61,987 nt of DNA from a virus (Duplodnaviria; Caudoviricetes): the IMG/VR virus record IMGVR_UViG_3300035494_000045, positions 1-61,987 of that record; one strand, 5' to 3'. The position numbers and the translations under genes are program-made. Each line of letters opens with the position of its first letter. The first letter of the stretch is position 1. The notes beneath the pieces were generated by a model. The model did no database searches. It was not told the origin of the DNA and saw only the letters and a list, made by a program, of their open reading frames with translations. This document shows positions 1 to 61,987 of this stretch, piece after piece.

Positions 1-2
1 AG

Positions 3-248
3 AATGGATTCACCCATGTATATGACACAAAGCCAAGCTACACATATGTGGTAGGAATGACAAGACGACACAAATCTGGATTTAGAAAGAATAAATTAGA
101 AAAAATGCTCAAAGACTATAATCCAGATGAAACGGAGAGAACTAACACATTCAGAAACAAGATTTACAGAATTTATGATTGCGGTCTGATGAAATTTGTG
201 TTAGACTTGAAGAAAATAAGAGAGGAGGAGGAAACTAAAATTGCTTAA
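3..248 (+). CDS. C-terminal end of a probable homing-endonuclease-like phage protein (partial)
   Basis: Frame open from the window edge (NGFTHVYDTKPSYTY...); ends in a YRIYDCG motif that I associate with phage Hef-like endonucleases. Confidence 0.45.
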   Translation, partial: NGFTHVYDTKPSYTYVVGMTRRHKSGFRKNKLEKMLKDYNPDETERTNTFRNKIYRIYDCGLMKFVLDLKKIREEEETKIA

Positions 249-600
249 AATCATAAAAAGTGAAACTTACGCTTCATTAATGCGTAAGAATGATGAACTG
301 GCTAAGTCGCTTGATGAGGTGAATAATAAGTTAGAAAGCCTCACCAAGGAACTGAATGACATTCAGACTGCGAATCAACGGGAGAACAGTGTAACGATTT
401 CATTTGATGATACACTAACCAAAGCTTCACCAATTTTGCGATATAAACCAGACATTGTGGATAAGATGATTGAGTTGAAGATGATTAATGAGCAGGATGC
501 TACCCAGAAGCATAGTGTTGAGTTGGCATTAATGACGATGGGTGAAGAAGTATTGAAGCAGATTTTGGATTCATTCGCTGAACCATTCGAGGAGGTTTGA
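241..600 (+). CDS. hypothetical coiled-coil protein
   Basis: GGAGG SD upstream, overlaps both neighbours. Confidence 0.6.
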   Translation: MLKIIKSETYASLMRKNDELAKSLDEVNNKLESLTKELNDIQTANQRENSVTISFDDTLTKASPILRYKPDIVDKMIELKMINEQDATQKHSVELALMTMGEEVLKQILDSFAEPFEEV

Positions 601-1469
601 TGTTAAACCTTGTAGTGGATGTCAACAATCTATCATTTATCACTCGATATTCTAAGCTAGGGTCTCCAAAATCTAAGAGACAGAAGGAGAAGAATGCCGA
701 GTTGCTTATTTTTGTTGAAATGACAAAGTTGATATTGAATGAAGCAACTCGACATAATGTGGATGGGTTGGTTCTGGCAATGGACAGCAAGCATGTATGG
801 AGAAAGAATGTATATCCAGAGTATAAGGGGAACTCCACTTCAAATGAAGATTTTTATTATGAGGAAACCTTGTATGCGGCTAATATGGTCTTTGATTTCT
901 TCAAGGAACATACCAGTGCATATTGCCTGAAGGTTCCGAAAACAGAAGCCGACGATATAATTGCTGTTTGGTGTCAGGAGACTTCAGAGGATGCGATTGT
1001 GTTGTCTAGTGATAAGGACTATGTTCAATTGATTAAGGAGAACATTCGGGTATATTCACCAACACAAAAAGAATTCCGAGAGAGTGAGGATGTTGCATTT
1101 GACTTGTTTGTTAAGTGCATTCGTGGTGATAAGAATGATAATATCAAATCAGCCTATCCCAGAGTTCGATTGGATAAGTTGAGAAAGGCTTGGGAAGATG
1201 ATTTGGAGTTGTTGAATCTCTTGGAGACAAAGGTTGGTGATGATAAAGTTGGTAATGCCTTTGAAAAGAACATGACACTCATTGACTTGAGTAGACAACC
1301 AGATTATATCAGACAGAGCATCATAAGTGAGATAAGTGGTTATAATTGTAATAAATATAACCAGATACAGGTTTTGAAGTTTATGAAATCGAATGAGTTG
1401 GAGGCTTTCTCTGATATATTCAAACATAAAGACAAGGCTTTAAAGAAACCCCCTGTTTTTAAATTATAA
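597..1469 (+). CDS. rnh: T4 RNase H-like 5'-3' exonuclease (FEN family)
   Basis: Motifs VD.NN, WRK..YPEYKG, EADDIIA, SSDKDYVQL, GDKNDNI. Confidence 0.9.
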   Translation: MMLNLVVDVNNLSFITRYSKLGSPKSKRQKEKNAELLIFVEMTKLILNEATRHNVDGLVLAMDSKHVWRKNVYPEYKGNSTSNEDFYYEETLYAANMVFDFFKEHTSAYCLKVPKTEADDIIAVWCQETSEDAIVLSSDKDYVQLIKENIRVYSPTQKEFRESEDVAFDLFVKCIRGDKNDNIKSAYPRVRLDKLRKAWEDDLELLNLLETKVGDDKVGNAFEKNMTLIDLSRQPDYIRQSIISEISGYNCNKYNQIQVLKFMKSNELEAFSDIFKHKDKALKKPPVFKL

Positions 1470-1472
1470 ATA
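1465..1472 (+). promoter_or_regulatory. T4-type late promoter TATAAATA
   Basis: Exact T4 late consensus upstream of the 1506 ORF. Confidence 0.55.
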
Positions 1473-1505
1473 TTGGGGAAGCTTATTTAAAAGGAGTATG
1501 TTAAA

Positions 1506-1802
1506 ATGGCTTTTGATAAAGAGAAATTTAAGGAAGAACTGGAAGAGCAAATTAAGAATGCTGTTTCATTGGTTATCGAGTCTAAGATTCGTGAAGAAAT
1601 GGGCGAAGATGAAGACGAAGATAAGAAAACCGAAGAAGAACAAGAAGACGATTCATCTGAAAAAGAGAAAGATGTAAAAGAATCTGAAGATGAAGATGAT
1701 AAATCAGAAGACGATAAAAAGTCAGATGATGAAGAAGACGATGACGAATCCGATGAAGAAGATGAGGATGAAGTCGAAGAAGGTAAAAAGGGAAAAAAGT
1801 AG
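1506..1802 (+). CDS. highly acidic small protein, possibly prohead core/scaffold-like
   Basis: AAGGAG SD, D/E-rich, follows a late promoter. Confidence 0.55.
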   Translation: MAFDKEKFKEELEEQIKNAVSLVIESKIREEMGEDEDEDKKTEEEQEDDSSEKEKDVKESEDEDDKSEDDKKSDDEEDDDESDEEDEDEVEEGKKGKK

Positions 1803-2018
1803 TTAAGGAGTCGATGGTTTCCGTAACTGCTATTGACGGGGGCAATGGCTCCACAACTATGAAGAATCTTAATGTAAAAGATTTGACAAGACTTGCTAAG
1901 ACTGGACAGTATAAAATTTTCAGAGCTAAATATAGAAACGGTGACGAAGAAGAATATATTGTTCGACGTGGCAAATTGGTTAAAGTTTAATTGAAATAAA
2001 AGAGAGGTAGTAATCGTT

Positions 2019-2432
2019 ATGAAAAAAGATGTACGCATTGATGGTCGTATGCAACGTGTTTTTGTTTTGGCAGAAGAGTCGGAGCGTTTGGTTTATATCC
2101 CAGTGAAGTCGTTGGATAAAATCCACTATGACCAATTGACTGAAATCTCAGAAGCTAATCCAAAGAATATGCTAACTGAGATGAGTAAGACTAAGCTTCC
2201 CAATGGTCGCAATGCTTTGGCAGTATTCGATTCATTGATTCAGGTTATGGTTAAGTCTTCTGATACTGAAGGTGAGCGTTTGCGTAAACCTGATGAAGCA
2301 GTTGTGGATGTTCAATTGAAAGGTGATGCTAAACCTGAAGTTCATGTTCAAGAAACCCAAGCACCTGCTCCACAAGCCCAAAAAGCACCTACGCGTCGCA
2401 AACCAGGTCCTAAGCCGAAGCCTAAGCAATAA
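2019..2432 (+). CDS. hypothetical protein with Pro/Lys-rich tail
   Basis: GAGG SD, followed by a terminator. Confidence 0.7.
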   Translation: MKKDVRIDGRMQRVFVLAEESERLVYIPVKSLDKIHYDQLTEISEANPKNMLTEMSKTKLPNGRNALAVFDSLIQVMVKSSDTEGERLRKPDEAVVDVQLKGDAKPEVHVQETQAPAPQAQKAPTRRKPGPKPKPKQ

Positions 2433-2458
2433 AAATTCACGTTATATTGCTTGGAATG

Positions 2459-2485
2459 GAAAACCCTCATAAAGAGGGTTTTTTT
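2459..2485 (+). terminator. rho-independent terminator
   Basis: AACCCTC-ataaa-GAGGGTT followed by a T run. Confidence 0.75.
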
Positions 2486-2560
2486 ATGTTTACTTGAAAT
2501 GTTTTCTATGTTATAATATGGGTGATGACATATATTTCTAGTAAAAATGGAGGTAAGTTA

Positions 2561-3724
2561 ATGTATGAAAGTAGTTTTGATGTTGGGTTGGATGGTGAAC
2601 AGTTAGAAGCATTCACCGCAATAATTCAACACGCAACATCACCATTCAAAAGGGATGGTAGTTTAATAATTGGTGGGATTGGTGGCTCTGGCAAGACATT
2701 CACCATCAGGAGAGGTATAGAATTCCTCAGTTCACAGAACATTCGTGGATATATGGGCGCATATACGGGTCGCGCTTCATCGCAATTGAGAAAGAGTGGT
2801 CTTGATGCCAAAACTTTGCATTCGTTGCTCTACAAGGCTGTATTGGACGATAAAGGGGATTTGTTATTCTTTGACAAGAGACCATTGGATGAAATCTTGG
2901 AAAGTGCTGGCTCATTTTTGTGTATTGATGAAGGTAGTATGGTTCCGAAAGGAATGGTAGACACTCTATTGAGTTTACACGTTCCTTTAATTATGTCTGG
3001 TGATTTCTTTCAGTTACCTTCCGTTGACCCAGAGAATGGAGAGTACAATGCCATGACGGATATGGCTGGTGAAAGAATCTCACTAACACAAAACAGAAGA
3101 ATTGACCCTGATGCCGAGGGGATATTCAGAATCACGGAACATTTACGAGAACATAACACCTTACCTAGAATGGGTGGCAAAGGATATAAGGCAATTTCTA
3201 AGGCTAAGATTTTGAATGTTCCGTATCATGAGAACAATCAATACGATGTTATTCTCGTTGGGACTAATAAGACCAGAAAGAAATTGAATAATCTGGTGAG
3301 AAATGGGAGAGGATTCACAAGTAAAGTTCCTGATATTGGTGAACGTGTTATATGTTTACAAAATACGGTACTGAATGAGGTTCCGTTGAGCAATGGTGAA
3401 ATCTTTGAGGTTAAAGGTGTCATTCAAGGTAATGCCATGTCCACATTCCATTTAGAGAACGTGGACAACGGTGATACCGTAGCTGTAAATATCTATAATG
3501 AAACTTGGGAAACTGAGAAAATACCTAGTAACCACAACAAGAAAACGAATGGGAATGTTGGGTGTTTTGGTTATGCCTATGCCATTTCTGTTCATAAGAG
3601 CCAAGGCTCTACATTTGAAAATGTGCTGTTCTATGATGAAGATGTAAGCTTTTTCTTAAATCAGCAACGCTTTAGATATACGGCTTGTAGTCGTGCATCT
3701 AAAAATTTAGTAGTATCAATCTAA
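2561..3724 (+). CDS. Dda/RecD-like SF1 DNA helicase
   Basis: Walker A GIGGSGKT, IDEGSM, GDFFQLPSV, YAISVHKSQGSTF, YTACSRA. Confidence 0.9.
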   Translation: MYESSFDVGLDGEQLEAFTAIIQHATSPFKRDGSLIIGGIGGSGKTFTIRRGIEFLSSQNIRGYMGAYTGRASSQLRKSGLDAKTLHSLLYKAVLDDKGDLLFFDKRPLDEILESAGSFLCIDEGSMVPKGMVDTLLSLHVPLIMSGDFFQLPSVDPENGEYNAMTDMAGERISLTQNRRIDPDAEGIFRITEHLREHNTLPRMGGKGYKAISKAKILNVPYHENNQYDVILVGTNKTRKKLNNLVRNGRGFTSKVPDIGERVICLQNTVLNEVPLSNGEIFEVKGVIQGNAMSTFHLENVDNGDTVAVNIYNETWETEKIPSNHNKKTNGNVGCFGYAYAISVHKSQGSTFENVLFYDEDVSFFLNQQRFRYTACSRASKNLVVSI

Positions 3725-3747
3725 AAAAGAGAGGAGGATTGACCTTT

Positions 3748-4965
3748 ATGAGTAATATAAAAATTGACTATTCGGAATTTCTTGATTATTGTAAATCTGA
3801 TAAGGAACGAGTGGTCTACGAATTACTTTCCAATGACGAAAAGCAAAAGAAAATTGCAGAAATCGTTGGAGTTCATCCACGAACAGTGCGTAAAATTAAA
3901 AAGCGTGTTCAAGACCGAGCCGCAACAAAAGGATATATGCCTGAATATGGTATCCGACATAAGATTCCAGACAATCTTCTTTTAAAAGGTACAAGTCAAC
4001 TATTCAAGACTGATGAGTTTGGTAATCAAATCAAAGTCTTGGAGTGGATTAAGACCAATGCTGATGCTGATAAAATGGTTGAAGTCATGGAAGGTGTCAT
4101 TGATGCCCTACGCGAAGACATTCCACAAAACCCTATCACCCCACCACAAAAGCCAAAATCTTATAATAATGAGCTTTTAAACCTTCACGTTGTGGCTGAT
4201 TACCATCTTGGTATGTTTGCTTGGCATGAGTTGAATGGTGAATCGCAAGACTGGACAACTGAACGTGCAGAAAAGTTCATCGTTGAATGGTTCAAGCAAG
4301 GAATCAAACAAGCTCCAGATGCTAGGGTTGGTGTTTTATTAAACTTGGGTGACTTTTTCACATCCGATTCAACTGACCCTGTTACACCAGCATCTAAACA
4401 CCTACTGGATGTTGATGTTAAGTTCCAGAAAATGATTCGCATCGGTACACGTATTTTGCGTCAGATTGTTGAGATGATGCGTGAGAAGTATGAGGTGGTG
4501 TATTTCTATAATGTTGCTGGTAATCACGACTTCTCTTCTACAATGTGGTTAAAAGAGTTCTTCTACCAATTCTATGAGAACTGTGATGATGTGATTGTAG
4601 ACCGTTCTGGTGACATCTACCATTGTCATGAACACGGTGAATGTTCACTATTCTTCCATCACGGACATAAGAGAAACATGAGCACTGTTCCTGATGTGTT
4701 GGTTGCTAAGTTCCGAGAAGTTTTTGGAAGAACCAAGCATTCATATGCGCATCTAGGACATCTTCATCACACTCAAGTTAAAGAGACGAATATGATGGTT
4801 GTTGAGCAACATCGCACAATGATTCCTTCTGATGCATATGCTTCAAATGGTGGTTATATGTCTGGTCGTTCTGCTGATGTTATCACTTACCATAGTAAGC
4901 GCGGTAAAGTGAATCGAATCACTATTAGTTCACAAATGGTGGAGGACGTAATTGATGGATTATAA
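3748..4965 (+). CDS. N-terminal HTH plus calcineurin-like metallophosphoesterase
   Basis: IAEIVGVHPRTVR HTH; D.HLG, GDFF, GNHD, HHGH, GHLHH motifs. Confidence 0.8.
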   Translation: MSNIKIDYSEFLDYCKSDKERVVYELLSNDEKQKKIAEIVGVHPRTVRKIKKRVQDRAATKGYMPEYGIRHKIPDNLLLKGTSQLFKTDEFGNQIKVLEWIKTNADADKMVEVMEGVIDALREDIPQNPITPPQKPKSYNNELLNLHVVADYHLGMFAWHELNGESQDWTTERAEKFIVEWFKQGIKQAPDARVGVLLNLGDFFTSDSTDPVTPASKHLLDVDVKFQKMIRIGTRILRQIVEMMREKYEVVYFYNVAGNHDFSSTMWLKEFFYQFYENCDDVIVDRSGDIYHCHEHGECSLFFHHGHKRNMSTVPDVLVAKFREVFGRTKHSYAHLGHLHHTQVKETNMMVVEQHRTMIPSDAYASNGGYMSGRSADVITYHSKRGKVNRITISSQMVEDVIDGL

Positions 4966-5590
4966 GAAGTTTAAATTAATTCAGCAGTACAATCGAGTTG
5001 CCATGTGGAATGACTTTGCTGGTAACTCGCCACACGATGACCCATCGAACCAACTAGATAGGGTTATTGAAGAGATGAAAGAGTTTAAAGGTCATACTGA
5101 AACCCCGATTGGGGTTGACTATGCAAGAAAGGTTGCCATTGTCGATGACCTTGCTGACATCTTTGTAACTGCGGCATACTTAGACTATATGAACTTTCAT
5201 GGTTCTCGGTGCTCTGTTTATAGTTACAGACCTAACGATAAGATTGATTCTTATTTGATTAGTGGGAACTATCATGAACTTCGCAAAGTCATCACACCAG
5301 AAAATGCATTGAAAGTTGTCTGTGAGATTGCTCTTTCCGAGAAACATGATGATTTTGATTTGATGGGTGCAATTGAACACGTCATGGACTCAAACTTCTC
5401 CAAATTCATTCCAAGGGGTGCGTCTGGTTGGTTAGACATTTCTTTGGAAGAGTTTAAGAATGATGGTGTTGATGTGTATGTGGTGAATAACAATCTATAT
5501 CACGTTATCAAACGTAAGTCTGATAATAAGATTCTCAAACCTGTATCATACCGTCCACCAGAACTTGACGTGTATGTGAAAAAAGTATAA
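4952..5590 (+). CDS. MazG-like/PRA-PH nucleotide pyrophosphohydrolase
   Basis: EE..E, D.LAD.FV, V..SNFSK, KILKP..Y.PP. Confidence 0.75.
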   Translation: MMDYKKFKLIQQYNRVAMWNDFAGNSPHDDPSNQLDRVIEEMKEFKGHTETPIGVDYARKVAIVDDLADIFVTAAYLDYMNFHGSRCSVYSYRPNDKIDSYLISGNYHELRKVITPENALKVVCEIALSEKHDDFDLMGAIEHVMDSNFSKFIPRGASGWLDISLEEFKNDGVDVYVVNNNLYHVIKRKSDNKILKPVSYRPPELDVYVKKV

Positions 5591-5606
5591 AATTGGAGAC
5601 TGCCTT

Positions 5607-5861
5607 ATGGAATTAAAATGTGGTGAGACAAAATGCACAATGTCTTTGAATGACCCTCTTAGAGAATGGAACATTTACGCACCAAACGATAATGGTTATT
5701 ATCTTTGTGAAGAGGTTATTTATATAAGAGAGACCTGCACAAATGTTTTGAAAGTTTGCAAGAACTATGAAGAAATTGAGAGGTTTTTTGAGTCATTGGA
5801 TGCACGTCATTCCCACGTTTTAATGAAGGCATTCTTGACAATAAATACTAACCCACTTTGA
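5607..5861 (+). CDS. hypothetical protein
   Basis: GGAG SD, in operon. Confidence 0.5.
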   Translation: MELKCGETKCTMSLNDPLREWNIYAPNDNGYYLCEEVIYIRETCTNVLKVCKNYEEIERFFESLDARHSHVLMKAFLTINTNPL

Positions 5862-5928
5862 GAGATATGGATGGGGAAATCTCCCCATCTTCACCAAGCA
5901 CAATATAATAAGAAGGAATTAAAAATAT

Positions 5929-8244
5929 ATGAACCTAACCAGTATTACCGTAGAAAAGAAGAAAGGAATTGTAGAAGAATTTGATATTAATAAAATCCAC
6001 AAAGTAACATCATTTGCTTGTGATGGATTGGTTGGTGTATCAGCATCACCATTAGAGATGGGTCTTTCTAAGAAATTGGTAGGCGTAACTAAAATCACTA
6101 CCAGTGAAATCACAAAGCTATTGGTTAAATCTGCACAAGAACTTGCTTACACTGATTCAACAAACTATCAATATGTTGCTGGTCGCTTAACAAATTATGA
6201 CGTGCGTAAAATAGCTTACGGTCAGTTTGAAGTGCCATCATTATACGACATCATTACGAAGAATGTGAAAGATGGTTGGTACGATAAAGAAATCCTGGAA
6301 ATGTACACCAAGGAAGAGATTGACTATTTTGATTCTAAGATTGACCATAAGCGTGATGAAAACTTTACCATTGCCGCATGGAAGCAATTAACATCAAAAT
6401 ATCTTGTTCGTGATAAGAAGCAACCAAAGGGATACGGCTTCAAAGAAACACCACAAGTCATGTATATGATGATTGCAATGACACTTCTTAATAAACGCCA
6501 TGACAGAAAGCATATGGTCGTTGATTTTTATGATGCAGTATCAAAAGGACATAATAGCACATTATCTAACGCTACTCCTATTTTGGGTGGAGTAAGAACG
6601 CCAACTCGTCAGTTTAGCTCATGTGTCGTTGGTAAGGCTGGAGACTCGTTAGATTCGATTAATGCGGCATCGGCATCGATTGTGAGCTATGCATCTAAAC
6701 GTGCTGGTATCGGTATTGATATGTCAGAACTAAGACCAATCGGTTCACCTATTCGTAATGGTGAGGTGACGCATACTGGCATATTACCATTTATTAAACT
6801 TATTCAATCGGCAACAAAATCTTCAAGCCAAGGTGGAATTCGCGCAGGAAGCTCAACAGCATACTTCAATATTTTCCACATGGAGATTGACGACATTCTA
6901 ACTTTCAAGAATAATAGAGGGACTGAAGAAAACAGAGCACGTCATATTGATTATGGCATCAATATCAATGCACATTTCTATAGAAAAGTCATCAAGGATG
7001 AAGATTATTGGCTATTTAATACAGACCAAACCCCTGGTCTATATGAAGCATTCTTCACCAATCCAGAGTTGTTTGAAGAATTGTATGAGAAGTATTCGAG
7101 AAAGCGTGGAATCCAAAAGAAAAAGGTCAATGCAAAAGAACTATTCATCAACCTTTGTATTGAAAGAATGGGAACAGGTCGCATATATATCCACAATGTA
7201 GATAATGCAAACCAACAGACAGTCTATAATGGATTGAAAGATGTTATATATTCGAGTAACTTGTGCCTTGAAATTGAGCTAACTACTTGTAATTTAACGA
7301 AATTCTCAAACTTTACAAAGCAAGAAGCATTACAGTATGGCATGTATCACGAAGACATGACACCACAAGAGTTCAAGTCTAAGTTTGGTGAGATTGGTTT
7401 GTGTACACTATCAAACATCAACTGGGGAGCAATCAAATCACCTGATGACTTTGAGCAACCGTGTAAACTTGCTGTCTATGCTTTGGATGAGCTATTGGAC
7501 TACCAAGACTATCCAGTTATTGCCGCAGAAGTACCAGCCAAAGCAAGACGACAGTTGGGGATTGGTGTTAATAACTTGGCATACTTCTTGGCTAAACATG
7601 GTGTGGCATATGGCTCACCAGAAGCATTGGCATTGGTTGATGAGTATATGGAAGCTATGTACTATTACTGTACGAAAGCATCATTAGAGTTGGCTAAAGA
7701 GAAAGGGAAATGTGATTGGTGGGATGAGTTGGACTACGACTTCATCTTCAACAAACGCAATAAGAATGTTGATGAACTTATACCACACACTCCAAGATAT
7801 GATTGGGACGCGTTGAAGAAAGAAATTGATATTTATGGTCTCCGACATACAATGTTGATTTCTACACCACCATCTGAATCAAACTCTGTTATGATTAATG
7901 CGACAAATGGTGTTGAACCTGTTCGCTCTTTGATTACTTCTAAGGGCAACAAGGAAGATGCTTATCCAGTGGTAGTTCCTAGCATCTCGTTAAAATATGA
8001 TATGCTATGGGAAATGGACATGAGCAACTATATCAAGACGGTTGCAGTTCTTCAGAAATATCATGACCAAGGAATAAGCAATAGCTTATCATATGACCCT
8101 GATGCATTTCCTGATGGTAAATTACCAATCAAGAAAGTCATGACAGACATTTTAACCTCTCAGAAATATGGTCTAAAGGCTCTATATTATCACAACACCA
8201 AAGGTGAAGATGGTGGTGATGATTGTGAGACGTGTAAGTTATAA
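5929..8244 (+). CDS. nrdA: ribonucleotide reductase class Ia alpha subunit
   Basis: ATP cone, RTPTRQFSSC, SNLCLEI, LYY, C-terminal CETC. Confidence 0.97.
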   Translation: MNLTSITVEKKKGIVEEFDINKIHKVTSFACDGLVGVSASPLEMGLSKKLVGVTKITTSEITKLLVKSAQELAYTDSTNYQYVAGRLTNYDVRKIAYGQFEVPSLYDIITKNVKDGWYDKEILEMYTKEEIDYFDSKIDHKRDENFTIAAWKQLTSKYLVRDKKQPKGYGFKETPQVMYMMIAMTLLNKRHDRKHMVVDFYDAVSKGHNSTLSNATPILGGVRTPTRQFSSCVVGKAGDSLDSINAASASIVSYASKRAGIGIDMSELRPIGSPIRNGEVTHTGILPFIKLIQSATKSSSQGGIRAGSSTAYFNIFHMEIDDILTFKNNRGTEENRARHIDYGININAHFYRKVIKDEDYWLFNTDQTPGLYEAFFTNPELFEELYEKYSRKRGIQKKKVNAKELFINLCIERMGTGRIYIHNVDNANQQTVYNGLKDVIYSSNLCLEIELTTCNLTKFSNFTKQEALQYGMYHEDMTPQEFKSKFGEIGLCTLSNINWGAIKSPDDFEQPCKLAVYALDELLDYQDYPVIAAEVPAKARRQLGIGVNNLAYFLAKHGVAYGSPEALALVDEYMEAMYYYCTKASLELAKEKGKCDWWDELDYDFIFNKRNKNVDELIPHTPRYDWDALKKEIDIYGLRHTMLISTPPSESNSVMINATNGVEPVRSLITSKGNKEDAYPVVVPSISLKYDMLWEMDMSNYIKTVAVLQKYHDQGISNSLSYDPDAFPDGKLPIKKVMTDILTSQKYGLKALYYHNTKGEDGGDDCETCKL

Positions 8245-8247
8245 GTA

Positions 8248-8288
8248 TTGACAGTAAGAGTGTTCCAGTATAAAATGTGCTGGAACAC
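8248..8288 (+). promoter_or_regulatory. sigma70-like promoter with -10 box inside an inverted repeat
   Basis: TTGACA-17-TAAAAT; GTGTTCCAG...CTGGAACAC. Confidence 0.6.
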
Positions 8289-8307
8289 AACAAAGAGGGA
8301 GGAACAA

Positions 8308-9438
8308 ATGTCTAAAAATGAAACCTGTTCATTTACATTTTCAAAATGTAAAACTGACCACTTAACTGACCCGATGTATCTATCGGAAAATGGTCATGAC
8401 ATCTCAAGAACGGATGTCGTTAAATATCCATCCATTCTCAAGATGGATGAACGTATGCGCTCATTGTTCTGGGTTCCTGAAGAAATCTCAATCTCACAAG
8501 ATAAGAAAGACTTCAAGAGCTTGCCAGACTATCAGCAAAAGATTTTTACAGAAACACTATTAAGAGCAACAATGTTGGATAGTATCCAAGGTCGTGCTCC
8601 TAGTGCTGTATTATTACCAATCTGTACCAATCCAGAATTGGAGTTGGCAATCACCACATGGGACTTTTTCGAGAGCATCCACTCGAAATCTTACTCATAC
8701 ATTATCAAGAATGTTTATACCAACCCATCAAAAATCTTCGATGAGTTGAAGGACATCTCTGGTATTACTGATTGCTCAACATCGATTGCTGAGTATTATG
8801 ATGATTTGTATGTGTATAATGCCAAAGCAGTATTGAATTCACAGGGGTATGATGTTGGATATGACCTATATGAACATAAGAAGAAGTTATACTTATGCTT
8901 AACTGCGATTAATGCACTAGAAGCTATTCGTTTCTATTCTGCATTTGCTGTTTTCTTCTCATTGGGTGAGAATGACTTAATGCAAGGAACGGCTAAGATT
9001 TTGCAGATGATTGCCCGTGATGAGAGTTTGCATGTTGGCTTGACAACATATCAAATTGATAATCTTCCAAAAGAAGACCCAGACTATGCCAAGATTGCCA
9101 AAGAATCTTATGATGAAATGGTGAAGGTATATAATGATGTTGTTCTTCAAGAGATTGACTGGGTTAAGTATATCTTCAAAGAAGGCTCAATGCTTGGCTT
9201 AAACGAATCAATGCTGAGTGAGTATATCTTTTACTTAGGAAGACAGAAGATTCGCCAATTTGGGTTTAGTGAGGATGATATTGCATTTCCAGTTGTCAAG
9301 TCTAACCCTTTGCCTTGGATGGACAGTTGGTTGAATCTTTCTGCAACACAATCCGCACCGCAGGAGATTGAACAAATCAACTATCGTGCTGGTGCTGTTG
9401 ATTTGAATGATTCGGACTTGGGTGATTTTGATTTATAA
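8308..9438 (+). CDS. nrdB: ribonucleotide reductase beta subunit
   Basis: FWVPEEI, LDSIQGR, E.IHS.SY, LEAIRFY, IARDE.LH, APQE.E. Confidence 0.97.
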   Translation: MSKNETCSFTFSKCKTDHLTDPMYLSENGHDISRTDVVKYPSILKMDERMRSLFWVPEEISISQDKKDFKSLPDYQQKIFTETLLRATMLDSIQGRAPSAVLLPICTNPELELAITTWDFFESIHSKSYSYIIKNVYTNPSKIFDELKDISGITDCSTSIAEYYDDLYVYNAKAVLNSQGYDVGYDLYEHKKKLYLCLTAINALEAIRFYSAFAVFFSLGENDLMQGTAKILQMIARDESLHVGLTTYQIDNLPKEDPDYAKIAKESYDEMVKVYNDVVLQEIDWVKYIFKEGSMLGLNESMLSEYIFYLGRQKIRQFGFSEDDIAFPVVKSNPLPWMDSWLNLSATQSAPQEIEQINYRAGAVDLNDSDLGDFDL

Positions 9439-9450
9439 AAAGGAGAAAAG

Positions 9451-9705
9451 ATGGAAGTAGTTGTATATACAAAACCAAACTGCCCACAATGTGTGCAAGT
9501 TAAAAATGTTTTAAAATCGGCAGATATTTCTTACACTGAGAAAGAAATCAGTCCAGATAACATCGATATGCTTATGAACTATACTCGTTCTGCACCAGCC
9601 GTGTTCATTAATGATGAGTTCATGGATACTAAAGATGTCCTAAACAAGTCATGGGAAAGGGAGAAAGCAAACGTGGCAATCGATTTGAGTGGAATTGTCT
9701 TGTAG
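9451..9705 (+). CDS. glutaredoxin
   Basis: YTKPNCPQC, RSAP.VFI; follows nrdAB. Confidence 0.9.
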   Translation: MEVVVYTKPNCPQCVQVKNVLKSADISYTEKEISPDNIDMLMNYTRSAPAVFINDEFMDTKDVLNKSWEREKANVAIDLSGIVL

Positions 9706-9726
9706 AATAATCTCCATACTAAATAG

Positions 9727-9751
9727 AAAGGAACCATATGGTTCCTTTTTT
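9727..9751 (+). terminator. rho-independent terminator
   Basis: AAAGGAACC-atat-GGTTCCTTT plus T run. Confidence 0.7.
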
Positions 9752-9770
9752 GTTTTATGGGAGAAAGAAA

Positions 9771-10232
9771 ATGGGAAAGACTAGAATTATGAAAATCGTT
9801 AGGCTCAAAAAGTCTAACGAAGAATCAACTGTTGGTGAATTGTATTTGGATGATGAGTTCTTCTGTTACACTATGGAACAGCCTTGGAATGATAACAAGC
9901 CATTCAAATCATGTATACCAACTGGAATATACAATTTAGAAAAATTTAAATCGAAAAAATATGGAAACACATTCGCTCTATATAATGAGGTATTGGGTGT
10001 TACTGTAGAAGAGAAAGGTTTCTTAGATTTAACAAACCGATATGCAATCTTGCTTCATTCTGCTAACTGGGCGCATCAACTTGAAGGGTGCATTGCTCCT
10101 GGTAGAAAACTAATCAAGGATGCTGGTGGTAAGTTCATGGTAACAAGTTCTGCTGATACGGTTAAAGACCTATTATCGAGAATTGATGTAAATACTATGG
10201 TAGAAATTGTAAACGAGGGAGATTGGGGTTAA
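9771..10232 (+). CDS. putative endolysin (DUF5675-like)
   Basis: T.GELY...FFCYT.E.PW..N....SCIP.G.Y and I..H.AN....L.GCI..G; precedes holin and spanins. Confidence 0.75.
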   Translation: MGKTRIMKIVRLKKSNEESTVGELYLDDEFFCYTMEQPWNDNKPFKSCIPTGIYNLEKFKSKKYGNTFALYNEVLGVTVEEKGFLDLTNRYAILLHSANWAHQLEGCIAPGRKLIKDAGGKFMVTSSADTVKDLLSRIDVNTMVEIVNEGDWG

Positions 10233-10233
10233 A

Positions 10234-10512
10234 ATGAGCGAAGAAAGTAAAGATTTATCAAAAGAACTACACGCCTTCCGTGTGCAGGATTGGTGGGGCA
10301 AGCACAATATGTCTTCAAGAATTTTGGCAGTGTGTATTGCTATTGTCATGATAGCATTCACTGTGGCATTCTTTATGGGTGTGGCGATTCCTGCTGATGT
10401 TTTAGTTGCTTCCATTTGGGCATCAGCATCGGTTGTTATTATTCTAACCATTGGTGCTAACTCACTGGATAGTATTGCGGATATTATTTCAAAGATTAAA
10501 GGATTTCGGTAA
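10234..10512 (+). CDS. putative holin
   Basis: Two hydrophobic segments, basic C-terminus, cassette position. Confidence 0.6.
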   Translation: MSEESKDLSKELHAFRVQDWWGKHNMSSRILAVCIAIVMIAFTVAFFMGVAIPADVLVASIWASASVVIILTIGANSLDSIADIISKIKGFR

Positions 10513-10832
10513 TGTTTAAGAGCATCATTAATAAAATCCTAGCTGGTCTTGTTGCTGTTTTTGGTGTTCTGTTCCTTTACCAGAAACATAAGACAAATAC
10601 AGCAGTTGATGAAACCGAAAAGGCTAAAACAGAACTCGACACCATGAGAACTGAGGTCAAGGTTGAGAAAGCAGTGCAGGAGAGTAAGACAGCCATCATT
10701 GAGGGTAAATCAGCATCAGCATCGATTGATAAGAAGAAAGCCATTGATGAAATCCTAAAGAAACAGGAAAAGGAAGTCAATGATAAGATTGGGGAGAAGA
10801 AAGATGGTGAAGAGTTTACTTTTAATTCTTAG
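10512..10832 (+). CDS. putative inner-membrane spanin
   Basis: N-terminal TM segment plus coiled coil. Confidence 0.65.
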   Translation: MFKSIINKILAGLVAVFGVLFLYQKHKTNTAVDETEKAKTELDTMRTEVKVEKAVQESKTAIIEGKSASASIDKKKAIDEILKKQEKEVNDKIGEKKDGEEFTFNS

Positions 10833-11112
10833 TATTGGTCTACTGTCTGCTTGTACAACAACTGAAATCAGAACAGAATACGTTTCGGTTCCAGTTGCTT
10901 GTCCAACCGTTCAGGTTGGCGCATTCAAACAATCCATTGAGAGTCAAACATTCAGTGCAAGGAGAAAGGAAGGTTTGATTTGTATGTCAGAGTATGACTT
11001 TAAAGAACTTGTCATCCATACGAAAGAAAGTCGTGTATCATATAATGAGCTAATGTCTCATGTGAAAGACTTCAATGAAATGGTTGAAGAGAAGAATCAA
11101 ACAATAAAATGA
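10804..11112 (+). CDS. putative outer-membrane spanin lipoprotein
   Basis: Lipobox LLSAC, overlaps the 3' end of the i-spanin. Confidence 0.7.
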   Translation: MVKSLLLILSIGLLSACTTTEIRTEYVSVPVACPTVQVGAFKQSIESQTFSARRKEGLICMSEYDFKELVIHTKESRVSYNELMSHVKDFNEMVEEKNQTIK

Positions 11113-11190
11113 TTTGACAATGTGATTGTGGTTTGTTATATTAAGTCCAAGCAAAAGCTTGGATTTTTTTTTATTAGGGAGAGAATTTTT

Positions 11191-12084
11191 ATGAAAGTAT
11201 ATAAAGGTGAGAGTGGATACTTAAATCTTATTTGGGATGTATTGTCCCAAGGTGTAGAAATTCCAGACAGAACAGGGGTGGGAACTAGGGCGATTTTTGA
11301 TGCTAAAGTTGTATATGATTCGTTTCCTTTTAGTACAGTAAGACCAGCACCATTGCGAATGGCATTTGAAGAGTTCTGGATGTTCATGCGTGGCGAAACA
11401 CAAACAAAAGTTTTGGAAGAGAAAGGTATTAACTTCTGGAAAGGTAATACGAGTCGAGACTTCTTAGACAAGAGAGGTTTGCATAATCTACCAGAAGGTG
11501 ATATGGGTTCTGCATATGGGTCACAATGGAGACAATATGGAAACGACACTGTGGATGAAAATCTATCCATTAATCCAAAAGACCAATTGGTCGAGGTGTA
11601 TGAGACGTTGAAGACTGACCCATATAGTCGAAGATTATACACCACATTCTGGAATCCAAATGAATCACATTTGATGGCGTTGACACCTTGTTGGCATAGT
11701 CACCAGTTCGTTGTCATTCCAGATTCAGATGGTAATAATGTTCTGCATCTGAAGCTAATAAACCGAAGTTTGGATGTGATTTTTGGACTTCAATATGCGG
11801 TTCAACAGTATTACTTATATTTGATGGCTATGGCTAAACTATTGAACATGAAAGTTGGAACACTATCGGCAGACCTAACTCATGTTCATATCTATAATAA
11901 TCAGGTTGAGTATGCAAACGAACTATTGACAAGAGATTTGGGAAGACCTGGCAAAGTAACAATCAATAAAGAGTTAAACACTCTTGATGATATGATTAAT
12001 TTACAATGGGAAGATATTGTTGTTGAAGATTTGGTGGTCAACACTTTACCATTCAAAACACCAAGACCCCCAATGGCAGTTTAA
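11191..12084 (+). CDS. thyA: thymidylate synthase
   Basis: DRTGVGT, YG.QWR, P.SRR, MAL.PC, RS.D...G, H.HIY.N, MAV end. Confidence 0.95.
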   Translation: MKVYKGESGYLNLIWDVLSQGVEIPDRTGVGTRAIFDAKVVYDSFPFSTVRPAPLRMAFEEFWMFMRGETQTKVLEEKGINFWKGNTSRDFLDKRGLHNLPEGDMGSAYGSQWRQYGNDTVDENLSINPKDQLVEVYETLKTDPYSRRLYTTFWNPNESHLMALTPCWHSHQFVVIPDSDGNNVLHLKLINRSLDVIFGLQYAVQQYYLYLMAMAKLLNMKVGTLSADLTHVHIYNNQVEYANELLTRDLGRPGKVTINKELNTLDDMINLQWEDIVVEDLVVNTLPFKTPRPPMAV

Positions 12085-12094
12085 AAGGAGGAAG

Positions 12095-12778
12095 ATGATG
12101 AAAAATTATATTGGATTGGTTGGATATGCTGGTAGTGGTAAAGATACCGTTGCTTCAATGATTATGGAAATGACACAAGGATATGAGAATTTTAAGTTTG
12201 CTGGTAAACTTAAAGAGTTCTGCTCACTCATGTATGACATCGAGTTGGAAGTGTTTGAATCGTATACGGCTAAGAATGAACCAATGACTTTTATAAGCAC
12301 TTTGGAAACATATCACATTCAATTTGCTCATCTTTGTACAACTGTATTGGGTATCCACCGTGAGGATGCACTGTTGATAAGATTATCAGATGTCTCATTA
12401 GAAGAGTTGGGTGCTGAAATGAACATGACAACCATGCCACATTTTAGAATCGACACCACTCCGAGAATCATTCTTCAGAAACTCGGAACCGAGGTGTTTA
12501 GAAACTGTTATAAGGAATCAGTATGGGTTGACTTTCTTGAAGATGTTGAAAAAGCAATCATTACAGATGTAAGATTCCCAAATGAAGCAGAAAAGGTGAA
12601 AGAACTTGGTGGTATCCTCGTTCGCATTGAGAATGAAACCCAGCAGAACCAAGAAGCAATGAATCACCCATCAGAAGCCCATATCGGTCAAATTGACTGT
12701 GATTTTACAATCTTTAATGATGGTAAGTCATTGGATAATCTGAAGACAGAAGTGAGTATTTTGCTGAACGAAATCTGA
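12095..12778 (+). CDS. deoxynucleoside monophosphate kinase
   Basis: G.AGSGKDT, FA..LK, R.ILQ.LGTE, ITDVRFPNE, H.SE. Confidence 0.9.
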   Translation: MMKNYIGLVGYAGSGKDTVASMIMEMTQGYENFKFAGKLKEFCSLMYDIELEVFESYTAKNEPMTFISTLETYHIQFAHLCTTVLGIHREDALLIRLSDVSLEELGAEMNMTTMPHFRIDTTPRIILQKLGTEVFRNCYKESVWVDFLEDVEKAIITDVRFPNEAEKVKELGGILVRIENETQQNQEAMNHPSEAHIGQIDCDFTIFNDGKSLDNLKTEVSILLNEI

Positions 12779-12818
12779 TACGAAAATTGTACTCATAAAA
12801 TTGCCCATGTATAATTTC

Positions 12819-12826
12819 TATAAATA
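12819..12826 (+). promoter_or_regulatory. T4-type late promoter TATAAATA
   Basis: Consensus upstream of the operon that includes PAAR. Confidence 0.55.
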
Positions 12827-12884
12827 TACATAGTATTAACAAATTTAACCAAAAAGCATGATTTAATTTTTAAGGGCAATTTTT

Positions 12885-13313
12885 ATGAGTGACATTGAGA
12901 GCAGAGTATATGTGATTGAACATACACTTGGCGACCACAATAGTAGAATGATTAACCAGCGAACTGACCATGAGAAGTTGGAACAAAAGTACAATGAAAT
13001 CGAAACGAAACTCGCTGGTGTTAAGGGAGATGTCCGTGCATACACTGTCCAGCATGGAGAATCAATCAAAACCTTACAAGATGCAGTGCAAGCTCTTAAA
13101 GAACTGACTGCTGAACTCAAACAAGAATCAAAAATCCAAGAAAAGTCCATTGAAGCTGTCATTGAACAGATGAAGACAATGAACACATCAATCGTTGATA
13201 TGTCAAAAACAATCCACAAATTCTTATATATCGGAAGCGGAATCATCATTACATTGACCCTCATATCCAATGGAACAATTGGAAAATTTATCAATACTGT
13301 TGCTGGGGGGTAA
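12885..13313 (+). CDS. coiled-coil protein with C-terminal TM segment
   Basis: Heptad pattern plus hydrophobic C-terminus. Confidence 0.65.
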   Translation: MSDIESRVYVIEHTLGDHNSRMINQRTDHEKLEQKYNEIETKLAGVKGDVRAYTVQHGESIKTLQDAVQALKELTAELKQESKIQEKSIEAVIEQMKTMNTSIVDMSKTIHKFLYIGSGIIITLTLISNGTIGKFINTVAGG

Positions 13314-13318
13314 CAAGA

Positions 13319-13927
13319 ATGAAAGAGCAGGTTTGTGAGAACACAAAAACCATAGTGAAAGAATCTTCTGAAACGATTGCTGTTATGGAGTTTGAGGTTG
13401 GTCGGATGAAATTCCTCAACAGACTCTTCATGAGTGCAGGGATTGGTCTTATTGGTCTTCTTGCTTTCTGGACATTCGAGAAAGACCCACTCATCGTTGA
13501 AGATACTGGTACTAATCCAGAGTTCTATGTGTGCATTGATGGTGTGTTTGAGTTTGAAAGATATGTCAAAACAGACAAGCCATTGACAGTTCGAGTAGAA
13601 CCAAGACTCACAGACCTGAAAACAAAATCAACATATGTGTTGGAATCTAAGTATTATGATGGTCATAAACAAGATGGAATCGTATCGTACCGTCATAAAA
13701 TCAAGGCGAGTTATCCTAGTGGGGTTTATGAGTATCAGCCATACTTAATATATGATGTAAACCCAATCAAGACCATTAGTAAACCAGCACCACCGCAAAC
13801 TGTTATCTTTGGTTGTAATTTAAAATACAACTATGTAAATGAGATTGTTGAGATTGCCGAAGACCCAGCAATTCAAAAAGAGGCAAAGATTGATTTCATT
13901 CTGGATGTCATGGAGAACGGAAAATGA
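13319..13927 (+). CDS. membrane-anchored hypothetical protein
   Basis: One TM segment near the N-terminus. Confidence 0.6.
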   Translation: MKEQVCENTKTIVKESSETIAVMEFEVGRMKFLNRLFMSAGIGLIGLLAFWTFEKDPLIVEDTGTNPEFYVCIDGVFEFERYVKTDKPLTVRVEPRLTDLKTKSTYVLESKYYDGHKQDGIVSYRHKIKASYPSGVYEYQPYLIYDVNPIKTISKPAPPQTVIFGCNLKYNYVNEIVEIAEDPAIQKEAKIDFILDVMENGK

Positions 13928-14721
13928 GAAACTTCATTTCTGACTTAAACGCCATAATCAGCGTACTAAATTCAAAGAAAATGACAGACATTCCAGTTGA
14001 GGGAGACCCACTCGACCCATTGTATGTACCCTTAACACCCGAAGAAGAAACAGAAGCGGAAATCAAAACATATGTGAACACCAAGATTGATGGTGTTATT
14101 TCTTCTTATGATGGTGCTATTGCTTATTTGGGAACTGATTCCCCGTTCTATCATAAGACAGAGCCAAGAAAGAAAACATACAACGAGATGTACATTGATA
14201 TGGAACCACTGGTGGATGACTTATCAATCTTTGGTGAAAATTATAAAGAACTTTCGAGACCATTGTATAGTACGGATATTGAAAACAATGCCGCATTTTA
14301 TGTCTATGAGTTTGTAGAAGCTGACTTATTGGATGTTTCGGTGTATAACACATCTGATACTGCATATTGGGCATCTGTTGATATTCCCACAGAGAAAGCG
14401 AATATTGATGCGTTGATTGCACCAGTACAAGCAGAAATTTCAGACTTTAGTTCAGTTTCGTCATCGAATGGTACTGCAATCACAAACATCGTGGCTGAGA
14501 ATAATGCATACTTTGCTAGAATGAAATCATTCTTGGCATTGGATAAGACCGCTAAGTACATCATAAGCAGTGACCCACTCGGAACACCTTTATATGATTC
14601 GAGAACACCAGCTAGTAAGGCAACCATTGATGAGATACTAAATAACTTTAATACAATGACTGATGAACAATTCTCGGCTTATATGAAGCAGAAACGAGAA
14701 GATTTAAAGATAGAGAGGTAA
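13924..14721 (+). CDS. hypothetical (probable virion) protein
   Basis: Long ORF coupled to the PAAR gene. Confidence 0.6.
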   Translation: MRNFISDLNAIISVLNSKKMTDIPVEGDPLDPLYVPLTPEEETEAEIKTYVNTKIDGVISSYDGAIAYLGTDSPFYHKTEPRKKTYNEMYIDMEPLVDDLSIFGENYKELSRPLYSTDIENNAAFYVYEFVEADLLDVSVYNTSDTAYWASVDIPTEKANIDALIAPVQAEISDFSSVSSSNGTAITNIVAENNAYFARMKSFLALDKTAKYIISSDPLGTPLYDSRTPASKATIDEILNNFNTMTDEQFSAYMKQKREDLKIER

Positions 14722-14725
14722 TACT

Positions 14726-14986
14726 ATGCCAAATGTTTCTATTCTCGGTGATACTGGTGATGCTTGTCCAAACACATCACCTGCTCCTATTGTGAGTGGT
14801 TCTGGCACTGTTCTTGTCGAAGGAACACCATGCACATTGGTTGGTAGTCCAATTGCAAATGGCTCAGTTGTGGTTGGTGGTTCTGGTAGTGTCTTAGTGG
14901 AAGGTCAACCATTGGTTAGAGTGGGAGACCCAACATCATGTGGAAGCATCATAGGCTCTGGTGCATCAACTGTCATTGCTAACTAA
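14726..14986 (+). CDS. PAAR-like baseplate spike tip protein (T4 gp5.4-like)
   Basis: Repeated GSGTVLVEG.P..RVGD..CG pattern. Confidence 0.85.
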   Translation: MPNVSILGDTGDACPNTSPAPIVSGSGTVLVEGTPCTLVGSPIANGSVVVGGSGSVLVEGQPLVRVGDPTSCGSIIGSGASTVIAN

Positions 14987-14998
14987 GAGGATATAAGT

Positions 14999-15199
14999 AT
15001 GCCATCACCAATGATTAAAAAATTTGCTGATGAAACTGGAATGCCAGAAAAAGAAGTGGAAGCACTCTGGGATAAGGCAAAGGATATTGCAAAAGAGAAC
15101 GGACGCGAAGAAGACTATGCATATATAGTTGGAATCCTAAAGAAAATGCTAAAGCTTGAAGAATCTTATAAAAACTTTCAAAATCTTCTTGACATATAA
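14999..15199 (+). CDS. hypothetical protein
   Basis: GAGG SD, typical codon usage. Confidence 0.6.
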   Translation: MPSPMIKKFADETGMPEKEVEALWDKAKDIAKENGREEDYAYIVGILKKMLKLEESYKNFQNLLDI

Positions 15200-15217
15200 A
15201 TAACCCTCCCCTACAAT
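15189..15217 (+). promoter_or_regulatory. sigma70-like promoter
   Basis: TTGACA-17-TACAAT. Confidence 0.6.
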
Positions 15218-15253
15218 ATCAACCATAGCAACGAACAACAGGAGTTTAAAGTT

Positions 15254-15457
15254 ATGGTTGGTAACTTCACCATCTACGAAAGAGTAAAATACGAACATCT
15301 ACCATTCCCATCTAGGGAAGAGCTTTTGGAATATCTACCTGAGAATTCAGAAGACACTTTGGATGAGGTAGAAGAACTTCGTAGCCAGATTCGAGACCTA
15401 GAAGACCAACTTGACAGACTCAAAGATAAAATCTATGATTTGTATGATGAAGTTTAA
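15254..15457 (+). CDS. hypothetical coiled-coil protein
   Basis: AGGAG SD. Confidence 0.6.
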   Translation: MVGNFTIYERVKYEHLPFPSREELLEYLPENSEDTLDEVEELRSQIRDLEDQLDRLKDKIYDLYDEV

Positions 15458-15527
15458 AGTGGGTTGACTTGACAGCGGTTCGTAAAATTGGTAAAATCTA
15501 CCTAATGTGACCCACAACAGAATATAT

Positions 15528-15603
15528 GTCCCCATGACTCAGATGGAAGAGCAAGACCCTTCTAAGGTCAAGGTCGGGAGTTCGAGTCTCTCTGGGGATG
15601 CCA
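15528..15603 (+). tRNA. tRNA-Arg(UCU)
   Basis: Acceptor GTCCCCA/TGGGGAT, anticodon loop CTTCTAA, T arm GGGAG-TTCGAGT-CTCTC, encoded CCA. Confidence 0.9.
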
Positions 15604-15616
15604 AATTGGAGGAAAT

Positions 15617-16447
15617 ATGAGCAAAAAGTTTGATGACTACTTTATGAAGATTGCGGAAGAAACCGCAAAACTCTCATATTGTGAACGTAAGAAAGTTGGA
15701 GCAGTTCTAGTAAAGAATAATCGAACAATAGCAAATGGCCTGAACGGAACGATTGCGGGTACTGAAAACTGCTGTGAATCAAAGGAATATATGAATCCTG
15801 ATATTGGTGGGTGGTTTGATGTTGACTCAATCGAAGAACAATATCCACACAAGGATGAAAAAGGACGCTATAAATTGGTCACAAATGATTTGACAATGCA
15901 TGCAGAACAGAATATCATTACATATTGTGCCAAGAATGGTATTCCAATGGATGATACAACCATCTACATTACATTGAGTCCTTGTAAGACTTGTGCTAAA
16001 CTAATGGCAAGTTCTGGAATCAAACGTGTTGTGTATGGTGAACAATATCGTGATACCGAGGGTGTTGACTTCTTAAAGAGTCTAGGTATTGAAGTTGTTC
16101 ATTATAATGAGAAGACTGAAGAAGATGAGCTTTATGAGTTATGGTCTAAGTATTGGGATAATGTGGTGATGAAGTTATGGAGACCAGAAAACCAGAATAT
16201 CTACCGACTGACTTATAAAACAAAGTACACATATGGTTGGACTCGATTTAATGCACCACAAGTATATGACTTGGAGAGTCTTAAACAAAATTTGTTTGAG
16301 CATCTTGTGAGTGGTGATAGTGTTTTTGATTGTGGAATCGTTGATATTCGATTAAAAAGCTATACCGATAATACCCCTGACCAATATCAATGGTCAAAAG
16401 AACTTGAAAAGATTGACAAACTGAAAAGAGAGGAGAAGCGTATATGA
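15617..16447 (+). CDS. dCMP deaminase with C-terminal extension
   Basis: C.R.KVGAV, HAEQN, SPCKTC. Confidence 0.9.
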   Translation: MSKKFDDYFMKIAEETAKLSYCERKKVGAVLVKNNRTIANGLNGTIAGTENCCESKEYMNPDIGGWFDVDSIEEQYPHKDEKGRYKLVTNDLTMHAEQNIITYCAKNGIPMDDTTIYITLSPCKTCAKLMASSGIKRVVYGEQYRDTEGVDFLKSLGIEVVHYNEKTEEDELYELWSKYWDNVVMKLWRPENQNIYRLTYKTKYTYGWTRFNAPQVYDLESLKQNLFEHLVSGDSVFDCGIVDIRLKSYTDNTPDQYQWSKELEKIDKLKREEKRI

Positions 16448-16638
16448 ATGCAAAGAAATGTAAAAAACTTCGTAAAATTGTGAAATCATTTGATGACTTA
16501 TCACAAGAAGTGGTGTATAATGAAATCAATCATCCAACTAAAATCAAAAACGGTGTTCCAGTTTTCCCAGTGCAACGTGTTTTGGCTGATGGATGTTCGA
16601 GAAAGTTTTATAAGAAGTTAAAACAAGCAGAGAAGTAA
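16444..16638 (+). CDS. small basic hypothetical protein
   Basis: GAGGAG SD, ATGA overlap. Confidence 0.6.
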   Translation: MNAKKCKKLRKIVKSFDDLSQEVVYNEINHPTKIKNGVPVFPVQRVLADGCSRKFYKKLKQAEK

Positions 16639-16652
16639 ACATAAGTATATAA

Positions 16653-16756
16653 GGAACAATTACAGCAAACCTAAATTAGGCTAAATATTGTTCCGCTCCT
16701 TTGGTATAAAGGTCGCTTTCAGCAAATTTAATTTTTTGGATAAATAATTGCGACCT
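16653..16756 (+). repeat. two tandem stem-loops each carrying CAGCAA just inside the 5' stem
   Basis: GGAACAAT/ATTGTTCC and AGGTCGC/GCGACCT; third copy at 17602-17652. Confidence 0.65.
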
Positions 16757-16771
16757 GATTTGAAAAAGTTA

Positions 16772-16801
16772 TTGACAAAGAGATGAAGACTGGTATATAA
16801 T
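16772..16801 (+). promoter_or_regulatory. sigma70-like promoter for the ncRNA island
   Basis: TTGACA-18-TATAAT. Confidence 0.6.
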
Positions 16802-16813
16802 AGTTTTTATCAT

Positions 16814-16948
16814 TTAATCGTAATGCAATTTGGTTTTGGTAAAATATGGCTGGTTGGAGTCCAGCGTAGCGATGCCGTCGCGGATAAGTTTTCGGAAATT
16901 AAACGTAGGTTCGATTCCTACCACCAGATTGCATTACGATTAACACCA
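16814..16948 (+). ncRNA. tRNA-like RNA closed by a 21-bp stem
   Basis: 16814-16834 pairs with 16923-16943; T arm GTAGG-TTCGATT-CCTAC; CACCA follows. Confidence 0.6.
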
Positions 16949-16950
16949 AA

Positions 16951-17384
16951 GCACATTCCCACTCGCAAGGGATAGTCTGGAGCTAGTATCTTCGACGATA
17001 TGAAGTGGAGTTGCCCTCCACAAACAACTACTCGATAGCAGTAGCTCGGCTCTTTCTAGCCGTTAGTGATTTGGAATGGAATCGGGTAAGCACGCAAAGC
17101 TTCTAAGTAGCCCGACACTAGCTTTTTATAAGCATAGAGGAAGCATCACTTCACATGAACAGTTTCCTGTTTCTGACAAAAGCAGGACTTATTAATATAG
17201 ATACTGGTGTGGATATTCGAGTCTATTGGGGATTCTCGGTAGATAGATGCTCTACAAGTTGCAACCTAGTGTCTATATTAATAAGCTAACCACTTATTCG
17301 GTCTTGAATCGTGAATCAAGTAAAGCGTCTGTAGCTTCTAATATCAGTGCTTTTCTTAGTTTTATAGGAAACTAGCGGGTGTGC
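16951..17384 (+). ncRNA. candidate large structured RNA(s)
   Basis: No ORF; dense hairpins including an 18-bp stem at 17188-17285. Confidence 0.45.
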
Positions 17385-17477
17385 TAATCCGATACGCATA
17401 GCGATGTATAGCTAATAACATCTAAAAGCCCTTTAGCCGTTCCCAAGAGTGTTGGTGACATGGTTGGGAAGAATTGT

Positions 17478-17556
17478 TGCGGTGTATGCAAGTGGGTAAG
17501 CAATTGGTCTCATAAGCCAATAAAGTTGAAGGTTCGATTCCTTTCCACCGCCTCCA
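17478..17556 (+). tRNA. tRNA with CAU anticodon (Met/fMet/Ile2 identity unresolved)
   Basis: Loop CTCATAA in TTGGT/GCCAA stem, T arm GAAGG-TTCGATT-CCTTT, GCGGTG/CACCGC acceptor, CCA. Confidence 0.8.
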
Positions 17557-17601
17557 TATTGGTTCAGCTAGTTCCATAAATACTAGCATTCCTCCATATG
17601 A

Positions 17602-17652
17602 GGAGCCACATTTCAGCAATCTTATTAACTAATGAGAAGTGTACGTGGCTCC
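17602..17652 (+). repeat. third CAGCAA stem-loop
   Basis: GGAGCCAC-atttCAGCAAt...GTGGCTCC. Confidence 0.6.
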
Positions 17653-17689
17653 GTTTTTATTCCCATCTAAATTATTCTAAAATATCCCC

Positions 17690-17717
17690 TTGACACATAC
17701 AAAATCCATGATATAAT
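17690..17717 (+). promoter_or_regulatory. sigma70-like promoter
   Basis: TTGACA-16-TATAAT with extended TG. Confidence 0.6.
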
Positions 17718-17785
17718 CTTCCCATAGAATCTTATTCTGAATTTTTAAAGTATATAGAAATAAGTCAAAAGGGAGGAATCATCAT

Positions 17786-19279
17786 ATGAGCAATCTTTTA
17801 AACAGCATGAGCGAACTGACCAATAACAAATTAACCGAGAATGGTCAGATGACACACGAATCAACATCTTCAGCCTTAGTTGATTTATTCACTTATATCG
17901 GGTCAGCATCTTTATATGTCCGTAAGCGTGATTATCGTTTCGAGAATGTGGATGATTGGGATATGAAACATCTAATTTCATTGTTCATTGAGGCTTATTC
18001 TGAAGATGCTGACAAGGCTTTAAGAATTATTCTATGGTCTAGGGACATTCTTGGTGGAGCGAAGCGTAGAGCACCGTTTAAGCTCATTCTAAACCACTTA
18101 GCGAATGAGGGTAAGCTTCGTGAATTATATTCACTTGTTAATAAGGTAGGTGATTTAGGAAGATGGGATGACATTTTCCCATTGGTTCTGCATAAGAACA
18201 AAAAGGCATCCAAGATTGTATTGAAAGCAATCAACAAGAACTTCACCAATCCTTTGCTGTGTAAATGGCTACCACGTAAAGGGGAAGTGGCGAATGTGGT
18301 TCGCGCATATCGTAAAATGACTCCAAAACAATATCGTAAGCATTTGGTGTATAACACCAAAGTTGTTGAGCAGTTGATGTCATCTGCTAAATGGAATAAA
18401 ATTGATTTTGATTCTTTACCACAAAGAGCATTGAATGATTACGTGAATGCTTTCCAAAAGAACTCAACAACATTTGAGAAGTGGGTTGATGGTTTGACTG
18501 TTGATGATGTTAAGTCTGATACACTGTATCCACATCAGGTTATTAAACCAATCGGATTACACGATTTCCAAAACTCTAACCCATTAAGAAACAAGATTGC
18601 TGATTTGCAATGGAAAGCCTTACCAAACTTCTTGGAAGGTGTTGATGAAGAGATTTTGCCAGTGATTGATGTGTCTGGCTCTATGGGTGTTGCGATTGAT
18701 GGTAACACGACTGCTATGGAAGTTGCAGTTTCTCTTGGTTTATATGTTGCAGAAAGAAACAATTCAAGATTCCGTGACCACTTCATTACATTTAGTGAAA
18801 GTCCAAAACTACAAAAGATTGTTGGCGATTCATTATATGAACGTGTTAAGTCAATCAGCACATCCGATTGGGGATATAACACAAACTTTAAGGCGGTGGC
18901 ACATTTGATTATTCTAGCGGCAAAACAAAACAACTTGGCACAATCAGAACTACCTACAACTGTCATGGTGTTCTCTGATATGCAATTTGATGTTGCCTCT
19001 TCTGATTCAAAGGTCGATGAAGTCTGGAAACAAATGTTTAAAGATGCTGGATATGAGCCACCGAAGATTGTTTTTTGGAATCTTTGTGGTGATAGTAGAC
19101 AAGTTCATCATGGTTTGTCTAATGATTCAATCATCAATGAGGTTGGTGGATTCTCACCAACACTTCTTCGTGATATGTTCATTGGTGGTGATACCAAAGA
19201 AGAAAAGAAAGACTTCAAATCCAAAACAAGTTATGATATTATGGTTGATGCAATCATGAAAGACCGATATAAAGTTTAA
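17786..19279 (+). CDS. Ro60/TROVE-like helical domain plus vWA protein (DUF2828-like)
   Basis: TENG, RDI.GG, GRWDD, KWLPR, MIDAS motif DVSGSM, FSDMQFD, IVFWNL, GFS. Confidence 0.85.
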   Translation: MSNLLNSMSELTNNKLTENGQMTHESTSSALVDLFTYIGSASLYVRKRDYRFENVDDWDMKHLISLFIEAYSEDADKALRIILWSRDILGGAKRRAPFKLILNHLANEGKLRELYSLVNKVGDLGRWDDIFPLVLHKNKKASKIVLKAINKNFTNPLLCKWLPRKGEVANVVRAYRKMTPKQYRKHLVYNTKVVEQLMSSAKWNKIDFDSLPQRALNDYVNAFQKNSTTFEKWVDGLTVDDVKSDTLYPHQVIKPIGLHDFQNSNPLRNKIADLQWKALPNFLEGVDEEILPVIDVSGSMGVAIDGNTTAMEVAVSLGLYVAERNNSRFRDHFITFSESPKLQKIVGDSLYERVKSISTSDWGYNTNFKAVAHLIILAAKQNNLAQSELPTTVMVFSDMQFDVASSDSKVDEVWKQMFKDAGYEPPKIVFWNLCGDSRQVHHGLSNDSIINEVGGFSPTLLRDMFIGGDTKEEKKDFKSKTSYDIMVDAIMKDRYKV

Positions 19280-19297
19280 ATGGGGAGGAATCAAACA

Positions 19298-19534
19298 ATG
19301 TGTGATGAAAATTTTAATGTTGATGTTTATTGGGAAGAGAAAGGATTCCATGTACGAATCAATAAACTAAACTACAATGAACAGACTGGCGAAGTTGAAC
19401 TGGACACTCAGATTGAAGAGGGTTATGAAGATGCATACACACAAGAGGAGCTTCGAGATTTCTTACAAAACTTCATCACCAGTGCAATCGAAGACCAGTT
19501 GGAAATCATGACATTAGTAGATGATGGTGAATGA
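19298..19534 (+). CDS. hypothetical acidic protein
   Basis: GGAGG SD. Confidence 0.55.
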   Translation: MCDENFNVDVYWEEKGFHVRINKLNYNEQTGEVELDTQIEEGYEDAYTQEELRDFLQNFITSAIEDQLEIMTLVDDGE

Positions 19535-20310
19535 GTATGAGTGAAACGTATTTCTGTAGCGATTTGCACCTAGGCCACGAAAATGTGAAAAAGTTTCGTG
19601 AAGGTTTTGAATCTGTAGAAGAACATGATGAAACCATCACCAATAGAATCATCAACAGCACAACAAAGCGCGATACTCTGTATATTCTTGGTGATGTTTG
19701 TTTTAAAAAGGAATCAATGAAGTATCTGAAGAGAATCGCTGACCATGTTAAATCTGTTAAGATTGTCTTGGGCAACCATGATGCAGAGCGTGGACACTCA
19801 CCAAGCGTTCAAGACTATATCGATATTGGATGCTCAGTTCATGGGTTGATTAAGTATAAGGGGTTCTGGTTATCACATGCCCCAATCCACCCATCAGAAC
19901 TTCGAGGTAAATTTAATATTCATGGTCACACTCATAATATCATGGTTGAGGACTTGAGATATATGAATGTATGTGTTGAACATCTTGGGGAAGCTGGTGT
20001 GATTGGTATCACAGACTTGAAAGATGAAGGAACGAATAGAAAGAACTTTATTCGAGAAAAAATCTTGAAAGATAATATTGATGTGTTGCAAAGTGCTTAC
20101 TATATGATTCACGGTCAAATTCATCCAGATATGGAAAACTTACAAGAACTTCACGATGGTTTGATTTCCATTTTATCAGAGTATGGGGATAGTGATTATT
20201 CTATTCCTTATACCATATCTGCACTGATTAAACAATGCAAATCAAATCTAAGACAGGATTGGTCTGAATATTATCAAAAGTATTATTTGGAATATAATGA
20301 ATGGGGATGA
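19531..20310 (+). CDS. metallophosphoesterase
   Basis: SDLHLGH, LGD, GNHD, LSHAP, HGHTH. Confidence 0.88.
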   Translation: MSMSETYFCSDLHLGHENVKKFREGFESVEEHDETITNRIINSTTKRDTLYILGDVCFKKESMKYLKRIADHVKSVKIVLGNHDAERGHSPSVQDYIDIGCSVHGLIKYKGFWLSHAPIHPSELRGKFNIHGHTHNIMVEDLRYMNVCVEHLGEAGVIGITDLKDEGTNRKNFIREKILKDNIDVLQSAYYMIHGQIHPDMENLQELHDGLISILSEYGDSDYSIPYTISALIKQCKSNLRQDWSEYYQKYYLEYNEWG

Positions 20311-20313
20311 TGT

Positions 20314-20472
20314 ATGAAAAAGAAAAAGAAAGTCAGACCAAAGGATGAAAGAAACCGAGTCCACCAAGAGTTGATTGAGAACTTTGGTGGTAAATCGGTT
20401 CCACATCGTGATAAGTCTAAGTATAGGAGAAAGAAAAAGCACAAGGAGGATATTAATGAAGATTATTCATGA
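20314..20472 (+). CDS. small basic protein, ArfA-like motif (absent from ORF track)
   Basis: 52 aa MKKKKKVRPKDERNRVHQELIENFGGKSVPHRDKSKYRRKKKHKEDINEDYS. Confidence 0.6.
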   Translation: MKKKKKVRPKDERNRVHQELIENFGGKSVPHRDKSKYRRKKKHKEDINEDYS

Positions 20473-20881
20473 TTCTTGGATTGGTGAAGAAGCCATTAAA
20501 CGAATGGAACAACACTATAATGCCAAGTATATCTGTGATACTGCCCTGAAGGGTGGAGATGGTAACTATGTCGATAGTCCTTTTGCTATCTTCTATGCAA
20601 ACGAAAAGCACCCAGAAGGCTCGAATTGGTTTGCTCTCTATCTTGACTATATTGGTAGGACTATGATTACCAATGCGATTGAAGTGGAAGGCAGAATCAT
20701 TAATGGTCTAATGGTGGATGATAAGATTGTCTATTCATCGTATCGTCATGATATGCAATGTCTTACTGATTCTAGTGGAAGTAGATGTTGTATTGATGGT
20801 GGAGTTGATTATTTAAAAGTGTTGGGAACTTGCCCAATCGTTAAATTAAAAGTAACAAAAGATGGTTTAGTAAGAGTATGA
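20456..20881 (+). CDS. hypothetical protein, paralog of 21986-22414
   Basis: AAGGAGG SD; shared Y.A.YICDT, FYA and GG motifs. Confidence 0.7.
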   Translation: MKIIHDSWIGEEAIKRMEQHYNAKYICDTALKGGDGNYVDSPFAIFYANEKHPEGSNWFALYLDYIGRTMITNAIEVEGRIINGLMVDDKIVYSSYRHDMQCLTDSSGSRCCIDGGVDYLKVLGTCPIVKLKVTKDGLVRV

Positions 20882-21426
20882 TTCACGCGCACCTTATCGA
20901 ACGTCATATGAACTTGGCTCTATATCATCAATCTGTTATTGTTGATACACAAACAGACCAAGCAACATTCATCCTCACAAACTTCGATGAAAAGATGACA
21001 GGTTATCAGAAATATAATCCGAAAGGCAATAAGACACTAAGGAAGAATCAAGACGAGGCAAAATACTTCACGCATGTTTCTAAGGGGAATATCGGTGCAT
21101 GGGGATTAGAATACCAATCTGAAGAATATCCTCAGATATTGATAATCGTTGAAGGTGTATTTAAGGCTTGTCGGTTTCATAAACATGACATACAAGCCAT
21201 AGCAACATTGACATCGAATCCGAAGTTTGCTAAGATGCAGTTTGTAGAACTACGTCAGAAATATTTAACCATTGTCATACCTGACCCCGATATGGCTGGG
21301 CGAAAACTAATCAAATATGGTAAGACGTATTTGGAAGTTGATGAACCCATTGACGAGATGAGTGATGAGTCTTTTATGAGATTGGTTAATAAAATTAAGA
21401 ATATGGAGGTATATGATGAGCGATAA
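20878..21426 (+). CDS. stand-alone Toprim (primase-like) protein
   Basis: GYQ.YNP, IVEGVF.A, DPD.AG. Confidence 0.7.
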   Translation: MIHAHLIERHMNLALYHQSVIVDTQTDQATFILTNFDEKMTGYQKYNPKGNKTLRKNQDEAKYFTHVSKGNIGAWGLEYQSEEYPQILIIVEGVFKACRFHKHDIQAIATLTSNPKFAKMQFVELRQKYLTIVIPDPDMAGRKLIKYGKTYLEVDEPIDEMSDESFMRLVNKIKNMEVYDER

Positions 21427-21754
21427 GATTAAAATTTATAATGAAACGCTGGGGTTATCGGCTACTGGTTACTATCATCGAGGTGGGCTATTTAGTAATC
21501 GTGGTGGTATTTTCTCTAAACCAGATGGTAAGGGGTTACGTTTCGGTGCATCGTGGAAAGTCGGCATCTTACCATTCAAAGATTTTGAGGATATGAGAGG
21601 TCGAGAATGGGAATGGTTCGTGGATGATTGCTACTATCATATGATTTGTGTTCGATTGAAAAATGATAGGGACTTCAATTCCCCGACCTCATTTCATTTT
21701 ACTGGAATGGATGAGGCTAAAGAGTTCTGTTCGTTATTAAGTCGGTCAGTATAG
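21413..21754 (+). CDS. hypothetical protein
   Basis: GGAGG SD. Confidence 0.6.
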   Translation: MMSDKIKIYNETLGLSATGYYHRGGLFSNRGGIFSKPDGKGLRFGASWKVGILPFKDFEDMRGREWEWFVDDCYYHMICVRLKNDRDFNSPTSFHFTGMDEAKEFCSLLSRSV

Positions 21755-21762
21755 GAGAGTAT

Positions 21763-22008
21763 ATGCAAAGTAGATTATCATCGCTCATTGAGCAGATTTT
21801 AAATGTGGGTAGTGGATTTCTAATCTCACTTATTGTGTGGATGTATGTGATTGTGCCTATATGGGATTTCGAGGTAACATTGACAGAGAACCTAGCTATC
21901 ACCATTATATTCACTGTCGTGTCTGTAATTCGTGGATATGCTTGGCGAAGAATATTCAATAGGATTCATAGTAAGGAAACCAACAATGTGCACAAAAATT
22001 CTCAATAA
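21763..22008 (+). CDS. small membrane protein
   Basis: Two TM segments, RGY.WRR.FN. Confidence 0.7.
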   Translation: MQSRLSSLIEQILNVGSGFLISLIVWMYVIVPIWDFEVTLTENLAITIIFTVVSVIRGYAWRRIFNRIHSKETNNVHKNSQ

Positions 22009-22414
22009 GAAATCACTCCCATCCAATATTGTGGATATGATAGTCGAACAGTATGATGCTAGGTATATCTGCGATACTGATATTTTCTTGGAGGGAGAAT
22101 GGATTCCAAACCTGGTTGCACTGTTCTATGCTGAATCTCCACCAGAAGACACCAATTGGATTGGCTTTACTTACTTACATGATGAGCCGATTGTTATAAG
22201 AGGAAATGGGGCATTAGAAGAAACACCATATATCAGGGCTGTATACACACCAGACGGGTATATGTACAGTACACATATGTCGGATAAACGCTCTTATACT
22301 GAAAATGGATATGATATTACAATCAGTGGTGGTAGAAGTGAACCACTAATCAAAGGTGATGCCAAGGTTGTTGATTTAATCATCACGCCAAATGGTTTGG
22401 AAATCGTACACTAA
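21986..22414 (+). CDS. hypothetical protein, paralog of 20456-20881
   Basis: QYDARYICDT, LFYAE..P. Confidence 0.65.
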   Translation: MCTKILNKKSLPSNIVDMIVEQYDARYICDTDIFLEGEWIPNLVALFYAESPPEDTNWIGFTYLHDEPIVIRGNGALEETPYIRAVYTPDGYMYSTHMSDKRSYTENGYDITISGGRSEPLIKGDAKVVDLIITPNGLEIVH

Positions 22415-22494
22415 GTTTTTAAAATAAAATATTTAACAATCACAAAACTCCATGTTATTATGCTTTTGTATGACTAACATGGAGGTTTTTTATT

Positions 22495-22821
22495 ATGGAA
22501 TTTGTGAAATATGTTGATGTGAGTCATCTACCAAATGACTTCCCCTACGTTCAAGTCATTGATGGATTCGACATCAAGGTGAATGATGTAACATTTAAAC
22601 TGTTGAGAGCAAATACGAGAAGTGAAATTATCTTTGCTTATATGAATGAGAATCTTCTTACGGATAACCCTTGGGATAATACATTGTTAGAAATCAAACA
22701 TAAGAGTCGTTTCGTAGTAGATTCTGAAGGTGTGATACAAAAACAACGTGATATTAAAGGTGAACTCACAATATCCATGTACAACAAAATTAAAGATTTG
22801 ATTTTGATGGAGCAGTTGTAA
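22495..22821 (+). CDS. small protein, MEEL-tail family (..DLILMEQL)
   Basis: SD; C-terminal motif. Confidence 0.7.
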   Translation: MEFVKYVDVSHLPNDFPYVQVIDGFDIKVNDVTFKLLRANTRSEIIFAYMNENLLTDNPWDNTLLEIKHKSRFVVDSEGVIQKQRDIKGELTISMYNKIKDLILMEQL

Positions 22822-22822
22822 A

Positions 22823-23059
22823 GTGATTGATACCAGAACGGTTTATAAAGAGTATGTAAATGGTCATCATATTGTATTGACTGAGGCATGTAGCACTCTT
22901 AGTGATTTGCGAGAGAAGTCGAGAGTAATCCACGTTTATTTTGACATCGAGGAGTTAAAATTCATCGGAACTTACTCAAACAATGGATGGTATGGTGGAT
23001 ATATCCCAAACAGTGTTAAAGATGCTTGCAAATCACTTTTATTATTGGAGGAATTATGA
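22823..23059 (+). CDS. small protein, MEEL-tail family (..SLLLLEEL)
   Basis: Coupled; C-terminal motif. Confidence 0.65.
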   Translation: MIDTRTVYKEYVNGHHIVLTEACSTLSDLREKSRVIHVYFDIEELKFIGTYSNNGWYGGYIPNSVKDACKSLLLLEEL

Positions 23060-23265
23060 ACAGTACAAATGAAAGAATTATTGATGGTGAATTTATATAT
23101 AATGTGAATAATGTTGGGCAGGTGTATGTTTACAAAATCATAGATGGGTCAGAAGTTTTCCAAGGATATGTTGACAAATATGATGGTACAATGGGATTTG
23201 CTGGTAAAGCTATGAAAACTCAAATCCAAAAAGCATATGCCTTGATAGATATTGAGGACATCTGA
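23056..23265 (+). CDS. small protein, weak MEEL-tail (..ALIDIEDI)
   Basis: ATGA overlap. Confidence 0.6.
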   Translation: MNSTNERIIDGEFIYNVNNVGQVYVYKIIDGSEVFQGYVDKYDGTMGFAGKAMKTQIQKAYALIDIEDI

Positions 23266-23269
23266 TTAT

Positions 23270-23593
23270 ATGTCAAATAATATCAAAAAGATTACACAAA
23301 TCGAAGGTTTTGGTGTGGATATGGAAGGTTCTATTTATGAATTATACGAGATAATATCAAAGGCGGGGAATAAGTTATATGTCTATGCGAATATTCTGGA
23401 TGAGACTGACCCAGAAAATGATACTTATGATAAAGCAACCGAACTAGACATTGATATTTATGATAAGTGCATACTCATCGCATTTGCTTATACTGGTGAG
23501 GTCTTCAAAGAACCAAAACATCCTTGGGGAGAAAAGTATACCCAGATGATGAAAAGGAATATAGAAGATTTGATTATGATGGAGCATTTATGA
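23270..23593 (+). CDS. small protein, MEEL-tail family (..DLIMMEHL)
   Basis: C-terminal motif. Confidence 0.65.
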   Translation: MSNNIKKITQIEGFGVDMEGSIYELYEIISKAGNKLYVYANILDETDPENDTYDKATELDIDIYDKCILIAFAYTGEVFKEPKHPWGEKYTQMMKRNIEDLIMMEHL

Positions 23594-23802
23594 AAGACAT
23601 CGAAGTAGTTATAATCGGGAAATATGTTATTTGCGTTTCCACTGAGTTAGCCACAGTCAATGAAATAGTTCATGGATGTACGGTATATAGAGGTAAAGTA
23701 ATTTTTAGTGGTACTAACAACGATGTTATATTTTGTGGCGAATGTGATGACAAAAATATCATTGATACTGCAATGAACTTATTACTAATGGAGCAAATAT
23801 AA
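23590..23802 (+). CDS. small protein, MEEL-tail family (..NLLLMEQI)
   Basis: ATGA overlap; C-terminal motif. Confidence 0.65.
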   Translation: MKDIEVVIIGKYVICVSTELATVNEIVHGCTVYRGKVIFSGTNNDVIFCGECDDKNIIDTAMNLLLMEQI

Positions 23803-24068
23803 TGTTTCTTAAAAGGCTAAGAGAAGAAACAATCCACATTGAACAAAACACTTACATCATATTGTATGATGGTTGGGAAAGAACCGATGAAATAAACTAC
23901 GCAGAAGTTCGGTGTGTGGAAAAGGATGGAAATTTCTTCTTATTTACGGACTCAATATTTAAACATAAGGTCATCAGGAGCGATACGAATTGTAATCGCA
24001 TACCATATCATCACTTAAAAGAGTTGACATCCTATGTAAAAGATGTGATAATGATGGAACAAATTTAA
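23802..24068 (+). CDS. small protein, MEEL-tail family (..DVIMMEQI)
   Basis: TAATG overlap; C-terminal motif. Confidence 0.65.
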   Translation: MFLKRLREETIHIEQNTYIILYDGWERTDEINYAEVRCVEKDGNFFLFTDSIFKHKVIRSDTNCNRIPYHHLKELTSYVKDVIMMEQI

Positions 24069-24086
24069 ACAAGGAGGAAACAAAAC

Positions 24087-25262
24087 ATGACATTCCAAAT
24101 TCCAACACTGAGACAAGCAAAGAAACTTGTTAAAACTAATGAAGCATTCATCTCAAAAGTTGAGAAAGTCAATGGTGCAAATATTCATCATTTTGATTAT
24201 CTACTGGCATCACCAAAAGACTTCACCGTAACACCATATGCGAAAGAACTTCGCGGCATTTGTTATGTGACAAGTTTCTTTGGATTATTTTCTGATGCTT
24301 GGCCTATGCTCCATAAATTCCACAATCTGAATGAGTGTGAGGGTTATATGGAGAAAGACTTAAAGGACTATATCCTTGATGATGTAGAAATCAAGGAAGA
24401 TGGTTCGGTTGTGTCATTTATTAAGGTGAAAGGTAAATGGATTGCGAAGTCACACTATAGTTTCGCATCATACCAAGCAACACAAGCACAAAAACTTCTA
24501 ACATCAGAGTTGGAGAATTTATTAGACCATTGCTTGGACTATGATATTGTTCCAATCTTTGAACTGGTTGGTAAAAACAATCGTGTGGTTGTTGAGTATG
24601 ATGATAAGATTTCATTGCGTCTTATCTCTGCACGATATAAAACATCTGGTAACTATCTTGGTTTGGGTGGTATTAGAAAAATTGCTCCCAATGCTGGTGT
24701 TGAGGTAGTTGAAAGTGTATATGAAGAAAAATACAACTGTATGCCAATGACACAAATCCTTGAACACTTTAAGAATCTTGCTGAAACTGTTGAGGATATT
24801 GAGGGGTGGGTTTTGACTTTATACAATCCGTATACCCAAGACTACAAAAAAGTTAAAATCAAAACAAAATGGTATTTAAATTTGCATGGCGTATTAACTG
24901 GTACATCGACATATGCCAATAACATCATTGAAATGGTTCTTAACAAAACCATTGATGATTTATTGACACAGATGGGATTGGAAGAAGGTGACAGTCGGTT
25001 GGAATGGATTAATGAGGTAACAGAGACGATTGATAAAATCTTCAATCATCAGTACCATCGCATCACTGACCTAATTGAAAAAGAAAATGGTCTATCCGAC
25101 AAGGAGTTTGCTGAAAAGTATAAGGAAGACCCGTACTTCACTGTCATTATGAGAGTTCGTAAAGGACATGACTTGACAACTAAGTTGAAAGAGTATATAC
25201 TTCACGCAACTAGACGAAAAGAAATGGCAGAACAATTTTTGGAGGATTTTAAAGATGAGTGA
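24087..25262 (+). CDS. T4 Rnl1-like RNA ligase
   Basis: ELRG, KFHNLNE, motif I KEDGS, FELVG..NRVVV.Y, EGWV, KIKT.WY. Confidence 0.88.
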   Translation: MTFQIPTLRQAKKLVKTNEAFISKVEKVNGANIHHFDYLLASPKDFTVTPYAKELRGICYVTSFFGLFSDAWPMLHKFHNLNECEGYMEKDLKDYILDDVEIKEDGSVVSFIKVKGKWIAKSHYSFASYQATQAQKLLTSELENLLDHCLDYDIVPIFELVGKNNRVVVEYDDKISLRLISARYKTSGNYLGLGGIRKIAPNAGVEVVESVYEEKYNCMPMTQILEHFKNLAETVEDIEGWVLTLYNPYTQDYKKVKIKTKWYLNLHGVLTGTSTYANNIIEMVLNKTIDDLLTQMGLEEGDSRLEWINEVTETIDKIFNHQYHRITDLIEKENGLSDKEFAEKYKEDPYFTVIMRVRKGHDLTTKLKEYILHATRRKEMAEQFLEDFKDE

Positions 25263-26349
25263 AAAACTAACACCAATTGAATGGATGTACACACATAAGC
25301 CAATCTTGAGAGAATATTATGACTATGAGGGAGACCCTTGTGAGCATGGCGAAGATGCAGTTACACCATCACCATATCATTTGGAAGGAAGCGTCTGGAC
25401 ACATACCATGATGGTCTATTCGCATATGAATGCTATGTATGATGGTAAGGGTTTCGACTATATGTTATTGGCGGCTCTATTGCATGATATTGGTAAGATG
25501 GAATGTCGAGGGGAAGATGAGCATGGAAACATTCGATTCAAAGGTCATGAGGGATATTCTTTCTTCCGTTCTGTTGATGCGGTTAAAGAGTATATCAATC
25601 ATCGATATGATGGGTATACTGATGACTATACCAAAGCAGTATTATTTGCTATCGCCAATCATGGTATCTTCATGCACAATAAGAAGATGGCTAACAGCCC
25701 TGATTCAATCAAAAAAGCATTTGCACCATTTGATAAACTTTCCTTGGAATTGCTACATGATTTGATGGTTGCTGATAAGAAAGGACGCATTGTGGCTCAC
25801 GATGTCAAATTTAACGCACCAGAACAATCACCACTGGACGTTCTCATGGATTGTGAGTATGATGCACCTGTTGAGGTTAAAGAGCCATATACGAAGCGAG
25901 AATTGGTTATTATGGTCGGTCTTCCTGGTTCTGGTAAATCAACTTATATTAAGGAACACTTAGGCGACTATGCTGTTATCTCTCGTGATGCGATTATCAT
26001 GAAGAATTGTCCAACTGCTAAGTCATATTCAGAAGCATGGAAATCAGTTGACCAGAAAGAGATTGATAAAGAACTGATGCAACATGCTCAAAAAGTTTTC
26101 AAGACCGAGGACAAGATTGTTGTGGATATGACCAACCTTTCCAAGAAGTCTCGTAAGAAGTGGTTGGCATTGGCAAATCAGAATGATTTCTATACCAAGG
26201 TATATGTCATGGGGACATCATTAGCAACTTGTATTGATAGACGTTGGGATGGAAATAAAGCCATCAAATACGATATTATTGAAACAATGGCTAAGAAGTT
26301 CACATTTCCACTTGGTGATGAGTTCGACTTCGTGGATATTAAGTTATGA
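25255..26349 (+). CDS. HD phosphohydrolase plus polynucleotide kinase (P-loop) fusion
   Basis: HLEGSVWTHT, LLHDIGK, GLPGSGKST, VVD.TNL...R. Confidence 0.85.
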   Translation: MSEKLTPIEWMYTHKPILREYYDYEGDPCEHGEDAVTPSPYHLEGSVWTHTMMVYSHMNAMYDGKGFDYMLLAALLHDIGKMECRGEDEHGNIRFKGHEGYSFFRSVDAVKEYINHRYDGYTDDYTKAVLFAIANHGIFMHNKKMANSPDSIKKAFAPFDKLSLELLHDLMVADKKGRIVAHDVKFNAPEQSPLDVLMDCEYDAPVEVKEPYTKRELVIMVGLPGSGKSTYIKEHLGDYAVISRDAIIMKNCPTAKSYSEAWKSVDQKEIDKELMQHAQKVFKTEDKIVVDMTNLSKKSRKKWLALANQNDFYTKVYVMGTSLATCIDRRWDGNKAIKYDIIETMAKKFTFPLGDEFDFVDIKL

Positions 26350-26357
26350 CATAAATA
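26350..26357 (+). promoter_or_regulatory. late-promoter-like CATAAATA
   Basis: Near-consensus upstream of phoH. Confidence 0.4.
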
Positions 26358-26450
26358 CTTTTGTGAGATGTCAGTTATGATGTCTCACATTGTTTTATCT
26401 TTTTAACTTTAATAACACTTCCCTCATATTATTGAGGTAACGGAGTATAT

Positions 26451-27218
26451 ATGCCAGACTTGACTCGTGCTGAACGAAGAGAAATCAAACGTCAACGTAG
26501 AAGAGAGAAAAGAGCGCAAAGAAACCCATCAAGATACGAATCGGATACATTTGAGTCCATTCCAGTCATCCAAGACTATTCCCCTCCTAGACAATCATTC
26601 AACGTAGAAGCAAAAACAGAAGCACAGGGACACTATCTTTTAGCAATCGACACAAACACCATCACATTCGGCATCGGTTCTGCTGGTACTGGTAAAAGCC
26701 ATATTGCATTAGCAAAAGCGTGTGAATATTTGGAATCTAAGCGAGTAGACCGCATCATCCTAACCAGACCCATCCAAGATGCAGAGGATAACTCCCTTGG
26801 GACCCTTCCAGGTGACGTAAACGACAAGATAGCACCTTATCTTGCACCAGCAATGAACTTACTGTACAGATTCTTAGGAAAATCAAAAACAGAAGCCTAC
26901 ATCAGAACTGGTAAAATTGTTGGTCAGCCATTAGCAACCATGCGCGGACACACATTCGACAATTGTTTCATCATCCTAGACGAAGCACAAAACACCACAC
27001 CAAGTCAAATGAAGATGTTCTTGTCTCGTATTGGTAAGGGTTCTAAGATGGTTATTGATGGTGATGAGAAACAGTCAGACATTAAGGGAATATCTGGTTT
27101 AGCTGATGCGGTTAGAAGACTGCAAGGTTTACGTCAAATTGGTACAGTAGAATTTACGAGAGAAGACATCGTAAGAAATGACATCATCAGGTATATTTTA
27201 GAAAGGTACGAAAAGTAA
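26451..27218 (+). CDS. phoH: PhoH family ATPase
   Basis: G.AGTGKS, LTRP, LG.LPG, MRG.TF, LDEAQN, GD..QSD, DIVR. Confidence 0.93.
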   Translation: MPDLTRAERREIKRQRRREKRAQRNPSRYESDTFESIPVIQDYSPPRQSFNVEAKTEAQGHYLLAIDTNTITFGIGSAGTGKSHIALAKACEYLESKRVDRIILTRPIQDAEDNSLGTLPGDVNDKIAPYLAPAMNLLYRFLGKSKTEAYIRTGKIVGQPLATMRGHTFDNCFIILDEAQNTTPSQMKMFLSRIGKGSKMVIDGDEKQSDIKGISGLADAVRRLQGLRQIGTVEFTREDIVRNDIIRYILERYEK

Positions 27219-27227
27219 CTTAGGAAT

Positions 27228-27250
27228 GGGGAGCAACACGCTCCCTTTTC
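27228..27250 (+). terminator. rho-independent terminator
   Basis: GGGAGC-aacac-GCTCCC followed by TTTT. Confidence 0.65.
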
Positions 27251-27394
27251 TTTATCTAGGAATTGAAGAAACAGCCACACCAACAAACAACACAATCCCC
27301 AACATCATATTCTTAAATTTATTTGCAATCGTCTTAAACATCTGTTATAATCCTCTCTGTTATTGATAATATTCATTATATTTATGGAGGAAAA

Positions 27395-27886
27395 ATGAAA
27401 GCAATTTTAAAATATGTTGTACCACCACTATTGGTTTTGCCACTTTTGTGGTTTGGGTTACAAGAAGATGCGAATGTTTTATTGCAGATTGGTGCATACC
27501 TATGGTTGGTTATTATTTTCTTCGCATACGCTGTAGTAATTGGTATTAGTTTTGCATTTGTGCAATTGTTAGCAGATTCACTTGCGAAAGGCGATGGGGA
27601 TATATTCGACAGATTCAGAAACTTTACTGCACCACGCAACCCCCTTCAGTGGCTGTGGACATTTTTAATCACAAGTTTATTCACATTGATAATGGTGTAT
27701 AATGGTCATGCAATCTTGGCATCATTCTATGGAGCAACTGCTATATTGGCTATTATGAGAATTCGCAAGATGAGAAGTCAATATGAACTGGCTTATATGT
27801 TGTATTCATCTGGTCAGAGAGGAAGAGAGATTATGAAAAAACTTAGAGAACAATTTGGTGAAAAACACAATGGAGGTGCAGAGTGA
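27395..27886 (+). CDS. membrane protein
   Basis: GGAGG SD, 3-4 TM segments. Confidence 0.7.
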   Translation: MKAILKYVVPPLLVLPLLWFGLQEDANVLLQIGAYLWLVIIFFAYAVVIGISFAFVQLLADSLAKGDGDIFDRFRNFTAPRNPLQWLWTFLITSLFTLIMVYNGHAILASFYGATAILAIMRIRKMRSQYELAYMLYSSGQRGREIMKKLREQFGEKHNGGAE

Positions 27887-28506
27887 AAAAGATTTTAGTT
27901 GAAAAATATAGACCAAAGAGCATTTCTGATTATGTCTTCCAAAATAAGGACAATGAGAGAAAGATTAAGAAATGGCTAAAGGAAAAGAATATCCCTCATG
28001 TCTTGATGTCTGGAACACCTGGTACTGGCAAGACAACCATGAGTCGAATCCTTGTTAATGAACTTGGAATCGACAATACGGATGTTCTAATGATGAACGC
28101 TTCTCTTATGCGACTAGAAGACATTAGGGGGAAAGTTGTGCCATTTGTTGGGAAGAGTGCATTCAGCCCATTCAAGGTTGTACAACTTGAGGAATGTCTT
28201 CACGAAGATGAGGTTGTAATGATTGGAAATTTGGATGATAGACAACAAAAAAGAATAGGCGATTTGCCAATTGGTGAAAAGTTTGCAATCCCATCAATTA
28301 ACATGGAAACTGGTGAACTTGAAAACGATACAGGCGAAGTTATTGTTGTGAAAGAGGACGAATTGTATGAAATTGAACTTGTCGATGGGAGAACAATAAA
28401 AGTCACAGAAGACCATCCGATGTTAGTGTTACTCAATGGGAAGATTGTTGAGAAAACCATAAAGGACGGGTTATGTGCGGACGATGAACTGATTGTTGTT
28501 TGGTGA
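27883..28506 (+). CDS. clamp loader ATPase (gp44/RFC-S) N-half fused to split intein N fragment
   Basis: VEKYRP, GTPGTGKTT, NAS, LEE then CL intein start at 28195; block B I.VTEDHP. Confidence 0.9.
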   Translation: MKKILVEKYRPKSISDYVFQNKDNERKIKKWLKEKNIPHVLMSGTPGTGKTTMSRILVNELGIDNTDVLMMNASLMRLEDIRGKVVPFVGKSAFSPFKVVQLEECLHEDEVVMIGNLDDRQQKRIGDLPIGEKFAIPSINMETGELENDTGEVIVVKEDELYEIELVDGRTIKVTEDHPMLVLLNGKIVEKTIKDGLCADDELIVVW

Positions 28507-28511
28507 TTAAT

Positions 28512-29852
28512 ATGTTTTACATATCGAGAAAAACTGGAAGAAAATTTTCTAATAAGCAAGCATATCTGAATCATTTGAGGAAGGTTTACGGTAAATCAGT
28601 TAGAGGCGATGTGGGAATATATTTATACGAAACACAGACCGAAACCATCCCGAAGTGTAAAATATGTAAAGAGCGTGATTGCGAATATATAAGCATTTTT
28701 GAAGGGTTTTCTGATATGTGTAACAATCGTTCTTGTAGAGAACATTCCAGAGAAATCCTATCCAAAAGCAGGAAATCTGCTATTGATTTTGCAAATATGG
28801 TTTACACAAAAACAACAGAAAGCGATTTCTTAGAAGAGTGTCCAATATGCGATGTGTTATTTGATACAAGAAAAACATTGTCATCTTCAACATGCGGAAG
28901 TCATTACTGTCGTTCACAATTTAAAGCTGGTTATCAGAGTAAAGGAGTAATGTCTAACAAATTCGTCAGTTTAGAATATTATAAGAAACTATTTGAGACT
29001 AATTCTAATAAAATAGCAACATCGCATGTAATCGGATACTGTAAAAACAACAAACATCTTGAGCGGTGCGTCCCCAGAAACATGAAGGTTACATTAACCG
29101 CAACCAACATAGAATTTATATTCTTTTGTCCGATTACTGAGATGTGTATACCGTTTGTCTCTGGCGGACGGGCATTATACTCGCATGTAAAATCGTTGGG
29201 GGTGGATTATGTGAGCTATTTGAAGGAATATTGCCCTCAAGCGGTTTGTGAATGTAAATTATGTGGAGCGGTGACAAGATACAGTATGAGTGGCCTCCAA
29301 CCTAGCCAGAAGCCATTTTGCTCGTCAGACCACTACTATCAACACATGACTGAAAACCCTCACATGTATACGAGTGAGGAGAAAAGGAATAATATGTCAC
29401 ATACGATGAGGGGTAAAATTGAATCTGGAGATTTTACCCCTCATGTCAATAAATGGGCTAATGTTGACAAAATGGTAGTGAATGGTATAAAATATAGAAG
29501 CTCGTGGGAAGTTCTATTTCATAAGATTTACCCAAACTTGGAATATGAAACATTACGCATTCCGTATTTTTGTAGCAAATATAATAAAGATAGAGTGTAT
29601 ATTGTTGATTTCGTTGACAATATTAATAAGATAGTCTATGAAGTTAAACCATTTTCTCACACAAAAAGACAAAACTTCATAGACAAATCGATTGCGGCTG
29701 AAGCATGGTGTGAAAGTAACGGTTACAAGTATGTTGTCATTAGTGAGGATTGGTTTGTTGAGGAATTAGATGCACTGAACAACTTAAAAGAAATAAGCGA
29801 AAGGGAATCTCTGGCAATAAAACAATTTAGGAGGATTTATGCAAGGCGTTAA
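28512..29852 (+). mobile_element. free-standing homing endonuclease (Zn-finger repeats plus TnsA-like PD-(D/E)XK domain)
   Basis: Several CxxC pairs; YRSSWE, YE.LRIPY, YIVDF, YEVKP; sits between the intein halves. Confidence 0.8.
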
Positions 29853-30570
29853 AATTAAAAAAATACAGAAAGTGGGTCGCGGCAATGTAGTGAATTTATG
29901 CGTTCACAAAAATCATACATTCATTCACGAGAACGGAATAGCAACGCACAATTGTGATAGACTTACGTATGGTCAACAAAAAAGTTTGCTCTCCATCATC
30001 GAGGACAACAGCGACAGAGTTCGTTGGATTCTTACTTGTAACTACATCAACAAACTAGACCCCGCTCTACGTTCTCGTATGGAAGCTGGTTATTTGCAGA
30101 TGGATGAGATGAATGAAGAAGGTATCCTAAACTATATCATCGACATCATTGAGAAAGAAGAGATTGTGATTAATGAGGATAATGACTTGTTGAGCCATAT
30201 CAGTGCCTATGGTAGTGACATTCGACGTATCCTAAACTCAATCGAAGGTCATATTGATGAAGATAATGTTCTTCACCCATTGTCATCATCTTCCAAGTCA
30301 AATGATATGAGTGAGTTTGAATCCATCTTTATTGGTGGCGAGGCTAAGGATAAGTTGGCACAACTGTTGGAGTTGACTGAGTATTGTGACCAGAACACAT
30401 TTGAATATTTCTATCAGGTTATGTATGAGAACACTCATAACTTTACAGAAGTGAGTGATGCTGTTATAATCTTGGCTGAATATTTGGATAAGGCAAGTCG
30501 AAGTGCTAATCAGCGATTGACATTGGATGCCTGTTTGTATAGATTGTTCATGGAAGATAATGATGAGTGA
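29839..30570 (+). CDS. split intein C fragment (38 aa) fused to clamp loader C-half
   Basis: V.NL.V..NHTF..NGIATHN|C, then DRLT..QQ..L, ILTCNY..K...AL.SR; own GGAGG SD. Confidence 0.9.
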   Translation: MQGVKIKKIQKVGRGNVVNLCVHKNHTFIHENGIATHNCDRLTYGQQKSLLSIIEDNSDRVRWILTCNYINKLDPALRSRMEAGYLQMDEMNEEGILNYIIDIIEKEEIVINEDNDLLSHISAYGSDIRRILNSIEGHIDEDNVLHPLSSSSKSNDMSEFESIFIGGEAKDKLAQLLELTEYCDQNTFEYFYQVMYENTHNFTEVSDAVIILAEYLDKASRSANQRLTLDACLYRLFMEDNDE

Positions 30571-30587
30571 CATGGAGGAGATATAAC

Positions 30588-30998
30588 ATGGACAATCTTT
30601 TTGCATACTTTGATGCAATCAATCGAGAAGACTTCTCATATGTTGATAGGATGAGTGATGAAGATGTTAAGAAAATATCTCCTTTTGTGGTGCTTATGTG
30701 GATGCATGGGTCCGTAGACAACAATGATATTCACTGCATCTTAACTGATATGTATGTGAATCCTTATGTGTTTAGTCTCAGTAAGCATCCTAGACTTCTT
30801 CTCAAACTCTTCATTTCTGCCAATGGTGGAATTGATAATACTCGGTATAAGTTTAAGAAATCAGTAACGAAGGAACAATCGAATGTGATTAAAATGATTG
30901 CAGAACATTATGATTGTAGTTATAATCACGCCAAGGATATTAAAGAGCTTCTGAGTGAAGATGATTTGAAAGAGTTGGAGAAGTTGTATGGGAAATGA
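30588..30998 (+). CDS. probable clamp loader small subunit (gp62-like)
   Basis: Position after the gp44-like gene; size and helical C-terminus (I.E.Y..S...A....LL). Confidence 0.6.
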   Translation: MDNLFAYFDAINREDFSYVDRMSDEDVKKISPFVVLMWMHGSVDNNDIHCILTDMYVNPYVFSLSKHPRLLLKLFISANGGIDNTRYKFKKSVTKEQSNVIKMIAEHYDCSYNHAKDIKELLSEDDLKELEKLYGK

Positions 30999-31200
30999 TA
31001 AAATGTTTATGGTAACTGGAGAACTGCGACTGTCTGATGGGTCAACAGCTTATGAGGTTGTATCGGTTAATGGATGTGCGTTAGTCACAATGAAATCGGT
31101 TACTATGAAGTATGGCAACATGGGTGGTGTGAATTTTTATGCCCACCATAAAGAAGACATTGATGAGATAAGAGCATTGATTATGATGGAGGAACTGTAA
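30988..31200 (+). CDS. small protein, MEEL-tail family (..ALIMMEEL)
   Basis: C-terminal motif. Confidence 0.65.
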   Translation: MGNDKMFMVTGELRLSDGSTAYEVVSVNGCALVTMKSVTMKYGNMGGVNFYAHHKEDIDEIRALIMMEEL

Positions 31201-31202
31201 CA

Positions 31203-31427
31203 ATGTCTTGGGGGAAGATTGAATTCCAAACACACCACAATGGCTACATCCTAGAGGGTGTGAGTAGAGCAGAAAAATATTACATTGCTGTCTACACTAA
31301 TGAGTGGGATTGGGTATGTAATATCCATCATGGTGAGGAAGCCCGATACACCACAGACCCAACAACAATCTTACCAACAGATGTTGAAGAATATGCCAGA
31401 TTTATGCTTGATATGATGATTTTATGA
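31203..31427 (+). CDS. small protein, weak MEEL-tail (..FMLDMMIL)
   Basis: Coupled in cluster. Confidence 0.6.
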   Translation: MSWGKIEFQTHHNGYILEGVSRAEKYYIAVYTNEWDWVCNIHHGEEARYTTDPTTILPTDVEEYARFMLDMMIL

Positions 31428-31436
31428 GGAGGATGT

Positions 31437-31685
31437 ATGTACGTTGAATATTATGGAACGATTGGCAATGATATTACAATATTTGATGTCGATGGTGCTA
31501 GAGAATATGTATACTCGTGTGGCGAATTCACGGGAGAAATAACACCAAGCAACATAACACTTGTGAATGGTATTCAATTGGGTAACGATGCCGACCAATG
31601 TGCTAGAATATTACAACAAATTCTACGTCGTCATGGTGACAAAATCCGAGAGGCTAGAGATTTGCTTTTGATGGAGGAACTATAA
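31437..31685 (+). CDS. small protein, MEEL-tail family (..DLLLMEEL)
   Basis: C-terminal motif. Confidence 0.65.
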   Translation: MYVEYYGTIGNDITIFDVDGAREYVYSCGEFTGEITPSNITLVNGIQLGNDADQCARILQQILRRHGDKIREARDLLLMEEL

Positions 31686-31686
31686 C

Positions 31687-31917
31687 ATGACACCAAAGCA
31701 AGAACAACTGTTTGAAATTTTGGGCAATGATGATAATCGATTCAATGGTGTTAAGACCATATGGGAAAAGTATGGAAGTCTTGGTCTATCGAGAGATACT
31801 GGTAATGTCGCAGTCACTTATTACACCAAAAACGATTATTCTATTAAGCAGATAGTTATGCCTAGGGATGAATATAATGAAATCTTACCAGAAATAAACT
31901 TCATGAGAGAGTTGTGA
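31687..31917 (+). CDS. small protein, weak MEEL-tail (..EINFMREL)
   Basis: Coupled in cluster. Confidence 0.6.
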   Translation: MTPKQEQLFEILGNDDNRFNGVKTIWEKYGSLGLSRDTGNVAVTYYTKNDYSIKQIVMPRDEYNEILPEINFMREL

Positions 31918-31918
31918 G

Positions 31919-32146
31919 ATGCCATTGGAACGAATTAGGTATCTAGGAACCTATGTTACAAACAAGCGCATATATGAAGTTATAGACGTTAATGGTGATT
32001 TACAAGTCGATGTGAAATATAGAGATTCATACCTAGGAACAATTGACTTTGATGGGGATATTACACAAAGCATAAGTGCAATCGAAGAATTGACAGGTGA
32101 AGACTATGAAGTGTCTATGACACTAATGATGATGGAGGAAATATAA
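31919..32146 (+). CDS. small protein, MEEL-tail family (..TLMMMEEI)
   Basis: C-terminal motif. Confidence 0.65.
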   Translation: MPLERIRYLGTYVTNKRIYEVIDVNGDLQVDVKYRDSYLGTIDFDGDITQSISAIEELTGEDYEVSMTLMMMEEI

Positions 32147-32148
32147 AA

Positions 32149-32427
32149 ATGGTATTGGAGGTTTTAAGTGGAGAACTTGATGGTGTTTCATACCTAACAT
32201 TTAGTAAAACGATGAACGAAGGAAAGGTCATCAAAGCTATGTGTAACATACTAACTTCAAGAAAAACTCAAATTGCGTTCATCTCAGTAGACGGGATGTT
32301 ACTAGGGTCTTTCACGACAAATAGTATAGATTTCAATGCTGGTGTCGATGTTGATGCCACTACTATTGAAGACGTTTTTAAATTTATAAAAGAAGCCCAA
32401 CTATATCTTATGATGGAAGAACTATGA
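32149..32427 (+). CDS. small protein, MEEL-tail family (..LYLMMEEL)
   Basis: C-terminal motif. Confidence 0.65.
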   Translation: MVLEVLSGELDGVSYLTFSKTMNEGKVIKAMCNILTSRKTQIAFISVDGMLLGSFTTNSIDFNAGVDVDATTIEDVFKFIKEAQLYLMMEEL

Positions 32428-32780
32428 TGACGATAGGCGAAGTGATTGATGCAGTATATCGAGAAATCCTTCATCTCCATCGACAGGATTTGAGAGAATT
32501 TTATGAAGTCATTCAGGATTCTAACGGGACATATAAGAACATCCTATTAATTAGAAGAAAATCAAATGATGCCGAAGAATATATAGTCATACCAGAAAGA
32601 CACAAAGATGACAACTTCATACCTGTGATAGAGTTTAATCGTTTATGGAAAATATTGGAACACTACGATTCTAAAATATTCGCAAGCACTGACAATGTAC
32701 TGACTGCGGCGGATATGATGGGCGGTGGTCAAAAGATAAAACAAGTCCTTGAGTTCTTTAGTCTTATGGAGGAAATGTAA
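32424..32780 (+). CDS. small protein, MEEL-tail family (..FFSLMEEM)
   Basis: C-terminal motif. Confidence 0.65.
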   Translation: MMTIGEVIDAVYREILHLHRQDLREFYEVIQDSNGTYKNILLIRRKSNDAEEYIVIPERHKDDNFIPVIEFNRLWKILEHYDSKIFASTDNVLTAADMMGGGQKIKQVLEFFSLMEEM

Positions 32781-33151
32781 TGCTTGAAACTCTTAAAAAT
32801 ATTTCAACCCAGTTATCCCATGCGAGAACGACTTATTCTGACTTAGAACTCACATACGACAAATTAAAGAAAATCCAGATTGAGATATTTGATGAAAAAT
32901 TCAACGCAATAAAGGAAATGACAAGACGAAACAATGGCTATGTCTTTATGTACCTACCGTACTACGATGATGGTGATAATGAATTTAATTTTTGTTATCT
33001 TTCAACAACACACATAAACAGTTGGTTCAAACATTATTTAAAAATAGAAACGATTAAGACGGATATTGTAGTGGTAGCCATATATAACTTAGCTATCGGG
33101 CTATCAATTGAAGATGCTGTTGAATCTGCATACAGTATGGTGATGATATGA
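32780..33151 (+). CDS. small protein, weak MEEL-tail (..SAYSMVMI)
   Basis: Coupled in cluster. Confidence 0.6.
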   Translation: MLETLKNISTQLSHARTTYSDLELTYDKLKKIQIEIFDEKFNAIKEMTRRNNGYVFMYLPYYDDGDNEFNFCYLSTTHINSWFKHYLKIETIKTDIVVVAIYNLAIGLSIEDAVESAYSMVMI

Positions 33152-33363
33152 GTGATGATATGAGTGATGATGTATTCATCGGTGGTGAAAAGTATTCTCT
33201 CATTCATTTAAAATTCAGAGATAAGCCTATGGTATTCATATATGATGGGCAAGGCGTATGTGGCTTCATTGATGAGGATGGGATAGCAATAGCTGATAAT
33301 GTCATTGTTCCAGAACACCGAATAGAAGTGGCAAAGAACTTATACCTAATGGAGTGTATTTGA
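33148..33363 (+). CDS. small protein, MEEL-tail family (..NLYLMECI)
   Basis: C-terminal motif. Confidence 0.65.
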   Translation: MSDDMSDDVFIGGEKYSLIHLKFRDKPMVFIYDGQGVCGFIDEDGIAIADNVIVPEHRIEVAKNLYLMECI

Positions 33364-33364
33364 T

Positions 33365-33670
33365 ATGATTGGAGCACATAAACATCATGTGTGGATTAAT
33401 AGTGGATTGTGCGAACAAAGTGGAGAATGTTTAGGAGTTATACAAATCGGGTATGATGAAAAAATTTCTGAGGGTGATATTCTATATCTTATAGACAATT
33501 TCACCAAAAGTATTCGCGTCATTCTACCAGAGAATCAAAAGCATCACCCAAGACCATACCTACACGAAGTTTGTATATACAAGTGGGAAACTAAAGAATT
33601 TTTGGGATGTATGCCAAAGGATGACGTACAAAAATTCTGCGAAATGCTTGCAATCCAAAACCAACTTTAA
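33365..33670 (+). CDS. small protein, weak MEEL-tail (..MLAIQNQL)
   Basis: Last gene of the cluster. Confidence 0.6.
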   Translation: MIGAHKHHVWINSGLCEQSGECLGVIQIGYDEKISEGDILYLIDNFTKSIRVILPENQKHHPRPYLHEVCIYKWETKEFLGCMPKDDVQKFCEMLAIQNQL

Positions 33671-33671
33671 C

Positions 33672-33701
33672 TTGACAAACAAAACTCTCCTAATATACAA
33701 T
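33672..33701 (+). promoter_or_regulatory. sigma70-like promoter
   Basis: TTGACA-18-TACAAT. Confidence 0.55.
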
Positions 33702-33729
33702 CTCCATATTGAACTGATATGGAGAAACT

Positions 33730-34395
33730 ATGAACATCAAACCAACCAATGACATTGATAAATTATATGATTCTGGGCTTATACACCACACTGACGGGAC
33801 TTTTGAGTGTCCAGTGTGTCATAAGACCTATAAAAGAGAAAAACCTGCCATAGAGCATTTAAATGCGCGTGATTGTTTCTCTCTTCTTGATATGTTCAAA
33901 GACACCACGAATGAGATGAAAGGTTATGCCTTGTATAAGACATTAGTAACATCTGTCAATCCAAAAGCCAGAGCATCAATAAACATCTTCAGAAAGAGCA
34001 AATATTACAACTCGGTGATGAGATATATTTCGTTCGCATCAATCCATGAACTAAAAGAACGCTCAGATGATTACCTAGACTGGCTAATCCAATACAAAAA
34101 CTTTAGTAATATCAATGGTTTATTATCAAATGCCATTAAGGAATCATTCTTGAGAGAGTTTAGATTATTCTTGCAGAAGCATGGTGATGTGATGATTGAT
34201 TCTTCTAAGTTCTATGATAGGTATGCTGAAGACTTGTTGAATGATGCTGACTTCTTCATCAGGAGCATAGAGAAAGGTCACATATGGATTGGGTATTTTA
34301 ATGATGTTGACTTTCCAATTGAGGACGTGTATAATGGCTTACCAATCGATTACCAAATTCGGTTTGATAAAATCTTGGATGCGATTGAGAAATGA
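33730..34395 (+). CDS. C2H2-like zinc-finger hypothetical protein
   Basis: FECPVCHKTY...H....C. Confidence 0.7.
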   Translation: MNIKPTNDIDKLYDSGLIHHTDGTFECPVCHKTYKREKPAIEHLNARDCFSLLDMFKDTTNEMKGYALYKTLVTSVNPKARASINIFRKSKYYNSVMRYISFASIHELKERSDDYLDWLIQYKNFSNINGLLSNAIKESFLREFRLFLQKHGDVMIDSSKFYDRYAEDLLNDADFFIRSIEKGHIWIGYFNDVDFPIEDVYNGLPIDYQIRFDKILDAIEK

Positions 34396-34419
34396 TTATT
34401 TTTAAGAAAGGAGGACAAT

Positions 34420-34653
34420 ATGAGAACTTATCATGTATGTGCAAATGTAAACTTAGCATCACATGGCTATAGCAATAAAACCATTGACTTTTTGTATGAA
34501 ACAAAAATCCTAATTAATGACGGTACACTGTGGAAGATTAAAAAGGAAGCAGTATTAAAGGCATTGCCGAATAGTGTATGGGGAGAAGATGTGCTATCAA
34601 CTTTTATTAACGAAGGTGTAACCGTTACATCTTTAACAATTGTAAACCCATAA
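34420..34653 (+). CDS. hypothetical protein
   Basis: AAGGAGG SD. Confidence 0.6.
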   Translation: MRTYHVCANVNLASHGYSNKTIDFLYETKILINDGTLWKIKKEAVLKALPNSVWGEDVLSTFINEGVTVTSLTIVNP

Positions 34654-34683
34654 GAACTTTTATTTTAAGAAAGGAGGAAATGT

Positions 34684-35103
34684 ATGAAGAAATTATTACT
34701 AATCGCAGTGGCACTTGGTTCTTTGCTTGTGATGTCTGGTTGTCAGACTGACGCAACAAAGGCATCGCATAACTTATCCAAAGCCGCAGAGATGTTTGAG
34801 CTAGACCGTCGTATTGTTTTTTATAATGGTATCACTGGTGAGTATATGCTAACCATTACTGGAAAATGTTCAGTTGAAACTTCAAGTAACCGATTGGCTG
34901 TAACTTGCAAGGAACCTAACAACGAGTACCGTAAGCATTATCTGGGTTTGTCTGATAACGTCACCTATATGTCAGAACAGTTGACGACAGCAAAGGTTAG
35001 CACGTACCACACGCGAATTATCTTCAAACCTCAATCAATCGTGCCAGATTTTGATATGCGCGGTGATATGAATGAGTTGAAAGATGCTGTAACGCCAGAC
35101 TAA
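34684..35103 (+). CDS. phage lipoprotein
   Basis: Lipobox MSGC; RRIVFYNGIT, KHYLGLSDNV. Confidence 0.8.
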   Translation: MKKLLLIAVALGSLLVMSGCQTDATKASHNLSKAAEMFELDRRIVFYNGITGEYMLTITGKCSVETSSNRLAVTCKEPNNEYRKHYLGLSDNVTYMSEQLTTAKVSTYHTRIIFKPQSIVPDFDMRGDMNELKDAVTPD

Positions 35104-35341
35104 TGTGAGGTTGATTGATGATTGAACGATACTATTTTGTTTATGGGTATGCCGAGAAGTCTGAAACCGAAAAACAAGTACGGATGGAAATGTGGAGAAT
35201 AATTTCCATTCGGAGCTTCTTTCCAAATCATATTGGCGCAAGCAAATATGCAGTAGAGGTTTTAACCGATTCTGCTAGAAATTCTGGCTTTTGTGGCAAT
35301 GTTATGATTACATCATTCAGCAAGTTATAGTGGAAGGTGAT

Positions 35342-35704
35342 ATGGAAAAGAAAAAAGAACCAACGATTGAAGAAGAGATTATGATGCTGAAGCAGATGAA
35401 AGACTTCGGCTTACTTTCATCAATCCTACGTAAGTTAAACGATAAAATTGATAAGTTACATGAGGAGTTTGATGATTATGACCCAAACCAGGACATCGAC
35501 ATCAATCATGGTTTTGAATCACTGAGGAATGATATTGACACATTGACAAGTGACTTAGAACTAACATCAGGTAATCTAAACATTCTTGAAGGTAGAGTGG
35601 ATGATTGTGAGTCAAATATCTCACGATTTGATGAAGAACTAACAAGACTGGAAGGTGAGATTGAAGAAATTAAACCATTTGTTGATGCGTTTAACGAAAT
35701 GTGA
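35342..35704 (+). CDS. coiled-coil hypothetical protein
   Basis: Heptad repeats. Confidence 0.6.
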   Translation: MEKKKEPTIEEEIMMLKQMKDFGLLSSILRKLNDKIDKLHEEFDDYDPNQDIDINHGFESLRNDIDTLTSDLELTSGNLNILEGRVDDCESNISRFDEELTRLEGEIEEIKPFVDAFNEM

Positions 35705-35716
35705 GGAGATATTATT

Positions 35717-36196
35717 ATGAACTGTACAAATATTAAAGTTAGAGCAATAGACGCTCAAAGAATCATCAATCACAGGTTATTGACCGAAGAACTTCTATAT
35801 AAAGCGGTCTGGCATCGATATGCTCATGAATACATGGAACAGGATATGTTATTTGGATTATATAGTAAGCATAGAACACTAGAAGAAGCGTATCGCTATT
35901 TGATATTATCTGTCAAAGACACCGACCAATTCATCGAGGTGTTGGATATTTTTCATAAAAACTCTGCCGTATTGGAACGTATTGAGCGTTTGAAGATTTT
36001 ATTGGATATGTCGAAAAAATCTTCACAGTATGGTGATAAGCTCATCACATTGGATAGTAAAGATTCGATGATAGTGTTTGGCACTATCAGTCATGAAGAA
36101 GATGAAATGATTTGCGAATACGAAAAATATGTCGAAAATGATAAAAATCCAGTTTCGATTTTTGACTTCAGTGAATCCTATGTGGGTTACGAGTAA
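35717..36196 (+). CDS. hypothetical protein
   Basis: GAGGAG SD. Confidence 0.6.
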   Translation: MNCTNIKVRAIDAQRIINHRLLTEELLYKAVWHRYAHEYMEQDMLFGLYSKHRTLEEAYRYLILSVKDTDQFIEVLDIFHKNSAVLERIERLKILLDMSKKSSQYGDKLITLDSKDSMIVFGTISHEEDEMICEYEKYVENDKNPVSIFDFSESYVGYE

Positions 36197-36207
36197 GGAC
36201 TTTTAAT

Positions 36208-36663
36208 ATGCCTAGAGTTAGAAAGAAAACCATAACACATCAAAGAGACAAGTTGAGATTTTGTAAGAATTTGGGGTATCGTGGCATTACTGATTATGGT
36301 GAGCGAGAATATATCTGTGATGTGGTTAATATGCCGTTTGGATTGACTAAGATTGATGGTATTCCAAAAGTCATTCAAACTGGATTGGTCTCTGAGCCTT
36401 TGGATATTAGAGAGTCTGGATTTGTGGTGAAAGAAGCATACTTGCACGATTCTGGACATTACATTAATGCAATCTCTGATTTAAATTCAAACACTGTCAT
36501 GTTTACTGCTGATGGTAGTCATTATATCATTCGACCAAGAAGTTTCGCCACCATGATGAATGCTGGTGTTCGTGACCTATATAATGATGGAAAGAATGGT
36601 AAAAGTTTTGATGAGTGTTGGGAAGAGGTGTCTGACTATAGAAAACTGATGAGAGATTTGTAA
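36208..36663 (+). CDS. hypothetical protein, weak MEEL-tail (..RKLMRDL)
   Basis: AAGGA SD. Confidence 0.6.
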   Translation: MPRVRKKTITHQRDKLRFCKNLGYRGITDYGEREYICDVVNMPFGLTKIDGIPKVIQTGLVSEPLDIRESGFVVKEAYLHDSGHYINAISDLNSNTVMFTADGSHYIIRPRSFATMMNAGVRDLYNDGKNGKSFDECWEEVSDYRKLMRDL

Positions 36664-36664
36664 C

Positions 36665-36931
36665 ATGGAATCATTCAACAAATACCCATATGTGGCAGAT
36701 ACCATAGAAGGCGCGTTCGGTATTATTGATATGGTCAGGAAAGGAAATGAATTTAAAATTATATCCAAGCCATTGGATTATGATTCTGTTATATTCATGC
36801 TTCCTCTTGAGCTTGAGGTGTACGTTGAGCGAGAGATTGGAGCAATCCATATCGAAACTTATCAAATTCGTGTCCCCCATGCCATATTTAATGATATAAT
36901 TGAATATGAGAGGAATATTGAGGATTTGTGA
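36665..36931 (+). CDS. small protein, weak MEEL-tail (..RNIEDL)
   Basis: Coupled. Confidence 0.55.
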   Translation: MESFNKYPYVADTIEGAFGIIDMVRKGNEFKIISKPLDYDSVIFMLPLELEVYVEREIGAIHIETYQIRVPHAIFNDIIEYERNIEDL

Positions 36932-36947
36932 GGAGAGGAGAGTTACT

Positions 36948-37166
36948 ATGGGAGAAAACAAAATTGAACCTTGGTCTGCTGAACGTGAGATTGAGGATGA
37001 GCTAGAAAATCTAATGGATTGTTTTGATGATATACTGGTAGAAGCAGAAATTGAAGAGCCAGCAGGGAGAGGGGCTGGCTTTGCTTTACATTTTGACCAC
37101 GAAGAACTTAAAAAGTACATTATTGAGTTTGCTGATAAGTATGCCCAATTGCGAGAACTGATGTGA
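36948..37166 (+). CDS. small acidic protein (..AQLRELM)
   Basis: GAGGAG SD. Confidence 0.55.
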   Translation: MGENKIEPWSAEREIEDELENLMDCFDDILVEAEIEEPAGRGAGFALHFDHEELKKYIIEFADKYAQLRELM

Positions 37167-37176
37167 TGGAGGAATT

Positions 37177-37413
37177 GTGACAACCGAATTTCATATCAAA
37201 AAGACGGTGGTAAGGAAATTATCGTTTTCTGATATAATTTCCATATTATATAACAAAGAAATTGATGATTACTGGATTCAAATAAAATTGGAAAATGGTA
37301 GATTACACTCTTTTTGGTATACGAGTAACCACATTAATGGTGATATATCGTTTATTTTGGTTGATGAGGCAAAAGAAATTATTGATTCTGTGATTCAAAT
37401 GGAGGAACTATGA
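37177..37413 (+). CDS. small protein, MEEL-tail family (..SVIQMEEL)
   Basis: C-terminal motif. Confidence 0.65.
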   Translation: MTTEFHIKKTVVRKLSFSDIISILYNKEIDDYWIQIKLENGRLHSFWYTSNHINGDISFILVDEAKEIIDSVIQMEEL

Positions 37414-37997
37414 GAAGTATATTCGACGTTGACATCGATACCACCTCGAAGACTGATAAGAAACAATATGGTATCCCTGCCATGATTTATAATGAAGACC
37501 AAGAGAGAATCAACCCACATCCTAGTGGTGTCTATCTTGAAGAAGTACCAATCGATAAATTAACTGGTTTGTGTTCGTTCGACTATAAGTATGGAGACGA
37601 GAAAGGATTCATGAAAGTTGATATTCTTCATAACACAGTCTATGATATTTTTAAATCAAAAAAAGAAGTTTTGGAAGCATCGGAGAATGATATTGATTGG
37701 TCGATATTGGAAGATAGGAAAGTTGTGGAATCATTACCACATATTGCCAAACACTATGACATCATCCAGAAGTTGAAGCCAAAGTCTGTTGAAGACTTAG
37801 CCGATGTTTTGGCTCTAATCAGACCTGGTAAGTCAAATCTGATTGATTCGTATATTCAAAACAAAGAGCAGACCAGAAGAAATCTGTATAAGAGACCAAA
37901 GACTGGAATGTATTTTAAAAAGTCTCATGCCATATCGTATGCACTGATGATAAAGACACTCATCTATAAGAAGCATCAGGCTATGATTTGTTGGTAA
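37410..37997 (+). CDS. miniature DNA polymerase III alpha (family C)-like protein
   Basis: DVDID, HPSGV, GFMKVDIL, LALIRPG, FKKSHA.SYA in DnaE order. Confidence 0.8.
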   Translation: MRSIFDVDIDTTSKTDKKQYGIPAMIYNEDQERINPHPSGVYLEEVPIDKLTGLCSFDYKYGDEKGFMKVDILHNTVYDIFKSKKEVLEASENDIDWSILEDRKVVESLPHIAKHYDIIQKLKPKSVEDLADVLALIRPGKSNLIDSYIQNKEQTRRNLYKRPKTGMYFKKSHAISYALMIKTLIYKKHQAMICW

Positions 37998-38295
37998 ACT
38001 TAAACACTTTCTTGTTTGGTTTATTTGTGCTCAGTCTATGAGTTGATGACTTAATGTTCTTCTTATTGACCATTACTGGTGGATTCATTGGGTAATGACC
38101 AAAATAGAGAGCCTTATAGACACTAAACCTCATATGTGAGAAATACATCTTATATAGAATGACAGCCAGTGAAAGTTCTGGGTCATCATTCTGAGACATA
38201 TCGAAAACTGTTACGTGCTTGGTTGAGACATAATCAATAACCCCAATGTATGTATAGTTTTCTGTCTCAATCACATCCAACAAATTATCTTGCAC
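37981..38295 (-). CDS. hypothetical protein on the opposite strand
   Basis: AAGGA SD; late-promoter-like CATAAATA at 38333-38340 (minus strand). Confidence 0.65.
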   Translation of the reverse strand: MQDNLLDVIETENYTYIGVIDYVSTKHVTVFDMSQNDDPELSLAVILYKMYFSHMRFSVYKALYFGHYPMNPPVMVNKKNIKSSTHRLSTNKPNKKVFKFTNKS

Positions 38296-38352
38296 TTCTT
38301 ATCCTTTTTTATTATAATCTTCTATATGTCAGTATTTATGGGAGGAAATGAT

Positions 38353-38871
38353 ATGAATGTGGAGGAGAAAGCTCGTAACTTATTCAGAATCATGCATGAT
38401 AATAATTTAACCCATTGGATGAGTGAGAGTGAGTTCAACGATGCATGCTACTCAATATCAACGGATAATTTTGTGAATGTTAGTACGAGACCGAAAGAGG
38501 AGGGCAAATACTTTAGGCTCAGAACATTATCTCCCACAGTACGCACAATTGGAGAAGCAGAACATGCCCTTGTGTATGGTAATTGTCACTACAATTTACT
38601 GAGAGAGTTCGTCGGGAGAGATTCTGGATATTATGTTAGACTTGATTGGTTATCGGATGTTCACGAAGGTGCAATTTTCATGAGCCTTGATATTGTCTGT
38701 GGAATTATCTTCAATGGAACACCAGAAAGAGTTTGGCATTGGCACAAAAAAGTTTCAAACACCCAAGAATGGAGATTTAGAAACAGTATATTGAAGTATG
38801 CTATACTAAAGGCTAGAGAATCAATCAAGAGTGGTGAGTTTGAAACATTGTTAATGATGGAAGTATTGTGA
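38353..38871 (+). CDS. MEEL-tail family protein (..TLLMMEVL)
   Basis: GGAGG SD; C-terminal motif. Confidence 0.65.
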   Translation: MNVEEKARNLFRIMHDNNLTHWMSESEFNDACYSISTDNFVNVSTRPKEEGKYFRLRTLSPTVRTIGEAEHALVYGNCHYNLLREFVGRDSGYYVRLDWLSDVHEGAIFMSLDIVCGIIFNGTPERVWHWHKKVSNTQEWRFRNSILKYAILKARESIKSGEFETLLMMEVL

Positions 38872-39197
38872 TAAGAACTATGAGAACTGTCATATCATTA
38901 TATGATTCAAAAATAGATGGTTTGAGACAAATCGATGCCTTTGTTTGGTTAAGAAAATTCAAACTGGTCAATGAGAAAGATAAGCCAATCATTGAACGCA
39001 ATCTGGGTAATAGTCTAAAGCTTCCTTATTTGACCGATGATACCGTATACACCCTATACAAGTCATTAAATGGTGACTACAAAATCATACCACACCATGC
39101 CTTAATAGAAATGGGAATCGATGTGGTTGAGTTTGCAAACCTTGTGAGGGGTGGTGAAATTGATGTGGACATTGCTATTAATATGTTGAGGTTATGA
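38868..39197 (+). CDS. small protein, weak MEEL-tail (..IAINMLRL)
   Basis: GTGA overlap. Confidence 0.55.
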   Translation: MIRTMRTVISLYDSKIDGLRQIDAFVWLRKFKLVNEKDKPIIERNLGNSLKLPYLTDDTVYTLYKSLNGDYKIIPHHALIEMGIDVVEFANLVRGGEIDVDIAINMLRL

Positions 39198-39322
39198 ATA
39201 TGAGTGAATATACAGAAGATGTTGCTTACATGGAGCAACAAACAGAATCATATCAATACGATTATGGATAATTCTCATCAAAAATATATTCACACCTAGA
39301 TAGCATTTGCGATGGAGTTCGC

Positions 39323-39502
39323 ATGAAATGTGGAGAGAAATACGACTTTGACTATATAATAAATGAGTTTGAAAAGTTCAAAGAAATAAAAGAATCTCGT
39401 GGGAGTGATGGTGATAGGTTGGAAATCCTCCAAGAATTTATTGACATTGTTGAGGAATGCAAATATGATATTGACACTGCAATGTTGATGGAGGAATTGT
39501 GA
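39323..39502 (+). CDS. 59-aa MEEL-tail family protein (..TAMLMEEL), absent from ORF track
   Basis: GGAG SD; MKCGEKYDF...DIDTAMLMEEL. Confidence 0.6.
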   Translation: MKCGEKYDFDYIINEFEKFKEIKESRGSDGDRLEILQEFIDIVEECKYDIDTAMLMEEL

Positions 39503-39724
39503 GTGGATAATATTACGTTCGAGGTCGAGAAGATGCAATTCTATGATGAATATCGTCCAGTTGTGATTGTTATGAATAATGGTAGGAATTGGTTCAGAGC
39601 AATAAAATATGGCGATGGGGAGGTAAGTCGATATTTTGAGGATGAATACTATAAACCATTTGACAAAGATCCAGAAGATTTCTATGATACTATTAAAGAT
39701 TTGTTTATGATGGAGGAGATATGA
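39503..39724 (+). CDS. small protein, MEEL-tail family (..DLFMMEEI)
   Basis: C-terminal motif. Confidence 0.65.
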   Translation: MDNITFEVEKMQFYDEYRPVVIVMNNGRNWFRAIKYGDGEVSRYFEDEYYKPFDKDPEDFYDTIKDLFMMEEI

Positions 39725-40014
39725 TACTAGAAGTAATACAAATAAGAATAATCCGCACCAATGTCGTGGTAGGATATAGAATCGTATCGATGCCAACAAA
39801 ATCAGGGAGAACTACGATAGAGGAGAGCGAGAAGGTTGTTGAGGAGAGACCACTTGCAATCATAACCATTATTGGTTATGATTAAGTAAAGGTGTATTTG
39901 GATGAAGGAAAAATCAAAGTATATGCCAAAGACCCAAACTATGAACCTTCACCAATGTTCCATGATTCGATATTTGAGAGAGCGATGGACTATCTTATGA
40001 TGGAGGAAATATGA
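39721..40014 (+). pseudogene. MEEL-tail family gene with in-frame TAA at 39883-39885
   Basis: MILEVIQ...IGYD*VKVYL...DYLMMEEI* in one frame; ATGA overlaps at both ends. Confidence 0.7.
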
Positions 40015-40301
40015 CAACCCAAGAGCTATGCGAAACGGGAATAATAACATTCAGAACTATGCGTATAATGGAGTCTTCGGTATTCCATCCATCTGGTGGT
40101 GTAGGAGGACAGATGATGTCAACATCTGACGAGTTAATCCCTTTTGTAGAAGTGAATTATAAAGGAACAACATTGGTAACTTTCTTTTTTTGTGACAATA
40201 CAATGCAAATGGCTACGAGCATCATTCTTGTGCCAACCGAACTAAACATGGAAGAGATTTCCGATATGGCTCGTGATATACTGATGATGGAAGAAATTTA
40301 A
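40011..40301 (+). CDS. small protein, MEEL-tail family (..DILMMEEI)
   Basis: C-terminal motif. Confidence 0.65.
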   Translation: MTTQELCETGIITFRTMRIMESSVFHPSGGVGGQMMSTSDELIPFVEVNYKGTTLVTFFFCDNTMQMATSIILVPTELNMEEISDMARDILMMEEI

Positions 40302-40314
40302 AAGAGGAACATAA

Positions 40315-41271
40315 GTGAGCATCTTATCAAAACTATTTGAACAACTGAAGCAAGACATTGTGGTTAAGGCAAACTTAGGCTCAAGGGAGAACACTGGGTT
40401 TCATGCCATTCATTGCCCAATCTGCAATAAGACTGATAGAAAGACAGGTGGATTCAAGTTTGAAGATGATAAGATTGTATATCACTGCTTCAGGGGGTCT
40501 TGCGATGCATCCACAGTCTATGAGTTAGGTTCACCAATATTCAGAAAGTTCAAAAGACTCATGGAAGTTCTTGGTGTAACCATCCCTGTTGAGCTTAGAA
40601 TGGTTAAGTCATCCTTTCAGAAGAAGCTAGAAACACTTGATGAGAATCTTTATAAGAAACATTACTATAAGGATATTGAACCACTGGAAGGCTTTGTTCC
40701 ATTCAATAAAGGCACTGACCACTATCAAGAATATTGGAAAGAATACTTCACCAAACGAAGAACAGACTTCGATGATGTCCTGATTGGCAATTATGGCAAA
40801 TATAAGGGGTGCTGTGCCATCGAAATGAAGTTCTATGACAAAACCATAGGCTATCAGATTATAACGCAACGTGGTGACTATATAAAGCAATTTGGTGGTA
40901 ATACCAATTTGGTGTATATTCCAGAGCAAACCATATCAGAATTGGTTATATTGGTTGAGGGGTCATTTGATGCCAAATGCTTTCCAAACACAGTAGCCAT
41001 CATGCAAAGTAAAATAACACCAGAGCAAGCCTACCACTTAAGAGGAAAAGATGTTATAATGCTTCCTGATATGGATAATGGCAACCATTTTATTGAACAG
41101 TTTAAGGACTATGGGTGGAAAATATCCATTCCTGATTGGGGAGATTGTAAAGACCTTAATGAAGCTGTCATTAAATATGGTCTCGTTGTGGTTGCCGAAA
41201 TGATTATGGAGGGTATATGCACCGATAAGAAAAAGGCACAACTGCTGTTCAATATGAGAAGACGTTCATGA
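40315..41271 (+). CDS. DNA primase (gp61-like)
   Basis: Zn ribbon CPIC...YHCF...C; Toprim VEG.FDA, PD.D, KD.NEA. Confidence 0.85.
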   Translation: MSILSKLFEQLKQDIVVKANLGSRENTGFHAIHCPICNKTDRKTGGFKFEDDKIVYHCFRGSCDASTVYELGSPIFRKFKRLMEVLGVTIPVELRMVKSSFQKKLETLDENLYKKHYYKDIEPLEGFVPFNKGTDHYQEYWKEYFTKRRTDFDDVLIGNYGKYKGCCAIEMKFYDKTIGYQIITQRGDYIKQFGGNTNLVYIPEQTISELVILVEGSFDAKCFPNTVAIMQSKITPEQAYHLRGKDVIMLPDMDNGNHFIEQFKDYGWKISIPDWGDCKDLNEAVIKYGLVVVAEMIMEGICTDKKKAQLLFNMRRRS

Positions 41272-41516
41272 AAGGTGAGATTGTTGGGATTATAAAAGAA
41301 TGCTACATGGATACACTGCATAAAATCCAACCAAGAAGACACATTCATATCCTAGACTTAGCTGTAAAGTGTACAAAGGCTAAAATTCCGAGAGGTGATA
41401 TGATTGCTGAGTTGGATAGGATTGGACTAAGTGTTAATAGTGGTGGTTTAATACAACTACCTGAAGTGTTGTGTAATGAAGTACACGAAACATATATGAT
41501 GTTAGAGGAGATATAA
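41268..41516 (+). CDS. small protein, MEEL-tail family (..TYMMLEEI)
   Basis: Inserted between primase and helicase. Confidence 0.6.
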   Translation: MKGEIVGIIKECYMDTLHKIQPRRHIHILDLAVKCTKAKIPRGDMIAELDRIGLSVNSGGLIQLPEVLCNEVHETYMMLEEI

Positions 41517-41519
41517 AGA

Positions 41520-42866
41520 TTGAGCGAAGAAATCATTGATAAAAAACAAAAACTACTGATTGAATACTTGGTATCATCTCCTGAGATTTTTTCCAAGTGC
41601 TACTCAATCACAAAGCCAGAATATTTTGATGAGCCACTTGACAGGGTGGTTGACTTCATTTTAACATATTTCACCAAGCATGGTGGTCTTCCAAAGTTTG
41701 ATGTGATTGATGCCGAAGTTGGTGTCTTTCTTAAACAACAAACCTTAGACCTACCATCTGATGTTGATTATTTCTTAGAAGAATACGAAGCATTCTGCCG
41801 TGATTCTGCTATGGCTAAGGCAATCTTGGAATCGGTTGATTTGGTGCATTCTGGTGAATCTCATAAGGTTGAAGCATTGGTAAGACAAGCAATGCTAGTG
41901 AAACTCGATAAACACTTGGGGATTAGTTTGTTTGAAGACCCAGAGGGGCGAATCAACCGAATGGATGAGAGAGTTGTTAGTTATTCGACTGGTATCAAAG
42001 CAATCGATGATATGATTGGTCATGTTCGTAAGGGTGAGTTCCATATGATTTATGCACCATCATCTGGTGGTAAGTCACTTGCTCTTGCTAATATGGCGAT
42101 TGCTTTTGCTAAACAGAAGTTGGATGTTGCCATCATCACACTAGAACTTGCCGAAGATTTATACGCAAAGCGCATGGATGCGATGCTAACTGGTGAAGAT
42201 ATTAGTCAACATAAGAAATTGGCTAAGGTTATTGCTGATAAGATTGCAAAAGAACAAGAAGAGATGGCAGACATCACAATCAAATCAATGTTTGGTGGCA
42301 CAACACCTTCACAAATTCGTGCATATTTGTTAGAATATTCATTGGAGAAGGGGAAGTATCCAGATGTTCTTATGGTTGACTATCTAGGTATTATGGGAAC
42401 TGACTTAACAAATTCGCAGAACAAGTTTGACCAAGACGATGAAAAATCTCAACAACTTCGCAGAATGGCACAAGAATTTGATATGATTACATACTCTGCT
42501 GGTCAGATTAACCGCGAAGGTGTTGATGTTGTAGCTGTTAGTGCGGCTCACGTAGCTGGAGGCATCTCGGTCATTAACAATAGTGACAGTAGTATCGCAT
42601 TAGTCGCATCAGAGCAAGACATTGATAATAATCAGGTACAGGCTAAACAGTTAAAGATTCGTAATGCTCAGAAGTTCTCTAAACCAATCATCTTGTATAG
42701 ATGCCCTAGAACATTACGATTTAGTGACCAGCCCAATGTAAAAACAACAAATATGAGTAAGCCTTCTTATGTAAAAGGGAAAAATGATTCAGATAATGAT
42801 TCAACACCACCTCCACAAGAGGATAAAAAGAAGGCAAAACTCAAGAAAGCACTAGGCAGGAGATAG
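41520..42866 (+). CDS. replicative DnaB/gp41-like helicase
   Basis: STG...ID, APSSGGKS, ITLEL.E, VDYL, Q.NR, K.R. Confidence 0.9.
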   Translation: MSEEIIDKKQKLLIEYLVSSPEIFSKCYSITKPEYFDEPLDRVVDFILTYFTKHGGLPKFDVIDAEVGVFLKQQTLDLPSDVDYFLEEYEAFCRDSAMAKAILESVDLVHSGESHKVEALVRQAMLVKLDKHLGISLFEDPEGRINRMDERVVSYSTGIKAIDDMIGHVRKGEFHMIYAPSSGGKSLALANMAIAFAKQKLDVAIITLELAEDLYAKRMDAMLTGEDISQHKKLAKVIADKIAKEQEEMADITIKSMFGGTTPSQIRAYLLEYSLEKGKYPDVLMVDYLGIMGTDLTNSQNKFDQDDEKSQQLRRMAQEFDMITYSAGQINREGVDVVAVSAAHVAGGISVINNSDSSIALVASEQDIDNNQVQAKQLKIRNAQKFSKPIILYRCPRTLRFSDQPNVKTTNMSKPSYVKGKNDSDNDSTPPPQEDKKKAKLKKALGRR

Positions 42867-42926
42867 TTTATGTGTTATAATATTTTTGATTCATTCTTAA
42901 CCATGTAAAATAGGAGGTATAAATAA

Positions 42927-43661
42927 GTGGACATTAAGATTATTAAAGCCTTACTAACAGAGCTTAGTTCTGTTGGTATCAGTCAAATCATCATTGACCC
43001 GACTGAGGATGGCACACTATTCAGAGGAACCAATGATGACCGTACATTGATTCTTTTTGATGAGGTTGGGGAAAAGCTCACTGATATGTCTATGGGTATT
43101 AAGAGTGTTAATGCTCTTCTATCCCGCATCAATCTTTTTGATGAAGAAAAGGCAAAGATTGAGTTGATTCCTGATAACGATGGTAACTGTCGTGACTTTA
43201 TTGTTAAGCAGGGGCGTAAGCGCGTATCATATCGATGCCACGAACCGTCAACTGATTACATTCAAGCACCTAAGACACTCCCAGGTGATTTCTCAATCAC
43301 TGAAGAGAACACCATCAAATTTGATAAGGCTTATGTGTCTTATCTAAGCAATGCCATTAGTGCAATGGCATATACGGGTGATAAGGAAGAACGTACCATT
43401 AAGATTTCTGTCGATGCTGGAAACCTTTCGGTTAATATTTTCGATGGAAGTGATGATTCGTTCACGGATGTGATTGAGGGTATGGATGATTCACTAAGCT
43501 TAGAAGGTCTATTCGATGTAGCACCATTCAGTCGTGTGATGAAACAATCTGTTGCATCCGAGTCGAATGATGGGTATGCGGTGTTCACCATTTCCGAACA
43601 AGGTGTTGGTGTGTTCAGATTGGAGTATATGGACATTCTGGTTCATCCTACAGTTAGTTAA
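42927..43661 (+). CDS. probable sliding clamp (gp45/PCNA-like)
   Basis: 244-aa acidic alpha/beta protein between helicase and SSB; call rests on size and position. Confidence 0.45.
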   Translation: MDIKIIKALLTELSSVGISQIIIDPTEDGTLFRGTNDDRTLILFDEVGEKLTDMSMGIKSVNALLSRINLFDEEKAKIELIPDNDGNCRDFIVKQGRKRVSYRCHEPSTDYIQAPKTLPGDFSITEENTIKFDKAYVSYLSNAISAMAYTGDKEERTIKISVDAGNLSVNIFDGSDDSFTDVIEGMDDSLSLEGLFDVAPFSRVMKQSVASESNDGYAVFTISEQGVGVFRLEYMDILVHPTVS

Positions 43662-43724
43662 TTCATTTGTTAATTCAAAGTGTTAATTCGTTTGTTAATT
43701 CTATTATGAGAGAGGTATAAAAAT

Positions 43725-44762
43725 ATGTCTAAGTTACTAAACAAGTTGAAATCAAAGAAATCATTGGTTGAACAAGTCAAAAAAGAACAATCAGGTGGTC
43801 ATGAGAAAGATAAACGCTATCTAAACTTCTATGACCTTAAAGATGGTGAACACATGAAGGTTCTACTTGTTCCTGATGTCAATGGTGATTTGTGGGTCAA
43901 CTTCCGCAAACATGGTCCTAATCTGACCTACAAAGATGCAACGGGTAAAACCCAAAACGTGAAAGGTATTGGCACAATCGGTGCTTATCCAAACAATGAA
44001 GACTCACCAATCATGCAGAAAGGTTATGATTTGTTGAGCCTTAATAAAGAGACTGGTGATAAGTTCTACTTAGACGAAGCTAAGAAGTGGTTCCCTAAAG
44101 AATACACAGTGATGTCTTGTGTTGTGATTGAATCACCAATGGAAATCAACCAATCACCTGATGGTAATGATGTGAAGCTGTTCAATGTTCCTTACAAAAT
44201 CAAGGAATATATCATGAACCAGATTGCTGAAGAAGTCATCCCAGAAGATGAGATTTTCATCACTCCATTTGTGATTAAGAAAAGCAAGAATTCTGGTGGG
44301 TGGGCAACGTATGAGAACTCTTACTTTGCACGTAACACCCTGACTGATGATGAGCTTCAAACATTGGAAGAAGACTTCCAGATTGATTTGTTCGACTATT
44401 CAAATATCGACATCGTTCCAAAAGAACCAACCATTGAAGAGTTGGAAGAATGGTTGGCTAAGGCTGAGAAGGCATATGCCAAAGTGACTGGTGGTACTAC
44501 ACCTTCAAATGATGAACCAGAAGAAGAGGAGGAAGAAGAAACACCTCCACGTCGTACTGGAACTTCTTTGAAAGACCGTATTGGTAAGAAGAAACCAGCA
44601 CCTCAACCAGAACCAGAAGAAGAGGAAGATGACATCCCTTTTGAACAAGACGATTCGGAAGAGGAAGGTTCTGAACCTGAATCGTCAGAACCAGAAGAAG
44701 AGGAAGCCCCATCTAAACCATCAGGTCTTTCAGACCGATTGGCAAAACTTCGCAAAAAATAA
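43725..44762 (+). CDS. single-stranded DNA-binding protein (gp32-like)
   Basis: gp32-like core (KK...G.A.Y..S.F), long acidic tail, D.IPF. Confidence 0.75.
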   Translation: MSKLLNKLKSKKSLVEQVKKEQSGGHEKDKRYLNFYDLKDGEHMKVLLVPDVNGDLWVNFRKHGPNLTYKDATGKTQNVKGIGTIGAYPNNEDSPIMQKGYDLLSLNKETGDKFYLDEAKKWFPKEYTVMSCVVIESPMEINQSPDGNDVKLFNVPYKIKEYIMNQIAEEVIPEDEIFITPFVIKKSKNSGGWATYENSYFARNTLTDDELQTLEEDFQIDLFDYSNIDIVPKEPTIEELEEWLAKAEKAYAKVTGGTTPSNDEPEEEEEEETPPRRTGTSLKDRIGKKKPAPQPEPEEEEDDIPFEQDDSEEEGSEPESSEPEEEEAPSKPSGLSDRLAKLRKK

Positions 44763-44785
44763 GACAGCTTAGATTGTCCTTAATT

Positions 44786-44808
44786 AGCCCCTTAATTGGG
44801 GCTTTTTT
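44786..44808 (+). terminator. rho-independent terminator
   Basis: AGCCCC-ttaatt-GGGGCT plus T run. Confidence 0.8.
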
Positions 44809-44862
44809 GTTTCTGAAAATCGAATAAATATATCTATAAAATAAATTCAAAAAGGAACTGGT

Positions 44863-45276
44863 GTGTTAAGAGAATCAATCAGACAAATCATTTTAAAAGA
44901 AAGAGCAAGCCCAATGGAAGTGAAGCAAGCCATTCGGGAAATGGAAATGTATGCTAAATCCAAGGGTGTATATCTTGAGCTTTACCTTAACAAAAACTTC
45001 CTTATGATTGGTTATATTAAAAGAGAAAGTGGCAATAAAGGTGTTGGTGCTGAAGTCTTAAAATATATCAAGTCAATCGCTATGGCTGTTGATGTTCCAC
45101 TTGGTCTTGATGTGGATGCACCAGGTTTAGATTCAACCACACAAGATAGACTAATCAATTACTACAGACAACAAGGATTTGAGTTTAATCATCAGGAGTT
45201 TAAGAGAGACCCAGACTTAGGTGTATATATGACATCTGGTATGGAAAGAAAACCAATGATGTATTGGATACCATAG
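44863..45276 (+). CDS. GNAT-fold-like hypothetical protein
   Basis: KGVGAEVL and L..YY...GF motifs. Confidence 0.5.
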   Translation: MLRESIRQIILKERASPMEVKQAIREMEMYAKSKGVYLELYLNKNFLMIGYIKRESGNKGVGAEVLKYIKSIAMAVDVPLGLDVDAPGLDSTTQDRLINYYRQQGFEFNHQEFKRDPDLGVYMTSGMERKPMMYWIP

Positions 45277-45291
45277 GGCTAGACTAAAAAG

Positions 45292-45735
45292 ATGGCTAGA
45301 AACTACCGTCAAGGCTATTTTGAGCCACAATATCCAGAGAAGTGCCTCAACAGCGGAAAGATAACATATCGTTCTAGCTGGGAGCTGGCATTTATGAAAT
45401 GGGCTGATAGAAACCCCAATATTATCAAGTGGGGTTCAGAAGTCCTCCAAATTCCATATGAATCATCTGTTAAGGGAAGAATGGCTAGATATTATCCAGA
45501 TATTCTAATGACATATGTTGATAAGACTGGTAAAGAGAAGACGGTTGTTATTGAGATTAAACCATCCCACGAAACCAATAAGCCCAAGAAGGGTAGAAAC
45601 ATGAAGCAGTCAACATATGACCAACAGTTGTTGACCTTCATTACGAATCAAGAGAAATGGGTAACGGCACAGAAGTATGCGAAAGAAAGAGGATGGGAGT
45701 TCCGCATCCTCACTGAAAATGAAATGTTTCGTTAA
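45292..45735 (+). CDS. head completion nuclease (T4 gp4-like, TnsA-N fold)
   Basis: YRSSWE..FM.W.D.NP, W.SE..IPY, YYPD, EIKP, N..KW. Confidence 0.88.
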   Translation: MARNYRQGYFEPQYPEKCLNSGKITYRSSWELAFMKWADRNPNIIKWGSEVLQIPYESSVKGRMARYYPDILMTYVDKTGKEKTVVIEIKPSHETNKPKKGRNMKQSTYDQQLLTFITNQEKWVTAQKYAKERGWEFRILTENEMFR

Positions 45736-46292
45736 AGACTGCTCTTCATTTCGATATATTCATCGAAAATCTTATAATCAATGTTGTCATAGGCAAATGT
45801 TGCCGTAATCATAACCTCTGAATCATCATCAATGTTCATTGAATCATGGTTCAGTTCTGTTAAGAAACATCTTTTTAAAATAAAAGATTCAATGACCTTA
45901 TCTTCTGGATTCATCAAATCAACTTTAATATCAAACTTATAGTCTCTTGTATCTGGTGATGTATCAGCAGGTGTCCCCATCACATCAGTATGATGGTTTA
46001 GCTGTCTCATCACTTGTGCATATAGGATTGAACTGACAATCGCACCCTCATCATCCCAGAATGTAATCGAGACTGGATTGAATCTAACAAACCCTTTCTC
46101 TTTGTATTGATTCCCTCTTCTAAGCACTTCACTTTCTTCAAATCGAACTTCAGGTCTGTTGACTGTTCTAACTTGTCTTCCTAGGACATTAGAGACGTTC
46201 TCAGGCAATCCTAAGAATTGTACATAGAAAGTATCCCCTAAACGATTTCGTGTTGACCTAGTGGCATAGGATTTCGCTAATTCATTAATCAT
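45732..46292 (-). CDS. tail tube-like protein (gp19 family)
   Basis: V.RP...F, P.SITF.DD, L..CF...L, ITATF.YD. Confidence 0.7.
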   Translation of the reverse strand: MINELAKSYATRSTRNRLGDTFYVQFLGLPENVSNVLGRQVRTVNRPEVRFEESEVLRRGNQYKEKGFVRFNPVSITFWDDEGAIVSSILYAQVMRQLNHHTDVMGTPADTSPDTRDYKFDIKVDLMNPEDKVIESFILKRCFLTELNHDSMNIDDDSEVMITATFAYDNIDYKIFDEYIEMKSSL

Positions 46293-46966
46293 TCTATAAC
46301 ATCCTCAACGATTGATTCATCGTTATTATCATCAATGACATTGGTATGGATTTGTCTAATGATGGTGTCTTGTAAGTCGTGTGGGTAGTTCAATCGAACT
46401 GGAACTGAGAAAGTCATACCAAGTTGGATGATTCTTTTCTCTGCACCCATTGGATATTGAATCTCATTTTGAATTGACTCAAGCATAACCTCAGTTAGAT
46501 AGTTACCACTAGATGCATTGGTGTCCACCTTGATTGTGATTCTAGGATTGAATATCAAAAGAATCTGCTCAACAATATTAAACAATTCAACGGTAGAACT
46601 AGCATAGATGGATAGTTCCATATCCATAATGAAAGCTGGAGCAATCAAGCGATTGGAAACTTTTCTTGTCGAAGTGTCTGGGTCAGCAATGTTCGGTACA
46701 CTATCAATATGATGTTTTGGTCTTCTACCAGTGGTGTCCATATTAATACCAGTCATATTAACAGCCATGATGGGTAGTCTATTGTTTTGGTGAACATCAT
46801 TCTTTGATAAGATACCAGCCACAATTCTGTCCATGCTTCCATATACGACTGGGATTCTTTTTATGACACCATCACCAGAATCATACTGGAATCCTTTGAA
46901 GATTCTAGCGAACTGCGATATGTACTTCTCAAACTGTTTACTTTCTCTGTACGGATAGAGTTCCAT
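46289..46966 (-). CDS. tail sheath stabilizer/terminator (gp15-like)
   Basis: F..IF, IPV.YG, LP.M, EQIL..FNP. Confidence 0.8.
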   Translation of the reverse strand: MELYPYRESKQFEKYISQFARIFKGFQYDSGDGVIKRIPVVYGSMDRIVAGILSKNDVHQNNRLPIMAVNMTGINMDTTGRRPKHHIDSVPNIADPDTSTRKVSNRLIAPAFIMDMELSIYASSTVELFNIVEQILLIFNPRITIKVDTNASSGNYLTEVMLESIQNEIQYPMGAEKRIIQLGMTFSVPVRLNYPHDLQDTIIRQIHTNVIDDNNDESIVEDVIE

Positions 46967-46999
46967 TGTGATATAATCTCTTCTATTTTGCCTATATTG

Positions 47000-47013
47000 G
47001 TATTTATAAATAC
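47000..47013. promoter_or_regulatory. palindromic bidirectional late promoter
   Basis: GTATTTATAAATAC gives TATAAATA on both strands between divergent structural genes. Confidence 0.65.
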
Positions 47014-47040
47014 TACAAGTAAAGAGGACAAGTACATTTT

Positions 47041-47805
47041 ATGGATTTTTTAGAGTTACTACAAGAAGAAGCACCTAGTTTTGCTGGATACATGGACATC
47101 AAAGAGATTATGCGTCTCTACTATGGTCGTCTAGGTATGTATGTGTCTTTCTCAAATGATGAGAAACTTGACATGAGTGGCTTTGATGCTAGTGATTTGA
47201 ACAGACCATATGCTGTAAAAGCATATACGGTTGATACAGTGGTGGGTCGTAAAGTCTTCTCTGCAAAATTTTATGGTCATGTCTTCAGAATTATAAACAA
47301 GAATAGAAAGTTTCTGAATGATATTCGTGACTACACACGAGAAGACTTCATTGAAGATTATGAAGCTATGATGCTCTTTCCATACCTTTCAACTGAAGAA
47401 GTCTACAATGCCAGAATGATTGTTGATTCAAATCCAAGAATCAGAAGTGCATTCCAAAGATTTTGGGAAATGGTCAAGTTGATTGTTTCACCAGAAGGGA
47501 AGTTGGCTGATAAACTTTGGAGAAGAATCTTATTAGACCTTGGCTATGGTGGATTCACTGACCAATCAGGACAAGGCATCATGGCTAAAGGTAAACAAAC
47601 CATCACCTTGATATTGGATGAAAGAGATATTGAGGTGTATGATATTGTTCCGATACAGAAGTTTAGAGTGGATAAGCGTCAACGTGTTATTGACCAAATC
47701 AATAAGAAGAACAAGAGAATGCACGCTAGGAGAAATCGTGTGGCTAAAGTGAAGACTGAACCGACAAGAGGTTTGGTATCAACCATTAAAGGATTTTTAC
47801 GATGA
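47041..47805 (+). CDS. hypothetical virion-associated protein
   Basis: Behind the late promoter, coupled to neck genes. Confidence 0.65.
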   Translation: MDFLELLQEEAPSFAGYMDIKEIMRLYYGRLGMYVSFSNDEKLDMSGFDASDLNRPYAVKAYTVDTVVGRKVFSAKFYGHVFRIINKNRKFLNDIRDYTREDFIEDYEAMMLFPYLSTEEVYNARMIVDSNPRIRSAFQRFWEMVKLIVSPEGKLADKLWRRILLDLGYGGFTDQSGQGIMAKGKQTITLILDERDIEVYDIVPIQKFRVDKRQRVIDQINKKNKRMHARRNRVAKVKTEPTRGLVSTIKGFLR

Positions 47806-48488
47806 GCAGAATGGGTAAAATTGGTGTTTATAGTGATAAGACCAGAACACTCCAGCGAAAGTTATCATATGAGGTGTATGGTCTATCATTCAAAGAAGCA
47901 AATTTCTATCTTTACTTAGGTGATAAAGACAGTGTAACACCTGATAAGGATACCTTTGAGAATAAGGTCTTTTATGAAGTACCAGATAGATTGTACTCAC
48001 CAACCCCTATTCCAGTTCCAGTCGGTATGGAGCCATATAGTGACTCTAAGATGGACTTTAGCAGATTTGGTTTGATTAACCCAATGACAGATGAAGTAAG
48101 ATTCTCAATCCATATTGATGATTTTGTAACATTGGGCAGAGAGTTGGTTATCGGTGATGTGTTTGAAATGCCATTCTTCTCAAAGGATAATAAGAAAGCA
48201 TTTTATGAGGTCACAGATGTTGACTTCAAGAGTGAAAAAGAGAAGTTCATTTGTGTGTTCCATGCCAACACATTAGAAGCATCTCGTGCCACTCGTGATA
48301 TTCCATTCAATAGAGATAACTTCAATATCATGGATGATGTTATGAGTGAAGCTGATACAGACTATGCAGAAATCATTCCATCAGATGATACTTCGTTTGA
48401 CTTTGAACAAGAGCCAACACCATCAGAAGTTGATTATCGTGATGAATTACAATCCAGTTTTTTAGATGACCCTAGTAAGGAATTTTAA
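47802..48488 (+). CDS. neck/head-closure protein (gp14-like)
   Basis: SRFGL, F.IH, GR....GD..E.P; adjacent to gp13-like gene. Confidence 0.7.
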   Translation: MSRMGKIGVYSDKTRTLQRKLSYEVYGLSFKEANFYLYLGDKDSVTPDKDTFENKVFYEVPDRLYSPTPIPVPVGMEPYSDSKMDFSRFGLINPMTDEVRFSIHIDDFVTLGRELVIGDVFEMPFFSKDNKKAFYEVTDVDFKSEKEKFICVFHANTLEASRATRDIPFNRDNFNIMDDVMSEADTDYAEIIPSDDTSFDFEQEPTPSEVDYRDELQSSFLDDPSKEF

Positions 48489-48490
48489 GT

Positions 48491-49225
48491 ATGTTATTTG
48501 AAGATTTTAAAAGTGATGTTAATATTGCTCTTGGTGGCAATCTCGTCTCGGTTGAGTTGGAAGATGTTGACTATCAATATGCATTGAACAGAGCAATCAG
48601 AAAGTTTAAGCAATATGGTCATAACACCTATCGAAAAACATTCATGTCAGTTGAAGTGAGTAAGGGTGTTAGTACATACTCTATCCCAAGCAATATTGAA
48701 GATGGTATCAAGGTGATTAGACCAAACTCTTCTGGCATGTTCTCTGGTGAGGATATTTTCGTTAAGAAAGCCATTGATGAGTTAATCACAACCAAATCCA
48801 CATCTGGCTCATGCACTGGTGTGCAGTTCTTAGAATATGAGATGACATTGCATACCCTAGAGAAGTATAAGCGATACTCTGCATTTGATGTTGATTTTCA
48901 GATTGATAAGTTCAAACATGAGATTACGTTCTTCAACACACCAAAGATTGATGGTGAGATTTGGATTGTTGAGTGTTATGAGAACCTAACGGATGAAGAG
49001 TATGCTGAGATTGATTGGGTGTTTAGATGGGCAATTACCGAAGCTAAGTTAATCTTAGGGTCAGCATATCGTAAGTTTAGCAATCTTCCAAGTCCAGATG
49101 GTTCAACAAGCTTACCAGGCTCAGAAATTGTTCAAGAAGCTAAAGAAGAACAAAGATTGCTTATGGAAGAGATTGATAATTTGGTTGATGGTAGTATTGA
49201 CTACTACGGTGTTTATATCGGATAG
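48491..49225 (+). CDS. neck/head-tail adaptor protein (gp13-like)
   Basis: LGG..V.VEL, AK..LG....KF..LP.P.G...L.G..I..EA. Confidence 0.85.
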   Translation: MLFEDFKSDVNIALGGNLVSVELEDVDYQYALNRAIRKFKQYGHNTYRKTFMSVEVSKGVSTYSIPSNIEDGIKVIRPNSSGMFSGEDIFVKKAIDELITTKSTSGSCTGVQFLEYEMTLHTLEKYKRYSAFDVDFQIDKFKHEITFFNTPKIDGEIWIVECYENLTDEEYAEIDWVFRWAITEAKLILGSAYRKFSNLPSPDGSTSLPGSEIVQEAKEEQRLLMEEIDNLVDGSIDYYGVYIG

Positions 49226-49229
49226 AAAC

Positions 49230-49261
49230 AAAGAAAGCCCCTTGAATGGGGCTTTCTTTTT
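49230..49261. terminator. bidirectional rho-independent terminator
   Basis: AAAGAAAGCCCC-ttgaat-GGGGCTTTCTTT between convergent genes. Confidence 0.85.
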
Positions 49262-49742
49262 AGATGGATTCTTTAGGTAGCCATAAGATTTCTTTTCGTG
49301 TCAACATACAACCCTCAGCCACATCTCGTAAGTAGTAATAGTCCACTGGATTAGAACGAACTTCAATCGATAGACCAAAATCATTCGCTTCACCATTCAA
49401 CTCTCTTGATAAGACCATACAACGTGATTCTAAGATTGCAGTAGAAACAATATTCACCATGCATCCGCTTCGCTCAACATCTGCGAATGTCACATCAACA
49501 TCCTTATACATACCATTTCGTTCCATGCCGACACGAAATGTTGCGGCTCTGAAGTCATCATGATATGCAAGACGAACGGTGTGGCGACTGTTCTGCAATA
49601 CAGCATTTGACACTTCGCCAACAAACATATCACAATGCCCAAGATTCAACTGGCTTGCTTGCTCTTGCATAATGTTACTTGCTTGTGCTGTCCCGAACAC
49701 CATCATTGCACCAACAGCCATACCGATAAATAACTTTTTCAT
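49260..49742 (-). CDS. secreted/periplasmic hypothetical protein
   Basis: Signal peptide MKKLF...AQA. Confidence 0.7.
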   Translation of the reverse strand: MKKLFIGMAVGAMMVFGTAQASNIMQEQASQLNLGHCDMFVGEVSNAVLQNSRHTVRLAYHDDFRAATFRVGMERNGMYKDVDVTFADVERSGCMVNIVSTAILESRCMVLSRELNGEANDFGLSIEVRSNPVDYYYLRDVAEGCMLTRKEILWLPKESI

Positions 49743-49800
49743 AATAGTTTTCCTCCTCATTGTTAAAAACTAAATATAATTTTAAATCAATCTTATTGCA

Positions 49801-50088
49801 ATGTCAACACTTTATTTCTATATTTTAAAAGACCCAGACTGTTTATCCAAATGTAAGATTGGTATCACCAAGAATCTTACACAAAGACTAAAGACATATC
49901 GAACCCAATGCCCACAATGTGTGTTTAGCTTTACTGATGTTATAGAGAGTAAAAGAATTGAGAAGAATATACTCTTTAATTTGAGAGGTCAGTTCAGGGT
50001 TGATAGAGAAGTGGTTCATTGCCACCCCTCCATTGTTGAAAATATTGTCAGTGGTTTATTAGAAGATTTTAATCAATCTGCTCAATGA
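49801..50088 (+). CDS. small GIY-YIG/T5orf172-like protein
   Basis: YFYI...KIGITKNL.QRL..Y...E..I...RE. Confidence 0.7.
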   Translation: MSTLYFYILKDPDCLSKCKIGITKNLTQRLKTYRTQCPQCVFSFTDVIESKRIEKNILFNLRGQFRVDREVVHCHPSIVENIVSGLLEDFNQSAQ

Positions 50089-50335
50089 CAATATCACCAG
50101 TGATGCGAACAAGTTGCCCATCCACATCGAAAAAGTATCCATCAGTTTGTGTTTCCGATGAAATGTAACCATCAACCTCCCACGTTCGCACGGCAACGCC
50201 ACCTGAGTATAGGGTAACTTTAAAAGTCCCGCCTAGGGTGCTCTGTTGGAGCTTCTGGATGCTATTTTCCCAATGAGAACACCCACTGATTGCCAATGTA
50301 CCAACTAAGCCAAGTACCAATAAAATTTTCTTCAT
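50069..50335 (-). CDS. lipoprotein
   Basis: Lipobox ISGC. Confidence 0.7.
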   Translation of the reverse strand: MKKILLVLGLVGTLAISGCSHWENSIQKLQQSTLGGTFKVTLYSGGVAVRTWEVDGYISSETQTDGYFFDVDGQLVRITGDIVIEQID

Positions 50336-50521
50336 ATCTTCTCTCCTTATAATAAATTAAAATGTGTCATAAAATGTTCAACTGTTAGGTACAGTGAATA
50401 CGGTGGTAAGATGATGGCAAAGACTTTCTCAAATCCACTAGCTAATACCCAGCCCATAACCACCGATATGAGTAGTACGAAAGTCAAAATTATAGCAATG
50501 ATACGTTCAGCACTACACATA

Positions 50522-51118
50522 CTATACCTCCGTTTCCATAAGTTGTTTAAACAAGTTATAATCCATATGAGCATCAGTTACAGCACTTAGTTTAGCTGAT
50601 TCAAGCATACGCTCAAGTTCACGTTTCATACAAGATAGGTCTCGGATTCTCGTGGCTTCTGCGTCCCACTCATTCATGAAATTATTATACACATCAATTT
50701 GCTTTAATGTTTTTAGGTAAAACTCCTCAAGATGTGTTCTAGTATCGACTTTGAATTTGAAATTATGGAGTTGTAAGGTTTTGTAAATGTAGACATTTCG
50801 GCTTCCAAACTCAACTCTATCTTCAATCATATCACGATATAACCAAACAAAACCTGGTTTTCTCCAGAATCTCCACCCGACATATTTCTCAGCTAGTTGT
50901 TTGCCAACAGTCTCAGCCCGTTCATACATTGCATCAAGTTCTTTACGCATTTCGTTCCTAATGTCTTTAACTTCATCATCTGGTGCGTGTAAGCTTTCGA
51001 GCAAGTCAAGCTCCTTGTTAATTTTGTTTAGTTTTGCCTCGATGTCTTTTTTCTGCTTCTGTGTTAGCTTTTTCAAGTCAATCACCGAATGGACACCTGT
51101 TGTGCATTTTACTTCCAT
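50522..51118 (-). CDS. hypothetical protein
   Basis: GGAGG SD. Confidence 0.6.
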   Translation of the reverse strand: MEVKCTTGVHSVIDLKKLTQKQKKDIEAKLNKINKELDLLESLHAPDDEVKDIRNEMRKELDAMYERAETVGKQLAEKYVGWRFWRKPGFVWLYRDMIEDRVEFGSRNVYIYKTLQLHNFKFKVDTRTHLEEFYLKTLKQIDVYNNFMNEWDAEATRIRDLSCMKRELERMLESAKLSAVTDAHMDYNLFKQLMETEV

Positions 51119-51345
51119 ACCATTACCTCCTTTATTCATATCTTCTGTCAATATACTCATATACTAAAAATAATGAATCTTCGTCAAGATGTTTCATCTC
51201 CAAAGAAATCATTTCATATGCATATAGTATAACCCAAAAGATAGTATTTGTAAACACCAAACCCTCATGAATACCATCAAACCAAAAAATGATTGGTGTT
51301 AGGATGCCCATCCATGTTAGGAAAGCGTATTTCAGTTGTTCTTTC

Positions 51346-51639
51346 CTAAGTTTGTTCATAGATAATTCCCTCGGTATATAGCTTACAATACTTATCAAAG
51401 TCATGGTGTATGTACCACATTTCGTCTTGTGATCCGATGATATATTCTAATGCTTCCACAATCTTAAAAAGATTGTGGGCAATAGTCACACCAATAATCC
51501 ACCAAAACCATGTCGGGGGATTTTCGTGATATTCTAAGTACGTTGAAGCTACAACCAATACCAAAGTAAATAATACTAATACAATAAATGGAAGAATGAC
51601 TTTGGATTGATACTTGTTATATTCTTTGTAGTAGTTCAT
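51346..51639 (-). CDS. membrane protein
   Basis: Two TM segments. Confidence 0.55.
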   Translation of the reverse strand: MNYYKEYNKYQSKVILPFIVLVLFTLVLVVASTYLEYHENPPTWFWWIIGVTIAHNLFKIVEALEYIIGSQDEMWYIHHDFDKYCKLYTEGIIYEQT

Positions 51640-51642
51640 GAG

Positions 51643-51921
51643 TTATTCTCCTTCGCTATCAAGTTGGTGGGCAAGACTACGATTTAACACTATTGTGTCC
51701 ATCATTTCACCAGTAATTTCACCTTGCCGATAGTCATCAATTTCCAAAGACCAATGAAACTCATCCTCTTTGATGATATACTTAAACCAAAACTTTTGTA
51801 ACCATTTTGGCTTATTGTACCACTTTGTGTAAGCAATGTAAAACTTTATTTTGTTTATTGGGTTTAACCAGTCCCACACCTCAAGTAGCCATAGTTTTAA
51901 CATGATTAAATCGCGTAACAT
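51643..51921 (-). CDS. hypothetical protein
   Basis: Coupled. Confidence 0.55.
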   Translation of the reverse strand: MLRDLIMLKLWLLEVWDWLNPINKIKFYIAYTKWYNKPKWLQKFWFKYIIKEDEFHWSLEIDDYRQGEITGEMMDTIVLNRSLAHQLDSEGE

Positions 51922-52472
51922 TATCTAAGCTCCTTTAAAAGAATACTCCGACACTCACGAAAGTCATCAATAGTAAATCCATCTAAATTATTTGTCTGAA
52001 CATAATGTTCTTTAGACCAATCTAATTGACTCATGGTGGCATAACTATCATCAAGGATGCAGAAACCATCAACTGGATTTTCCTTTAACCACATCTCAAT
52101 TTCAATCCATCTACTATCCGACAGTCTTTCTCGTTGAGTCGGTGTAATAGCAATCACATCAATAAAACATTCCTTACCAATCTTCCCAAGAATTCCTTTG
52201 AATAACACATTCCAATATTCAACAGTTTTGCCAATCTCATCCAATCGCCAAGACGACGAAATAACAATCTTGGCTTTGGTTTCTTTACAAAGCTCATTTA
52301 AGAGATTAACAGCCGATGGGTCTAATCTAGCATCTTTGATATATCTTTCCACATTTCCTTTGTGTTCTGGAAGAGAGACACCACCATACTTGTAAGTCAA
52401 TGCCCACTTTTCACTGTTTAGAACACCATCGATGTCTAGGAAGATTACCTTATTCTTTTCCAAAGTTGTCAT
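51921..52472 (-). CDS. HAD-family phosphatase (RNA-repair 'Swiss Army Knife' HAD type)
   Basis: IFLDIDGVLN, IVISSSWR, R..EI..WL, ILDD. Confidence 0.82.
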   Translation of the reverse strand: MTTLEKNKVIFLDIDGVLNSEKWALTYKYGGVSLPEHKGNVERYIKDARLDPSAVNLLNELCKETKAKIVISSSWRLDEIGKTVEYWNVLFKGILGKIGKECFIDVIAITPTQRERLSDSRWIEIEMWLKENPVDGFCILDDSYATMSQLDWSKEHYVQTNNLDGFTIDDFRECRSILLKELR

Positions 52473-52767
52473 ATTCATCCCAATCCTTATATTCATTCAA
52501 CATAAACTCATCACCACACTGTGTACCAAGCAACTCGGATACCTGCTCTTCTACGCTCATTGCATGGAATGAGTTTGGTAGTGAATTATACAACGCAACT
52601 TCAAGGTCGTCAATGCTTTCAAATTCTTTTGACTTCTCCTTAACCTCATTCTCAGTTAGCATACAACTAGAACAGATGTATAGGTCTAGGATGCGCTTAA
52701 TTTCAGTGATGTGTTCTGACTGGACACTGAATCCAGGTTTTGACATTTTAATCAGTTCATAAACCAT
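52450..52767 (-). CDS. hypothetical protein
   Basis: AGGAG SD. Confidence 0.55.
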   Translation of the reverse strand: MVYELIKMSKPGFSVQSEHITEIKRILDLYICSSCMLTENEVKEKSKEFESIDDLEVALYNSLPNSFHAMSVEEQVSELLGTQCGDEFMLNEYKDWDEYDNFGKE

Positions 52768-52970
52768 TTCTATACTCCTATTACCAATATAGCAACATAA
52801 ACGGTAAACAACCCAACAACCATTGTTAAGATTGAACCAAAAAGCATTCCGTTTCTAAATCCTCTGTCATATTCTCTACTTTTCACATTTGTTTCCAGTG
52901 GCTTACATTTTCTTAGTTTGGAAGTTCGATTTGTTCCAACCATACTTACATCTGTTATTTCGCTCATCTT

Positions 52971-53255
52971 CTAATTCCTATAGTGCCAGTTGACATCAAT
53001 CACCTTATCTCGATAATGATTGGTGAACGTGTTGTTTAATCCAGAAGTAAACCCTTCTAAAGCCACAAGCAAAGAAAAAGCAAACACAAGCATTGAGATT
53101 AGTACCACTAAACCATAGGTTGAAGCGCCAACCCAGTTTGTTGTTTTCTCCATCTCCTCCACTAAGTAAAAGATTATAAACCAAGATGGCAATGCTACAG
53201 TCAATCCTAAGATTGTTAGTTTTAAATTATTCACCTTCATTCCTCCATCACACAA
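52971..53255 (-). CDS. membrane protein
   Basis: Two TM segments. Confidence 0.5.
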   Translation of the reverse strand: MCDGGMKVNNLKLTILGLTVALPSWFIIFYLVEEMEKTTNWVGASTYGLVVLISMLVFAFSLLVALEGFTSGLNNTFTNHYRDKVIDVNWHYRN

Positions 53256-53530
53256 ACATCGATTATCATTTTATCATATTCCGATTCAAGTTTAAAGTCA
53301 AATTCTTCATCAAAAACTGGAATTGGCTTGCCTTGATTGAATATTTCAATACCAGTGTCCCTCATGAACTTATGCATCTGCTCTTCCTTTAGATACATCT
53401 CTCCAGTTTCAAATGTATCATGGTGAGTATATGGTTTGAGTAGTTCAAACTCACTTTCACTCACTTCTAATCGAAATAAACGATATGATACATCAAGACT
53501 CCAGTATTGTCTTACAAATTTTAACTCCAT
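53237..53530 (-). CDS. hypothetical protein
   Basis: GGAGG SD. Confidence 0.55.
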   Translation of the reverse strand: MELKFVRQYWSLDVSYRLFRLEVSESEFELLKPYTHHDTFETGEMYLKEEQMHKFMRDTGIEIFNQGKPIPVFDEEFDFKLESEYDKMIIDVCVMEE

Positions 53531-53533
53531 ATT

Positions 53534-54169
53534 CTAATCCTCCAGTTTCATCCAATAAACACCATTTACATTACAAGGAGTTCTTGAATATGGCAACTCA
53601 ACAATGGAAGATGTTGTCTCGACAGTCCCCATTCTATTGAAAGTGTTCACCTTAATCCATTTGACAAACTGCTCCTTTTGGAAATCCCAACCAACTTCTC
53701 CAAAAGAGATAAAGTAGTCCATTGGTGTTGTGGTGTTGTCACTAAAGCGTTCAATAAATCTCTTTGAATCTTTGCAATAGTAATACACACGACCATCGTT
53801 AAGTTTAGTTTTAATCTGATACCCATCTAGCATTGCACGAATAGCATCTTCACTAGAGTTGAAGTCATAGTAATTCTCTGGTGGTTCTTCATCAATTATA
53901 CCATCGTCTTCATATTGCTTATGGATTAGAGAATCTTCTGCATGGGGTAATACTTCGTTCCTTATATTCATCGCAACATTTTCTTTACTAACAATGAGGC
54001 GACAGGCGTTGTCGTTATATTCTGGTATCCATTGACCAGTCTCATAGTCATATGTCGGTTTCTTTGAATAACCCCAGATATGACCAGACAAGTCCATCGC
54101 AAACCATGCTAGTTCTTCTGGAAGTGGAAATTGGTGTTTTGTTAAAAAGTCTAATAAAGTTTTCATCAT
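53534..54169 (-). CDS. hypothetical protein
   Basis: GGAGG SD; W.AMD..G..W.Y..KP motif common in phage proteins. Confidence 0.65.
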   Translation of the reverse strand: MMKTLLDFLTKHQFPLPEELAWFAMDLSGHIWGYSKKPTYDYETGQWIPEYNDNACRLIVSKENVAMNIRNEVLPHAEDSLIHKQYEDDGIIDEEPPENYYDFNSSEDAIRAMLDGYQIKTKLNDGRVYYYCKDSKRFIERFSDNTTTPMDYFISFGEVGWDFQKEQFVKWIKVNTFNRMGTVETTSSIVELPYSRTPCNVNGVYWMKLED

Positions 54170-54200
54170 TAATCCTCCATTTCTGATTCAACATGGTCAC

Positions 54201-54229
54201 ATTCTAACAAAGTAAATTTGAAAAGTCAA
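54201..54229 (-). promoter_or_regulatory. sigma70-like promoter
   Basis: TTGACT-17-TAGAAT with extended TG. Confidence 0.65.
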
Positions 54230-54336
54230 GCCCATAAAATAAAAAAAAAAAGGAAAGATTTTATTTCTTTCCCTTTTTATTCTTATACATCACTAAGCGT
54301 GAGTTGATTAGAATCTAACCCAGACTGAGGATACCT

Positions 54337-54663
54337 CTAGTCACTCACTTCAATCTTACGAACACTAAACGAACTACCTTGACCAAAATCTAAAGAAAAG
54401 AATAAGCCATTAAATTCTGTTGTTGCGTAAGTTCCTTGTGTATCCCACTTTACACCTTGTTTATTCAATAAAGCATCACAAACCTTGATTAGTTTGGCTT
54501 TCATATCATCTGGAACATTTACATCATAGTCATCTGAATGTAGATATTCGTACTTATCCACATATTCCTTTAAATCAATTACATCAAAGTCGAAATCAAC
54601 AGAGTTCATATATCGTGTTCTTTCATTGATTTTCTCTACATATTCTTTGACGAAATCATTCAT
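54337..54663 (-). CDS. hypothetical protein
   Basis: Coupled. Confidence 0.55.
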   Translation of the reverse strand: MNDFVKEYVEKINERTRYMNSVDFDFDVIDLKEYVDKYEYLHSDDYDVNVPDDMKAKLIKVCDALLNKQGVKWDTQGTYATTEFNGLFFSLDFGQGSSFSVRKIEVSD

Positions 54664-54886
54664 CTTTACTCTTCCCTATGATATGTTGGCATTCAGATGG
54701 TTTGTGATACTCAACGCAAGCCTTATAAGAGTTTTCCATAGCTTGCATTGTTTGTTGATGCATTTGTACTAGCTTTTCCTTAGAGCTGTCGGATTCTATA
54801 AGCGAACCAAGAAGACCCACAACGGCAAATCCAACGAGTAGCGCAATAATTAAAACAAATGCTTTGGCTCCTTCATCTTTAATCAT
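54656..54886 (-). CDS. membrane-anchored small protein
   Basis: N-terminal TM segment. Confidence 0.55.
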   Translation of the reverse strand: MIKDEGAKAFVLIIALLVGFAVVGLLGSLIESDSSKEKLVQMHQQTMQAMENSYKACVEYHKPSECQHIIGKSKDE

Positions 54887-55383
54887 ATACTTTCTCTCCT
54901 ACTTTTTGATACAAGTTCCAATATTTCTTAAACACTTTCTTAGTGAGTTTCTTTAACTCTTTGTCCTCATCAACCGCAGGGTGGCTCAATAGATAAGTTT
55001 CTACCATATCCATCTGTACCCATACTCGGTCTAGTAGTTCATCATAATGACCTTGGTTCACTGCATTTTCTTCAGGAACCATTGTAGTTTTCACTTCTTC
55101 CTGTTGTTTGAAGTATTCATCAACATAATAATCTAGTAAATCATCTTTTAGCTTTTCTACTGCTTTTTGGGTGTTGCGAAACTGCTTTTTGGGTGTTGCG
55201 AAACACTCCCTTTTCCGATTCACAACTATTAATGATTCCTGTTGCTAAGTGAACAACTCGAACTGCAACTGGATTTGAATTTATTGCTGATGGATTTCTA
55301 TAGACATCAATTTGAATAGTGCCATCAACATTTTCAAGTCCCACATTACTTACATAGTTAAACATATTATCAGTTTCACTCAT
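54879..55383 (-). pseudogene. release-factor-domain-like gene frameshifted by a 22-bp tandem duplication
   Basis: IDVYR..AVRVVH..TGI...C.SE....RN; duplicated ACTGCTTTTTGGGTGTTGCGAA at 55159-55202. Confidence 0.65.
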
Positions 55384-55408
55384 AACTTCTCTCCATTAGC
55401 CAATGATT

Positions 55409-55768
55409 TTAAAAGAGCCAGGGTATAAAATATTCATTAGTTTCCATCCAATAGTATGTGAAAATTAAGATTATACCATGAAGAAGTTGGTCAAGTCCAA
55501 TTATTTTGAAAAACATTGACCGTTGGCCTTTTCTATGGAACATTGCCGCTTGTCTTGATGTGACATAATCCACAATCCAATGTAAAACACCATTAATCAA
55601 GGCATATAACCAGTTAATCAATAGGAAAGGGATTGTATAAACAACCACATGAATTGTAAGCCATTTAACGGACTTAGACTTGTTGAGTGCCATCTTATCC
55701 GTTTGAAGGATGAAATCCCCAATAAAGTGTAAGATGAGCAACGTCATCACCATATAAACATCAATCAT
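55409..55768 (-). CDS. DUF3307-like membrane protein
   Basis: HF.GDF.LQ...A..K, H...D, DQ.LH. Confidence 0.8.
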   Translation of the reverse strand: MIDVYMVMTLLILHFIGDFILQTDKMALNKSKSVKWLTIHVVVYTIPFLLINWLYALINGVLHWIVDYVTSRQAAMFHRKGQRSMFFKIIGLDQLLHGIILIFTYYWMETNEYFIPWLF

Positions 55769-55780
55769 AAAAATCTCCCA

Positions 55781-56005
55781 TCAAGTTTTTCTTTTAACTT
55801 CAAATCCCCATTGGCTACCAATATCGTCTTTGTAGCCATACTTTCTAATGTTGTCCATCATATCATGAAGTTTCTTTCTCTGCAACTGAACTTCTTCAAA
55901 AGATGTTGTACCCATATGACTTAATTCATAATCGGCACAAGCTTCTTCCAGCTTATACATAGTATCAAAGAGTTCAGTTAGACTTGTTAAATTGTCTGGA
56001 TTCAT
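55781..56005 (-). CDS. hypothetical protein
   Basis: Coupled. Confidence 0.5.
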   Translation of the reverse strand: MNPDNLTSLTELFDTMYKLEEACADYELSHMGTTSFEEVQLQRKKLHDMMDNIRKYGYKDDIGSQWGFEVKRKT

Positions 56006-56007
56006 GG

Positions 56008-56370
56008 TTAGTCAGACTCTTTCTTATGCAATCTTAAACCCTCTTCAACCATTTCTTCCCAATACGTTCCACCTGTATAAAACTGGGTGGAGAACTTAAT
56101 GGTTCCATCATCTTGGTGTTCAATATCAACGTAGTCGTCGGAAATGTCAAACTCATTGATTTGGAGAACTTCGTAGAGTTCTCCATTAAGCATTGTATAC
56201 TCGTCAATACCCCAAAGATAATCTTTAACAAAGGATTTGAGGTTTTCTTGAGTTTCTAGTTTCACATTGTCTGTTGATTTTGGATACTTCTCTTTAATCT
56301 TTTCAGCCATTTGTTCAAGCGAAAGCTCAGACTTTTTAAGCTTCCCTACCATTCTTACTGTTTCACTCAT
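56008..56370 (-). CDS. hypothetical protein
   Basis: GGAGG SD. Confidence 0.6.
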   Translation of the reverse strand: MSETVRMVGKLKKSELSLEQMAEKIKEKYPKSTDNVKLETQENLKSFVKDYLWGIDEYTMLNGELYEVLQINEFDISDDYVDIEHQDDGTIKFSTQFYTGGTYWEEMVEEGLRLHKKESD

Positions 56371-56432
56371 AATAAACCTCCATCAATAAAACTTACACAC
56401 ATCATATCATCAAACTCTGCCGATGTAAACCA

Positions 56433-56882
56433 TTACCACCACAAATTCTTAAAATACTTACCAAATAGTTCATAACCTTCTTGACATCTAGCTTCCCATT
56501 CGGCTTCGTCTTTCCTATAACGCTCATATTCTTCTTCGTTTGTTACTGTAATGGGGTCTAGTTGGTACATAATCTCACCATCAACCTCAACTTCTTTTGA
56601 TGTCATTTCATTGAACTCAAAGTCATAGTCATCCATATTTGGTGCTGGTTGATTGAATGCGTAATCAATCTTTTCCAACACCTCTTGCCAGACCTTATCT
56701 GCTTCTTCACCTGTAGGTGTTTCATCTGTCAAGAAAACACAAGGAACACCAAACCATTCTGACTTTTGTTGTTTGACCTCTAAGAACTTGCGAATACCAG
56801 CGCCAATGATAGGGCGTAGTGTTTGTTCTAAGTTCCATGTGTCTTTATAACTTGCTATTGGTTTCTTACCTTTGAATCGCAT
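56433..56882 (-). CDS. hypothetical phage protein
   Basis: DTWNL..TL...I, EG.ELFGKYF..LW motifs. Confidence 0.7.
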   Translation of the reverse strand: MRFKGKKPIASYKDTWNLEQTLRPIIGAGIRKFLEVKQQKSEWFGVPCVFLTDETPTGEEADKVWQEVLEKIDYAFNQPAPNMDDYDFEFNEMTSKEVEVDGEIMYQLDPITVTNEEEYERYRKDEAEWEARCQEGYELFGKYFKNLWW

Positions 56883-56975
56883 TAGTTACTCCTTTACTCA
56901 TTACCTGGTGGAATTGGTCTAGGTGGTTTTGTTGGTCTATCCGATTTTTCATTTAAACCACAAAGTAATTTCATA

Positions 56976-57227
56976 TCAATTCTCATCACTTAATTCTACA
57001 ATCTCATTATACATTGCCAAGATAAGATTGTCTTCTGGTAGTGTATACGGGTAACACTCATTCCCTTTCGCCACTTCCTCGATATATTCGTTGCGACTTT
57101 TAATGATGTCTCTGATAAGACCAACGGCAACATCATCAATACTGTTTGGTGTTGGATTCTTGTTCTCCAAAATGCTGGAGATTTGATTAAAGAGTATAGT
57201 TGTCTCCAATCTATTAATTTCTCCCAT
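56976..57227 (-). CDS. hypothetical protein
   Basis: AGGAG SD. Confidence 0.55.
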   Translation of the reverse strand: MGEINRLETTILFNQISSILENKNPTPNSIDDVAVGLIRDIIKSRNEYIEEVAKGNECYPYTLPEDNLILAMYNEIVELSDEN

Positions 57228-57237
57228 AGTGTTTCTC

Positions 57238-57870
57238 CTAATTATAGTCTTTAATAATAACTTTCAGGAAATAAATCTGCTTTTCCATATCACGCATCAA
57301 ATGCGTAAGGATGAAGTAGTAATCAGGAAACTCTTTTCTACCAGCTTTAGCCATTGGCAAAATGTATTTTTCAGTTTCTTCAATGTACTGCTTGATTCTT
57401 TCTGGAGACATTCCACCCAATGACGTTTGGAAGTTGTGAAGTCTATCAGCAAATTTAATGATGATTGATTCAGGGAATCTCGACACCTTTTGGTAGTAAG
57501 ACTCATAATGTTCATCAACCTTTTGAAAGTCTTGTGGTTTAGTTACACTCATTGTGTAGTTTGACACTTCTAATCCAAATTCAACAAACAATTCTTGTTC
57601 AGTATATTTGTCTGGATAGTCTTCAACCAAATCGTGTAAGAAAGCTGAAGCAACAATTTCGTCGAGCTTCTGATTCGACACACGCCCATTCATAATAGAA
57701 AAAACGTAGTTTGCGACCTCGTACAAATGTGACTTTTCTTCAGCACCATCTCGACGTTCACCAGCATGATACTTTTCAACCAACTGCATTGCATTCAATG
57801 ACTTGTGGAGTGAATTGGCTAAGAAGAAACCTTTCAGGAAATAATGTTGTTTAGTTGTTCTCTTGTTCAC
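57238..57870 (-). CDS. stand-alone RelA/SpoT-type HD hydrolase (small alarmone hydrolase-like)
   Basis: H.G..R.DG, H..EVA, A.LHD.VED, IKFADRLHN, ET...Y..P.A. Confidence 0.85.
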   Translation of the reverse strand: MNKRTTKQHYFLKGFFLANSLHKSLNAMQLVEKYHAGERRDGAEEKSHLYEVANYVFSIMNGRVSNQKLDEIVASAFLHDLVEDYPDKYTEQELFVEFGLEVSNYTMSVTKPQDFQKVDEHYESYYQKVSRFPESIIIKFADRLHNFQTSLGGMSPERIKQYIEETEKYILPMAKAGRKEFPDYYFILTHLMRDMEKQIYFLKVIIKDYN

Positions 57871-58102
57871 GTTCCCACTCCATATATTGTTCGTTGCTTA
57901 ACACCTCATAGTTCTCAAACATGCTGTAACGAAAGAATCTGGAATCCATAACATCGCCTAACTCATCATTAGACATAGACGACAAAACATCAGGAAGCTC
58001 CGAGATTACTTTAGTGATTCGCTCAATCGCCATATCACGAGAGATTGTTTGTGTTGTTAAGATGCTCATATCAAAATTTCTCCAATTTGTAAATAGAACC
58101 AC
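57851..58102 (-). CDS. hypothetical protein
   Basis: Coupled; true start probably about 58069. Confidence 0.5.
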   Translation of the reverse strand: MVLFTNWRNFDMSILTTQTISRDMAIERITKVISELPDVLSSMSNDELGDVMDSRFFRYSMFENYEVLSNEQYMEWEREQENN

Positions 58103-58631
58103 TCAATCCGTCATCTTCAACAAAACGCATGGCCTCGTGCATATACTCAAAATAATTGTTCAATGGGCTGTTTGATAGTGAACTGACGATTTCATTCCCA
58201 TACTCATCATCTAAGTGATATGGAAAGAATGTCACATCATCAACTGGATACATATACCCACTATTGAACACCGTCACATAAACCTCGTCACATAAAGGAA
58301 GCATATCTCGATAAATCTGAGCACCCCCAATAATGAAGATGTCTCTAGTGTTTTCGTGAGTGATACTTCTCAATGCACCTAAGTATGAATTTGTATAATA
58401 CACCTCTTTATATGGGGTGTCAAGTTCTTGCCGCGTGATAACAATGTTCTTACGATTTGGCAATGGTTTGGTAAGTGTGTCGAATGTTTTTCTTCCCATG
58501 ATGACATTGTTTCCAGTTGTCATTTCTTTGAAGAAGTTCATATCGTTTTTTGATTTGTGGGGTAGATTACCATTAACTGCAATTACCCCATTTCTATCCA
58601 TAGCAACAATGCCAATGATTTTATTGTTCAT
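58071..58631 (-). CDS. folA: dihydrofolate reductase
   Basis: IVAMD.N.VI, D..FFK..T, VIMGRKTF, PLPNR.NIV, IIGGAQIY. Confidence 0.93.
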   Translation of the reverse strand: MNNKIIGIVAMDRNGVIAVNGNLPHKSKNDMNFFKEMTTGNNVIMGRKTFDTLTKPLPNRKNIVITRQELDTPYKEVYYTNSYLGALRSITHENTRDIFIIGGAQIYRDMLPLCDEVYVTVFNSGYMYPVDDVTFFPYHLDDEYGNEIVSSLSNSPLNNYFEYMHEAMRFVEDDGLSGSIYKLEKF

Positions 58632-58975
58632 TATTTCTTCCCTCCAATTGTCCAGTGGTTGGATTTTTGTGAGATTTCTGTACCTTTTGGTAAGAAGGGG
58701 AGTAAATCCAATGGAATGTAAGTCAATCTCAGAATCCATTTAGATTTTTGTTTAACTACGTACTTACCGTTTTTGTTTCGGGTTTTCTTCGCTCTGTGCT
58801 TTTCGATGCTGTACATAACCAATGAAGTGTCTCGTGTATTTCTTCTACCAACAAACCCAACATCACCATACGAACCTATACAATATGTACCAGTCTTGTT
58901 GATTGCTCTCTCTAATTCAAATCGTGAAGTGTACGTTCTTTCGTAATTCTCCAACCTGATTTTTAAATTTTTCAT
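58631..58975 (-). CDS. basic hypothetical protein
   Basis: AAGGAG SD before MKNLK. Confidence 0.55.
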   Translation of the reverse strand: MKNLKIRLENYERTYTSRFELERAINKTGTYCIGSYGDVGFVGRRNTRDTSLVMYSIEKHRAKKTRNKNGKYVVKQKSKWILRLTYIPLDLLPFLPKGTEISQKSNHWTIGGKK

Positions 58976-58988
58976 ATATACATCTCCT

Positions 58989-59264
58989 TTAAACTGAGAA
59001 CATTTCAGCAAATTTTGCTTTGTATTCATCTGAGCCAATTCCACCAGTTTCTTTTAACTCTTCATAGGCAAAACGAATGATAGCCATGTTTTCGGAATAG
59101 TCATTGTTTAGATATGCGTGAACAAACACATCGTCGATTGCTCTAGGTAAGATATTAGAATATACTGAATCAACTGGGTCATGAACATTCCCATCGAAAA
59201 TATAATCTTTCAATTTTGCGTTTACCAATTCTTTGATATATCCCCATGAATATTCTCTGTTCAT
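58989..59264 (-). CDS. hypothetical protein
   Basis: AAGGAG SD. Confidence 0.55.
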   Translation of the reverse strand: MNREYSWGYIKELVNAKLKDYIFDGNVHDPVDSVYSNILPRAIDDVFVHAYLNNDYSENMAIIRFAYEELKETGGIGSDEYKAKFAEMFSV

Positions 59265-59276
59265 AATAAATTCTCC

Positions 59277-59768
59277 TTATAACTTATAAAAAACGTGGTT
59301 TCCGATTTTACCAAGACGTTTCTTTGGGTTGCTCCACTTTGGTGGATTGTCTGCCATTATAACATAAGAGTAGTAGTGTGTGGCAAATGTTATTCTCGGT
59401 GTCTTACCGTCCAGCACATCCATAGCCAGCTTTAGGGCTTCTCTGTAGGTATAATCATTGATATTACCTCTTCTACCCTTTGTGATGCATTCAAACTGCC
59501 AAGGTTGGTGAACCACTTCTTCAATGGTGTTTGGATATCTTTTATCCTCAACTCGATTAAGAACTACATCCGCAATGGCTAACATACCCACACGTCCTTC
59601 ACTCACCGCTTCGCACCACATAACATCCGCTAGGATGATTGCATTGTTCAATCGCTCACCTTCTTTAAGCTCATACTGGATTCGTTCATCTGTAACATCA
59701 GAGGCAATAGAGACGTTCGATGCTATCACGAAAGCCATCATCAACACAAAAAACATCAAGAATCTCAT
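59277..59768 (-). CDS. SleB/CwlJ-like cell wall hydrolase
   Basis: Signal/TM segment; EA..E...G..A.A.VVLNRV...YP.TI..VV.Q..QF, IG.H.FY. Confidence 0.9.
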   Translation of the reverse strand: MRFLMFFVLMMAFVIASNVSIASDVTDERIQYELKEGERLNNAIILADVMWCEAVSEGRVGMLAIADVVLNRVEDKRYPNTIEEVVHQPWQFECITKGRRGNINDYTYREALKLAMDVLDGKTPRITFATHYYSYVIMADNPPKWSNPKKRLGKIGNHVFYKL

Positions 59769-60355
59769 CGAAACACACTCCTTAAAGTTCTTTAACCTTT
59801 CGCTTAATCGCCATTGAGATGGTCGAAAGGTCTTTGATATGGTCTGGTAGTCTTTTTACGTAATTGATTGCCACATCAAGTTGTTCAAGACTTTTACAAG
59901 AATCAATCACATTGACTGCTTTAACAAGAATATCATTTTTGTTTTTCATGAGCGACCTCCCCCGTTTCTATCATTCCAAAACACAATTGTCATTAATGCT
60001 AGTGTCACTATAAAAGAAACAATACCACTTATTAGCATATCACCATAATCCATTTTATTTTACCACCCTTAGTTTTGGTTTAACATATTTTGTTTCATTT
60101 TGATTTGATTTAAATAATAAACCAATCATTAAAATAAAACAAGCGACAATATTAAGAGAAAGAGTACTAAGTATATTCTCGCTTTTCTTATCAAGAATAT
60201 ACTTAGCAAGATTTAAAAATAAGTTTCTATCCAATCAATAACCCCATTTCAATTAAAGAATAAAACAGTGAAGTTAAAAATGTCACTGCCACTGATAAAC
60301 CATAATAAATCGAAACCATATTATATCCTCCAATGGTTTTTAAATTAACTTTCTC

Positions 60356-60394
60356 AACTGGACTCAGTTTACCAAGTCCAGTTTGAAAAATCAA
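60356..60394 (-). promoter_or_regulatory. hairpin-embedded sigma70-like promoter
   Basis: TTGATT-17-TAAACT; -10 in the loop of an inverted repeat. Confidence 0.6.
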
Positions 60395-60528
60395 CCTTTA
60401 TTTCGTTTTACTTCAGCCGCCCATCGTTTGCCTTGTGGTGCATGACTCCCGTTATCGACTGGTTTGGATTGAGTTTTGCCTTTTGAAAAATCTCGCAAGG
60501 CTTTACGGGTTGGAAAATAAATTTGCAT
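60391..60528 (-). CDS. 45-aa hypothetical protein (absent from ORF track)
   Basis: GGAGG SD; MQIYFPTRKALRDF...RWAAEVKRNKG. Confidence 0.5.
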   Translation of the reverse strand: MQIYFPTRKALRDFSKGKTQSKPVDNGSHAPQGKRWAAEVKRNKG

Positions 60529-60730
60529 AATCAGTCCTCCTCTTCCTCTTCTTCAATCAACTGGTCAAGGTATTCATTCGCATACTCGTTAAGGATTTCA
60601 TAGATATTCGATTTTTCATGCCTGATGGGACACGAAGGCTTACTTGTGATAGCTTGCCTTCGTATTTTTTGGCGTTCTTATTGCCCTTCGGTGCGCCTGA
60701 AACGCGTTCGTTACTCATTAATTTACCCAA

Positions 60731-60934
60731 TTAACTAAAAGCTATCTCCGATAGCCGCTTATTTCCATGGGTTTTCTCAAATCCTTTTACCCATGTATAA
60801 GGATCGTCTGTAATAATATTAACAGACTCGCATTCTTCAACTGATGCGAATACCTCAATTGCTTCCAAAATCTCTTTGGCAGTTTTTTCGGACTGCTGGC
60901 CGGTCCATGGGTTAAAAACTGTGACTGTTTTCAT
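60731..60934 (-). CDS. hypothetical protein
   Basis: GAGGAG SD. Confidence 0.6.
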   Translation of the reverse strand: MKTVTVFNPWTGQQSEKTAKEILEAIEVFASVEECESVNIITDDPYTWVKGFEKTHGNKRLSEIAFS

Positions 60935-61022
60935 TTTACTCTCCTCTTCGTGTTTCCCAGTTCCGCTGGGGCGGAGGAAGGCTTTATTGCCTTTCCTTAA
61001 TCACCTTTTTAAATTTAATTTC

Positions 61023-61063
61023 CGACTTGGGTATAGTTTAACCCAAGCCGTTCTATTTGTCAA
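61023..61063 (-). promoter_or_regulatory. hairpin-embedded sigma70-like promoter
   Basis: TTGACA-17-TAAACT; -10 in the loop of CTTGGGT/ACCCAAG. Confidence 0.7.
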
Positions 61064-61725
61064 TGATAATCTAAACTATCTGGCAAGTTTTCTTCGCACC
61101 ATTCAATAACGACTTCAGAATACTCATCGCGTTTCAGACCTTCGATAACTTTATCCTTATCCCAAGAATACAAATCATCTAAGTATTCATCAATGTAGAC
61201 TTCTTCTTCGTCAATAGTCAATCTGGCGTACACTGGCGAATCCCAGAATAGATTATCGACATATTCCGTGCTGTATCCATCTGGAATAATCACCCATTCA
61301 GCATCGCCTTGCGAATATCCGCGTGTCACATAAAACTTATACCCATCAGATAGAAAGCCTTCAAAAATCTCATCTCTATCATACCAACGTTTCTTAATAT
61401 CAACCATAGAATCACGGATAATATAGAAAATATCAGACCATTCCAACTTATCGTGCTTACTATGCCCATAATCGTGCATAATGCTCACATATTCACGATA
61501 ACTGTATCCATATGGCTCAAGAAGTGTAGACTCTTGCCAAAACTCTTTATAAGTCAACTCTTTGAATGGCTTTTCATCATTCTCTACTAAGTAGAAAGGA
61601 TAACCAAACGCTTTGATTGATTTGATATTTTCATCAAAATACATTCTAGCCAAATCGCCATCCATAAAACCATTGAATTCGATACTGATACCAGTTGTTG
61701 ATGTGTCAAAGTTGTTGATTTCCAT
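61060..61725 (-). CDS. acidic hypothetical protein
   Basis: AGGTGG SD; RGYSQGD motif seen in phage early proteins. Confidence 0.7.
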   Translation of the reverse strand: MEINNFDTSTTGISIEFNGFMDGDLARMYFDENIKSIKAFGYPFYLVENDEKPFKELTYKEFWQESTLLEPYGYSYREYVSIMHDYGHSKHDKLEWSDIFYIIRDSMVDIKKRWYDRDEIFEGFLSDGYKFYVTRGYSQGDAEWVIIPDGYSTEYVDNLFWDSPVYARLTIDEEEVYIDEYLDDLYSWDKDKVIEGLKRDEYSEVVIEWCEENLPDSLDYH

Positions 61726-61760
61726 TTTATACCACCTTTTCAGTTTTTAAATTTAAAATT

Positions 61761-61801
61761 CAAGATAGGTATAGTCTAACCTAGCTTGATAAGATTGTCA
61801 A
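61761..61801 (-). promoter_or_regulatory. hairpin-embedded sigma70-like promoter
   Basis: TTGACA-17-TAGACT; -10 in the loop of CAAG.TAGGT/ACCTA.CTTG. Confidence 0.7.
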
Positions 61802-61987
61802 TACTAATCGACTGAAATGTTACAGATATTTTCCAACTCATTCACTGGAAAGTCGAGTTTATAATCAAAATCATCATCTTGAGTATAAAACTCTAATATC
61901 AATCCCCATTGATTCGCATCCCAGTTTGATGAATGCCCCCATTCGCTGAAGTTATTCGAGTAGAATGGAATGAATCCATCGCGGGGC

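Follow-up and report, generated by a model that had tools for sequence, protein, structure and literature searches.

Small open reading frames (ORFs) in three islands of a phage genome end in a common C-terminal tail, which very probably has two layers, one of nucleotides and one of amino acids. The likeness of the tail ends has two sources: their glutamate codons also provide the next gene with its ribosome-binding site, and the amino acids themselves are conserved. We estimate the probability at roughly one half that the favoured explanation holds as a whole, namely that the two-layer tail belongs to an inherited helix module and provides a shared contact.

The window, which is the complete analysed stretch of 61,987 nucleotides, belongs to an uncultured, T4-like phage. 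Its three islands contain 30 plus-strand ORFs, curated as two core genes and 28 small ORFs (Table 1), and the comparison set comprises the 96 other ORFs of the contig, 63 on the plus strand outside the islands and 33 on the minus strand. The strong form of the tail, h-[LM]-M-E-x-[LIM]-stop, ends 18 of the 28 small ORFs (17 found by regular expression, together with 37177-37413, which ends in QMEEL), and the 18 strong ends listed in the first-pass annotation were all located at their stops on the plus strand. A C-terminal M-x-x-[LIM] is present in 21 of the 28 small island ORFs and in none of the 96 others (Fisher p=4e-18), and the broader [MLI]-x-x-[LIM] in 25 of the 28. The strict six-residue pattern ends 15 of 92 automatically tiled plus-strand ORFs, where 0.006 were expected from its internal frequency, and, as had been claimed, it is absent from the ends of the compact minus-strand ORFs (0/33). 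A profile of the 18 tails, a check proposed at the first pass, scores them at 15.3-27.0 bits and gives no comparable result at internal positions, where its top non-terminal matches reach 16.7, 12.7 and 12.6 bits; the score is circular for the tails from which the profile was built, and profile-based figures are partly circular because the strong set was picked by the peptide motif. Among 25 tails, attached to bodies of 40-172 residues, Met occupies position -4 in 21 and Leu or Ile the last position (-1) in 24.

Table 1. ORFs of the three islands; entries are small ORFs unless remarked otherwise.
Position	Strand	Length (aa)	Tail	Class	Remarks
22495..22821	+	108	KDLILMEQL	strong	GGAG inside tail; next start GTG 22823
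22823..23059	+	78	KSLLLLEEL	strong, Leu at -4	ATGA overlap with next start
23056..23265	+	69	ALIDIEDI	weak, Ile at -4	
23270..23593	+	107	EDLIMMEHL	strong	
23590..23802	+	70	MNLLLMEQI	strong	
23802..24068	+	88	KDVIMMEQI	strong	
30988..31200	+	70	RALIMMEEL	strong	G001 orthologue, 44% identity
31203..31427	+	74	FMLDMMIL	M-x-x-L without E-E	next gene: own GGAGGA past stop
31437..31685	+	82	RDLLLMEEL	strong	distant paralogue of 30988-31200
31687..31917	+	76	EINFMREL	M-x-x-L	
31919..32146	+	75	MTLMMMEEI	strong	
32149..32427	+	92	QLYLMMEEL	strong	GAA GAA, without GGAG
32424..32780	+	118	EFFSLMEEM	strong	
32780..33151	+	123	SAYSMVMI	M-x-x-I	-3/-2 codons GGTGAT
33148..33363	+	71	KNLYLMECI	strong	
33365..33670	+	101	EMLAIQNQL	degenerate	last ORF of island 2; without E-E or coupled next gene
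36208..36663	+	151	YRKLMRDL	M-x-x-L	
36665..36931	+	88	YERNIEDL	weak, Ile at -4	
36948..37166	+	72	YAQLRELM	degenerate	
37177..37413	+	78	DSVIQMEEL	strong	
37410-37997	+				core gene
38353..38871	+	172	ETLLMMEVL	strong	ORF; GAA-encoded; start 38353 ATG or 38290 TTG
38868..39197	+	109	IAINMLRL	older motif form	conserved family member
39323..39502	+	59	DTAMLMEEL	strong	
39503..39724	+	73	KDLFMMEEI	strong	
39892..40014	+	40	MDYLMMEEI	strong	GTG start
40011..40301	+	96	RDILMMEEI	strong	GAA GAA
40315-41271	+				core gene, primase
41268..41516	+	82	ETYMMLEEI	strong, Leu at -4	between primase and helicase

The glutamates at positions -3 and -2 are explained by the codons ATG-GAG-GAR, which supply the coupled next gene with its GGAG(G) Shine-Dalgarno site. 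Position -3 is encoded by GAG in 14 of the 18 strong tails, compared with 37% in genome usage (p=7.5e-4). Thirteen tails thereby have GGAG 5-11 nt ahead of the next start, and one has GAGGAG. The stop-to-start distance in the coupled arrays is typically -4 to +2 nt, and ATA accounts for five of the eight Ile codons at -1 (12% in genome usage), as an ATGA overlap requires. Shine-Dalgarno motifs located within the 3' end of the first gene are known from overlapping or close gene pairs, as is translational coupling by termination-reinitiation (PMC6728339). The island genes resemble those pairs in their ATGA or TAATG overlaps or 1-2-nt gaps with GGAG(G) 5-11 nt before the start, so that GAG-GAR at -3/-2 can be attributed to embedded Shine-Dalgarno coupling of the same kind. 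They differ from them in the conserved 18-residue peptide module, which is kept also where no site is embedded; the passages of PMC6728339 considered here do not describe a common C-terminal peptide as a consequence of coupling. The embedded site dictates E-E, which does not form a separate component of the tag's peptide signal.

The whole tail could in principle be such a by-product, arising when a Shine-Dalgarno site, its spacer and the overlap of stop and start are translated in one fixed frame. Besides the enrichment of GAG and ATA, this is suggested by tail-like readings of ribosome-binding sites in non-coding or very short frames: KLEEI-stop at 15620, where the frame overlaps a tRNA gene, DMEEI-stop at 30586, DMEKL-stop at 33733, and DVMEEL-stop at 37180. 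However, it accounts for positions -3, -2 and part of -1 only. Core genes carry the embedded site in other frames (G-G, R-R, E-D), and minus-strand genes that embed a site terminate in ..MEE, ..LED or ..KDE and lack the hydrophobic frame; the compact minus strand also lacks the motif as a whole. Nor do non-tail sites show a clear excess of "AT" before GGAG (11/52 on the plus and 6/32 on the minus strand, with 13/112 at other plus-strand GGAG). Four strong tails use GAA and lack GGAG, and a separate site follows two of them. As a full explanation the by-product is very unlikely, being largely refuted by the GAA tails, the invariant Met(-4) of the tails lacking GAG, and the hydrophobic frame that the relative described below retains without E-E.

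The conserved nucleotides of the tails are the second codon positions of residues -7, -6, -5, -4 and -1, whereas third positions are free. Codon comparison bears out the synonymous variation pointed out earlier: tails have synonymous codons in common about as often as genome codon usage predicts, and same-codon sharing is near expectation at -11, -10, -9, -5 and -1. Met is present at -4 in all nine tails without GAG at -3 (expected share 9.5%, p=6e-10) and in 12 of the 16 with GAG (expected 37%, p=0.002), counts in which selection on the ATG triplet and on Met are inseparable because Met has one codon. Met(-4), Leu/Ile(-1) and the hydrophobic residues from -7 to -5 are kept as amino acids, independently of the Shine-Dalgarno site. 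The claim that selection acts on the peptide beyond GGAGG is thereby upheld, as peptide positions are kept in tails lacking GGAG. The idea of the tag as one peptide signal stands for the hydrophobic frame, Met(-4) and the last residue, and falls for E-E.

Ten plus-strand tails were read in the closest relative, G001. Three of them (33193, 33405, 33838) have E-E or E-Q at -3/-2, all with a GGAG serving the next gene, and the other seven have R-G, N-N, A-S, R-E, A-K, H-E or K-N. The pattern [KR]-D-h-h-h-[ML]-x-x-[LI]-stop is retained there also where -3/-2 are not E-E, and the tails of G001 persist before separate sites. The expanded small-ORF set is carried by two genomes only, the window and G001, and provided two orthologue pairs. 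In the pair of 30988 and G001_33193 the tail is preserved across four synonymous codon differences, and identity extends to 11 of the last 17 residues, compared with about 20 of 53 body residues (our own count on the alignment).

Placement of the motif exactly at the stop in tightly coupled arrays, together with its amino-acid-level conservation, might indicate a cis-acting nascent peptide, the last residues of which modulate termination from within the ribosome tunnel and promote re-initiation on the next cistron. We consider this highly improbable. As the first-pass annotation noted, the next genes at 24068, 31427 and 40301 each have a separate Shine-Dalgarno site past the stop, and the motif is present there all the same. 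The tail of ORF 23802..24068 lacks GGAG because it is encoded with GAA, and the RNA ligase gene 3' of it has its own AAGGAGGAA past the stop; the primase gene 3' of ORF 40011..40301 has its own AAGAGGAA. The next genes at 24068 and 40301 are 13-18 nt away, and tails of the relative are likewise kept ahead of separate sites. Furthermore, the conserved module spans about 18 residues and is retained by the core family in eight related phage loci. We know of no arrest or termination peptide that resembles the tail.

In three regions that vary between relatives, nearly every gene has a tail at its 3' boundary, which could point to a DNA-level boundary element providing recombination homology between gene ends for cassette shuffling. 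This is the least credible of the alternatives and is disfavoured by the free third codon positions, by a nucleotide identity no higher than shared amino acids and codon usage predict, and by the absence of a common RNA or DNA hairpin. No common RNA structure was detected at the 18 junctions (z-scores -2.4 to +1.8), and 21700-41600 contains 93 promoter-like and 10 terminator-like sites compared with 85.5 and 8.5 in shuffles. Promoter-stem-loop (PeSL) cassettes have been linked to modular shuffling in the hyperplastic regions of T4-type phages (PMC2839356, PMC4122927). The tails share with PeSL the recurrence at gene boundaries and the islands of variable small ORFans between T4-like core genes. 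PeSL elements, as presented in the parts of these two papers considered here, are conserved promoter-terminator nucleotide motifs, whereas the tail is intracoding, its conservation concerns amino acids and leaves synonymous sites free, and it has no common hairpin.

According to structure prediction, the tail closes a well-ordered helix and is not a free peptide. The AlphaFold2 model of the 30988 family, calculated from a four-sequence alignment, is good (pLDDT 83, pTM 0.70) and contains four beta strands and a C-terminal helix of residues 55-69; the second model, of ORF 39323..39502, is weak (pLDDT 71, pTM 0.46, low to moderate confidence) and contains two helices, so that the secondary-structure class differs between the two. 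The position profile extends over about 18 residues, with preferences for an acidic residue at -12, a small or aliphatic one at -10, often Lys or Arg at -9, Asp at -8, hydrophobic residues from -7 to -5, Met at -4 and Leu or Ile last. The amphipathic moment of the tails slightly exceeds that of body windows (0.267 versus 0.223, p=0.04). With the tails removed, the bodies have no mutual similarity by BLASTP, phmmer or hhalign and no match to any family. The initial description of dissimilar proteins with a common tail therefore stands in that no body homology is detectable, but "unrelated" is likely too strong, because the position-specific 18-residue helix points to a common inherited module.

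The proteins may instead be ordinary fast-diverging paralogues, tandem duplicates of one small beta-plus-helix gene that have no shared partner, with the C-terminal helix as the slowest-evolving element and its end further frozen by the embedded ribosome-binding site. We regard this as a serious, if somewhat improbable, possibility. It agrees with the tandem arrays in regions of differing content (6, 10 and ~12 small ORFs in the window versus 0, 5 and 5 in G001, own count) and with the recognisable subfamily of 30988, 31437 and two G001 genes, which has a common 17-residue conserved helix. The family of 38868..39197 lies directly upstream of primase in eight related phage loci; its true orthologues are only 13-29% identical to the window member, and paralogues would therefore soon become undetectable. 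[DN]-G dipeptides are commoner in island proteins (1.45% versus 0.71-0.77%, p=0.002), as is a hairpin-like pattern, defined post hoc (~4.5-fold; p=3e-6, 2e-4), and the model places the tail in the ordered helix of a predicted compact fold. Against simple paralogy, residue identity beyond hydrophobic class is kept at -4 and -1 across bodies of very different length, at least one member is predicted to be all-helical (by the weak model), 37 comparisons for each profile revealed no similarity of the tail-less bodies beyond the two query families' own members, and in the nine tails without an embedded site to fix the register the motif is likewise placed exactly at the stop.

In the explanation that we favour, the tail is the last part of the ~18-residue C-terminal helix with its position-specific preferences, its -3/-2 glutamates set by the Shine-Dalgarno site of the coupled next gene and the rest kept as peptide. 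The helix was probably inherited as a single module, whose older form would be the end of the conserved small protein just upstream of primase; that core family has tails in the same register (KDAIMLASL, KDFLAFMSL, SDMLVMVNI, NDMITMVLL, NQIISMVML, IAINMLRL). Duplication may have spread the module through the three hyperplastic islands in this lineage, and the bodies may meanwhile have been replaced or have diverged until no resemblance was left. Helical-wheel angles, from which the buried face was deduced, suggest that Met(-4) is on the main hydrophobic stripe (-18, -14, -11/-10, -7, -4) and packs on the protein's own body, whereas -5 and -1 with the free carboxylate may form a second hydrophobic ridge at the extreme end. 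If all tails have a contact in common, through a common partner or a self-association surface, this ridge is its most likely site. A shared-contact function is proposed tentatively, at slightly less than even odds, and a common docking partner is plausible. The stronger proposal of variable binders on one hub is hypothetical. A scan of the 40 larger proteins revealed neither a reader domain nor a protease (PDZ, TPR, Clp, Lon), and the predicted ordered helix does not present the tail as a free peptide.

C-terminal tails dock proteins to one hub in the case of the SSB C-terminal tip, the clamp-binding tails of T4 polymerase and gp33/gp55, and the EEVD-type tails read by TPR domains. The island tails resemble these in being short hydrophobic-acidic motifs at the extreme C-terminus of otherwise differing proteins, one of which is a conserved replication-block protein. 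To our knowledge, the tail sequence matches none of their consensuses; unlike a flexible tip, it is predicted to end an ordered helix, and its carriers are far more numerous, ~23 in 62 kb. The capsid-targeting sequence of T4 internal proteins is likewise a short common peptide on otherwise different small phage proteins, an address tag, but it is N-terminal and removed by the prohead protease, whereas the tag described here is C-terminal and its genes are located among early/replication genes.

The three islands of small genes in the window (22495-24068, 30988-33670 and 36208-41516) comprise 28 small plus-strand ORFs and two core genes in our curated list. Eighteen of the small ORFs carry the strong form of the tail, h-[LM]-M-E-x-[LIM]-stop (h, hydrophobic), 21 end in M-x-x-[L/I/M], and 25 in [M/L/I]-x-x-[L/I/M]. 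All eighteen strong ends that the first-pass annotation had listed as a shared tag were found in their places. The M-x-x-[L/I/M] end occurs in none of the 96 other ORFs of the contig, 63 on the plus strand outside the islands and 33 on the minus strand (Fisher p=4e-18 against 21/28). The strict six-residue pattern terminates 15 of the 92 automatically tiled plus-strand ORFs, against an expectation of 0.006 based on how often it occurs internally, and none of the 33 minus-strand ORFs. The tail is real and non-random, and known mechanisms account for it only in part. A narrow search of the open-access literature did not find a shared C-terminal motif on small phage proteins.

The codons ATG-GAG-GAR at positions -4 to -2, counted from the last residue (-1), contain GGAG(G). 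A GGAG inside the upstream ORF precedes the next start by 5-11 nt in 13 of the 18 strong tails, and a further tail contains GAGGAG; this is the arrangement of an embedded Shine-Dalgarno site in translational coupling. GAG is present at -3 in 14 of 18 tails, compared with 37% of glutamate codons in long genes (p=7.5e-4). ATA makes up five of the eight isoleucine codons at -1, compared with 12% genome-wide; an ATGA overlap calls for ATA. Ten plus-strand tails were read in the closest relative found, the IMG/VR contig G001. Three of them have E-E or E-Q at -3/-2, each with a GGAG serving the next gene, and three with a separate site after the stop have A-S, H-E and K-N. Two tails without GGAG or a comparable G-rich run in the junction have R-E and A-K, one with the G-rich run GAGGGG one base off register has R-G, and one without a coupled gene has N-N. 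The last gene of island 2 in the window also has no coupled follower and ends in Q-N-Q-L. Based on these residues, the two glutamates at -3/-2 are a nucleotide-level imprint of the next gene's ribosome-binding site, in agreement with the general finding (PMC6728339) that overlapping gene pairs have a Shine-Dalgarno motif within the 3' end of the upstream member. This layer is an ordinary embedded Shine-Dalgarno site, a known mechanism. Of the M-E-E-L/I tag that had been proposed as a peptide signal, the E-E part is therefore lost to the embedded site, and the hydrophobic frame stands. Annotators should discount a recurrent C-terminal E-E in coupled operons before claiming a peptide motif.

The nucleotide information in the 18 tails is located mostly in the T at codon position 2 of residues -7, -6, -5, -4 and -1, and positions 1 and 3 vary, a pattern characteristic of selection for hydrophobic residues. 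Conservation is thus not confined to the GGAGG nucleotides. Four strong tails (stops at 24068, 32427, 38871 and 40301) have GAA at -3 and no GGAG, and a separate site follows two of them. Methionine is present at -4 in all nine tails without GAG, where its expected share among L/I/V/M/F is 9.5% (p=6e-10), and in 12 of the 16 tails with GAG, compared with an expectation of 37% among hydrophobic NNG codons (p=0.002). Since methionine has one codon, selection for the ATG triplet is inseparable from selection for the residue, and the triplet formally stays a candidate. Sites embedded in core genes lie in other frames and produce G-G, R-R or E-D, and in minus-strand genes the embedded sites go with the ends ..MEE or ..LED, and the hydrophobic frame is absent. 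The frame [KR]-D-h-h-h-[ML]-x-x-[LI]-stop is kept in ten plus-strand ORFs of G001, and one of its minus-strand ORFs has a related end. The single clear orthologue pair with a strong tail, ORF 30988-31200 (70 aa) and G001_33193 (44% identity), has four synonymous codon differences in the kept tail, and its identical residues number 11/17 at the C-terminal end versus approximately 20/53 in the body (hand count, alignment A2). A tail produced merely as a by-product of the ribosome-binding site is highly improbable, given the conservation at codon position 2 of -7 to -4 and -1, the invariant methionine of the tails without GAG, and the G001 tails that keep the frame without E-E.

The numbers of same-codon pairs observed in the tails, compared with those expected from genome codon usage, were 5 versus 5.5 at -11, 9 versus 11.3 at -10, 10 versus 9.6 at -9, 4 versus 4.8 at -5 and 20 versus 20.1 at -1, with a modest excess at -7, -8 and -12. 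Because codon sharing follows genome usage, the tails did not arise by recent copying of a single DNA segment, and we give almost no credence to the tail being a recombination element. The architecture of the islands is like that of the hyperplastic regions of T4-type phages, in which PeSLs are nucleotide-motif boundary elements, according to the parts of PMC2839356 and PMC4122927 that concern them. The tails are unlike PeSLs so described, since they are not nucleotide motifs, share codons at chance level and have no common fold; the conserved promoter and stem-loop between genes that characterise PeSL-type cassettes were not found at the tails. Chance-level codon sharing, together with position-2 conservation, the methionine at -4 and the G001 frame, bears out the earlier suggestion that selection acts on the peptide. 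The signal thus has two layers, an amino-acid-level C-terminal module and a nucleotide-level ribosome-binding site that overlaps it. Whatever its function, this is a clean natural case of dual coding, in which the ribosome-binding site dictates residues -3 and -2 of a conserved peptide, and both are free wherever the site is not needed.

Other nucleotide-level candidates were rejected. The 18 junctions have no shared RNA fold (z -2.4 to +1.8). Promoter and terminator site counts in 21700-41600 are not above those of shuffles (promoter-like, 93 versus 85.5); TATGAT, which is -10-like, occurs inside some tails, and its -35 partners are weak. The sequence ATGGAG was considered as a special ribosome-binding site of the phage, and the precedence of GGAG by AT was not convincing: AT precedes 11/52 start-associated non-tail GGAG on the plus strand and 6/32 on the minus strand, and 13/112 other GGAG on the plus strand. 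Therefore, four "ghost tails" (15620, 30586, 33733 and 37180) are treated as chance or remnants. The first of these, a 41-aa frame with the end KLEEI, overlaps the tRNA-Arg gene and does not represent a gene.

The profile of 25 tails contains preferences extending back to -18, with D/E at -12 in 15, A/I/V/L at -10 in 20, K/R at -9 in nine and E/D in ten, and D at -8 in seven and T/S/N in nine. On a helical wheel, the hydrophobic positions -18, -14, -11/-10, -7 and -4 form one stripe, -5 and -1 are positioned approximately 120 degrees from it, and -6 is on a third side. The AlphaFold2 model of the 30988 family (four-sequence alignment) is compact (pLDDT 83, pTM 0.70) and consists of four strands and a helix at residues 55-69 of 70. 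The single-sequence model of 39323-39499 is less confident (pLDDT 71, pTM 0.46) and has two helices, the second of which extends into the tail. A fold search with the 30988 model in PDB and BFVD returned no match at E<=0.001 (best E 0.56 and 0.077). According to the models, the tail is the predicted end of a C-terminal helix of approximately 18 residues; judging from the wheel, the stripe through -4 would be its buried face. The helix conserved in the four-member subfamily has 17 residues. Because the module is position-specific over 18 residues and in a single register, it appears to have been inherited, and may then have spread by duplication in the hyperplastic islands. The proteins could be a purely structural paralogue family in which the role of the tail is structural, a possibility that agrees with the ordered-helix model and with no reader having been found, and that we regard as plausible but short of probable.

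Similarity of the bodies without the tail, as expected of whole-protein paralogues, was not detected by BLASTP, phmmer or hhalign. The island proteins minus their last ten residues gave no significant BLASTP pair (none below E=0.003 in a tiny database), phmmer on the bodies returned nothing but two window-G001 orthologue pairs, and two family profiles compared by hhalign with 37 bodies matched their own members only. None of 27 small proteins matched Pfam-A at E<=0.01, nor did any of ten in a separate check. The three single-member PHROGs matches among the 27 proteins (E 0.007-0.01) are near chance level, and we attach no significance to the marginal match of one member to a family named after a Shiga toxin B subunit (E=0.0068). 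A homologue search with 30988-31197 found only itself, and the profile of the four-member family retrieved, from 1.84 billion representatives, the four query proteins and a 729-aa tandem-repeat protein that was judged spurious. The ORFs of six remoter loci contained no phmmer match to the small proteins, and the Atlas provided no usable feature match for them. A DNA pattern for D-h-h-M-M-E-E-h-stop was found in IMG/VR at two loci of unrelated gene content, approximately the number expected by chance. D-G/N-G turns are commoner in island proteins (p=0.002), and so is a hairpin-like pattern, which was defined after the data had been seen. Because of these features and the four-member subfamily, it is possible that part of the set diverged from a common beta-rich ancestor.

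A gene for a protein of 102-143 aa directly precedes the primase in each of the eight related loci in which this stretch was examined (G001, L003, L007, L008, L009, L015, L016 and L018); no intact primase ORF was found in L015, where the small gene precedes the primase's place. The end of the small gene overlaps the primase start in L007, L008, L009, L016 and L018. The family is barely conserved, with 13-29% identity to the window member (table), and its C-termini share a register of D at -8 or -9, hydrophobic residues at -7 and -6, M/L/F at -4 and L/I at the last position. We read this end, from its sequence register, as a putative older form of the tail. The expanded set of the window starts directly beside the gene of this family. 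In three Alishewanella-like loci, a second, non-homologous protein encoded upstream of the clamp loader has a similar end, in a relaxed pattern of too little information to carry weight. Co-folding of the primase with the 109-aa tail-bearing family (alignments of eight rows each, run without controls) gave a score of 0.01 and a mark of 0.32, a result that bears on binding in neither direction.

Methionine at -4 and the terminal Leu/Ile are near-invariant across bodies of 40-172 aa, and the proteins end exactly there also in the absence of an embedded site that would set the register, which argues for a common contact, with a partner or by self-association, through the tail (probability about 0.4). 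That the tail acts as a nascent peptide is, in our estimate, very unlikely. A more specific form of the contact, which we consider rather doubtful, is a C-terminal address tag, carried by over 20 small early proteins that are otherwise unrelated and by one conserved protein from the primase-helicase block, and recognised by one common reader. The tag would be a methionine-rich helix tip with a free Leu/Ile carboxylate, two codons of which would double as the next gene's ribosome-binding site, and its reader might be a replisome component, a protease or chaperone timing the removal of the carriers, or the carriers themselves. No domain or hub suited to a docking tail was found nearby: a Pfam scan of 40 larger window proteins detected no PDZ, TPR, Clp or Lon domains, and the possible hubs 42927-43658 and 43725-44759 had no sequence match to solved structures at E<=1. 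Among tag systems, C-terminal tails that dock on a hub and the capsid-targeting sequence of T4 are functional analogies only, and none of their defining features was found here. We know of no consensus motif of hub-docking tails (clamp, SSB-partner, TPR or PDZ) that fits the tail well. As regards a C-terminal degron, ssrA-like or other, the window contains no protease gene and, to our knowledge, the tail does not resemble ends of the ssrA type. In large phages, the small early genes are mostly ORFans without a handle for study, and the shared tag provides one experimental handle on approximately two dozen of them. If the tag has a reader, it would expose the hub through which fast-changing accessory proteins act, and a true address tag would be a new viral way of plugging such proteins into one hub.

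The window phage is an uncultured T4-like myovirus with a contig of 61,987 bases, in which genes are directed along the plus strand to approximately 49 kb and the minus strand thereafter. It encodes ribonucleotide reductase, thymidylate synthase, dCMP deaminase, an RNase H-like 5'-3' exonuclease, RNA ligase, an HD/kinase protein, PhoH, a gp15-like tail-sheath stabiliser, an RFC-type clamp loader, a primase-sized ORF (40315-41271) and a DnaB-type helicase (41520-42866). G001, of 55.8 kb, is the nearest relative found and is syntenic in gene order (helicase identity 63-65%); remoter relatives (44-48%) include two Alishewanella phages and several metagenomic contigs. The islands contain 6, 10 and approximately 12 small ORFs in the window versus 0, 5 and 5 counted in G001. 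The expanded tail set is lineage-restricted, occurring in these two contigs and in near-identical DNA of runs X3 and X4. Contigs at least 99% identical over 22400-41600 recur in X3 and X4, which are runs of two further studies (labelled hydrocarbon and aquatic metagenomes), and therefore the phage is not a one-off assembly; two more runs, possibly the source, also match this region.

The clamp-loader gene of the window is interrupted (27883-30570; table), with frame changes that do not suit a simple in-frame intein, and its G001 homologue is a single 308-aa ORF. TnsA-like endonuclease N-terminal domains are present in the interrupting ORF and in a free-standing ORF of 147 aa (45292-45735), both of which are possibly homing-type endonucleases. 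Between its clamp-loader genes, G001 contains a 719-aa ORF (30621-32780; 2025-4184 of locus L001) without a counterpart in the window, a further difference in content between the two phages at a core-gene boundary. The CAT-anticodon tRNA could read ATG or, if modified, ATA; ATG (-4, -5) and ATA (-1) are unusually frequent in the tails.

Coordinates of selected features in the window
Feature	Position	Strand
tRNA-Arg (TCT)	15528-15603	
CAT-anticodon tRNA	17479-17552	
N-terminal part of clamp loader with intein splicing domain	27883-28506	
450-aa ORF with TnsA-like endonuclease domain, in another frame	28500-29852	
C-terminal AAA part of clamp loader	29839-30570	
Window member of the family encoded upstream of primase	38868-39197	+

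The 195-aa product of 37410-37997 (plus strand) has its sole match in the finger domain of DNA polymerase III alpha, and its G001 counterpart is 75% identical; a polymerase in separate pieces may be involved. A conserved antisense gene of 104 aa (37981-38295, minus strand) overlaps the end of 37410-37997 by 17 nt and occupies the corresponding position in eight of nine listed related loci, with none seen in L017. At the end of island 2, 33672-33733 contains a strong promoter-like site (TTGACA, 18 nt, TACAAT) followed by a hairpin with a 9-bp stem, the 3' arm of which holds the GGAG of gene 33730; the unit is reminiscent of PeSL cassettes. ORF 33148-33363 begins with a tandem 12-nt repeat (MSDD MSDD, 33148-33171), and a contig from a landfill metagenome (run X6) that is approximately 90% alike (10 other letters in 148 aligned) is without 12 letters at 33140. 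ORF 40011-40301 contains an internal tail-like TELNMEEI (40236-40259) 13 residues before its terminal tail, which suggests a gene-end duplication or a past read-through extension.
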